Origin: the human T2T-CHM13v2.0 reference genome, Homo sapiens
Assembly: GCF_009914755.1 (NCBI RefSeq)
Contig: NC_060927.1
Length of the DNA: 64,000 nt
Strand: one strand, 5' to 3'
How positions within the stretch are numbered: the first letter of the stretch is position 1; every line of letters starts with the position of its first letter. A program made the position numbers and the translations under genes. Below, piece after piece: positions 1-64,000 of this stretch. The notes under the pieces are model-generated. The model was not told where the DNA came from. It made no database searches and saw nothing but the letters and a program-made list of their open reading frames with translations.

Positions 1-517
1 ATCCTATTGTTGGGTATATACCCCAAGGGTAATAAATCATTCTACCATAAACATACATCCACGTGTATGTTCACTGCAGCACTATTCACAATAACAAAGA
101 CATGGAATCAACCTAAATGCCCATCAATGGTAGACTAGATTTAAAAAAATGTGGTACATATACATCAAGGAATGCTACACAGCCATAAAAAAGAATGAGA
201 TCATGTCCTTTTCAGCAACATGGATGGAGCTCTAGGCCATTTTCCTAAGTGAATTAACACAGGGAAAGAAAACCAAATACCACATGCTTTACTTACAAGT
301 GGGAACTAAACATTCTGTACACATGGACATAAATAAGGGAACAACAGACACTGTGCCTAGTGTTTGGGAAGAGGGTAAGGAAAACCTACCTATTGGATAC
401 TATGCTTATTACTGGGGTGATGACATGCTCTGTACACCAAATCCTGACAACACATAATTCACCTATATAACAAACCTGCACATGTACTCCAAAACTAAAA
501 TAAAAGTTAAAAAATAA
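1..517 (+). mobile_element. L1 3' end (L1PA15/16-like); 5' part lies outside the window
   Basis: ORF2 C-terminal and 3'UTR motifs (ctattcacaataacaaagacatggaatcaacctaaatgcccatca; tactatgcttattac; acaaacctgcacatgtac) ending in an A-rich tail. Confidence 0.8.
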
Positions 518-1844
518 GATGAGGTTATATGCCTACCTCTGCTATGATCACTCAGAAAACTCTGGGAATGCTTTTCCCTCTGATAAACAAAAATGAAGGG
601 TAAACATACTTTATATTTACTAAAATTTTATTCTAGGCTAGACATATTCTGTGAGTTATCTTGGTTAGTTCTTTCAACAGCGATTAAAAGTAGATATTCT
701 GCTCTTCCTCCTTGTTAAAATGAGAAAAAGAGGAGAGAGTGATAGACAGGAAGCAGGACGAACTTGCAGCTCCTACTCAGAGGGACAGAGCAGCATGTGG
801 AGACCCACATTGCTAACTTTTCTCCAAGAACTATCCCAGGAACATACCAGGAAAGCTGAGAGAATCCACAGATGCGTTGAAGACAGTTGATTGCCACTGC
901 AGGCTCCATGGGCAGCCGAGGAACTGTGAGTCCCCTTGCTTTCTCAGCTGGGAGGCTTGTAGCCTGGGGCAAGTTCTCAGTCCTGCTCATCAGCTGCCTA
1001 GAAATAAACTCAGTGCTTTTGGGTGGCGCTGGGGGCATGGTGGGAGTGAAACTGGCCTTTCAGGCCATGGGCTGAGTGGGAGGTGGGTGAGGTCTGTGGC
1101 TGCCATCTTTCCCCCATTTCCCTGGCAACCTGTGTGATGCCGAACAGACAGCCATAATCCCTCAAGGAACATAGCTGCACTGGCCTGTGAACCACACCCC
1201 AATCTGCCACAGCAGCCACAGCAAGCCCTGCCCAAGAGAGACTGAGCTCAGACATGCCTAACCCTGCTCCCACTTGATGGTCTTTCTCTACTCACCCTGG
1301 TAGCCAGAATACAAAGAACATAATCTTTTGGGAGCTCTATGACCCTGCCCACTGCCTGAGAAACCTGAATACTTATCCAAGGGTGACCCTAGGGCAAGCT
1401 TGTATCCTCCTTATACAATCACAGCTGATGTGCTCTTGAAAGTGCTACCTCCTTCCTGGAGGCCAGCCAACACAAAAGCAACACACATGAAAATACAAAA
1501 ACCAACACATATAAAAATACAACCAAGGACTCTCACAGAGTCCACTTCATTCTCCTGCTACCTCCACCAGAGTAGGTGTTGGTATCCAAAGCTGAGAGAC
1601 CTGAAGATGAATCACATCAAAAGACTCTTTACAGATACTCCCCAGAACCAGCCCAAAGCCCAGTAGCTCCACTGGGTGGCTAGATCCAGAAGACAACTAA
1701 CAATCACTGCAGTTTGGCTCTCAGGAAGCCCCATCCCTAGGGCAAAGGGGAGAGCACCAGGTCAAGGGAGCACCCCCATGGGACACAAGAATCTGAACAG
1801 CAGCCCTTGAGTTCCAGATCTTCCCTCTGACATAGTCTACCCAA

Positions 1845-2850
1845 ATGAGAAGGAACCAGAAAAACAATTCTGGTAATATGAAAAAAAAAACAAGGTTCTT
1901 TAACATCCCCAAAAGATCACACTAGCTCACTAGCAATGGATCAAACCAAGATGAAATCTCCGAATTGCCAGAAAAAAAATTCAGAAGGTTGATTATTAAG
2001 CCAATCAAGGTGGCACCAGAGAAAGGTGAAGTCCAACTTTAAGAAATCAAAAAAATGATACAGGATGTGAATGGAAAAATCTCCAGTGAAATAGACAGCA
2101 TAAATAAAAAACAATTACAACTTTTGGAAATCAAGGACACACATAGAGAAATGCAAAATGCACTGGAAAGTCTCAGCAATAGAACTGAACAAGTAGAAGA
2201 AAGAACTTCAGAGCTCAAAGACAAGGCTTTTGAATTAACCCATCGTGACAAAGACAAAGAAAGAAGAATTTTGAAAAAATAATTTTAAAAATTTAATAAA
2301 GCCTCCAAAAAATTTGGGATTATGTCAAACAACCAAACCTAAGAAAAATTGATGTTCCCAAGGGAGAAGAGAAATCTAAAAGTTTGGAAAACATATTTGA
2401 GGCAATAATCGAGAAAACCTCTGGTCTTGCTAGAGGTCTAGACATTCAAATACAAGAAGCTCAAAGAACACCTGGGAAATTTATTCCAAAAAAATCACCT
2501 AGGAACATAGTCATCAGGTTACCTAAAGTCAAGGCAAAGGAAAGAATATTTAGAGCTGTGAGGCAAAAGCATCAGGTAGCCTACAAAGTAAAACCTATCA
2601 AATTAACAGCAGATTTCTCAGCAGAAACCATACAAGCTAGAAAGGACTGGGGTCCTATCTTTACCCTCCGTGTTATCAGCCAAGAATTTTGTATTCAGCA
2701 AAACTAAGCTTCATAAATGAAGGAAAGATACAGTCTTTATCAAACATGCTGAGAGAATTTGCCACTACCAAGCCAACACTATAAGAATGGCTAAAAGGAA
2801 CTGTAAATCTTGAAACGAATCCTTGAAATAAACCAAAATAGAATATCCTT
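1845..2850 (+). pseudogene. L1PB1 ORF1p remnant (frameshifted)
   Basis: ORF-track fragments 2055-2282 (coiled coil) and 2384-2707 (IQEAQRTPGK...PIKLTADFSAET). Confidence 0.85.
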
Positions 2851-2933
2851 TAAGTATAAATCTCACAGGCCCTATAATACAATAACACAGTGAAAAAAAA
2901 AAAAACCAGGGTATTAAGGCAACAAACAGCTTG

Positions 2934-6811
<3,878 letters not shown>

Positions 6812-7337
6812 GCTATGAGGATGCAAAGGCATATGACTGATACAATGGACTTTGGGGACTCAGGGGGAAGGTGGGAGGGGGATTAGGGATAAAGGACCAC
6901 ACCCTGGGTACAAGGTATACTGCTCAGGTGATGGGTGCACCAAAATTTCAGAAATCACCACTAAAGAACTTATTCATGTAACCAAACACCACCTGTTCCC
7001 CCCAAAATCTATTGAAATAAAAATAAATAAATGAGAAAAAGAAGTCTGAGAGGTTAAGTGACTCCTGTCCAGAGACAGAGTTGAAATGAGAGTAGACAGG
7101 TATGGCTAGTTTTAACCATAATCTCATCTAATACTCACATATAAACCCTGCAACCTCTGAGTAATCATGTCACTCAGAATGGCCTAGATATCAACATCCC
7201 CATATTACAGAAAAGAAAACTAGCTCAGATGCATACATACCTTAGAGCCCTGTTTTTTTTTTTTTTTTTCACCTAAACAGTCTCCTTTAGTCATGTCATT
7301 TCTAAATATCACCTTCATCATATAATTAACAATAACA

Positions 7338-7640
7338 GGCTGGGCACAGTGGCTCACACATGTAATCCCAGCACTTTGGGAGGCCGAGGCGGGCGGATCA
7401 TGAGGTCAGGAGATCGAGCCCATCCTGGTGAACACTGTGAAACCCTGTCTCTACTAAAAATACAAAAATTTAGCCAGGCGTGGTGGCGGGTGCCTGTAGT
7501 CCCAGCTACTTGGGAGGCTGAGGCAGGAGAATGGCATGAACCAGGGGGGACGGAGCTTGCAGTGAGCAGAATCCGCAACTGCACTCCAGCCTGGGCAACA
7601 GAGCGAGACTCCGTCTCAAATAATAGTAATAATAATAATA
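7338..7640 (+). mobile_element. AluY with (AAT)n tail
   Basis: AluY-type diagnostics: gagatcgag, gagaatggcatgaacc, ggagcttgcagtgag. Confidence 0.9.
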
Positions 7641-7659
7641 GTTGCAACATGAATATTCG

Positions 7660-7800
7660 GAAAGCAGTTTATCATTTACAAATGCTTTTATGCATACTTT
7701 CCATCTTCTCAATGGCCAATGAGAAAGGCTTTTTTCTTCCAATTTTATAGATGTGGACACTGAAGTTCAGTGTACTTAAGTGAAGAGCTTAAATCAAACA
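7660..7800 (-). mobile_element. MIR fragment
   Basis: Core-like ccaattttatagatgtggacactgaagttcag. Confidence 0.55.
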
Positions 7801-8654
7801 AGAACAATTGAGACTGAAATCAGAATCAGAAGCAGTCAATAATATTATAGAGAAAAATAATAGTTTAATTTATTATTAAATTAAGTCTTGTAGTACAGGT
7901 CCAGTGGAATAGGCAAGAGGCTAGGTTTTAAACAGAAGCTGCGTGGTAATGCTGAGTTGTCAGGCATAAACAATGACTGTACAGTGGTTTGAGATTTAAA
8001 TGCTTAGCTAGACCTCAGGTGAGACAGATATCAGAGATGCAGGGACAGTCAGAAGATCCATTGCCAATAAATATGCCTAGCAGATGCTGTGTCCTGGGCT
8101 CTGCAATTGCCATGGGCTTCTTGGATTCTGTTTATCCCTTCATTCTGCCTCGAGCTTGCCAAGTCATGAGCCTACTTGCAGAGGACCAGAAATGAGAGAA
8201 AACTACTTCTGGACCTACTCCCATGGGCTCTTCCTTATCCCCATCCTCTGTTGGAGAGCACCAGAAAATATTCTACCTGGATATACTGCTGCTTAGACCA
8301 GAGCAAGACCATATTCAAACACACCAGGCACATGTTCTGTGGCTGGCACATGCAGCTGAGGACCATCTGCCGTGATGGCTTTTAGCCTGCTAAGAAGATA
8401 GTGAGCTACTTCCCTCAAGGCAAACTAGCCAAAAATGAGCTTCTAGAGTCTTTGACTAAATCTAATAACTTTCTCTCTTGATCTTTTTAAACAAAAAATA
8501 ATGAATTGTATTTTGTTAAACCAGTCTTCTGAATTTCAGAACCTTCTACATTCCACTGAGAGAGGTTTAACTGCTCTCTAATAAGCCTGTTTGATTTCTG
8601 ATGGCTAATGAAGTTAACAGTGAACTTTATTGTCCATTGGTCCATATAAGCTCC

Positions 8655-8735
8655 ATGGAAACAGGGACACCATCTTTCCTTTCCACCAAGCATCTAGAGT
8701 CATGTCTAACACATAAGAGCTATTTAATATACAAG
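8655..8735 (+). mobile_element. L2 3' end fragment
   Basis: taagctccatggaaacagggac...gtctaacacataagagctatttaatat. Confidence 0.55.
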
Positions 8736-9644
8736 TAATAATGACAGGAGCATTTATTACAGTACAAGACCATGTCACTCTGAATGGACTGTTCCAAACC
8801 AAATACCTGGAGAATTGAGAATTGGTAGCAGTGTAAAATTTCTTTCAATTCACCATTTTCTCTTTGCAAAGTTAGAGAATGCATGGTCTCCACCTACATA
8901 TTTTGGTGGGGATAGAGTGGGATGATCAGGCATCCAGATTATTTTTCTTTATTTGGAGAATCTTAAAACAGTGGCAGGTGGGATGTGGGAGAGTTGGACT
9001 AGGGCAGGGTAGTCATGAGAAATATGGTAGCCAATCATATGTGCTTTAACAAGACAATGAATGTTAAAAAATCATAGAGATAGACATAAATATCCATATA
9101 GACATAAATATTTATCTCCAATAAAGATTTTCAGGGTAATGGCAACAGGAGGTTAAAAAATCTTTTGATGATTCAGTCACATGAGTATCTTATGGTGGAC
9201 AAAGGTCAATAGAGAAGATGCCAGCAACAGCAGATTTAAGTGAACGAACACACTGGTCAGTTAGAGGGATCAAATGCATAATCTGTTTTCCCAGTATGTC
9301 TTGGTTCTGGCCTGTTTTGCAAACCTTCCCATTGACTCTAGGTACTATCCAAAAGCCTTCTAAGAGGATCCCTTTTAGGATTCATTAAATCAAAGTTGGA
9401 TTCATTGATTTTCCAATAAGAGTATTATTTTGGTAGGGAAAAGAGTGCCAGCACACCATTAGAGTTGCCCGGTTTCCTATGGGACTATATGTGCTTTTGG
9501 AGGAAGCAAGAGGAAACCATAGTATCTGGTGCTTAAGAATGTTTTAGCTAGCAGCCTGGTAACACAAGAAGGTACCAGGCATAGTGTGCAGTAATTTTTT
9601 TGTATGTAAATTCTGATGACTTGGACACTCTTCCCCAAACCATC

Positions 9645-9730
9645 ACTCATTTATTCTTTAACTATTAATCAAGTTCCTACTATGTGCTTGGAGCCATGCT
9701 AGATACTGAGGAAGTGGCAATAAGGGAGCT
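9645..9730 (-). mobile_element. L2 3' end fragment
   Basis: cattt...ttcctactatgtgcttggagccatgctagatactgagg. Confidence 0.55.
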
Positions 9731-9739
9731 GAGGCCCTA

Positions 9740-13650
<3,911 letters not shown>

Positions 13651-13669
13651 GAGGCCCCAGTCTTAAAAC

Positions 13670-13890
13670 ATGTCCTGAAGTCCAGCTGTCTGGGTGTGAA
13701 TACCGGTGTTACCACTTCTAGCTATAAGACCCTAGGGAATTGACTTAATCATTCTGTGCTTGTTTCATCTGTACCACAATATTATTCACACTTGCCATAT
13801 ATAGTTGTTATATTAATTCATTTAATCCTTACACAATAAAGCACTGAGAACAGAGGCTTGTTTGAAAGAAGCATTTGGTAAGCATTAGTA
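13670..13890 (+). mobile_element. MIR
   Basis: ctgggtgtgaataccggtgttaccacttctagct...ttgtttcatctgta...aaagcactgagaacag. Confidence 0.65.
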
Positions 13891-14032
13891 GCAGTTGCTG
13901 TCTTTAAGTTTATTATCAGTAGAATGTTTGACTGAATGTTACACACAGACAAGGCATCAGGAAACATCAAACAATTTGATGTGCTGTAAGCAAGGATATG
14001 CAGGAAAACATTGAAGAAATGCACCATGAGGA

Positions 14033-17000
14033 TTCTGGTCCAAGATGGCGGACTAGAAACATGAGATACCTTCTCCAGAAAGAAGAATCAAAATTATAAA
14101 TAGACAGTCATACCTCAAATAGAACATTTAGGAGTGCACAATAAAGTATAACAGAGAACTTACAGGAAATACCTGAGGCAGAGAAAAAGAAAGTGAGCAT
14201 TCAGCTCAGCCTGGGAGTCCAGAGATACTAAAGTATTGCAAGGAGAGCGTAAGTGAGAACGCTTTGGTGGTCCACATCTCTGCCATACGCTGCTATGCAC
14301 TGTACCACAGGAGAGTTCCTCTACCCACGTGAACCCTGACACTAGTTTGGGTGGTGATTTGGAGACCCCATGAGAGCATTGTATCAGAGAGGGAACTTAT
14401 CCTGAGCCACTCACCCCCACCCTGAGACCTGAGCAACTGTGGCAGGACACTATTTTAGGAGCACTGCTGTCACTGGACTACATCTTGTTCTGGGAAACAC
14501 AGCCTCTGTATCTCCACACCCTGGGAGTTCCCACTGACATTCCCCAGCATCTACTGGGATGGCTTTAGCAGCATAGTGTTGGCCGTACCCAAAGTTGCTA
14601 CAGGGTCCCCAGTTCTCTAGCACAGTTGTCCCCAAACTCCTGGCTGTGGACTGGTACTGGCCTGTTAGGAACTGGGCTGCATAGCCCAGATCCTGGCCTG
14701 TTAGGAACTGGACTGCACAGCAGGAGATGAATAACAGGCAAGGGAACAAAGTGTCGTCTGTATTTATAGCCACTCCCCATCACTCACATTGCTGCTTGAG
14801 CTCCACCTCCTGTCAGATTAGATTCTCGTAGGAGCACAAACCCTATTGTGAATTGTGCATGCAAGGCATCTAGGTTGCATATTCCTTATGAGAATCCAGC
14901 AAATGCCTGCTGATCCGAGGTAGAATGGTTTCATCCCCAAACCACTCCACCCCCAGCCTGTGAAAAAACTGTGTTCCATTAAAACCAGTCCAGTCCTTGG
15001 TTCCAAAATGATTGGGGGCTGCTTCTCTAGCCCACAGGGAGTAATAATCCTTCAGTAAAGTATAGTCCAGTGCACCAACAAGGTGAGCTTCTGGGACAAA
15101 GGAAACCAAGATATGCACTTTGCAGAGTTAAAGAGCTCCCTGTCTGGAGCTATGAGAAGTGACCCTGCCACCACCAGCAGCAGAAGCTCTGTTCTAGGCT
15201 TTGCATGTAAAGAGTGAAATCCCCTCCCATGAGCGGAGCAGCCTCTGTGCTTGGTCTTAAGTAAAGAATGGAACCCCCTCTTCTCTCTGTGCACACCAGC
15301 TCCTGCAGCTGCTAGAGGCTGGGATGGGTGAGCCAGTGGGCTAACTGTCTGGGGCTATGAGTGGTGACTGCAACCCCACACCACAGCCACTGCCAATACC
15401 AACCCACATCACTCAAAGGGTCCTCCCACCACTGCTACTGATCTTGCTTACATCACACTGGCTGCTCAGAAACCCAAGAACCTGCTCAATTGCCTGGCTC
15501 ACTGTTGCCACTACTCACATGTAAGCAAACCACGTGGAGGCCCAATAATTCACCTACCAGTAAATGCCAATCCAAGTGCCAGTGTTCACCAATGTAGGGA
15601 ACAAAGATAGTCATGCTCAGCCAACTGCTGCTGCCACTGAGGGCTGATAACTGGCCCGCTTTTCTCTCTAGTCTCCAGTGTAGCTTCACCATAGCCTCTA
15701 CCAATTACTGCACCCTAACCTTGTGAGAAAAACTCACAGAAAGCATGAACACTGTTTACACCCAAATAAATCATACAGAGGCTACACTACTGCACACACA
15801 CAGAATCAAAAAGTTCCCTACCCAACCAACACCAAAGATATGTCTTCAGGAAAGTGCTCTACTACAAAAGTAAATTCAAAACTAGGAAGAAGTAACCGTT
15901 AGACCAGTTGAACTGATATCAACATATGGACACAGGAAACATGAAAAAGCAAAGAAATATGACATCTCCAGAAAAACGCAATTATTCTCCAGCAATAGAT
16001 CTTAATCAAAAGAAGTCTTCAAAATCCCAAATAATTCAATATATTGATTTTAAGAAGCTCAGTAAGCTACAAGATAATTCTGGAAAATCCAAAAAAAAAA
16101 AAAAACTCATCAAAGAGATAGATTTTTTGTAAGAACCAAACAGAAATTCTGGAACTGAAGAATTCATAGAATACAAAATACATTTGAAAAATGTTGAAAA
16201 AGTTGAAAGCCTTTTCTCTAAGAACTGGAACAAGGCAAGGATGTCCACTTTCTCTCCTCCTATCTAACATAGTACTGAAAGTCCTAGACAGAGCAATCAG
16301 ACAAGAGAAAGAAAAGGCATCCACATTGGCAAACATGAAATAAAATTATCTCTTTTCTGATGATATAATCTTACATCTTGAAAAACCTAGTAACTCCCCC
16401 AAAAACCTCTCAGATTTGATATATCTGGTAATGTTGCAGTATACAAAATCAATGCACAAAAATCAGTAGTGCTTCTATACAATAGTAACCTAGCCAAGAA
16501 AGGAGCTAAGAAGGCCATTTCATTTACAATAGTGACAAAAAACAAAATACCTCTAAATGAATTTAACAAAGGAGGTGAGAGATCCCTACAAGGAATAGTA
16601 TAAGGCACTGATGAAAGAAATGGAAGATAAAGTAAACAAATGGAAAAACATCTTACACTCATGCATCAGAAGAATTTAATATTGTTAAAACCACCATATT
16701 GCCCAAATCAATCTACAGATTCAATGCAATCCCTATGAAAATGCCAATCTCATTCTTTACAGAACTAGAAAAATCAATCCTAAAATTCATATGGCACTAA
16801 AAAGAGCCCAAATTGCCAAAGCAAGCCTGAAGAAAATGAACTGAACTAGAGACATCAAACTATCTGACTTTGAAATATATTATAAGGCTGGAGTAACCAA
16901 AATGCATGTTATTGGTATAAAAATAGATGCATAGACCAATGGAACTGAATAGAGAAGCCAGAAATAAAGCCATATATTTAGTCAACTAGTATTTGACAAA

Positions 17001-17800
17001 GCTGACAAGAATTTATACTTTGGCAATTGGGGAAAGGAAACTATTCAATAAATGATGCTGTGACAGTTGGACAGCCACATACAGAAGAATGAAACTGAAC
17101 CACTATTTCTTACCATATACAAAGATCACCTCAAAATGGATTGACCAGTTAAATGTAAGACCTGAAACTATAAAAATACTAGAAGAAAACTTAGGGAAAA
17201 AACTCTCCTGGACATTAGCCTAGATAAATAATTTATGACTAAGACCTCAAATGCACAGACAACTAAAACCAAAGTAGGCAAATTGTAATAAAACTAAAAA
17301 GCTTCTGCACAGCTAAAGAAATAACAGAGTAAAGTAACAACCTGTTGAATGAGAGAAAACGTTTGCAAACTATTTATTAGACAGGGACTAATATTCAGAA
17401 TACACAAGGAAGTCAACTCACCAGGAAAAAAAAAACATTTAAAAGTGGTGCATAAAAAATGTGCAATACATCATTAATCAGAGAAATGCAAATCAAAACC
17501 ACTGAACACTATTCAGAGTGACTATTATTAAAAAGACAAAATAACAGATGTTGGCGAAAATGTGGAGAAAAGGGAACTCTTGGTGGGAATGTAAACTCAT
17601 ATAGCCACTATGGAAAACAGTATGAAGATTTCTTAAAAATCCTAAAAACAGAATTAGCATTTGATTCAGCAATCTCGCTACTGGGAATATACCCAAAGGG
17701 AATCAAATCATCAATGTATCAAAGGAATACCTGTACTTGCATGTTTATTACAGCACTATTCACAAAAGCAAAGATATAGAATCAAGCTAAATATCCACCC
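14033..17800 (+). mobile_element. Old L1 (L1MA/L1PB4-like) with 5'UTR, large internal deletion and no 3' end
   Basis: Starts near caagatggcg (YY1 motif). ORF1 N-terminus at ~15940-16190 is fused directly to RT sequence aagttgaaagccttttctctaagaactggaacaaggcaagg; ORF2 C-terminal sequence runs to ~17800. Confidence 0.8.
14623..15024 (+). mobile_element. MER1 (hAT-Charlie non-autonomous DNA transposon)
   Basis: TIRs cagttgtccccaa / ttgggggctgctt; 8-bp TSD ctctagca (14615-14622) / ctctagcc (15025-15032). Confidence 0.9.
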
Positions 17801-17825
17801 AAGTACAATACATTTTCGCTAAGTA

Positions 17826-20800
17826 TAGTGCCACAATAAACATAAGTGTGCATGTGTCTTTACAGTAGAATGATTTATAATCCTTTGGTTATACCCTGTA
17901 ATGGAATTGCTGGGTCAAATGGTATTTCTGGCTCTAGATCCTTGAGGAATCACCACACTGTCTTCCACAATGGTTGAACTAATTTGTCAATTTGGCTTTT
18001 GTTACCATTGCTTTTGGTGTTTTGGACATGAAGTCTTTGCCCATGCCTATATCCTGAATGGTATTGCCTAGGTTTTCTTCTAGGGTTTTTATGGTTTTAG
18101 GTCTTATGTTTAAGTCTTTAATCCGTTTTGAGTTAATTTTTGTATAAGGTAAAGGAAGGGATCCAGTTTCAGTTTTCTGCCTATGGCTAGCCAGTTTTAC
18201 CAACACCATTTATTAAATAGGGTATCCTTTCCCCATTTGCTTTTGTCAGGTTTGTCAAAGATCAGATGGTTGTAGATGTGTAGTGTTATTTCTGAGGCCT
18301 CTGTTCTGTTCCATTGGTCTCTACCTCTGTTTTGATACCAGTATCATGCTGTTTTGGTTACTGTAGCCTTGTGGTATAGTTTGAAGACAGGTAGCGTGAT
18401 GCCTCAAGCTTTGTTCTTTTTGCTTAGGATTGTCATGTCTATACGGGCTCGTTTTTGGTTCCAGATGAAATTTAAAGCAGTTTTTTCCAATTCTGTGAAG
18501 GAAGTCAATGGTAGCTTGATGGGGATAGCATTGAATCTATCAATTACTTTAGGCAGTATGGCCATTTTCATGATATTGATTCTTCCTATCCATGAGTATG
18601 GAATGTTTTTCCATTTGTTTGTGTCCTTTCTTATTTCCTTGAGAAGTGGTTTGTAGTTCTCCTTGAAGAGGTCCTTCACATCCCTTGTAAGTTGGATTCC
18701 TAGGTATTTTATTCTCTTTGTAGCAATTGTGAATGGGAGTCCACTCATAATTTGGCTCTCCATTTGTCTACTATTGGTGTATAGGAATGCTTGTGATTTT
18801 TGCACATTGATTTTGCATCCTGAGACTTTGCTGAAGTTGCTTATCAGCTTAAGCATATTTTGGGCTGAGATGATGGAGTTTTCTAAATATACAGTCATGT
18901 CATCTGCAAACAGAGACAATTTGACTTCCTCTCTTCCATTTGAATACCCTTTATTTCTTTCTCTTGCCTGATTGCCCTGGCCAGAACTTCCAACACTATG
19001 TTGAGTAGGAGTGGGGAGAGAGGGCATCCTTGTCTTGTGCCAGTTTTCAAAGGGAATGCTTCCAGCTTTTGTCCATTCAGTATATTGGCTGTGGGTCTGT
19101 CATAAATAGCTATTATTTTGAGATACATTCCATCAATACCTAGTTTATTGAGAGTTTTTAGCATGAAGGGGTGAATTTTATCAAAGGCCTATTCTGCATC
19201 TATTGAGATATTCATGTGGTTTTAGTTGTTGGTCCTGTTTATGTGATGGATTACGTTTATTGATTTGCATATGTTAAACCAGCCTTGCATCCCAGGGATG
19301 AAGCCGACTTAATTGTGGTGAATAAGCTTTTTGATGTGCTGCTGCATTTGGTTTGCCAGTATTTTATTGAGGATTTTCGCATTGATATTCCTCAGGGATA
19401 TTGGCCTGAAATTTTCTGTTTTGGTTGTATCTCTGCCAGGTTTTGGTATCAGGATGATGCTGGCCTCATAAAATGAGTTAAGGAGGAATACCTTTTTTTC
19501 TATTGTTTGGAATAGTTTCAGAAGGAATGTTACAAGCTCTTCTTTGTACCTTTCATACAATTCAGCTGTGAATCCGTCCGGTCCTGGGCTTTTTTTGGCT
19601 GGTAGGCCAACCAAAAAATTACTGCCTCAATTTCAGAACTTATTATTGGTCTATTCAGGTATTCAACTTCTTCCTGGTTTAGTCTTGGGAGGGTGTATGT
19701 GTCCAGGAATTTATCCATTTCTTCTAGATTTTCTAGCTTATTTGTGTAGAGATGTTTATAGTATTCTCTGATGGCAGTTTGTATTTCTGGGGGATCAGTG
19801 GCGATATCCCCTTCATCATTTTTTATTGTGTCTATTTGATTCTTCTCTCTTTTCTTCTTTGTTTTTCTGGCTGGCAGTCTATTTTGTTGATCTTTTAAAA
19901 AAAAAACCAGCTCCTGGATTCATTGATTTTTTTTAAGGGCTTTTCGTGTCTCTATCTCCTTCAGTTCTGCTCTTAGTTATTTCTTGTCTTCTGCTAGCTT
20001 CTGAATTTGTTTGCTCTTACTTCTCTAGTTCTTTTAATTTTGATGTTAGGGTGTCGATTCTAGATCTTTCCCGCTTTCTCCTGTGGGCATTTAGTGCTGT
20101 AAATTTTCCTCTAGGACGGGCACGGTGGCTCACGCCTGTAATCCCAGCACTTTGGGAGGCCTAAGCAGGCGGATAACGAGGTCAGGAGATCGAGACCATT
20201 CTGGCTAACACTGTGAAACCCCGTCTCTACTAAAAATACAAAACATTAGCCGGGTGTGTTGGTGGGTGCCTATTAGTCCCAGCTACTTAGGAGGCTGAGG
20301 CAGGAGAATCACTTGAATCTGGGAGGCAGAGGTTGCAGTGAGCTGCGATTGCACAACTGCACTCCAGTCTGGATGACAGAGTGAGGCTCTGCCTCAAAAA
20401 AAAAAAAATTCCCTCTGAACACTACTTTAGCTGTGTCTCAGAGATTCTGCTACATTGTGTCTTCATTCTCATTGTTTCAAAGGACCTATTTATTCCTGCC
20501 TTAATTTTGTTATTTACCCAGTAGTCACTGAGGAGCCGGTTGTTCAGTTTCCATGTAGTTGTGCAGTTTTGAGTGAGTTTCTTAATCCTGAGTTCTAATT
20601 TGATTGCACTGTGGTCTGAGAAACTGTTATGATTTCCGTTCTTTTGCATTTTCTGAGGAGTGTTTTACTTCCAATTATGTGGTCAATTTTAGAATAAGTG
20701 TGATGTGGTGCTGAGAAGAATGTATATTCTGTTGATTTGGGGTGGAGAGTTTTGTAGATGTCTGCTTGGTCCAGAGCTGAATTCAAGTCCTGAATATCCT

Positions 20801-23714
20801 TATTAATTTTCTGTCTTGTTGATCTAATATTGACAGTGGCGTGTTAAATCTCCCACTATTATTGTGTGGGAGTCTAAGTCTTTTTGTAGGTCTCTAAGAA
20901 CCTGCTTTATGAATCTGGGTGCTCCTGTATTGGGTACATATACATTTAGGATAATTAGCTCGTCTTGAATTGATCCCTTTACCATTATGTAATGCTCTTC
21001 TTTGTCTTTTTTGATCTTTGTTGGTTTAAAGTCTGTTTTATCAGAGACTAGGATTGCAACCCCTGTTTTTTTTTTTTTTTTTTTTTTTTGCTTTCCATTT
21101 GCTTTGTAAGTATTCCTCCATCCCTTTAGTTTGAGCCTATGTGTGTCTTTGCATGAGATAGGTTTCCTGAATACAGCACACTGATGGGTCTTGACTCTTT
21201 ATCAAGACCCTTCTTTGCCAGTCTGTGTCTTTTAATTGGGGCATTTAGCCCATTTACATTTAAGGTAAGTATTGTTATGTGTGAATATGATCCTATCATT
21301 ATGAGGATAGCTGGTTATTTTGCCTGCTAGTTGATGCAGTTTCTTCATAGTGTCGATGGTCTTTACAATCTAATATGTTTTTGCAGTGGCTGGTACCAGT
21401 TGTTCCTTTCCATATTTAGTGCTTCCTTCAGGAGCTCTTCTAAGGCAGGCCTGGTGGTGACAAAATCTCTCAGCATTTGCTTGTCTGTAAAGAATTTCAT
21501 TTCTCCTTCACTTAAGAAGCTTAGTTTGGCTAAATATGAAATTCTGAGTAGAAAGTTCTTTTAAGAATATTGAATATTGTCCCCCTCTCTCTTCTGGCTT
21601 GTAGGGTTTCTGCAGAGATCCACAGTTAGTCTGATGGGCTTCCTTTTGTGGGTAACCTGACCTTTCTCTCTGGCTACTCTTAACATTTTTTTCTTCATCT
21701 CAACCTTGGTGAATCTGACAATTATGTGTCTTGGGGTTGCTCTTCTTGAGGAGTATCTCTTTGTGGTGTTCTGTGTATTTCCTAAATTTGAATGTTGGCC
21801 TGCCTTGCTAGATTGGGGAAGTTCTCCTGGACAATATCCTGCAGAGTGTTTTCCAACTTTGTTCCATTCTCCCCGTCACTTTCAGGTACACCAATGAGAT
21901 GTAGATTTGGTCTTTTCACAAAGTCCCATATTTCTTGGAGGCTTTGTTCATTCTTTTTCATTCTTTTTTTCTCTAATCTTGTCATCTTGCTTTATTTCAT
22001 TAAGTTGATCTTCAATCTCTGATATCCTTTCTTCCACATAATCGATTCAGCTATTGATACTTGTGTATGCTTCGCAAAGTTCTTGTGCTGTGTTTTTCAG
22101 CTCCGTCAGCTCATTTGTTTTCTTCTCTAAACTGGTTATTCTAGTTAGAAATTTGTCTAACCTTTTTCCAATGATCTTAGCTTCCTTGCATTAGGTTAGA
22201 ACATGTTCCTTTAGCTCGGAGAAATTTGTCATTACCCACTCTGAAGCCTACTTCTGTCAATTCATCAAACTTATTCTCCATCCAGTTTTGTTCCCTTGCT
22301 GGCAAGGAGTTGTGATCCTTTGAAGTAAAAGAGAAGTTCTGTGTTTTTGGAATTTTCAGTCTTTTTATGCTGGTTTTTCCTCAATCTTTGTGGATTGATC
22401 TACCTTTGGTCTTTGATGTTGGTGACCTTGGGATGGAGTTCTTCTGTGGATGTCCTTTTTGTTCACACTGATGCTATTCCTTGCTGTTTGTTATTTTTCT
22501 TTCTAACAGTCAGGCCCCCTCTGCCTCAGGTCTGCTGGAGATTGCTGGAGGTCCACTCCAGACCCTGTTTACCTGGGTATCACCAATGGAGGCTGCAGAA
22601 CAGCAAAGATTGCTGCCTGTTCCTTCCTCTGGAAGCTTTATCCCAGAGGGGCACTCACCAGATGCCAGCTGAAACTTTCCTGTATGAAGTATCTGTTGAC
22701 TCCTGCTGGGAGGTGTCTCCCAGTCAGGAGGCACAAGGGTCAGTGACCAACTTGAGGAGGCAGTCTGTCCCTTAGTAGAGCTCAAATGCTGTGCTGAAAA
22801 ATCTGCTGCTCTCTTCAGAGCCAGCTGGCAGGAACGTTTCAGTCTGCTGAAGCTGTGCCCACAGCTGCCCCTTCCCCCAAGTGCTCTGTCCCAGGGAGAT
22901 GGGAGTTTTATCTATAAGCCCCTGACTGTGGCTACTGCCTTTGTTTCAGAGAGAAGGAATCTAGAGAGGCAGTCTGGCGACAGTGGCTTTGCCAAGCTGT
23001 TGTGGGCTCCACCCAGTTTGAACTTCCCTGGGGGCTTTGTTTACACTATGAAGGGAAAACTGCCTACTCAAGCCTCAGTAATGGCGGATGCCCCTTGCCC
23101 CCACCAAGCTCCAGCATCCCAGGTCAACTTCAGATTGCTGTGCTGGCCATGAGAATTCCAAGCCAGTGGATCTGAGCTTGTTGGGCTTCGTGGGGATGGG
23201 ATCCACTGAGCTAGACCACTTGGCTCCCTGGCTTCAGCCCCCATCTCAGGGGAGTAAACGATTCTGTCTAGCTGGCATCCCCGGTGCCACTGGGGTATGA
23301 AAAAAAACTCCTGCAGCTAGCTCTGTGTTTGCCCAAACAGCTGCCCAGTTTTGCACTTGAAACCCAGGGCCCTGGTGGCATAGGCATCTGAGGGAATCTT
23401 CTGGTCTGCAGGTTGTGAAGACTGTGGGAAAAGCATAATATCTGGGCTGGAATGCACCATTCCTCATGGCACAGTCCCTCATGACTTCCTTTGGCTGGGG
23501 GAGGGAGTTCCCTGACCCCTTGCACTTCCCAGGTGAGGTGACACCCCACCCTGCTTCAGCTCACCCTCCGTGGGCTGCCCCCACTGTCTAACCAGTCCCA
23601 TTGAGATGAGCCAGATACCTCAGTTGGAAATGCAGAAGTCACCCGCCTTCTGCATTGATCTTGCTGGGAGCTGCAGACCAGATCTGTTCCTATTCAGCCA
23701 TCTTGCCAGTGACC
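17826..23714 (-). mobile_element. Near full-length L1PA7-like LINE-1 lacking its 3'UTR (element B)
   Basis: PA7-type 5'UTR at ~22500-23714, ORF1 fragments (21782-21985), ORF2 fragments including LFADDM (18404-19027); no poly-A or 3' TSD. Confidence 0.92.
20114..20408 (+). mobile_element. AluSc/Sc8-like element inserted in element B
   Basis: Complete dimer; TSD aaattttcctcta / aaattccctctg. Confidence 0.9.
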
Positions 23715-23839
23715 CAACCACCGCTTTTTGGGTAGAAATTATAAAAGCCTGAATGCACTTTTTCTTTTAGTTGGAAAAATGTTTAAGCACCATTGCAAAC
23801 AGTAGCAAATAAACTTTCATAAGAGAATATATTCATTGA

Positions 23840-23960
23840 TAGAGCAAGTACAATAAAAAGTTAATTGTAGAATCTAGGTAGAGAATATACAGATGTGCAT
23901 TATAAATTCTTTCAACTATACTATATGTCTAACAAATTTTCAAAATAAAAACTTGGAAAA
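23840..23960 (+). mobile_element. L1ME-type 3' terminus fragment
   Basis: gttaattgtagaatctaggt...aattctttcaact...ttttcaaaataaaaacttggaaaaa. Confidence 0.6.
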
Positions 23961-25204
23961 AGTTTTTAAGCAGGTTAAATATGACTTAAAATATAAAAGC
24001 ATTAGCAAAATATACACTCTAGTTAAAATTCCATATTAGTAGATAATAAAAAGTACTAATCAATCTTATGAATGCAAAGTTTGAAAAATGCAAAAATAAA
24101 CATATGAACAAAAAATCACTATCATGTTGACTAGCCATTTTATTGCATCCTTTTGTTAAGGATGGAATAATAGCTAGCTATAGGATACCTATAATAAGTA
24201 CAATTAAAACAAAGCATAAAGAAAGGTTAAAACAAAAGAACGAACAAATAAAATATAAAGAAATACCTTCAATAATTCTACCAAAACAGGAAATATTTAA
24301 ATATGTGGCCTTCCTTTGAATGAAAACCAAGAGGGAATGGTTCCCTTTGCCTCTATAGATGTTTCACTGTCGCTTTTTTCTTCTTCTTTAAGCAAGTTAG
24401 GAATCCAATTGTATAAGAAACGAAGGAGTAACTTAAAAGGCTGAAGTTAAAAGCGTTGATTTGCACTAGAGTGAATTTTATGGGCTTTGCTGTTTTCTGA
24501 GTTTTCTCTGCAAGCTTTACTTCTAAGTGCTCTTTGTAAGCCTGAAGAGCAACATCATGCTAAATTTTCATTTCTTAAAGGACATCTCATTTTTTGGATT
24601 TAGGATGTTAGCAATTTGCATACCTATAGCATACTGATCTTCCTGTGCTTAATTCTTCCCAACAATCCAGAAGACTGGGATTATGCCAAATAATAAGGCA
24701 CCATAACAACCAGATGGCTGGTGGAAGACGCAGCCCAGCAGGTCTTTTGCCTACACAATATCACACCACTGCCTAAGGGCTCCCCAGTATAAGAGGCAAT
24801 CTCACCAACAACCTCAACAGAAGAGGCATCCTGCCTGCCTCTCGTTCCTGACCTTGCCACTTGGATATTATAACAGCTAGGTGGGATCAGGCAGCTCAGC
24901 ACCTGTTATTTGGCAGTGGGTGTCTGCAAAATATTTCACTTCTACAATAGGCGGGGGGTATTAAATAAAACCTAGTTCAGGTGTGAGGATAAATGTAACC
25001 TACATCTGCTCACAAATTTTGATGATGCACTGCTGGTGGGAAAAAGCACTAATCATGAACAGATATCATTTGTTGCTTAAAAATAGTCAAAGTATATATT
25101 TAAATAGAACAAGATGATTTCTTAAAACTTGTGAGGATTGAAGTAGTATACAAGTCCTAATAATTATTTTCTGGGCCCAAACTAAAAACATCTATGGTGA
25201 TTTT

Positions 25205-25430
25205 TTTTTTAATGCTAGACACTATGCTAAGTGATTTAGGGGAATTGTTTTATTTGGTTTTCATAACTTTCTTTGTAAGTCCCAATATTATCCCTTTTTA
25301 CAAAGGAGGAGACTGAGGCTCAATGCACCTTAAGAACTGTCTCTGTGACCCTAGCATGTATGTACAGCTAGGGTTTTAATAGGTCTAATCTGACACCCAA
25401 TCCAGTGATTTTCTCCACCCAGCAGTACTG
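25205..25430 (-). mobile_element. MIR
   Basis: attatccctttttacaaaggaggagactgaggctca. Confidence 0.6.
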
Positions 25431-25713
25431 ACTCCAAGAGCGTTGTATTGGGTTACTAAAGTCAAATATGAAGTTGAGACAAATTTGTACCACATATGGA
25501 GTTTGGCAAATATTAAACTCTCTTCTTCTAAATTCTAAAACAGTTAAAGATATTTCTGAAAGAAAATTATATAACATAGTATATTGCTCAAATTTCAGAA
25601 CCTTGAAATGAGTTAAAATCATGGTAGATGCCATATTTGCTTCCTGTTACAATTAAGATTAAAAATAACCCTCTATTATCTATAACTATATAAAATATAC
25701 AGCATATAATTAT

Positions 25714-25790
25714 ATAAAATGAGAAGCACAGATGTTATATAGTAATATTGTTATAATATCCTATTACTAAATCAGTGCTTCTCATTTTAT
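25714..25790. repeat. Inverted repeat / hairpin with perfect 16-bp outer arms
   Basis: ataaaatgagaagcac (25714-25729) is the reverse complement of gtgcttctcattttat (25775-25790); inner tagtaata/tattacta also pair. Confidence 0.85.
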
Positions 25791-26269
25791 TTTTCTTAAT
25801 CTGTTAGGTTTTTCTCCTACCTGATGCTCTTTTTTCCCAACAATTATATTTTCCTAGGCTCCCTGAAGACAGAGAGCAGGAATGCAATACATTAGCAAAT
25901 AACAGTGAGCTCCAGCGCTTCCCCCAACCCCCGCCCCACCATTTTCTGTAAGTTATTTCTGATTCCTTTGATAATTTAAGAAAATAAAAGAAACTTGGAT
26001 CTTATTTCAAAGTTATATCAAAACAATCATTTTAAAGCGGAAACTCCAACATCATAAAAATTACAGATTTTTTTAAAGTATACTAAACCTAATTGAATTT
26101 ATCTTAAATAGGCGTAGTTATGAAGACCAGTATTATGTATATGGAAAAATTGTGAAAAGTTAATACAAGTGTTTTATTTATCCAGAAACTTCTTATCTGG
26201 CAAACTCAGTCTATTCTTGAAGCAACCAGGAAGGTAGAAACAAAGACATTTGATCAATCAAAAAAGAGT

Positions 26270-26575
26270 TCTGGAAGTCACAAACACACATGACCAAGGA
26301 GGCCAAGTTGATGTGGCACCTGAATTATGTGAGTCAACGGGAATGGTGGTGACCAAGGATACGGTATCTAAAGTGAGCAACAGCTACTCAGCACTAGTGG
26401 GGTTTTGCTGAGTAGGACCAAGGTCATAGGATCTTCCAAGTTTCAAACAGAGGCAAAGCTTCCAGATGTCTCATGTGACATTTCATGTTATCTGAAGCAC
26501 CGCACAGGGAAAAAAAAAAAAAAAAAAACTCTACCATCCAAGACCCAACATGTGGATGCCTCTGAACTCTGTGCT
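26270..26575 (+). mobile_element. MER102-like hAT-Charlie remnant
   Basis: cagctactcagc...ggatcttccaagtttcaaacagaggcaaagcttccagat. Confidence 0.5.
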
Positions 26576-27589
26576 AGCTCTACCTCCTACCTATGCATGG
26601 ACACCTAGGAGATTTGAGTGGCTCTCCCAAGGTCAGACAGTTAGAAAGGGACAGAACTGGAAAGAGAACTTAGGTCTCCTGTCAACCTCATGCTCTCCAT
26701 ATTTATATCACAGCCCCCAGAACAGACAACCGATGAATTTTCTTGGCAGCTCTTCCTCCAGCACATCACAGCAAGCCCACCGGTGGGCCATCCTCCGGGA
26801 AATGGGTAGAAAGCAAGTAGTGAATGTGGCTGACACTGCACCAAGCTGTTCTGTGTCCTTCAGTCAATCATGCCTGCATTATTTTTCCCTTTGAAATGAC
26901 AGTTTATCCTCAGAAATAGGATTTTATCAACAATGAAGGGGATTCTACTTAGGTGTTTTCACCGTTAAGCAAATTGAGAACTAGTCTCGGGAAAAGAATC
27001 TGTTTAGTGTCATTGAAACACTGCCCAAAGGAAAAAAAAAAAAAAAACAGAAACAAAAACTAAGATTAATATTAAGCTATAAAGATGGCATTTTTCTTCT
27101 CAAAGTACTTTTCAAACTCTGTAATCTCATTACAAGTCAATGAAAATTCATGGCTCTGATGCATCTTGCATGACAGGATTTCTAAGCACTTACAGAGCCA
27201 TAAATTCCCATCAAGAACATCTCACAACCTGAAATTCTCCAAAGGAAACTCTTCCGGTTCCTCACTCGAATTGGGCCTTATATTCCCATCACCAGTCTTT
27301 GGCCTCGTCCAGAGCAAACCCATGAACTCATGGACTAGATATATTATTTTTCCATGTACAGTAAATTCAAAATTAAGAAAAACAAAGTCTATGCTCATAT
27401 CATCCAGAATCATCTTTTATAACATCTTTGAGAAACTCAAATAAAGCTTGTACAAACTCCACTTTGCTGTAATTTTCTGACTCTTGATAATGTTACTATT
27501 ATTGAAGTATCAAGAGTAATAGGGAAATAGGTTACCTTCTTTAAGTTAGTGTAAATATTTAGTAGCAAAAACACACGTTGTTTAATACA

Positions 27590-27750
27590 TGTCAGACATT
27601 TTCATTGGCACTCTATGAGGGAGCTACCATTATCAGCATCATACAGATGAGAAACTGAGGCACAGGGAAGTGAAGTAAGTGGCCCAAGTGCAGTGCCAGG
27701 ACTTGAATCCAGGGAGTCTGTCAGAGTTCAAATACTTGATAGACCACACT
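27590..27750 (-). mobile_element. MIR
   Basis: atacagatgagaaactgaggcacagggaagtgaagtaagtggcccaag. Confidence 0.7.
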
Positions 27751-28269
27751 GCCTTATGGAGAGGCATCGGTCCTTCTTTAGTAAGGGGATCTGGGCTTTC
27801 TCTTATCTGCTGTGGTAAAAAGTTCCCTGTGAGGGTGTTGGAGTCCTAGAAGTCCACATAGGTTCATGTACTGTCCCTGAGGCTCTCCTTAGAGGTCACA
27901 TCCACCATAAGGATGGGCGATTCAGGGTCATATTTCATCAGGGCCCCTGAGAGCTTCTTCTTAATCCCAAGGCCATTTAAGGCACTGGGGAAAGCTTTCC
28001 ACAACGGAAATAAGTCTGCTTCTGAACTGAAGAGGAGGAATTATCTACCTACTCTCAAGAATATTCCTTTCCATCTATAAATAGGATTCTGCAGAGATAT
28101 GTGTGGGAAGGTTTGGAAATAAAAGAGGCAGGAGCAAGCACAGGGCCCCCTCAGTCCAGCAGGCTGCCCAAGACCCCCTGCATATTCCCGCTTATGGGCT
28201 TAGGAGAATGGGGGAAGGAGGTTGTAAAGCATCATTCTGAAAAGGGTCAAGCCAGATTTAAGTCATCAT

Positions 28270-28450
28270 TTATTTTAGCAGGCTCTTTCATTTTATCCTC
28301 CTGGTAATCCCTTGAGGTTGATGTTATTATCATTTGACACATGAAGAAATTGAGGTTAAAATTAGCTAAGCTACTTGCCCAAGATCAAGCCTCTTGGTAA
28401 AAGAGAGCAAGAAAGTAAAACCTAAGATCTATGTGAACTAGTCCAGTGCT
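28270..28450 (-). mobile_element. MIR
   Basis: catttgacacatgaagaaattgagg...ctacttgcccaagatca. Confidence 0.6.
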
Positions 28451-28773
28451 CTGTATGAGCAGGAGGGAAAAACAGAAGCCCAAATGCCCTAGATGTCAAC
28501 CATCAGTGAAAAATCAAAACTGATAGAGTCTATGGGTTTAGAAGGTCTTGTCCGAGGACTCTCTTTATTTTGAAATGTGCATTTACATTGCCTATATGGC
28601 TCTATGAAATGGTCTTCATCTGTATTCAGAGAGAAGCAGAGAAAATAAAAATATTGGCGCAGAGTATGTTGGGACTAGAAATTATGGCATTAAGGGAGAT
28701 AGGGTACTGGTTCTAGAGTTTCTCAGGGAACCTACCCCTCACCCTCCAAGTTCTCAGATTTATAAACTGTTAC

Positions 28774-29405
28774 TGATACAGGAGCTAAAAAGAAATTATT
28801 GAGGCAGATAGGGAGGACAACAGACTCCTCAGTGGAATTTCCCTTTTAACAAAAGGCAGCCCCAAAATCATTTCTTTTCTAACAAAGAGCAGCCTGAAAA
28901 ATCAAGCTACAGACATAGAAAAGCAAGCTGAAAGCTTGCATGGGGGAATGCCGGCAGCTGTGCCAATAGAAAAGGGCTACCTGGAAGACAGGCATGTTCA
29001 ACATGGAGACTCCATCTTCTCTTTTCTTTGTCACCACATGTACAGTAAGAAACAGGCAACATGGAGCTCGCTAGGTAGAGAACCCATCTGCATGATAAAA
29101 GATTAGAGTGGGGGTGGCCAGATTTTCACGCACTATGCAAATGACACACCTGGTCCGACCAATCTTTCATGCTCTATATAAATCAGACACCGTCTCCTCA
29201 AGCTCACCTATAAAACCTTCTACACTTCACTGCGGAAGTGGCAACCCATTTTCTCTGAGACCCCTTTCTGTAGCAAGAGAGCTTTTCTCTTTCTTTTGCC
29301 TATTACATTTCTGCTCTGAACCTCACTCTTGTGTGTCTGCATTCTAGTTTTCCATGGTTGTGAGACAATAAATCCCGAGTATTTAACCCAGACAACAATG
29401 CTGCT
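28774..29405 (+). mobile_element. MER61-family ERV1 solo LTR
   Basis: Starts tgatacaggagctaaaaagaaattatt; contains ATGCAAAT and TATAAAA; ends ccagacaacaatgctgct. Confidence 0.8.
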
Positions 29406-29639
29406 ACCCTATCACCCCCAAAACCAGAGCAGAAGCCAAACTCAGGCATCAGATCACCAATGACAAACTCAAAGTGCCAGAGAGCATCTACCTCAGCCTG
29501 TGCCCGGCCCAACAAAGTGAAAAGAGAAATCAGAGGTTCAGAAACTCAAGGTCAAATAGAAAGTCTCTGTAACAAAGACTAGAATCTACTCTTGCTATTA
29601 GTTTGGGATTCACTCCTCTGCTTTCTACTTTCTGGTTAT

Positions 29640-29885
29640 AGTATAGGCATTGCAACTATGGTTTACAGCTCTGGGTCAAATCAACGAAGGTTCAAGTTGT
29701 GATGCTAATTTGTGACCTTGAACAAGTTTTTTAACCTGGTATGCACATTGGTTTCCTCATTAGCAAAATGGGGATAGTAATGGTGCCTACCTAATAGAGT
29801 TATGAAGCATAGAAGCTCGAGTTATTATGCATATAAACACTTCGTACAGAATCCGACCCAAGGATGTGTTCAATAAATGTTAGCA
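29640..29885 (+). mobile_element. MIR
   Basis: tgtgaccttgaacaagtt...ggtttcctcattagcaaaatgggatagtaatggtgcctacct...caataaatgttagc. Confidence 0.75.
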
Positions 29886-30229
29886 GTTGATTATGATGCT
29901 CATGAAAGTACATTATAAACTGAAGTGCCATTTGGATGTTACTTATTACCACAGCCTAATATTCCTAACAAGGTCCTATACTATATAAATCTATTCTCCC
30001 TTACATAACATAATAGCATTTAGGCAGTTACAAGATCTATAAAGCCATCTTGTTTCTCATCATTTTTAATACAAGAAATGCAAACTACATACATAATCCT
30101 TTCTAATATTCTTACGTATCACAATCCAGACCCAGATAGTAAATATGTCTTTGCACAAAGCTACAGATTAGCCAATAAGACAAATAGCCCTCTCTGACAA
30201 CAGTATATATTTAAAATACAATTGAAAGA

Positions 30230-31025
30230 TGTAGTGTAATAAAAATATATATTTGGTCTTTGTCCCAGTGTTCCTGGCACAGAGCTCCTAACTCCTTTGG
30301 AATTTCCTCAGCAGTAGGAATATCTTTTGTGATTTACAATGAGACACTTAGACCATACCTGCATTTATGCTGATGAGATGACTCATGGCAAGGCTCCCTC
30401 AATTGCTTCAGGATGAGTGCTAGTCACAGAAAGTCCAAACATGTTTAGAGAGTGGGAACTATCAACCCTATCCTCTAGTCGATGGGGATGAAAGACAAAC
30501 TGGAAATTGAGTTCCATCATATGGCCAGTCACTTCAAAAATCACATTTACATTATGAAACCTCAATAAAAATTCAGAAAACTAAGGCTTGTAGAATGTCC
30601 CTCTTGGTGACCACATGTGTTTGCAAGGCTGGCACACCTGGAGAGGGCATGGAAGTGCTGAGCCTCTCCCTCAGCCTCGTATCTTACCCTTTGCGTCTCT
30701 TCCACTTGGCTTTCCCTGAGTTGTACCCTTTATAATAAAACTGTTATCATAACTACAGTTGTTTCTTGACTTCTGTGAGCTGTTGTAGCAAATTATCAAA
30801 CCTGACGGCGTAATTTCATGAAAACTTCCAAATTTGTCACCAGCTGGGCAGAAGTGCAGAGGGCTTGGGGGCATTTGGGATTGAGAGCTGGCATGTGAAG
30901 TAGGGGTGGTCTTGTGGGACTCAGCCCTTCAACCTGTGGGGTCTGTGCTAGCTCTGGGTAGTTACTGTCTGAAGGGAATTGAACTGTAAGACTCCAGCTG
31001 GTATCAGAAAGCTGCTGTTGGGATG
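30230..31025 (+). mobile_element. MER21-family LTR
   Basis: tgtagtgtaataaaaatatatatttggtctttgtccc...ttcctggcacagagctcctaa...ggtcttgtgggactcagcccttcaacctgtggggtctg. Confidence 0.75.
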
Positions 31026-31539
31026 ACACAGAAGATAGTTGCTTTAATTTTGAGCCTTCATTTACGTGTTGGTAACTGAGCTAGTAAGAGCTCTCTAGCT
31101 CTACTTCCCCTTGTGATTAATAGATTCCCCCCTGTGGAGCAAGAAAAGAAAGGTTGTCTGCACCCTCTATCCTCAGGGTGTGTCTGAGGTTATGGAGATA
31201 CAAGGCAGTCACCATGATAAAAATCTAAAGCTGAATTTTAAAAGCAGCCTCAATGACATACTAAACATTTGACTTGTTTTTGTCACCCTTGGTTAGGACA
31301 AACCCTTCCAATTGTAAATTGAGAAAGATGTGTTTGCTTCAAAGGCATTGCACAGAAATACAGGTTAGCTGCAGATCCAGGTAATTATAAGGCAGCATGG
31401 GGGTGGGACAGAATCCTTGAGTTCCAATCTTGGTTCTGCCTCAGAGTTTAAGTGGCCTCACCAAGGTCATACAGCCAAGGAGTTTCTATTTCTTCATTCA
31501 TACAGTGAGGAAGTTGCATGAATTTTGAAAGTGTGTTCC

Positions 31540-31698
31540 AGGAGCCACTTGTGTCAAACCCAGCTGGTATGCTTAGAAAGGCAGTCTATGTTGCCCCACA
31601 TCTGATGACGCAAAATATCTGGGGTTTTGCACCCTGGAATCTACATTACTGATAAGCCTTTTGGGCGATTCTGATGCCCAGTAAAAGTAACAACTGCG
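31540..31698. mobile_element. MER5-like hAT remnant
   Basis: ccctggaatctacatt...gcgattctgatgcccagtaaaag. Confidence 0.45.
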
Positions 31699-31839
31699 AC
31701 TTCTTTTCATTCTGATAAAGTATTTTATAGCATGATTTCCATCACATCATTTGTCTAAGTATAGAATAAGTTATGTGTGGTCAGGGCATCAAAAAGGCAG
31801 GCATCAGGTATTTCAGTATTAATAAGTCTTGCTAAGTAT

Positions 31840-32547
31840 TGATATGGACAGGAGACAGGGAAATACTGGGTAGAAGAGGGTGGGTTCCCTGGCAAAGGCC
31901 CCACCCTCAAGCCTGGAAACCTGCAGCCCTAAATTAGATCAGGCATTCCGGTTTACATGCCCAAAAAGTTGCCTTTGGCCTACCATGCCCCATATTCTGT
32001 ACCCATATAAACCCCAAACTCTAGACTTCAGAAGGAGAAGATGAGCAGACGAGCAGATGAACAGAAGAATGGCATGGCAGAGAAGGAGCGTCTGAACGTC
32101 AGGAGGAGTTCAGCTGGGGATGGTCAGAGAATCAGTTGCTGGATGGCCAAACTCCAGGGGAAGATAATCTTCCCAATCCATCCCCTGTCCAGCTCCCCAT
32201 CCCTCCCACTGAGAGCCACCTCCACCACCCAATAAAACCCAGCATTCACCATCATTCAAGTCTGTGTGTGACCTGATTCTTCTGGTATACCGGACAAGAA
32301 CTCGGGATACAGAATACTGTCACACTGGCCCCCTACCCTTGCAAAAAGGCAGAGGGTCCACTGAGCTGGGTAACATTTAAGCCATTCACAGACAGTAAGC
32401 CTAAAAGAGCACAGTGTAACACACGCCCACTTAGGCTCCTTCACCTGTCTGTCTGCATGCTCCCCCTCCTGTAAGGGGTTTGAGCAGCAACAAGCCACAC
32501 CCCTGTCACACGTCCTCTGAGGGGGGTCAGGGAGCTCTCCCATTTCA
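31840..32547 (+). mobile_element. MER50 ERV1 solo LTR
   Basis: TG...CA ends, starts tgatatggacaggagacagggaaatactgggtagaag; 4-bp TSD gtat at 31836-31839 and 32548-32551. Confidence 0.88.
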
Positions 32548-34816
32548 GTATAGCTAGTTAGATAAAGATCAACACTTTTGCAATTTGTGAATCTACATAA
32601 TTCTCTGATAATCCCCAAAACCTCCTTGTACAACTTCATCTTTGTGATAGTTTCTTTTGTGTGAGTTTTTCACACAATGGCATTATCTTTCCATTTAATA
32701 GGTCTACATAGTTCCAGCAGGCCTCAGAAGTAAATCTCCCCCAATTCTATACCAAGCCAGTTACAATCTTCTTGACTACTCACTAATTTCAGGTTAAGGG
32801 CAAATGCACTTAGTTAATGCTATGATACAATATTTTAACCATCAAGGAAGTGCTCATTAGAGTAACAAAAGAATTTAAGTGATTCTGATACAGTTAACAG
32901 TGCAAATGCTTCTGATTCTAAAGATTAGTATTGACCCCTCAAATCCATCTCCTTCAAAGGACATCAGCTATTGCAAAGTTTCAGAATCCTGCTTCTCCCT
33001 TTTCGTCTTCCTTCTTCCCTCTTTCATGTAATATTTGAGTTGTTATCTGAAGCACCCAGCTGAGGTCTTTGGCTTTTTTATTTCCATTTCAAAGTGCCTG
33101 GCTTCTACACAGATCTCTTTACATTTTAAATAACACTTACTTGTTTGCAGCCTTCTTACATTGCATGTTTGGAAAACACATGCTGACTTAAATCATTCCC
33201 ACTTCCTTCATTTAAGTGGCCACTAAACTGATGCTTCAATGCTCAGACCTAAGCCATTTGTCCTGGGTAAGGTTATTTAAGGTAATGGAAATTAGGCTAT
33301 GAAAAAAAAAGAATCAGGTTCTCCAGAAGGATTGTAATCGGTAACTTAAAATAAAGGTTCTCTGGATGGTGAAACCACTTTTTGTTCTTATGAAAGATTC
33401 CAAGAGAATCCAAGAAACTTCAAGCTCGATTTCATGTTTATAAACAATATCTTTCTACACACTAGTTGCATAGGATAGACTCTATGTATATGGGTCCTAA
33501 CCCTTGGAGGGAATGAGAAGGGTAGAGGGCTTTACGACTTTTAGGCAACCTTTCCCCTACACTGTAAAAAAGATGGAACCTTCCTACATACTCTCTCAAC
33601 AAGAGCTTCTCCAAGTGTGGGCCATTGTGCTGGCCTATAAGTTGTTTATTACTGGTCTGCAGCAAGTACTGACATTGAGGGAAAAAAATCAGAATTTATA
33701 GAGATTGAAAGAACGATTTTATGCCTACTAAAAATAAGGAACTTGTACTTTGCATAGATTTTTGTGTTTTTGTCTTATAAGAGTGTTAGCCTATAGTGGA
33801 CTAGAAATTTTTAAAACAAAAAGACCATTTATCACAGTTTGAAAAATGTTACTCTATGTGACAGCTTCCACTCAACTTTCAAGAGAAATCTCAAAGACCA
33901 CAGACATGCTCCCCCGAGCCATGATGTGCTGATCTGTACAAATTCTAGTGGCCTATGCATCTTATATGCGTTAATAGTTGCAACACAGAGATGGGAGGTT
34001 ACTTCATGCCATTTGTACCAAAATTTTGTCAAGAGCCAGCAGAATCTCCAGTATGAAAGAAGTTATCAGATAGCAGAAAACACAGAACAGAGGTGGGTTT
34101 CACCATTATGGAGCTCAGATATGAGCCTCACTTCTTTGAGCTCAGCAAATCCCCAGAATCACAATCCCAATAACTTGTACCTCTGAGGGATATGCAGGGT
34201 CCTTTTAGGAAATACAAAACACACTTATCAGTGTTGACTGCTATGGGGGGGATGAGGAATGTAGGCTGCAGAGACCGTGGGTGCATCAGTGAGCACTTCA
34301 ACATTCCCTCCCCACAACTTCTCTAAATGAATTAACCTGCTGGGGGGCTGGACATCCCAAGGGTGGGGAGACTCCTGATAATATACCCAGAATACGGTAT
34401 CCAGTCTAGGAAACTCATGGACTGAAATGAGCCCATGAACTTCTTTCTAGTCCCCTTGCTCAAAACCATCATTTTCTTGGCATAGGGGGCAGGTATCAGG
34501 ATTAACAAGGAGAGGGACTGGGTAGTGGCCTCCAGCAGACTGTGTATTTGAATGTTTAGAGGTCATAGCCATTGCCTACTCCTACAGCTTTTGCAAATCA
34601 GTCAAAACACAGCTCTCTTAATGATGGGGGACTACCATATCTTTTAAGTTTATTAAAAATATAAAGTTCAGGAGAATCCTTGATATTCCTTTTCCAGAGA
34701 TAACGTGCAATACTCAAAGAAATGATGCACTGAGAAACAGGAGAGTGGGTTTCCATAACGCCCCCATCTTTCCATCTACTTCACACACACAGAATTTCAA
34801 TCACTTATTCCCTGCG

Positions 34817-34841
34817 TGACTCAAGGAAATGATCACTTCCT
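34817..34841. promoter_or_regulatory. Candidate AP-1/ETS composite element
   Basis: TGACTCA (34817-34823), then AGGAAAT and CACTTCCT, in apparently unique DNA; motif match only. Confidence 0.3.
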
Positions 34842-36559
34842 CTCTTGGGCCTGCAAAGCCCACAGAGCTACCTATGAGTCTCTCCAGATGACAACCCAGG
34901 TTTTCCAACCTCAAGCCTCACACCCTCTTCCACTTCTTTGATCTATTTTAAAAATAAACAAATTCTGCACTTACTGACTCCAATTGAAAGCAGAGATGTC
35001 TTTAATTATTTACACCCAGCAAATGCACTCCATGTCTTCAATCCTGAAAGAAATCCAAAGAAATGTCATCTTCAAAACCCCTTTTTAAAAAATATTAGGA
35101 CTTGCTTTTGCCGTTGACATTTGTGTGCCTGTATAAGTGGGCCAAATGTTAATAATAACTATAAATCCATGAAACCTGAGTGGTAAAAGAAAATCTGCTC
35201 AAAAAACTACTCTGGAAAGCTAAGAATTTTCAAAGTGATTTTAAGTACAGGGATAATTCAAGAAGGTATATCACTGAGAGGGAAGGATTGATACTATCCT
35301 GAATCAGTACATTGGCCCAGGAAAGCCAAATCTTGCATCCTTCCCAGAATCTTGCATTTCTGAGAGGCTCATTACTGGGTGGGAATTGTGTTGGTATAAA
35401 ATAGTTAATGCAATAAGGTATCTAATGCTTGCATATCGTTAACTTCTTCCCCACTGTTTCCTTCTTCCCCCAGCTCCCAAAATTTGTGTTTGCTTTTTAG
35501 GTCTGACCCTACTGTTCACCTTTACCACAAAATTGTTTTTAGCATGACAGTTGTTGACCTTATGATCACTAGAAAGATCCAGAACAGGTGCAATTTTAAA
35601 AGTCTAAGGATCCTGTAAGAGTATAACATTGGAAAGAGAAAGAGCTACTGAGTTGGAAGGAGGCAGAGATAGGACCCAGTGAGATAAAGCAGGAAAGATT
35701 TAAGTCCAGAGAAGTAAAGAAAGTAAAGAAAGTAAAGAAAGACGAATGACATACATGGGACTGGGGAGGCAGTTTTTGGTATGAGAGATACTGTAATTAT
35801 ACAGTCCTATTGCAATTATGATCCAAAACTTTGAAATCTGCTTTGATAATCACCCAACACCTGGAAATAAGGTGCCGAGGATGTAGGTGTGGGATGAAGA
35901 AGGGGGCATCTTTAATCAATAACATACTGAGGTTTCGCCTAAAAGGTTTACTCAAGGATTATTTAATTCTGTAGAAGCCTGTACCCACGTTTGACATAGC
36001 TATTTAGTATTTGACAGGAGCCCAGACAGTGTGAACTTACATGTTAATTTGTTGATTTATGTCTAGTAAAAGAGATGTCCCCAAACGTCAGGGTTTTAAG
36101 TTTTATTGCTCTGTGAAATATTAACCAGTTTTTTATGTAACCAAGCAAATGTATGCTCACATTTTAAAAATTTCTATAAATTCCTGATTCTTCAAATACT
36201 TTTGCAACCAGCTTTATCATCTCATTTGTTCCCTTATCGATGAACTGAAACTGACACGTTTATATATTTGTATCAGGATCATGTTTTTAACTTTTTGAAA
36301 AATATACTTTGACAATGAATGTATAGTTCCCTCCACCATTATTACTACCATTAGCTTTTGTATTAAATCCTCAAATCTAGTTATTTTTTCAGCTGCTATA
36401 CTATTTTCTTTGAACAAAACTGTTCTAAGCCTGGCTTAAAAAGAAAAAAAAAAAGGCCACCCTAGTTGCACATGCATTCTTTTTTCTGTTTTTTTGTTTG
36501 TTTGTTTGTTTTTTGTTTTTTTTTACCTGAGTGACAGCTGTATTTGGGGATGTCTGCTG

Positions 36560-36700
36560 TCTTAGATTCCGGAAGCCTGAATTCTGGTCCTCGCTTCGCC
36601 TAACATTCTAAGCCAGGCTCCTTTCCTCAGTTTCTCCATTTGCAACATGAGAGGTGCAGCCTCCAGGATATCTTCCCCAGTTCTGACAATCCTGCAGTCT
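36560..36700 (+). mobile_element. MIR3/MIR fragment
   Basis: cctgaattctggtcct...cctcagtttctccatttgcaacatgag...ccagttctgacaatcctg. Confidence 0.55.
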
Positions 36701-37360
36701 ATTCCAGGATGTTCTCTTTGTCTTAAGGGCTATTGTGTGGCCCTCTTGTCTAGGTGGTAAAAATGTTCTAAAGCTCCACAGCTTCCCTTATTCCACAAAG
36801 AAGGAAGAAAAAGCACCCTTGTGGGTTGAGCTGAGTTACTTTAGACCAACTAGAAGAGGAAAGTCTGTGTCCTGACCAGAGAAGAAATTCATCAGAGTGA
36901 AGGCCAACAGACAAAACCTTAGTGAACACACAGAAATGCAAAGCAAAGTAGCTGAAAGCTCTCCCAACCCAGACAGTATGTAAATCCCTTAGCAGCTTGC
37001 AAGTGATTTCATATTCCTTTTTGGGAGGGGGGAATTAAAAGGAAAAACATTTCCATTGCCATCACCAATAAATATATTTAGGCATCAATATCAGCATAAA
37101 CACGTGAATCTGTTCACATTTTCTAGCCATTTGAAGTGTTTATAACTGTTGAATATATATTATTAAATTAATGCCGATTGGAGCTGGGAAGCAATTTAAA
37201 TTGAAATGTCTTTCATTGTGCTGTAGGTAAGGCTGAGTGTGGGAAGCAAATTATCTGGCAAATTGAACTTGCTACACTCCAAATACCCATTCCTGGTGAA
37301 CGTATGGTTTCCTGATTATCTACTTGGTTTCCTTCCCAGTGCTGACAGGCGTCTTCTAGA

Positions 37361-37376
37361 GCTGCCATCTGCGGGG
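37361..37376 (-). promoter_or_regulatory. Candidate CTCF motif
   Basis: Minus strand CCCCGCAGATGGCAGC closely matches the CTCF core CCASYAGRKGGCRS. Confidence 0.4.
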
Positions 37377-38479
37377 AAACTAGTGTGAGGGTTGGTAGAG
37401 GACACAGGGGGCTTGCTGGGGCCAGGGCTCCGAGGCTGACTGACCAGCCCAGGAGCACTCCTCAGGGTCCTTTAATAAATAAGCAAATCACAAATGGAGT
37501 GATGGATATGTTGACCAGTTATGAGTTCCATATGAGCTTATGTAAAGCCAGGGTTGATTTTTAATTAAATTAAGGCAAGGAAAAGCACATTCACTTAAGA
37601 AGAAACATGGATTCAAATCAACCTGAAGGAGAGAGAAGGGTTGAGTCAGTTAAGGGGTATCAGTGCTCGAATAATCACAGTCCTGACTCAGCCTAACTAG
37701 GGAAAAATGGGTAGGTTTTATCCTATGAGATAGATTCCTACAAGCTGTTGGAGTTTCTAGAAGTAGCTCTAAATGTCCCCATGCTCTTCTTTCCCCATGT
37801 CTTCTCATATCACAGGAGGGCATTCCAGCTGCACAAAGCTTCATGAAGGGCTGTCCCCTGGCTCCATCTCTGCCAATACCTGTGGGGACCATGGGAACTG
37901 TCCAGGATGGCAGGAGGATAGAATGTGTGAGACAAGATGACACTTTACAAGCCCCAGAGTCAAGGATGCCCAAACCCTCAGTCAGTCATCCCAGTGAGAA
38001 GAGTTCTCTGCACTGAGTTTCCCTATCCCATAAACACAGGTGCCTGGCACAGGAGGATCAGATTTGAGTTAGGCAACACAATGGCCATTTCTCACCATGG
38101 TGATGTCCCTGCCAAACAGTGAGAATAACAATTGGCTTCATCTATTTTCATCGGACTCTGCCATATTTTTCCCCATTGGCCATCATCAGTTTGGTGGTTA
38201 GATAGACTCAACCCAACAGAAAGTAAGGAATGTAAAGAGGATGGCCATCTCAAATCCTATCCAATTACCTAGATTCTTGTGGCAAGTTAAAAATACAAAG
38301 TTTTCTACTTCCTTGGGGGAAATATCTACTTAGATTTCTAAAGGGAAATGTTAGGCTTTGCCTAATTTGGCTGTATGGTCTGACCACATTTTGGGAAGAA
38401 TTAGAATGAGTCCCATTTCTATAAAGACCATCTTTGGCTACAGTAATGAAGCAGAAATAATGGCAGACATGAATGGCAA

Positions 38480-38705
38480 CAGCCAAGGCTTTTTGAATGC
38501 CTACACTCTGGCGAGCACTCTTCTAAATGTTTCATACAAATCACCCCATTTAATCTTCACAGCTCTATGCGGTATCCTGCCTTTTCCTCTCAATTTCACA
38601 GATGAGGAAACAGAGGCACCGAGGTAAATTAACTCATCCAAGGTCATAACTGGCATTTTAGTCAAGAGGCTCACTGCAGTATGAGACAATCCTAAAATCT
38701 GTGAC
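38480..38705 (-). mobile_element. MIR
   Basis: caatttcacagatgaggaaacagaggcaccgaggtaaattaactcatccaaggtca. Confidence 0.75.
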
Positions 38706-39155
38706 TTAACATACTAAACATGTATTTCTTTCTCCAATGAGGTCCATTTCAAATATTCCAGGTCATGCAAACTCCATCCCTTTTGTGTAGCTCTTTTGCA
38801 AGCAATGACGCAGAGATGCATGTTTGGTGTACTTTATGAAGCTAAAGGTCATATGTCAAATATGGCCTATGAGACCACCACAGCTAAGCATTGAGTGTGG
38901 ATAAAACAAACCTAATTTTTAGACTTCCTAGGTTATGATGTGACACACATGACTGCCTCACACATTTTATTGCCCAGCACAAATTACATGGTTTCCCCTA
39001 GATGCAAAAGAGCAAAAGAAAAAAACAAAGACATCTGGCTAGGCAACCACTTTCCAGCAATAACTCGCCACTCTGAGCAGAAGCTACCAGTTCTAGTGAC
39101 ATACCACCCTGTCTGCCAGAACTGGGGTGTGTTATTGCTGAGATTTAAACCTTAG

Positions 39156-39545
<390 letters not shown>

Positions 39546-39951
39546 AAAGGGAAAATTTCTAAGAAAAAATACAGTATGAATTAAAGCTGCCAGGTAAATC
39601 ACATATATAAGTAAAGTCAGCATGAAAGAAAACATGATGCTTATCCTATGGCAAAAGTCATTCAGGTTCAAGGCCAGAGAGAGTGAATATTTTAGAGGTA
39701 ATGAAACTGTGGATAACAGAAATCTTATCTAATGAGAAATCCAGATTCAGTGTGATGGATCTTTCTTTTCTCAGAGAGAGAAACCAAAAATGTAAAATTT
39801 TATGAGAAAGCTCCAGGTTTTCAAATGTTAACCAAAGGAAACTAATTTGAGAGCTAGTTCTGGCAGGCATTTGGTTTTCAAAAGGATTATTAATAGCATT
39901 CAAAAACGAGAGGACTTCATGAAATGGGCTGAAGGAATTGCAATTGGTACC

Positions 39952-40245
39952 TTTTTTTTTTTAGACGGAGTCTAGCTCTGTCGCCCAGGCTAGAGTGCAG
40001 TGGCGTGATTATGACTCACTGGAACTTCCACCTCCTGGGTTCAAACTATTCTCTTGCCTCACTCAGCCTCCCAAGTACCTGGAATTACAGGCACCTACCA
40101 CCACGCCTGGCTAATTTTTGTATTTTTAGTAGAGAAAGGGTTTCACCATCTTGGCCAGGCTGGCCTCGAACTCCTGACCTTGTGATCCACCCGACTCAGC
40201 CTCCCAAAGTGCTGGGATTACAGGCGTGAGCCACTGTCCCCGGCC
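39952..40245 (-). mobile_element. AluS (Sg-like)
   Basis: Complete antisense dimer; TSD ggtacctt / ggtatctt. Confidence 0.9.
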
Positions 40246-40660
40246 GGTATCTTAAAGTATCTGGTGAGGAGTCTTCCGGCTAAAGGCAATGGACTGCTCC
40301 CAGGCCCCTGACAATCGCTACACCACAGTTTTTCTTTGAACCTTCCTTGGCTTTATCTAGATGCCCACCCTAACCTCTTCTGGGCACTCCTCTTAAAATC
40401 CCCCCATTTGCCATTAACCCCAATGCTTATCCAAGTTTTGCTTCTTTAACATTCTTCTCTTTCTTCTTCTGTATATTAGAGGTATCTTCTACTCATTCTG
40501 GTCTTAAATGTCATTCTAAGGATGACTTGTAAAAGTCTGTCTTTGCTCTCTTCTCAGCACTAGGGCTACCTTTCTAGGAAATGTCATCTAAATCAAACTC
40601 TTCACCCTGCCCCTCAGCAAAACTGAGCTTCACATCTTGATTTTCTTCTGCCACTTACTC

Positions 40661-41408
40661 TAATGCTCCTCAAACTACTTTGGAACAGGACTTTTTTTAT
40701 ATACTCTTAGGAGCTTCTTCTCCATAAATATTTTCACATTTATATTTTGTCTGAACTTTCTGCAAACTGGTAAGCTTAAATAAAAGATGATTTAGTGGAA
40801 TGTACATATTGGAAGCTGAAGATAGTATATTTCTCTGGAGAGATAGAGATTTACCTCTCCTAGAACCACTGACTTATATTCCAGGCTAGGGAAGCTATGG
40901 ACCACATTCCTCTTGCCTCCCTGGAGCATGTTTATATTCCAGAGTAAAGGTTTCTCTCTCTCTAGAGGGGGAGGATAGGCCAATATTCCAGTCACTCTAT
41001 GTAAGCTCTAAATCTCTTAATTTCAGGGTTCTTCCCCTGTTCTCATTGTATCATCCAAAAAGGACTAAGGCTGAGAGAACTGTGCCAAGATACTCTGAGT
41101 AATAAATCATCTGTTCTCTGATCCAGAGGTGTCACGTTTCCTGTCAGAACATCATATGCATATAAACATAACAGATACATGTGTGAAATGCCATAAAAAT
41201 GAATGACATGGAACTTAAAATACAAAAGCAAAAGCATAAAATATAAAACATTTTTACTATTACATTCAACAGACATAAAGTCACTCCATCAACTTGCCAT
41301 AAACATTTCTAATGCTTACTTTCAGTTTCTGTGCTCATTATGTCATGGATCAATGCAAACAGTTTATGGACCTACATTGATTTATGGACCTTCTTTTGAG
41401 TGGCACTG
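40661..41408 (+). mobile_element. MER119-like hAT-Charlie element interrupted by an old ERV LTR fragment (~40790-41150)
   Basis: Ends taatgctcctcaaacta... and ...ggaccttcttttgagtggcactg; the inner segment has LTR-like tgagtaataaatcatctgttctctgatccagaggtgtc. Confidence 0.5.
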
Positions 41409-42279
41409 ACTTTTACCACTAGCTGGTTCAGGTTAAAACTTCAACATTAACCTATCTACAATTCCTTAATGAAGATAATATGGGTAGAAGTTGGAATAAT
41501 GCCCAGCACGTACGTAAAAGTTCAATGACTGTTAAATATCATTGCTATCCAACTCCACCCTCTCCTTCACCCTTTCTTCATAATGAACTCTCAAGTCTCA
41601 TTAAGTTTATCATTTAATTTATTTTCTGCACTTGTCCCTCCCTCTCCATTCCCACAATCATGACTTCAGTTTAAACAGAGTCTTATCTCACAGTGATGGT
41701 ATTTCAATCACATGCTAATGAGAACATAGACAGCTTTACTATTCACAGCTTGAGAAATTGGTTGGATGGTCAATGATTCCACTGACAACAATATAAAATG
41801 CACTTGGAGAGTCTATTGGGAAATAAAAGCATTAATTTATTTAGAGGAATAGTGAGTTAAAGCAGTGCATGGTTAGAGACCCAATGTATGACTGACCATT
41901 TGTGTTCCATGGGATAATGTCTATAAAGGCCAAGTTATCATGTACCACATTCCAGCAAACTCCAATTTCCTTCATTCATAATGGAAGATACAGGAAAAGA
42001 GGAGATAAAGGAGCATTGTGTGACTTCTCTTATGTCTACACAGTCTGCCTCTCACTGGAAGTGGCTTGGGAAGATGAAGCAGGGAAAGAAAGAAAAAATC
42101 CTATCAAGGGTGGGCCCAGATAAAATTGCTCCCCGCCTTGGGAGTAAAATGATATATTTCTTGTGTGTACCCAGAATGTCATAATACCTATATGCTTCTG
42201 TCTGACTCTCATTGGACAACTCCTGCAATCATTTTCAGTGATTTTGCAGAATTTAGTATAGAGAAAACTGTAGAAGCTT

Positions 42280-42950
42280 CCAGAGATGAAGCTTCCAGGC
42301 CATGGTGCTTGGAGCCCTAAAATTTAAGCCACATGGCTCTCCTAAGGTACACATGAAGAGTCACAAACCTGCGACATGGAATAGCCTGCTTAGAGGGCTA
42401 GATCCACTTTAAGGCTAAATGGAAAGAGGTTTTGCAAGCCCCTAACAGGCACCGGAAGGACTTTTGGATGTAGAAATGTATTACAGGCAGCTAGAAATGC
42501 AGCCCCATTGAGACTTAAGATTGGAGATAAGAAGTGTCAATGTGGTATATCCAAAGAAATGCCATATTATGAAATTGGTAGGTCAAAGGTATAAAAATAC
42601 AATCAAAGATAGATCCTAGAAGAATCCTTATATTTAAGGATGAAAGAAGAGCCAGACAAGGAACATACAAAGATGAAGAAGAAAATCCAGAAAAGTAAAC
42701 ACAAAACAATAGCAAAGCATTAGAGAAGCTATTGGCAGAAAATATTTTAAGAAGAAAAGGATGTCTGTAATGTCACATGTAAGACAAATGATGAGAATTA
42801 AGGGATGGAACATTACTGAATTTTATTACTAGGAGAGCATCCTAGACCTTTGAGAAAGAAGTTGGAGTGAACAGGAAAAGTCAAGGAGTAAGTGGGTGGT
42901 GAGGCTGACAATTCAACTATAAGACAGGACAATTTCAAAACTAATAATAA
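42280..42950 (-). mobile_element. L2 fragment
   Basis: Purine-rich antisense L2 pattern (ggcagctagaaatg; agaatccttatatttaagg; tagacctttgagaaagaagtt). Confidence 0.5.
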
Positions 42951-43192
42951 GAGAAATGAAGCAATTATGCATTAATGCAAAGTTACATTGTAAATGACCC
43001 GATTTAGTTTCAATGGTTATTCTAGTTCTTTTATGATTTATATGTAATACCTTGCTATCTGTTCTAACCATAAGTCAAAATCTGGAATATAGGATTAAAC
43101 AACAGCAGTAAGAAGGCAATTATTATCCATGTAACTCAACTCAAAGTGCCTGTTGGTTACAATTAATTGAATAATACAAAGGAAAACATTCA

Positions 43193-43591
<399 letters not shown>

Positions 43592-44500
43592 CTAGTACGA
43601 TATTGGAATAAAAACTCTCATCAAGAGAAAGTGAACCCTCTGGAGATTGTTCTATTAAGAAGTTCAAACACAATTAAAAACAAAAAAATTCAAACACAGA
43701 AAGAGAATAGAAAGATAACCTGCACCATCCACTGAGCCCCTAACCATACAGTGTGTGAGAGATAAGAGGCCATGCTTAGCAGCCAAAGCCTTCTTAACAG
43801 TGAAGTTCAAAGCCAAGCCAGCCAAGTCAGCTTTCCACTGCTGCTCTTAGACCTTTATGTTACTAGACATTATTATCCAATGTAGAATGGAACATGGGGC
43901 CAGTCTAATCAAACCTCCTCCATTTCTTGAGGAAAAAGAATTTTGGTAGCTTGAGCTTAATGTTGAAATCCTGTGTAGGAGAGAGAGAGAGACTTTTACA
44001 CTTACTAAGGTTAAAAGAGAGATTAACAAGACTGAGTCTCACTCCTAGAAAGCATCCTGAACCCCATTGCCTACTCTTTCCTGATTCATATTGGCCTTGA
44101 TTCTCAAGACAGATGATCAACACCCTCTACTCAGCCCATTCCACCCACTCATAGCTCCTTCGTATGTAGCTCCTTCTCACTGTTGACACTGTCACATAAA
44201 TGTCACCTCCTTAACAAGATCTTCACAAACTACCATGTAAATAAAGCAAGCACAATCTCTATTTTCTCTCCCCACTGTTCATTCCCTTCAAAGCATCTGC
44301 AGAATGTAATACTTCCTGACTTTTTATTGTCTAAATACTCTGCTTCATTTACATACAAAGGTTTGGGTCTTAGCTGTTTTTTTCCACTAGTATATATTTT
44401 AAGAAATTTTGGTAGAAGGAAGAGAGCAAGAGTAAGTGGGAAGGAAGAGGAAGGAGAGCAGAGGGTGTAGGCTAGGAAAGAGAAGGGAGGATACTGAAAT

Positions 44501-45479
44501 TGTATTAGTAATTCTCTAATTGCTACAAACTTGGAGGCTTAAGAGAGAATAGATTTATCTTGCAATTCTATAGGTCAGAAGTCTGAAAGTGGCTGTCATA
44601 GCTAAAACCAAGCTGTTGGCAGGGCTGCATTCCTTCTGGAGCTGTAAGGGAGACCCTGCTCCTTGCCTTGTCCAGCTTCTAGAAGCCACCCACATCCCTT
44701 GGCTTCTTGCAATAGCCCATTCCACCCATTCCTCTTCTACTCTCCCCTTTCTTGAACTCTGACTCTCCTGCCTCGCTTTTACAAGAACACTTGTTGTAAT
44801 CAAGTAACTCCAGTTTTCTAAGAGCTAGTTTTATTTTTTGCTCTCTTTTCTCTTTCCTTTTTCTCCTCTTCCTGACTTCCTACTTAGCTCTTTAGAAATG
44901 CAATTATAACCTTTTACCTTCATCTCACCAGACACTCCCTACAGGACAAGCTTATCTAACTGTGCTTACTTAAAAGCTCCACAGCAGAACTCTCTCCCAC
45001 CAGGAGATTGCCTTGAAAAGACAATAGTCAATTTACAACCAAAAGTACAACTTAGTTTTGCCTGGATGGTGCCAGCTTGAGCACCCAGGAGATAAGGCAC
45101 CAAAGCAAGTCACAGGGATCCTCACCTCTTCATTCCCTCTCCTATGTGCCATTCATGCCACCTCCCTTTTTAAAAGCACCTGCCTTCTGCTCCAAAAGGA
45201 AGGTGGCACCCTTACGGCAGGAAGCCTGTGCTACTTCTTTATACCAGACCTCATTCTTGTCAATTGGATTCTGCAAGCAGTGAGCCAATGAACTTGCATT
45301 TTGGTTACATTGTGACTACAATGGGCCTGCCTCAATAATTCAGGATAATCTCTACATGTCAAGATTCTTAATTAAATCACATCTGCAAAGTCCCATTTGC
45401 CAGGAAAGGTAACATATCCACAGGTCCAGAGATTACAATGTGAGTATCTTCGATGAGCCATTATTCATTCTCTACCACA
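44501..45479 (-). mobile_element. MLT1C/D (MaLR LTR) interrupted by an ERV1 LTR
   Basis: tgtattagt...ggcagggctgcattccttctggag...aatcacatctgcaaagtccc...ctaccaca. Confidence 0.8.
44795..45309 (+). mobile_element. MER4-group ERV1 solo LTR (LTR24/36/48-like) nested in MLT1
   Basis: tgtaatc...ggttaca ends; 4-bp TSD ttgt at 44791-44794 and 45310-45313. Confidence 0.75.
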
Positions 45480-45483
45480 CTCA

Positions 45484-45641
45484 GGAAGAGAAAGCGAAAG
45501 GAAGGGAGAAAGAAAGAAAGGAAGAAAGAAAGAAAGAAAGGAAGAAAGAAAGAGAGAGAGAAAGAAAGAAAGAGAGAGGAAGAAAGAAAGGGAGAAAGAA
45601 AGAAAGAAAGGGAAAAAGAAAGAAAGGAAGGGAGAAAGAAA
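45484..45641 (+). repeat. (GAAA)n/GA-rich polypurine tract
   Basis: About 155 nt of nearly pure A/G. Confidence 0.95.
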
Positions 45642-47144
45642 TAGCAATAACTGGCAAGTATTCTATGTTTCTAAAGGTTGGTGGCGTCTACTTGTTTTAA
45701 TGGAATCAACCACCTCAATTCCTTTAGACAGTCCTTCAACACAGTTACTTAATAATTGTTCAGCTGAGTCAAAACAGTCAATTCAGAAATTATTTAACAA
45801 GATGTTGCCTAAGAAACATCAAATAATTACTCCTATTGCCTTTTCCCCCTTCATACTTTTTCTCTGGCTGTTTCTACGTTACGTAGAACAAAGAATCAAA
45901 AGCAAAATTTTGGCAGATCCCATAAACATGATTAAAAATGGCCACTGTTTATTTAGAGAATAAGAGATTTTATCTATCCAGCATAATTGCTCAATAAGTC
46001 TCAGCTAGTATTATTATAGCCATCCCTATGATTCTTAACTTGAAATCTGCCAACTTATATGTAATTCACAGTGAACTTGTTAAATATTCAGACTTCTTTC
46101 AAATTATCCTGATAATTTTTTTCTGAAGCCAAGATCCTCCACCAAGCCTCACACTGGCTTTCAAATTAGGATGTATTCTACATTCAGAAAGCACAACAAA
46201 ACTCTCTCCTGCTTCTTCAGACCCTAGACTCCATAGTTGATGGAGTATTTCATTATGTTGCCTGCAGTTCTTGACAAGATGTGGGAGAAAAAGAAGGAGG
46301 AAGACACTAGGAAATAATTGAAATGAGAAATGTCACCTTGAGTTTAGTGTCAGTGAGATTATACTCAGCCTTCCCTGGAAACAGACAGTGGAAGTAAAAT
46401 GTCATTTACAAAAAATTACCAATCCTGTGCCTGAACAAATCCATCTTTCATTAATATTTGATTTTTTTTGTTCTTGTATTGATTGCCATGACATGGCTGT
46501 CACCCAGCTGAGTCCCATAACTTCTATTGCAGGCAATTTCCTTACAGAATTACTTTCCTGAAAGGGTTGGACGTTATAACAGCCTTGTCAAACTGCACAC
46601 ATCTACAGCATTAGGTAGTGACTGTTCAATAATTAACTTACTAGGCTGGACTGTTGGTACCATTTGAAAAGTTCCTGTTTACTGTCCATGCTTCTTGAGG
46701 CCAACGGCCAAGAGTAGAGGCATCATGATTGAACCATGTGTAGCAAAATACCAGGTTATGTGAGCTGTTATAATTGATTCTAAATGTCTTAAAGAAAGTG
46801 AGTTCAAAGATGAGAATAGAGCTGAGAAGAACCATTATCCATTAGTCATTGGATCAAATGATCCATTAACAACTTTTGTCAATACAGAATTTGTTGCATC
46901 CTCATTTGTAATTAGAAAATTTTCTTAGTTATGCTGTTAGCATGATACAATTTATATACTATTCTTCACTGCATGATAAGGAATCAACAGAATAGGAACT
47001 AGGGCTAGAAGGACTAAAACTTTCTGAAGACAGCTCCGTTTCAAGTTTGCTTTGCCTCATGGCAAATCTGCATGAAACAGAACAACCGTGCTCATTTTAA
47101 GTAGTCATTCCAGGGTAGTATTTCTGGTTGTATACCATTTCTCC

Positions 47145-47665
47145 AGTCACAGCAGTTGCAAAACATGATTGCAAATTTGACTCCTCCCACTAAGAGTTCA
47201 ACTCTCTTCCCCTTGAATCTGGGCAGACTTAAATTGCTTCAACTATATAGCACAGTGGAAGTGACGCCGTGTGCCTAAGTCATGCAGCTTCTACCCTGGT
47301 CACTGGAACACTCGGAGTCCTGAGCTACTGTGTCAGAAGTCTAACCACACATATACTATCATGCTGTGGAAAAGCCCAAGAAATTGAGGAGGTCACATGT
47401 GGGCACTGTGTTTAATAGTGTTCCAGCTGAGGTGAGCTGTTGAGTCATCCCAGATTTCATAGGTAAATGAGAAAACTTCCAGATGGTTCCATAACCAAGC
47501 CGTTAAGCCTTCTCAGTTGAGGCTCCAGATGAGGTATGTAGAACATGGACTAGCCTTCCCTATTGTACTCTGTTCAAATTCTTGATCTGCACACATTTTG
47601 AGCATAATTAAGTAGTTATTTTATACAACTATTAGAGTGATTTGCTTTACAGAAATAAATTGGAA
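47145..47665 (+). mobile_element. MLT1G/H-like MaLR LTR
   Basis: cttccccttgaatctgggcagac...ggaagtgacg...cagcttctaccctggtcactggaacac. Confidence 0.7.
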
Positions 47666-48409
47666 TATTTATCCCATCTCAATTTAAAAGTGCAAATTAA
47701 GGAGATTGTTTTTTCCAACTCTAGTCTATAGTATCCTTCCCTTCCCTGGTGGTTTGCTGCTCATGTCGACCATCTCAGGCAAGGAATATACAGGGTGGAG
47801 ACTCAGAAGAGAAATTAAAGGGAGCAGGAAGACAGTTTGCACTCACTCCAAAACAGAATTAGTTATGGGTATTCAGAAGAATCATTGAAAGAGCTAAAAA
47901 TACCTTGTGGTGGGACTGGAGGTAAGAGTACATGGCATTTCACAATTGAGAACAAAATTGTACAAAATGTAAAAAATTGAGAAGCTATCTCAAAGGACTA
48001 GAACTACTCACAAACAACTTCAAAAAATCTACCTGGGTTTTTTATTTTGAACTGAAACTTGTTTCTTACATCAACTTTTCAATCAGCAATGCAAAAGTCC
48101 CTTTCAGTTTGGTATTTGCATGGGTTATGGGTACATGAATTGCTACACAATGTTAAATGGCCCCATAAAATATTACTTGTCTGTTGCAAAGCCATGATGG
48201 AAATTCATGAAGACTTGCTGCTTACCTGCCATGTTTCCTATGCAAAGCACCTGGATCAATGATTGGAAAATCTCTGGAGGGGTGAAAAAATCATGTTCTA
48301 ATTTGGATTATGTCACTGCCCTGCTGAAAATCTTCAGAGACCTCTCACTGCCTAATTACTACAGTTTAATTCTTGTGTCTTACTGTTCTTGGCATTTTAT
48401 CATCTTCTA

Positions 48410-48660
48410 ACTTACTTAGTCATAGTTATTTGTTCTATTTAATATTTTTAAAATGACTATGTGTCAGGTACCATTATTAGGACAACATTGGTGACTAGTG
48501 ACAGTAGATCCCTTCCCTGATCAAGCTAACATTCTTAGTGGGGGGTGTCAGAATCTTCAGTAAATAAAAAATTTTATAATCTTGATTAGTGCCATAAAGA
48601 AAATAAGGTGATGTGACAGGGTAATGGATAGGGTAATCAGAAAAGTTCTGAGGTTATAAG
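48410..48660 (-). mobile_element. L2 3' fragment
   Basis: atgactatgtgtcaggtaccatt...aagctaacattcttagtgggg. Confidence 0.6.
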
Positions 48661-49394
48661 TGTAATTTTCAACTTTTTATTAAGAAAATTTTCAAAGATT
48701 CAGGAAAATAGAATATTTTGCTATGTACGTTCCTATTTTTATTAAATATTTTAAAGCAATTTACAGATATTTTACTCCTTAAATTCTGTAATCTTAGACA
48801 AGGGTATTTCCCCACATAATTACGGTTCTATTAACACGTGGGACTCAATTGATAATTTCTCAGTGTCAAATTCTCACACCATATTCAATCTAGTAGTTCC
48901 CTCCAAATATTTTATAACCACTCTGTTCAAGGATCCAAATAAGATCCAATCTTTACAACAGGTTATACCTTTTGTTCTTCAAGAATCCTGCTACTGTCTT
49001 TTCTCCCCATGATACTGACTAGTTAAAATACTGGGCTAGCTTTGAATTTGCCCAGTGGTTTCCCATGGTACCATTTAACCTGTTCTTTCTTCTGTATTTT
49101 ATATACACTGGAAGTTAGGTATGGCAGCTTGATTTGACTCAAGTTAAAAATTTTTGGAAAGACTATTTGATAGGTAATTCTGTGCACTTCATGTTATATC
49201 ACCTCATAAAGCATATCACATTCAAATGCTCCTCCATCAACCTTAAACCTTCCAGGTTAAGGTGTCACAGACTGATCCTGCCTTTAACAAGTAACATTTC
49301 CTGACTTGAAAGCAGAAAGTATTACATATGGAGAGATAGTATGACACCACACAACTATCCAATTCTTTATCAGTCTTTCATTGAAATGGTTTAA

Positions 49395-49716
49395 TTTTTT
49401 GTTTGTTTGTTTTTGGTTTTGTTTGTTTTTGTTTTTGGAGATGGAGTCCTGCTCTCTTATCAGGCTGGAGTGCAGGGGCATGATCTTGGTTCACTGCAAC
49501 TTCCGCCTCCTGGATTCAAGGGATTCCCATGCCTCAGCCTCCCGAGCAACTGGGGCTATAGGCACCCACCACCACTCCCAGCTAATTTTTTGTATTTTAG
49601 TAGAGACAGGGTTTCACCATATTGGTCAGGATGGTCTCAATCTCTTGACCTCATAATTCTCCCACCTCAGTTCCCCAAAGTGCTGGGATTACAGGCGTGA
49701 GCCATTGCACCCGGCC
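49395..49716 (-). mobile_element. AluSc-like with (TTTG)n tail
   Basis: Antisense dimer with ggatggtctcaatctcttgacctc. Confidence 0.88.
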
Positions 49717-49960
49717 AGTTGATGATCTTTGACTGACTCAGTTATTCCATTAAAGAATTCAAAGGAGCAATTTTTCTAATGCCTTTATTTCTTCTATGTT
49801 TATTAGCCAACAGTCTGCTGTTAAAAACAAAAATCAAAAAAGAGCCTTCTCTCATCAAATGGGGTTATTTGATCACCCTGTCATGCAGTTTGCAGAGAAA
49901 AGGCAGATACTTACCTCTGCCTTTAAATCCCTGATGGATTTTTAAACTGTCATTATTTGC

Positions 49961-50212
<252 letters not shown>

Positions 50213-50287
50213 AATTGTCATTATTTGCTTTTAATGTGGATTGCTTTTATGAGAATAACTATGAGCTCATGGATTTTATATAGTAGT

Positions 50288-50752
50288 TGTCACGCATGTC
50301 CGTGTGAAGAGAGTCCACCAACAGGCTTTGTGTGAGCAACAAGGCTGTTTATTTCACCTGGGTGCAGGCAGGCTGAGTCCAAAAAAGGAGTCAGCAAAGG
50401 GTGGTGGGATTATCATTAGTTCTTATAGGTTTTGGGATAGGCGGTGGAGTTAGGAGCAATGTTTTGTGGGCAGGGGGTGGATCTCACAGAGTACATTCTC
50501 AAGGGTGGGGAGAATTACAAAGAACCTTCTTAAGGGTGCGGGAGATTACAAAGAACCTTCTTAAGGGTCGGGGAGATTACGAAGAACATTGATCAGTTAG
50601 GGTGGGGCAGAAACAAATCACAATGGTGGAACGTCATCAGTTAAAGCTATTTTCACTTCTTTTGTGGACTTTCAGTTGCTTCAGGCCACCTGGATGTATA
50701 TGTGCAGGTCACAGGGGATATGATGGTTTAGCTTGGGCTCAGAGGCCTTACA
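50288..50752 (-). mobile_element. HERV-H solo LTR (LTR7B-like)
   Basis: tgtcacgcatgtccgtgtgaagagag...gcttgggctcagaggccttaca; 5-bp TSD gtagt / gtaat. Confidence 0.9.
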
Positions 50753-51207
50753 GTAATTATGCTTTAATCAATTATAGTCATTCTTACTGTGATTTGGATT
50801 ATAACAACTGTGGATATTATGAGCACCTTCAAACTGACTGTGCCTTTTTAAGTGACCATATTAGTCTTTAAGTATTCTTTGCTCTCTAGAACAACAGAAT
50901 ATCCCAACACCCAGGGCATTTTCTTCATCACACCTGAAAATCAGCCATTTCTTTGAATCCAAATTCTTTTCATGATAAATGATATGTAGAGAACAAAATC
51001 TAAATGTCAGGAGTGATCACTGGTCCTGGGAAGCTATTTCTTGGTTTTCTCAATGTGAATCTAAGATATTTATCTTATAAAAATGGTAAAGTTTTTTTTT
51101 CCATTCCAAGATGGCCAAATAAGAACAGCTCTGGACTGCAGCTCCCAGCATGATCGACTCAGAAGACGGGTGATTTCTGCATTTCCAACTGAGGCACCTG
51201 GTTCATT

Positions 51208-51534
51208 TCATTGGGACTGGTTGGACAGTAGGTGCAGCCTATGGAGGACAAGCTGAAGCAGGGCGGGGTGTCGCCTCACCCAGGAAGCACAGGGGTCAGG
51301 AGATTTCCCTTTCCTGGCCAAGGAAAGCCATGACAGACTGTACCTGGAAAAATAGGACACTCTTACCCAAATACTGCACTTTTCCCAAGATCTTAGCAAC
51401 TGGCAGACCAGGAAATTCTCTCCCGTGCCTGGCTCAGCAGATGCCACACCCATGGAGCCTTGCTCACTGCTAGCACAGCAGTCTGAGATCAACCTGCAAG
51501 GCTGCAGTCTGGCTGGGGGAGGGGCATCTGCCAT
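51208..51534 (-). CDS. L1 antisense ORF0 homolog, open, 108 aa
   Basis: MADAPPPARLQPCRLISDCCASSEQGSMGVASAEPG... resembles L1 ORF0 (MAGAPPPASLPPCSLISDCCAS...); ATG in strong Kozak context gcaATGg; no evidence of expression. Confidence 0.6.
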   Translation of the reverse strand: MADAPPPARLQPCRLISDCCASSEQGSMGVASAEPGTGENFLVCQLLRSWEKCSIWVRVSYFSRYSLSWLSLARKGKSPDPCASWVRRHPALLQLVLHRLHLLSNQSQ

Positions 51535-54500
51535 TGCTGAGGCTTGAGTAGGTAAACAAAGCCACAGGGAAGCTCGAACTGGGCAGAGCCCACCACAGTA
51601 CAGCAAGGCCTACTGCCTCTATAGACTCCACCTCTGTGGGCAGAGCATAGCTGAACAAAAGGCAGCAGAAACTTCTGCAGACTTAAACATCCCTGTCTGA
51701 CAGCTCTGAAGAGAGCAGTGGTTCTCTCAGCACAGCAATGGAAATCTGAGAACAGACAGGCTGCCTCCTCAAGTGGGTCCCTGGCCCCCATGTAGCCTAA
51801 CTGGGAGGCACCTCCCAATAGGGGCTGACAGACAAGTCATACAAGTAGGTGTCCCTCTGGGACAAAGCTTCCAGAGGAAGGATCAGGCAGCTATATTTGC
51901 TGTTCTGCAATATTTGCTGTTCTGCAGCCTCCGCTGGTGATACCCAGGCAAACAGGGTCTGGAGTGGACCTCCAGCAAACTCCAACAGACCAGAGCGGAG
52001 GGACCTGACTGTTAGAAGGAAAACTAACAACAGAAAGAAATAGCATCGACATCAACTAAAAGGACATCCACACCAAAACCCCATCTGTAGGTCACCAACA
52101 TCAAAGACCAAAGGTAGATAAAACCACAAAGATGGAGAGAAACCAGAGCAGAAAAGCTGAAAGCTCTAAAAAACAGAGTGCCTCTTCTCCTCCAAAGGAT
52201 CGCAGCTCCTCACCAGCAATGGAACAAAGCTGGATGGAGAATGACTGACAAGTTGACAGAAGTAGGGTTCAGAAAGCCAGTAATAACAAACTTCTCCAAG
52301 CTAAAGGAGCGTGTTCTAACCATTGCAAGGAAGCTAAAAACCTTGAAAAAAGGTTAGATGAATGGCTAACTAGAATAAACAGTGTAGAGAAGACCTTAAA
52401 TTACCTGATGGAGCTGAAAACCATGGCACGAGAACTTCGTGATGCATGCACAAGCTTCAATAGCTGACTCGATCAAGTGGAAGAAAGGATATCCATGATT
52501 GAAGATCAAATGAATGAAATAAAGTGAGAAGACAAGTTTAGAGAAAACAAGAGTAAAAAGAAATGAACAAAGCCTCCAAGAAATATGGGACTATGTGAAA
52601 AAACCAAATCTATGTTTGATGGGTATACCTGAAAGTGATGGGGAGAATGGAGCCAAGTTGGAAAACACTCTTCAGGGTATTATCCAGGAGAACTTCCCCA
52701 ACCTAGCTTCCTATTCAACATTCAAATTCAGGAAATCCAGGCCAACATTCAAATTCAGGAAATACGAGAACACTACCAAGATACTCCTTGAGAACAGCAA
52801 CCCCAAGACACATAATTGTCAGATTCACCAAAGTTGAAATGAAGGAAAAACTGTTAGGGGCAGCCAGAGAGAAAGGTTGGGTTACCCACAAAGGGAAGCC
52901 CATCAGACTAACAGCAGATCTCTCCACAGACAGCCTACAAGCCAGAAGAGAGTGGGGGCCAATATTCAACATGCTTAAAGTAAAGAATTTTCAACCCAGA
53001 ATTTCATATCCAGCCAAAATAAGCCCCATAAGTGAAGGAGAAATAAAATCCTTTACAGACAAACAAATGCTGAGAGATTTTTGTCACCAGTAAGCCCGCC
53101 TTACCAGAGCTCCTAAAGGAAGCATTAAACATGGAAAGGAACAACCAATACCAGCCACTGCAAAAATATGCCAAATTGTGAAGATCATTGATGCTATGAA
53201 GAAACTGCATCAATTAACGGGCAAAATAACCAGCTAACATCATAATGACAGGATCAAATACACACATAACAATATTAACCTTCAATGTACATGGGCTAAA
53301 TGACCAATTAAAAGACACAGACTGGCAAAGATGGGTCTTGATAAAGAGTCAACACCCATCCATGTGCTGTATTCAGGAGACCTATCTCATGTGCAAAGAC
53401 ACACACATAGGCTCAAAATAAAGGGATGGAGAAAGATCTAGCAAGTAAATGGAAAGCAAAAAAAGCAGGGGTTGCAATCCTCGTCTCTGATAAAACAGAC
53501 TTTAAACCAACAAAGATCAAAAGAGACAAAGAAGGCCATTATATAATGGTAAAGGGTTCAATTCAACAAGAAGAGCTAAGTATCCTAAATATATGTGCAT
53601 CCAACACAGGAGCACCCAGATTCATAAAGCAAGTCCTCAGAGACCTACAAAGAGATGTAGACTCCCACACAATAATAATGGGAGACTTTAATACCCACTG
53701 TCAATATTAGACAGAACAACGAGGCAGAAGGTTAACAAGGATATCCAGGACTTGAACTGAGCTCTGCACCAAGTGGACCTAAGAAAGTTCTACAGAACTC
53801 TCCACCCCAAATCAACAGAATATGCATTCTTCTCAATACCACATCACACTTATTCTAAAATTGACCACATAATTGGAAGTAAAGCACTCCTCAGCAAATG
53901 TAAAATAACAGAAATCACAACGAACTGTCTCTCAGACCACAGTGCAATCATATTAGAAATCAGGATTAAGAAACTCACTCAAAACCACACAACTACATGG
54001 AAACTGAACAACCTGCTCCTGAATGACTACTGGGTACATGATGAAATGAAGGCAGACATAAAGATGTTCTTTGAAACCAATGAGAACAAAGACACAACGT
54101 ACCAGAATCTCTGGGACACATTTAAAGCAATGTGTAGAGGGAAATTTACAGCACTAAATGCCCACAAGAGAAAGCAGGAAGGATCTAAAATTGACACCCT
54201 AACATCACAATTAAAAGAAGTAGAGAAGCAAGAGCAAACAAATTCAAAAGCTAGCAGAAGACAAGAAATAACTAAGATCAGAGCAGAACCGAAGGAGATA
54301 GTGACAAACCCTTCAAAAAAATTGGCGAATCCAGGAGCTCATTTTTCGAAAAGATCAACAAAATTGATAGATCGCTAGCAAGACTAATAAAGAGGAGAGA
54401 AAAGTTAAATAGATGCAATAAAAAATGATGAAGGGGATATCACCACCGATCCCACAGAAATACAAACTACCATCAGAGAATACTATAAACACCTCTATGC

Positions 54501-54807
54501 AAATAACCTAGAAAATCTAGAAGAAATGGATAAATTCCTGGACATACTCACCCTCACAAGACTAAACCAGGAAGAAGTTGAATCTCTGAATAGACCAATA
54601 ACAGGCTCTGAAATTGAGGCAATCATTAATATCCTACCAACCAAAAAAAGTCCAGAACCAGAGGGATTCACAGCTGAATTCTACCAGAGGTACAAAGAGG
54701 AGTTGGTACCATTCCTTCTAAAACTATTCCAATCAATAGAAAAAGAGGGAATCCTCCCTACCTCATTTTATGAGGCCAGAATCATCCTGATACCAAAGCC
54801 TGGCAGA

Positions 54808-54808
<1 letters not shown>

Positions 54809-54870
<62 letters not shown>

Positions 54871-54873
54871 AAA
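54809..54873 (+). repeat. (AC)n microsatellite plus poly-A inside L1PA6 ORF2
   Basis: About 20 AC units followed by about 24 A. Confidence 0.95.
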
Positions 54874-55151
54874 GAAGAAGAGAATTTCAGACCAATAGCC
54901 CTGATGAACATCGATGCAAAAATCCTCAAAATACTGGCAAACTAAATGCAGCAGCACATCAAAAAGCATATCCACCAAGATCCAGTCAGCTTCATCCCTG
55001 GAATGCAAGACTGGTTCAACATATGCAAATCAATAAACATAATCTATCACATAAACAGAACCAACGACAAAAACCACATGATTATCTCAGTAGATGCAGA
55101 AAAGGCCTTTGACAAAATTCAGCAGCCTTTCATGCTAAAAACTCTCAATAA

Positions 55152-55364
<213 letters not shown>

Positions 55365-55367
55365 TGA

Positions 55368-55520
<153 letters not shown>

Positions 55521-57779
55521 TAGACCAATAATAGACAGAGACCCAAATCATTAGTGAACCCCCATTCACAACTGCTTCAAAGAGAATAAAATACCAAGGG
55601 ATGTGAAGGACCTCTTCAAGAAGAACTACAAACCACTGCTTAACGAAATGAGAGAGGACAAAAACAAATGGAAGAACATTCCATGCTCATGGATAGGAAG
55701 AATCAATATCATGAAAATGGCCATACTGCCCAAGGTAATTTATAGATTCAATGCCATCCCCATCAAGCTACCAATGACTTTCTTCACAAAATTGGAAAAA
55801 AACTACTTTAGAGTTCATATGGAACCAAAAAAGAGCCCACATTGCCAAGAAAATCCTAAGCCAAAATAACAAAGATAGAGGCATCATGCTACCTGACTTC
55901 AAACTATACTACAAGGATACAGTAACCAAAACAGCATGGCACTGGTACCAAAACAGAGATATAGACCAACGGAACAGAACAGAGTCCTCAGAAATAACGC
56001 CACACATCTGCAACCATCTGATCTTTGACAAACCTGACAAAAACAAGAAATGGGGAAAGGATTCCCTATTTAATAAATGGTGCTGGGAAAACTGGCTAGC
56101 CATACGTAGAAAGCTGAAACTGGATCCCTTCCTTACAGAAAAATTAATTCAAGATGGATTAAAGACCTAAATGGAAGACTTAAAACCATAAAAGCCTAGA
56201 AGAAAACCTAGGCAATACCATTCAGGCCATAGGCATGGGCAAGGACTTCATGACTAAAACACCAAAAGCAAGAGCAGCAAAAGCCAGAATGGACAAATGG
56301 GATCTAATTAAACTAAAGAGCTTCTGTACAGCAAAAGAAACTACCATCAGAGTGAACAGGCCACCTACAGAATGGGAGAAAATTTTTGCAATCTACCCAT
56401 CTGACAAAGGGCTAATATCTAGAATCTACAAAGAAAAACAAATTTACAAGACAAAAAACCAAACAACCCCATCAAAACGTGTGCAAAAGATATGAACAGA
56501 CCCTTCTCAAAAGAAGACATTTATGCAGCCAACAGACACATGAAAGAATGCTCATCATCACTGGTCATCAGAGAAATGCAAATCAAAACCACAATGTGAT
56601 ACCATCTCATGCCAGTTAGCATGGCGATCATTAAAAAGTCAGGAAACAACGGGTGCTGGAGAGGATATGGAGAAATATGAGCACTTTTACACTGTTGGTG
56701 TGAGTGTAAATTAGTTCCACCATTGTGGAAGACAGTGTGGCGATTCCTCAAGGATGTAGAACTAGAAATACCATTTGATGCCGTGATCCCATTACTGGAT
56801 ATATACCCAAAGGATTATAAATCATGCTACTATAAAGACACATGTATGTTTACTGCGGCACTATTCACAATAGCAAAGACTTGGAACCAACCCAAATGTC
56901 CATCAATGATAGACTGGATTAAGAAAATATGGTACATATACACCATGGAATACCATCCAGCCATAAAAAAGGATGAGTTCATGTCCTTTGTAGGGATGTG
57001 GATGAAGCTGGAAACCATCATTCTGAGCAAACCAGACACCGCATGTTCTCACTCATAGGTAGGAGTTGAACAATGGGAACACTTGGACATGGAGCGGAGA
57101 ATATCGCACACCAGTGCCTGTCAGGGGCTGGAGGGCTGGGGGAGGGATAGCACTGGGAGAAATGCCTAATGTAAATGACGAGATGATGGGTGCAGTGAAC
57201 CAGCATGGCACATGTATACCTATGCGACAAGACAGCACGTTGTGCACATGTACCCTAGAACTTAAAGTATAATAAAAAATTAAAGAAAAAAATAAAAATT
57301 ATAAAGTTTATACTGAGACAAGTAAATTTTTAGTGCATAATTTGACTTAACATTTTATACTTGTATTGCATTTCTCTTGCATTGGAAATCATGGTTTTTA
57401 ATTATAATAACATAATTGTTTATTTACTTTGTAGCTTAAATATAGCAGCTTCTAGATAGCAAAACCAACATTATTCCTAAAATTAAATTTACCTCGTGTT
57501 GTTTAAATAATTGTGCAGTTATTTTTCTCTTTAGAATATTTCTCACCAAGGATGCAATCAGTAATACATCAAAATCATTTGAACTAGCTCTTTATGGATA
57601 TATTGTATATACTTGGATTCATTTGCTCATATATTCTAGTTTGTTTTTAAGTTTAGAGACCTTAAAAATATACTATTAATTTGTGATATAGTTGATTTAA
57701 AGTTATTCAATATAAGTTTTTTCTGTTTATTATACAGTTAGCTCTAATTGCTTATATTTTCTAAATCAACATTGGATAT

Positions 57780-58348
57780 AATTTGAAAATAAAACCCAAT
57801 GAAATTCACTCATTTGATATGTTTTAACAAATAAATAAAAACACTCCTGAAACCACTACCATAATCAAAACACAGACTAATTTCATTACCCAAGGTCACC
57901 CATGCTCCTTTGCAGGCACACTCCATCCTTCCCCACTTTGATCTTTTGTTAGGCTCTATAGTTTCTAGATATTTTTATATAGAAAGCTGTACAATATGTA
58001 CGACTGTATATAACTTATGGCAGGCACCCTTCAGTATCATCCATATTGTTCCTATATTAGCAGTTAATGTATCTTAACTAGTAGTATTTTATTGTATAGC
58101 TATTTGACAGTTTATTTACCAGGTGGTGAACATCTGAGATTTCTTAGTTTTGGGTTGTTTTTGGTGCGTGTTTGTGTGTGTGTGTGCGTGTGTGTGTGTG
58201 TGTGTGTGTACTTTGCTTTGTTTTTATGGATAAGTTTATAAATGTTTACATATAAGTGTCTCTGTTTGAATATATGTTTTTATTCAGTTGGACTAATACC
58301 TATATGTGGGAGTGTGGGGTTTTATGGTAGGCTTATGTGCAGCTTCAT
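57780..58348 (-). mobile_element. L1ME-type 3' region (resumes at 60224-~60310)
   Basis: aaccactaccataatcaaaacacag...catccatattgtt...tttatggtagg; continues after the L1PA13 TSD. Confidence 0.6.
58174..58209 (+). repeat. (TG)n microsatellite
   Basis: Direct observation. Confidence 0.95.
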
Positions 58349-58367
58349 AAGAAGTGTTCCCTTTTTC

Positions 58368-60204
58368 AGACATGAACAGACACTTCTCAGAAGACATTTA
58401 TGTGGCCAAAAAACATGAAAAAAAGTTCAACATCCCTGATCATTAGAGAAATGCAAATCAAACCACAATGAGATATCATCTCATGCCAGTCAGAATGGTG
58501 ATTATTAAAAAGTCAAGAAACAATGATGTTGGTGAGGCTGTGGAGAAATAGGAACACTTTTATACTTTTGGTGGGAAAGTGAAATAGTTCAACCTGTAGG
58601 GAAAAGAAAGAGATCAGACTGTTACTGTGTCTATGTAGAAAGGGAAGACATAAGAGACTCCATTTTGAAAAAGACTTGTACTTTAAACAATTGCTTTGCT
58701 GAGATGTTGTTAATTTGTAGCTTTGCCCCAGCCACTTTGACCCAACTATTTTCATCCAATCTGGAGCTCACAAAAACATGTGTTGTATGAAATCAAGGTT
58801 TAAGGGATCTAGGGCTATGCAGGACGTGCCTTGTTAACAAAATGTTTACAAGCAGTATGCTTGGTAAAAGTCATCACCATTCTCTAGTCTCAATAAACCA
58901 TGGACACAATGCACTGCAGAAAGCCACAGGGACCTCTGCCCTTGAAAGCGGGGTATTGTCCAAGGTTTCTACCCATGTGATAGTCTGAAATATGGCCTCG
59001 TGGGATGAGAAAGACCTGACCGCCCCCCAGCCTGACACCCGTAAAGGGTCTGTGCTGAGGTGGATTAGTAAAAGAGGAAAGCCTCTTGCAGTTGAGATAG
59101 AGGAAGGCCACTGTCTCCTGCCTGCCCCTGGGAACCGAATGTCTCGGTATAAAACCTGATTGTACATTTGTTCATTTCTGAGATGAGAGAAATACCGCCC
59201 TATGGTGGGAGGTGAGATATGTTTGCAGTAATGCTGCCTTGTTATTATTTACTCCACTGAGATGTTTGGGTGGAGAGAAACATAAATCTGGCCTACGTGC
59301 ACATCCAGGCATAGTATCTTCCCTTGAACTTAATTATGACATAGATTCTTTTGCTCACATGTTTTTTGCTGACCTTTTCCTTATTATCACCCTGCTGTCC
59401 TACTACATTCCTTTTTGCTGAAATAATGAAAATAATAATCAATAAAAACTGAGGGAACTCAGAGGCCGGTGCAGATCCTTGGTGTGCTGAGTGTCGGTCC
59501 CCTGGGCCCACTGTTGTTTCTCTATCCTTTGTCTTTGTGTCTTATTTCTTTTCTCAGTCTCTCATCCCACCCGACTAGAAATACCCACAGATGTGGAGGG
59601 GCAGGCCACCCCTTCATCAACCATTGTGGAAGAAAATGTGGTGATTCCTCAAAGATCTAGAACCAGAAATAGCATTTGACCCAGCAATCCCATTACTGGG
59701 TATATACCCAAAGAAATAGAAATCATTCTATTATAAAGATACATGCATATGTCTGTTCATTGCAGCACTACTGACAATAGCAAAGACATGGAATCAACCC
59801 AAATGCCCATCAATGATAGACTGGATACAGAAAATATGGTACATATATACCACAGAATTCTATGCAGCCATAAGAAGGAATGAGATCATCTCCTTTGCAG
59901 GGGCATGGATAGAGCTGGAAGCCATTATCCTCAGCAAAGTAACGCAGGAACAGAAAACCAAACACCACATATTCTCACTTGTAAGTGGGAGTTGAACAAT
60001 GAGAACACGTGGACACAAGGAGGGGATCAACACACACTGGGGGCTGTGAGGTTGGAAGAGGGAGAACATCAGGATAAGTAGCTAATGCATGCTGGGCTTC
60101 ATACCTGGGTGATGAGTTGATAGGTACAGCAAACCACCATGGCACACATTTACCTATGTAACAAATCTGCATATTTTTCCTGGAACTTAAAAAAAAAAAA
60201 GAAA
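58368..60204 (+). mobile_element. 5'-truncated L1PA12/13-like element interrupted by LTR5A
   Basis: 3'UTR gcatgctgggcttcatacctgggtgatg; 19-bp TSD aagaa(g/a)tgttccctttttc at 58349-58367 and 60205-60223. Confidence 0.88.
58595..59616 (+). mobile_element. HERV-K(HML-2) solo LTR, LTR5A-like
   Basis: tgtagggaaaagaaagagatcagactg...ggcaggccaccccttca; TATAAAA and AATAAA present; 6-bp TSD tcaacc at 58589-58594 and 59617-59622. Confidence 0.92.
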
Positions 60205-60319
60205 AAGAAATGTTCCCTTTTTCCCCAAAGTAGCTATTAACGCACTCCCTGCAGAAGTAAGAGATCCAGTTGCTCCATATTTTTATCAATACTTGATATT
60301 TTCAGTATTTTTCAAAATC

Positions 60320-60870
60320 AAATTTAACGATATACAGTTTACATAAAGTTTACCTTTTTTTGGATTCCATTTACATTTGGCAAAGGTATAATCATAGGAT
60401 TATCAAAATCCATAGACTAGTTCCATCACAATAAACCCCTCTTGGCTCCCTTATGGTTAAGCCCTGCCCTGCCCCCAGCTCCTGGTAACCACTGAACCCA
60501 CTTGTGTTCCCATAAGGTATTTTTTGTTTCATTTTTTCTTTTTCTGAATTCATAGACAAAATTGTACAATAGGTAGCCTTTTGAAATGGCTTATTTCATT
60601 GAGATGATCAGTTTGAGATTCATCCATGCTGTTGCATGTATCATATTATGTTCCTTGTAATTGCTGAGTACTATGCCATTGTATAGGTATGCCAGAGTTT
60701 ACTTATTCCTTTACAAGTTGATGTATATTTGCATTGTTACCAGGTTTTTTGGCTATTACAATGGAGTCACTGAACATTTGAGTACAGATTTTCATGTCAA
60801 CATAAATTTTCACTTATCTTGTAGATGAGTAGGATTGATGTCATATGATAAGTATATATTTAACTTATTT
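60320..60870 (-). mobile_element. L1ME/MC 3' fragment
   Basis: cccagctcctggtaaccactga...tttgagattcatccatgctgttgcatgtatc. Confidence 0.65.
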
Positions 60871-61032
60871 ACATTTTTCTGTTTTTTTTTGAATATATGA
60901 ATCATACTTTCTAATAGGTATTTTCACACTCTTGCCTGCTAATTTTGTTATCTGTTATACCTGGGTCTGTTTCTGCTGAGTGTTTCTTATGGCTGGGAGT
61001 TATATTTTCCTGTTACTTTGGATGTCTGATAT

Positions 61033-61468
61033 TTCTTTAAAATTGAGATAGGGTCTCACTATGTTTCCCAGGCTGGTCTCAAATTTCTGGGTTCAAAAGA
61101 TCCCCCAGTGACCAGGAGGGGTGGCTCATGCCTGTAATTGCAACACTTTGCGAGACTGAGATGGGAGGATCACTTGAGGCCAGGAATTTAAGACCACCAT
61201 GGGCAACAAAGCAATACTTGTCTCCACAATAAATTTTAAAAATTAGGCATGATAGCAATGTGCCTATTATCCTGGCTACTTGTGAGACGAAGGTGGGAGG
61301 ATCACCTGAGCCTGGGAGGTTGAGTCTGCAGTGAGCCATGATTGCACCACTGCACTCTAACCTGGGCAACAGCATGAGACCCTACCTTAAAAAATAATAA
61401 TAAAAAGACCCCCAGCTTCAGCCTCCCAAGTTCCCAAGACTACAAGTGTGTGCCACTGCACCTGACCT
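61033..61468 (-). mobile_element. FLAM (Alu monomer) split by an AluJ
   Basis: gagatagggtctcactatg...gggttcaaaaga [AluJ] ...cagcctcccaagt...gccactgcacctgacc. Confidence 0.75.
61110..61402 (+). mobile_element. AluJ (Jo/Jr-like)
   Basis: gggaggatcacttgaggccagg and gagcctgggaggttgagtctgcagtgagccatgatt; TSD aaaaga(t)cccccag at 61095-61108 and 61403-61415. Confidence 0.85.
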
Positions 61469-62349
61469 GGTAATTTTTTATTATTCCTTTAAACATTATG
61501 GGAATTTTTCTAGTACTCAGTTAAGTTACTCTGAAACAGTTTAATCTATTAAGGCTTGCATTTAAGCTTTGTTGGGACAGATCTTAAGGCAGCCTTTGCT
61601 CTAAGGCTAACTTATCCCAAATACTGAAGTTGTAACTATGCGAGGACTTGAACCAATGCCCATGTATAAGGAGGCCTTTCCAAACTCAATAGAACAGAAA
61701 ATATTCCCAGCTTGCAAGGAGCTCCTAGCATTATTAAACTGCTTCCCAAAAATTATATCGCTGCCCTTACCGAGTTCCCTTTCATACACTCTAAAACCAG
61801 TACTCTGCCAAAAACAAGAGGGGATGCTTCTGCAAATTACCAGAATGCCCTCTATGAATTCCATCTTCTCTGGTGTTCTGCCTCAACAAATACCTGCCTT
61901 ACTGGCCTCTTGAATTCTGTCTCCTGTGTTATTACTTGGAAACTCTCTGCAGGCTGATAGACTCTCTTCGGCTTCTTCTCTTTGCTCTGGGATCACATTC
62001 CTGTACTATGTTTTCCAATGATTGTATGCAAACCATTGTTTTATATGTTTTATCTATTTTCTTATTATTTAAAGCAAGAAGGAATCTGGTCTTTCTTACT
62101 CCATCATGTCTGTAAGTAGAAGTCCCTGAAATTGCTTTTTAATTTCCATTTCCCATTGTGTATTGCTAGTGACTTCTGCTTGTTTTTAATTTTGGATTAC
62201 ATTTATCATTGACATAATTGTATTTTTACATTTATATTTTCAAAGTAAGAATATTAAAAATAAACTCAGTAATTGCATTCATGCTCTCATACCCTTACAC
62301 AACTCCTTTGGCTAAGCTTTACCATTTTAGTTGATTCTTCTGAGTTTTC

Positions 62350-63450
62350 TGGTAATGGTCTCATAATATGAAAAGACAGCTCTGCAAAGATCCATGGGGT
62401 GGGGACTTGAGCCAGAGACAAAATACAAATGCCTTGATGCTTTCAAGAGTGTTGCCTATTTTAAAAATAATAAAAGAGAAATAAAGGAATAAAATGAAAG
62501 CCCGGAAAGTGTCCAGAGCATTATAGTGAAGAAAGGAAAGACACCATTCATTTTAGGTTATAGAAGTCACAGAAATCTTATCAGGTAGGGCCTGATGTGC
62601 TAGCATAAAAAAAACTTAGCCATTATTCTCAATGTAATAAGAAGCAACTGAAGAGTTTTAAGCAGGGGAATGATCGGAGAAGGTTTTCAATCTTAAAACT
62701 ATCCCTCTAGTAAGAAACATGGAGGGTGAATTTTGTTAAGGGGACAGCAATAGCTATATGAAGACAAATTAATAGAGGCATGGTAAAAGTTTAGGGGACA
62801 GATGATAATTTTGCCCATATAGGTGACCAGAGTAGAAACAGAAAGGTAAAAATGGCTTCAGATTACATTTGTTTTCATTAGAAATTGCTGGTGAGTTTCA
62901 TGTGATGGTAAAGGGAAGAAATAAATAAGAATGATTCTCTGGCTTTTGAGAAACTGGGTTCTCTGAATTACAAGCAAGAAACAGAGTTGATGGGAGGAGA
63001 TTGGGGGACCAAGAATTCTGTTTTGGCCTGTTCAACTCGAGGGACCTATTAGACATTCATCTGCATATATCAAGTATGAGGTTGGTTATGTTGGCTTGGA
63101 GCTCAGAGACTGGGGAGGGCAGAAAACAATCTGAGAGGTAATGAACAACGCAGTAGATCAAACCGTCCTGGGAAAACATGTGTTTGGAGAATAACAGGGG
63201 TGAGACCCAAGCCCTTAGTACATATAAACATGCAGGTCTGGCAGAGGAAAAGAAAGCAGCAAGACAATACTGAGAAAATGAAGTCAGGTAGGAAAAAAAT
63301 GGAAAAGTGCTATGTCATAGAAAAGAAATGTGCAACTCAAGAAGGAAATAAAGTTGTGTCCAACTCGGATCTGTAAATAAAAGAATACAGCAATCTCAAA
63401 GAGAAATAGAGATGGAAGCACAGATAGCCCAGAAAAAGACAGGGGAAAAA
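62350..63450 (-). mobile_element. L2 fragment
   Basis: agcaactgaagagttttaagcaggggaatgatc...aagaattctgttttggcctgtt...gacctattagacattca. Confidence 0.7.
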
Positions 63451-63714
63451 AAGGAGTGGGCGCTACCTGCTTCTTTTCAGTCCCCGTCATGTTGGGTAAT
63501 ATTTCCTATAACTGAGATCCATGCAGTTCCCAATATGTCCTCCAAATTCCCTTCACATATTCCGGGCAGATTTCTCTCTCATAGTTATGAATCCTATGAC
63601 ACTGCTTCAAGAGAAGGAACTAGATAGCCTGAAGCAGTAATTCATATGTTAAAAAAAAACTTTTTGAGAATCATAATTGATGACTACAGCCATGTGTGAC
63701 TTTTTAAAGGGGTA

Positions 63715-63960
63715 ACAACAAAAAAAAGAATGAACATTTGAATGTGACCTATATACCAGACATAAGATGTGCTTCACCATACATTAAGTCATTTAACCAC
63801 ATAGCAAATATGCAGGATTAGATTCTGTTATTCCTATTTGGATATAAAGAAATGAAAGCTTGGTCAAGTTAGTCAAGTCTCTATTCCTTGGATGTAAAGC
63901 TAATTCATGGCAGCCAAGTTTCAAATCAAAGTTTACTTCAAAGCTCACCATGAACACTCT
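63715..63960 (-). mobile_element. MIR
   Basis: aacatttgaatgtgacctatataccagac...ttattcctatttggatataaagaaatgaaagct. Confidence 0.55.
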
Positions 63961-64000
63961 CCCAAATAACGCATTATTTTGAAGGACATGATTTTTTTCC

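What the first reader, a model, noticed from the sequence alone, without database searches (positions are those of the whole stretch)
21183..53360. Identical template-switch inverted insertion in two L1s of different subfamilies (B and C)
Seen in sequence: the recalled EN consensus ctggcaaATTGGataaagagtcaagacccatc (LANWIKSQDP) reads ctggcaaAGATGGGTCTTGataaagagtcaacacccatc in C (53322-53360). The insert is the reverse complement of the downstream caagacccatc, creating a hairpin and a +7 frameshift. B carries the same lesion on the minus strand (21183-21213: gatgggtcttga-ctcttta-tcaagacccttc). Both also share the nearby variant acctatctcat. B has a PA7-type and C a PA6-type 5'UTR. Inference: a rare replication template-switch mutation arose once and was copied about 32 kb between inverted elements by gene conversion.
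Basis: partly seen in the sequence, partly recalled or inferred. Interest (0 to 1): 0.82.

Follow-up and report, generated by a model that had tools for sequence, protein, structure and literature searches.

The report
Shared hairpin scar in two L1s
Two dead, oppositely oriented L1 retrotransposons of different subfamilies, 32 kb apart on human chromosome 3, carry the same inverted 12-base scar found nowhere else in this genome, most likely because a short patch of DNA was copied from one to the other long ago.

Summary
C (+, 53330-53360) and B (-, 21213-21183) both replace the normal TTGGA with a 12-nt reverse complement of the TCAAGACCCATC that lies 7 nt downstream (net +7), with identical breakpoints. 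All 58 other L1PA copies fetched are wild type. In T2T-CHM13, four lesion patterns (25-31 nt, up to 2 or 3 mismatches) hit only B and C. The wild-type 32-mer hits 10,594 sites.

B and C are not sister copies. At 124 subfamily-diagnostic columns, B has the older-group state at 114 and C the younger-group state at 122, on both sides of the lesion. C has its own target-site duplication.

This excludes a sub-lineage marker and a segmental duplication. Independent recurrence is very unlikely (about 6e-5). Best reading (0.7): one template-switch mutation, then an ancient short-tract (under 268 bp) ectopic gene conversion.

The conversion is inferred by elimination. Identity in the tract is not raised, and no ape or monkey orthologues could be checked. 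The PA7 and PA6 names are untested. Both processes are known, so interest is modest.

The parts
17825..23707 (-). L1 copy B. The 5' end is present. The 3' end is lost at 17825. It carries an Alu at 20114-20404 and an internal deletion of about 400 bp at 17982/17985. It belongs to the older subfamily group (G3).
   Evidence: Searches give the extent. G3 state at 114 of 124 diagnostic columns; longest open frame 231 aa.
21183..21213 (-). Lesion hairpin in B. Inverted insert 21213-21202 (GAAGGGTCTTGA), loop 21201-21195 (TAAAGAG), template arm 21194-21183 (TCAAGACCCATC).
   Evidence: DNA fold -9.7 kcal/mol, z -4.10.
51101..57291 (+). L1 copy C. Full length with an A-rich tail. It belongs to a younger subfamily group (G2).
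   Evidence: G2 state at 122 of 124 diagnostic columns. Pfam L1 ORF1 domains at 52707-53093; longest open frame 205 aa.
53330..53360 (+). Lesion hairpin in C. Inverted insert 53330-53341 (GATGGGTCTTGA), loop 53342-53348 (TAAAGAG), template arm 53349-53360 (TCAACACCCATC).
   Evidence: DNA fold -7.9 kcal/mol, z -2.44.
53171..53437 (+). Largest possible converted tract in C. It is bounded by the diagnostic columns 53170 (and 53237) and 53438, where B and C each keep their own subfamily state. The corresponding stretch in B is 21110-21373.
53383..53383 (+). T shared by C (53383) and B (21160), 23 nt downstream of the hairpin. The majority base is C.
   Evidence: 4 of 58 other copies have T, and none of these are among the 14 G3 or 5 G2 copies.
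51077..51094 (+). 5' copy of the putative target-site duplication of C (ATAAAAATGGTAAAGTTT).
   Evidence: 16 of 18 bases match the 3' copy.
57292..57309 (+). 3' copy of the putative target-site duplication of C (ATAAAAATTATAAAGTTT).

Best explanation
A single short template-switch mutation occurred in one of two neighbouring, head-to-head inverted L1 copies, or in the progenitor of the younger one. A polymerase left its template after CTGGCAAA, copied 12 nt from the complementary strand of the sequence just downstream, and returned. This replaced TTGGA with GATGGGTCTTGA and created a 12-bp stem with a 7-nt loop about 85 nt into ORF2.

The lesion was later copied into the other L1, 32 kb away, by a non-reciprocal, short-tract (under 268 bp) ectopic gene conversion. 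No crossover was involved. Both elements kept their own subfamily sequence on either side.

The transfer is old. Each copy has since acquired its own point mutation inside the hairpin and several more nearby.

Shown: the lesion, its identical breakpoints, its uniqueness in the genome, the different subfamily of the two hosts, and the bounds of the tract. Inferred: single origin, gene conversion as the means of transfer, and the age. The direction of transfer is unknown.
For: (1) Same lesion and same breakpoints in B and C. 0 of 58 other copies have it.

(2) Genome-wide, the 28-mer at up to 2 mismatches, two 31-mers at up to 3 mismatches and a 25-mer at up to 3 mismatches hit only B and C, with controls at 0. 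The wild-type 32-mer at up to 3 mismatches hits 10,594 sites.

(3) By my own arithmetic, a second independent hit falling on a site-bearing L1 within 32 kb of the first has a probability of about 6e-5. This uses 0.22 neighbours per site if sites are evenly spread, times about 3 for clustering. The clustering factor comes from 11 of 99 adjacent gaps of 32 kb or less among the first 100 listed sites, against 3.7 expected.

(4) B and C are independent insertions of different subfamilies. At the 124 diagnostic columns, B has the G3 state in 114, the G2 state in 2 and another state in 8. C has the G2 state in 122, the G3 state in 0 and another state in 2. This holds on both sides of the lesion. Neither copy is among the 40 scored best matches of the other. 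They share only 6 rare bases in 3,655 columns, against a median of 3 for 1,769 other pairs. C has its own 16-of-18 target-site duplication, and the 5' flanks of B and C are unrelated.

(5) The lesion fits the four-point template-switch model completely, with 12 of 12 templated bases in the inferred original (model read in passages of PMC5453318). It turns an unstructured stretch (-1.3 kcal/mol) into a hairpin (-7.9 and -9.7 kcal/mol).

(6) The lesion lies in a 201-bp block without subfamily differences (53237-53438, fourth largest of 35 gaps). Local identity would therefore have been high when both copies were young.

(7) Gene conversion between dispersed transposable-element copies, dependent on distance and identity, is established (passages of PMC6598467).
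Against: Excluding the lesion, B and C are no more alike in the candidate tract than other pairs. They differ at 10 of 125 columns. Their tract-to-rest distance ratio is 0.38 against a median of 0.48, with 39% of 1,770 pairs at or below it. There is therefore no independent identity signal.

Only one further shared rare base lies near the lesion (T at 53383). Given 5 such bases in 3,655 columns, the chance of one within 44 bp is about 0.12 (my arithmetic).

No diagnostic marker lies inside the tract, so no mosaic pattern can be shown and the direction cannot be read.

For Alu, raised conversion rates are reported within 10 kb (PMC6598467, passage). The distance here is 32 kb, and the elements are now only 78-85% identical.

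No orthologous sequences from other primates could be examined.
Confidence: 0.7

Rival explanations
1. Independent recurrence. The same template switch happened twice, once in B and once in C, because the site is a quasi-palindrome hotspot (TTGGA against TCAA) that tends to give the same product.
For: Templated quasi-palindrome mutations are known to recur at hotspots (my recollection of the bacterial and yeast literature; the abstract of bioRxiv 10.1101/2023.08.09.552703 was seen in the listing). Both copies started from the same wild-type sequence. There is no independent identity signal for conversion.
Against: Only 2 of about 10,596 site-bearing copies carry the lesion, and they are neighbours at 32 kb. 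The chance is about 6e-5 by my arithmetic. I see no microhomology that would fix the first switch point, reading. Both switch points are nevertheless identical. B and C are inverted, so the event would have had to occur on opposite strands relative to a passing replication fork.
Confidence: 0.07
2. RNA- or cDNA-templated patch. A transcript of the lesion-bearing copy was reverse transcribed, and the cDNA was used to repair a break in the other copy. The sequence outcome is the same as DNA-templated conversion.
For: The outcome is indistinguishable from the best explanation with the data in hand. That L1 cDNA can take part in repair of L1 sequences is recalled from the literature and was not checked here.
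Against: Nothing requires it. It does not explain why the recipient is the nearest neighbour, whereas physical proximity favours DNA-to-DNA conversion. Both copies are degraded.
Confidence: 0.1
3. Common descent. B and C both descend from one lesion-bearing element, either by retrotransposition of a defective source (a sub-lineage marker) or by an inverted segmental duplication.
For: They share the lesion and the T at 53383.
Against: No other copy in the genome carries the lesion. At 124 diagnostic columns B and C follow different subfamilies, including two 5'UTR indel blocks of 50 and 18 columns. They share 6 rare bases against a median of 3 for random pairs. C has its own target-site duplication, and the 5' flanks are unrelated. 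There is no inverted homology outside the L1 bodies. The +7 frameshift near the start of ORF2 would disable an autonomous source (established knowledge of L1 cis-preference, recalled).
Confidence: 0.05
4. Crossover-based exchange. An inversion of the 28-kb spacer by recombination between the inverted L1s, or a double crossover, carried the lesion across.
For: Inverted repeats at this spacing can recombine (general knowledge, recalled).
Against: A single crossover would leave chimeric elements and would separate C's two target-site copies. C keeps both, and neither element switches subfamily along the 3.8 kb examined. A double crossover within 268 bp cannot be told apart from gene conversion.
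Confidence: 0.05

Closest known systems
Short template-switch mutations (four-point model of Loytynoja and Goldman 2017, PMC5453318; classic quasi-palindrome correction of Ripley)
   Same: A short segment is replaced in one step by the reverse complement of nearby sequence. This makes a perfect inverted repeat, or hairpin, and looks like a cluster of substitutions plus an indel. Here TTGGA becomes 12 nt complementary to TCAAGACCCATC.
   Different: The event lies in a repeat, a class of sequence that the published human-chimpanzee scan masked (passage of PMC5453318). The product is seen in two paralogous copies instead of one locus.
Non-allelic (ectopic) gene conversion between dispersed transposable elements (reviewed in PMC6598467; Alu examples by Kass 1995 and by Aleshin and Zhi 2010 are cited there)
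   Same: A derived character is shared by two nearby paralogous repeat copies whose flanks keep separate identities. The transfer is non-reciprocal, short-tract, and between copies on the same chromosome.
   Different: The partners are L1s of different subfamilies, inverted and 32 kb apart, whereas the Alu signal is reported within 10 kb. The marker is a genome-unique structural lesion, not subfamily-diagnostic bases. No rise of identity in the tract is left, so the event is ancient.
L1 subfamily-diagnostic indels (sub-lineage markers)
   Same: It is an indel at a fixed position of the L1 sequence, shared by more than one copy.
   Different: Only two copies out of about 10,596 carry it, and they belong to different subfamilies. 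A marker would be found in many unlinked copies of one subfamily.

Membership tests
Template-switch mutation (four-point model) | The new segment is the exact reverse complement of a nearby segment. | tested here: met
   Insert GATGGGTCTTGA against template TCAAGACCCATC. It is now 11 of 12 in each copy, and the mismatched base differs between B and C, so the original was 12 of 12.
Template-switch mutation (four-point model) | The ancestral state is known, and one event explains all the differences. | tested here: met
   58 of 58 other copies and 10,594 genome sites carry TTGGA or a near variant. Replacing TTGGA with the 12-mer accounts for the whole +7 difference.
Template-switch mutation (classic quasi-palindrome correction) | A near-perfect inverted repeat was already present. 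| tested here: inconclusive
   The wild type has only TTG(G)A opposite TCAA. It folds at -1.3 kcal/mol, no better than shuffles.
Ectopic gene conversion between repeats | A derived character is shared by two paralogues and is absent from the closest relatives of each. | tested here: met
   0 of 14 G3 copies, 0 of 14 G2/G2b copies and 0 of 58 copies overall carry the lesion. No other site in the genome carries it.
Ectopic gene conversion between repeats | Flanking markers on both sides keep each copy's own identity (a bounded tract with no crossover). | tested here: met
   At diagnostic columns 53170 and 53438, B keeps the G3 state and C the G2 state; at 53237 C keeps the G2 state and B has a private T (neither state). 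Overall, B has the G3 state at 114 of 124 and C the G2 state at 122 of 124. C's target-site duplication is intact.
Ectopic gene conversion between repeats | Identity between the partners is raised inside the tract. | tested here: not met
   10 of 125 columns differ. The ratio to the rest is 0.38 against a median of 0.48, at the 39th percentile of 1,770 pairs. This is compatible only with an ancient event.
Ectopic gene conversion between repeats | Orthologous loci show the state before and after the event. | not testable with these tools
   No primate genomes are held. The genome search offers only this assembly for the window.
   No Dfam or RepeatMasker library is on hand. What is shown is that B sits in an older group and C in the next younger group of a ladder of five or more steps.
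Inverted segmental duplication | Homology continues into the flanks of both copies. | tested here: not met
   There are no inverted matches beyond the L1 bodies. The 5' flanks are unrelated.

The most novel reading that the evidence does not exclude
The lesion was made by the L1 reverse transcriptase itself, through a fold-back during the integration of C. The integration intermediate, or the freshly integrated C, then patched the older neighbour B at about the same time. A new L1 insertion would in that case convert an old L1 32 kb away as part of, or just after, its own integration.

The only hint is timing. The private changes of B and C inside the tract (about 3% each) are as many as other copies have collected there since they inserted. 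The transfer could therefore be as old as C.
Probability: 0.07. Interest if true: 0.6.

Novelty: new member of a known kind. Interest (0 to 1): 0.35.

Why it matters
Ectopic gene conversion between dispersed repeats is usually inferred statistically, from shared point variants that can also arise in parallel. Here a complex, genome-unique structural scar acts as a barcode. It makes one ancient L1-to-L1 transfer visible. The transfer ran between different subfamilies in inverted orientation, over 32 kb, with a tract under 268 bp and no crossover.

The same logic could be turned into a genome-wide count of conversion events between repeats as a function of distance, orientation and divergence: look for unique template-switch or other complex lesions shared by neighbouring repeat copies.

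For this locus there is no sign of function. Both elements are dead, and no gene is annotated in the window.

Tried and rejected
(1) A 20-mer of the lesion at up to 3 mismatches is uninformative. It gave 289 hits against 448 for the reversed control. Only the 0- and 1-mismatch hits (C and B) are meaningful. This left the 3' 2 kb of the elements and the first 400 bp of the 5'UTR without outgroups.

(2) Splitting the fetched copies by which query found them gave only 12 'diagnostic' columns, because both sets are subfamily mixtures. This was replaced by grouping on informative columns.

(3) GCAAAG (A at 53396), which looked like a second shared variant, is the ordinary state of the older subfamilies. 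It is no evidence.

(4) The idea that the lesion sits in the longest block of identity between the subfamilies was rejected. The 201-bp block is the fourth largest of 35.

(5) Pfam found nothing at E up to 0.001 in three open-frame pieces taken from the ORF2 region: two from C (53761-54378, 54409-54945) and one from B (20824-21198). Only ORF1 of C matched. The statement that the lesion lies in the endonuclease part of ORF2 therefore rests on its position about 85 nt after the ORF2 ATG and on recalled knowledge.

(6) The third sequence folded was a wrong stretch of L006, from a mistaken coordinate, and is to be ignored. The wild-type control is.

(8) A long-range template switch between B and C as the origin of the inverted segment was considered and dropped. 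Homologous pairing between the copies would copy the sense sequence, so it has no advantage over a local switch and would mark only one copy.
Full report
**The observation**

Read on its sense strand, copy C (+) has CTGGCAAA GATGGGTCTTGA TAAAGAG TCAACACCCATC at 53322-53360. Copy B (-) has CTGGCAAA GAAGGGTCTTGA TAAAGAG TCAAGACCCATC at 21221-21183.

I fetched 29 other L1PA copies with C as query and aligned them. 29 of 29 read CTGGCAAA TTGG ATAAAGAGTCAAGACCCATC or a one-base variant. With 29 more copies fetched with B as query, the seven extra alignment columns are filled in B and C and in 0 of 58 others.

The change is best described as TTGGA replaced by a 12-mer that is the reverse complement of TCAAGACCCATC, which starts 7 nt further on. 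The net change is +7. Each copy now shows 11 of 12 complementarity. B has changed a base in the insert (T to A) and C a base in the template arm (G to C). The original was therefore a perfect 12-bp stem, and both copies have mutated since.

As single-stranded DNA the stretch folds at -7.9 kcal/mol in C (z -2.44) and -9.7 kcal/mol in B (z -4.10). The wild type folds at -1.3 kcal/mol (z +0.86). The third sequence was a wrong stretch and is to be ignored.

**The hosts**

A self-comparison of the window shows three L1PA-like copies.
- A (-, 9741-13650) is 5'-truncated, with a 7-bp target-site duplication GGGCCTC.
- B (-, 17825-23707) has its 5' end. It carries an Alu at 20114-20404 and an internal deletion of about 400 bp, and has lost its 3' end.
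- C (+, 51101-57291) is full length, with an A-rich tail and a 16-of-18 target-site duplication at 51077-51094 and 57292-57309.

B and C lie head to head, and their lesions are 32 kb apart. They align over their whole length at 77.5-84.5% identity. That is no closer than A is to either of them (85-87%).

Pfam finds the two L1 ORF1 domains at 52707-53093 (PF17490 at 9.4e-31, PF02994 at 3.2e-23). It finds nothing in the three open-frame pieces tried from the ORF2 region, two from C and one from B. Both elements are long dead, with longest stop-free frames of 205 aa in C and 231 aa in B.

The lesion starts 85 nt after the ORF2 ATG of C (53245). By recalled knowledge of L1 this is in the endonuclease domain. 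Only B and C span this L1 position in the window, and no wild-type site is present.

**Is it a sub-lineage marker or a hotspot?**

In the whole T2T-CHM13 assembly, four lesion patterns match only B and C:
- the 28-mer at up to 2 mismatches;
- the 31-mer covering the left junction at up to 3 mismatches;
- the 31-mer of the hairpin at up to 3 mismatches;
- the central 25-mer at up to 3 mismatches.

The reversed-pattern controls gave 0. A 20-mer at up to 3 mismatches is mere noise, with 289 hits against 448 for the control. The wild-type 32-mer at up to 3 mismatches matches 10,594 sites.

So 2 of about 10,596 site-bearing copies carry the lesion, and they are neighbours. Even spacing would give 0.22 other sites within 32 kb either side of a given site. 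Among the first 100 sites listed, 11 of 99 adjacent gaps are 32 kb or less, against 3.7 expected, which is about threefold clustering. The chance that a second independent hit falls on such a neighbour is then about 6e-5 (my arithmetic).

One caveat applies. At about 10% divergence, these patterns would each catch roughly half of any old lesion-bearing copies. A few very degraded carriers cannot be excluded.

**Are B and C sister copies?**

They are not. Neither is among the 40 scored best matches of the other. C's best matches are 88-90% identical and B's are mostly 87-90%, and the two lists do not overlap.

In a 61-row alignment of about 3.8 kb, B and C share 6 rare bases (10% or less of the others) in 3,655 well-occupied columns. 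One of the six belongs to the lesion. The median for 1,769 other pairs is 3, the mean 9.5 and the 95th percentile 38.

The 58 outgroup copies form a ladder of subfamilies. I took the 14 copies at the old end (G3) and the 14 copies of the next two steps (G2 and G2b). 124 columns separate them, with at least 11 of 14 copies agreeing on each side. The results are in the table.

| Copy | G3 state | G2 state | Neither |
|---|---|---|---|
| B | 114 | 2 | 8 |
| C | 0 | 122 | 2 |

The columns are distributed as follows: 88 in the 5'UTR (many of them belonging to two indel blocks of 50 and 18 columns), 23 between 52000 and the lesion, and 13 downstream.

The names PA7 and PA6 could not be tested. C differs from the majority of its group at 6.6% of columns, as do typical members of either group at about 6-7%. 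Both are therefore tens of millions of years old. That age is a rough inference from recalled neutral rates.

The flanks of B and C show no homology. C's two target-site copies are still in place, so there has been no net inversion with a breakpoint in C.

**The tract**

The nearest diagnostic columns are 53170 (B in the G3 state, C in the G2 state) and 53237 (C in the G2 state, B with a private base) upstream, and 53438 (B in the G3 state, C in the G2 state) downstream. Whatever was transferred is therefore shorter than 268 bp, and no diagnostic marker lies inside it.

The 201-bp block without subfamily differences is the fourth largest of 35.

Inside 53304-53437, B and C differ at 10 of 125 columns. 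The ratio of this distance to their distance elsewhere is 0.38, against a median of 0.48 for all pairs, and 39% of 1,770 pairs are at or below it. There is thus no independent signal of raised identity.

By my reading of the alignment, seven of the eight differences are a private change in one copy against the common state; the eighth (53379, G in C, A in B) is a site that varies among the subfamilies, so it may not be private. This fits a common tract that has since diverged. It is equally what unrelated copies would show here.

One further shared rare base lies 23 nt beyond the hairpin: T at C 53383 = B 21160. It is present in 4 of 58 others, none of them in G3 or G2. The chance of such a neighbour is about 0.12 (my arithmetic). 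The GCAAAG variant is an ordinary old-subfamily state.

The event is therefore old. With about 4 private changes in C's tract, it dates back at least about a quarter of C's age, and possibly all of it (Poisson bounds, my inference).

**Mechanism**

The lesion fits the four-point template-switch model, in which one fragment is replaced by the reverse complement of a nearby fragment (passages of PMC5453318). The classic requirement of a pre-existing near-palindrome is met only weakly, by TTG(G)A opposite TCAA.

A single origin followed by non-reciprocal transfer between the two neighbours is the only reading that accounts for all of the following:
- identical breakpoints;
- uniqueness in the genome;
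- proximity;
- separate subfamily identity on both sides.

Gene conversion between dispersed elements is established and depends on distance and identity. Raised rates for Alu within 10 kb are cited in passages of PMC6598467. Here the distance is 32 kb, which makes the event rare but not strange.

Templating by cDNA, or a double crossover, would leave the same sequence and cannot be told apart. Independent recurrence, common descent and segmental duplication are each contradicted by the results above.

**Literature seen**

- PMC5453318: abstract and passages.
- PMC6598467: passages.
- All other papers: search listings and abstract starts only.
- I searched four times for the combination of template switching or gene conversion with L1. 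The 49 papers listed, of 1,486 that held the terms, included no report of a template-switch lesion shared by two L1 copies; I read listings only. This is not proof that none exists.

**Verdict**

It is a clean individual instance of two known processes, a template-switch mutation and ectopic gene conversion between repeats, in dead elements with no sign of function. Interest is modest (0.35). It is a new member of a known kind.

Noticed in passing
window 16634-17825: B's 3' end is missing. At 17824/17825 it abuts an older L1 fragment of opposite orientation (16634-17824, +, about 71-73% identical to the L1PA copies). The two are tail to tail, and both are cut at nearly the same L1 position (equivalent to C 56850-56864). 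This looks like a deletion of the centre of a quasi-palindrome formed by two convergent L1 3' ends.
   Followed up: partly
window 9731-13657: Copy A (-, a third and younger subfamily group) is 5'-truncated at 13650, equivalent to C 53384. That is 24 nt downstream of the position where B and C carry the hairpin. Its 7-bp target-site duplication GGGCCTC lies at 13651-13657 and 9731-9737. This is probably coincidence. A does not cover the lesion site.
   Followed up: partly
window 20114-20404 and 17982-17985: B carries an Alu insertion (20114-20404). It also has an internal deletion of about 400 bp relative to A and C at 17982/17985.
   Followed up: no
window 58368-60211 and 1-353: There are further L1 3'-end fragments. 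One (+) lies at 58368-58594 and 59617-60211, split by about 1 kb of other sequence. Another lies at 1-353.
   Followed up: no
window 53303: C has a private 1-nt deletion 27 nt upstream of the lesion (AATG-ACCAATT against AATGC[C/T]CCAATT in the others). Its ORF2 frame is therefore broken independently of the +7 lesion.
   Followed up: no
window 21070-21095: B has an expanded A run, about 25 A where the other copies have 7-8, some 100 nt downstream of the lesion.
   Followed up: no
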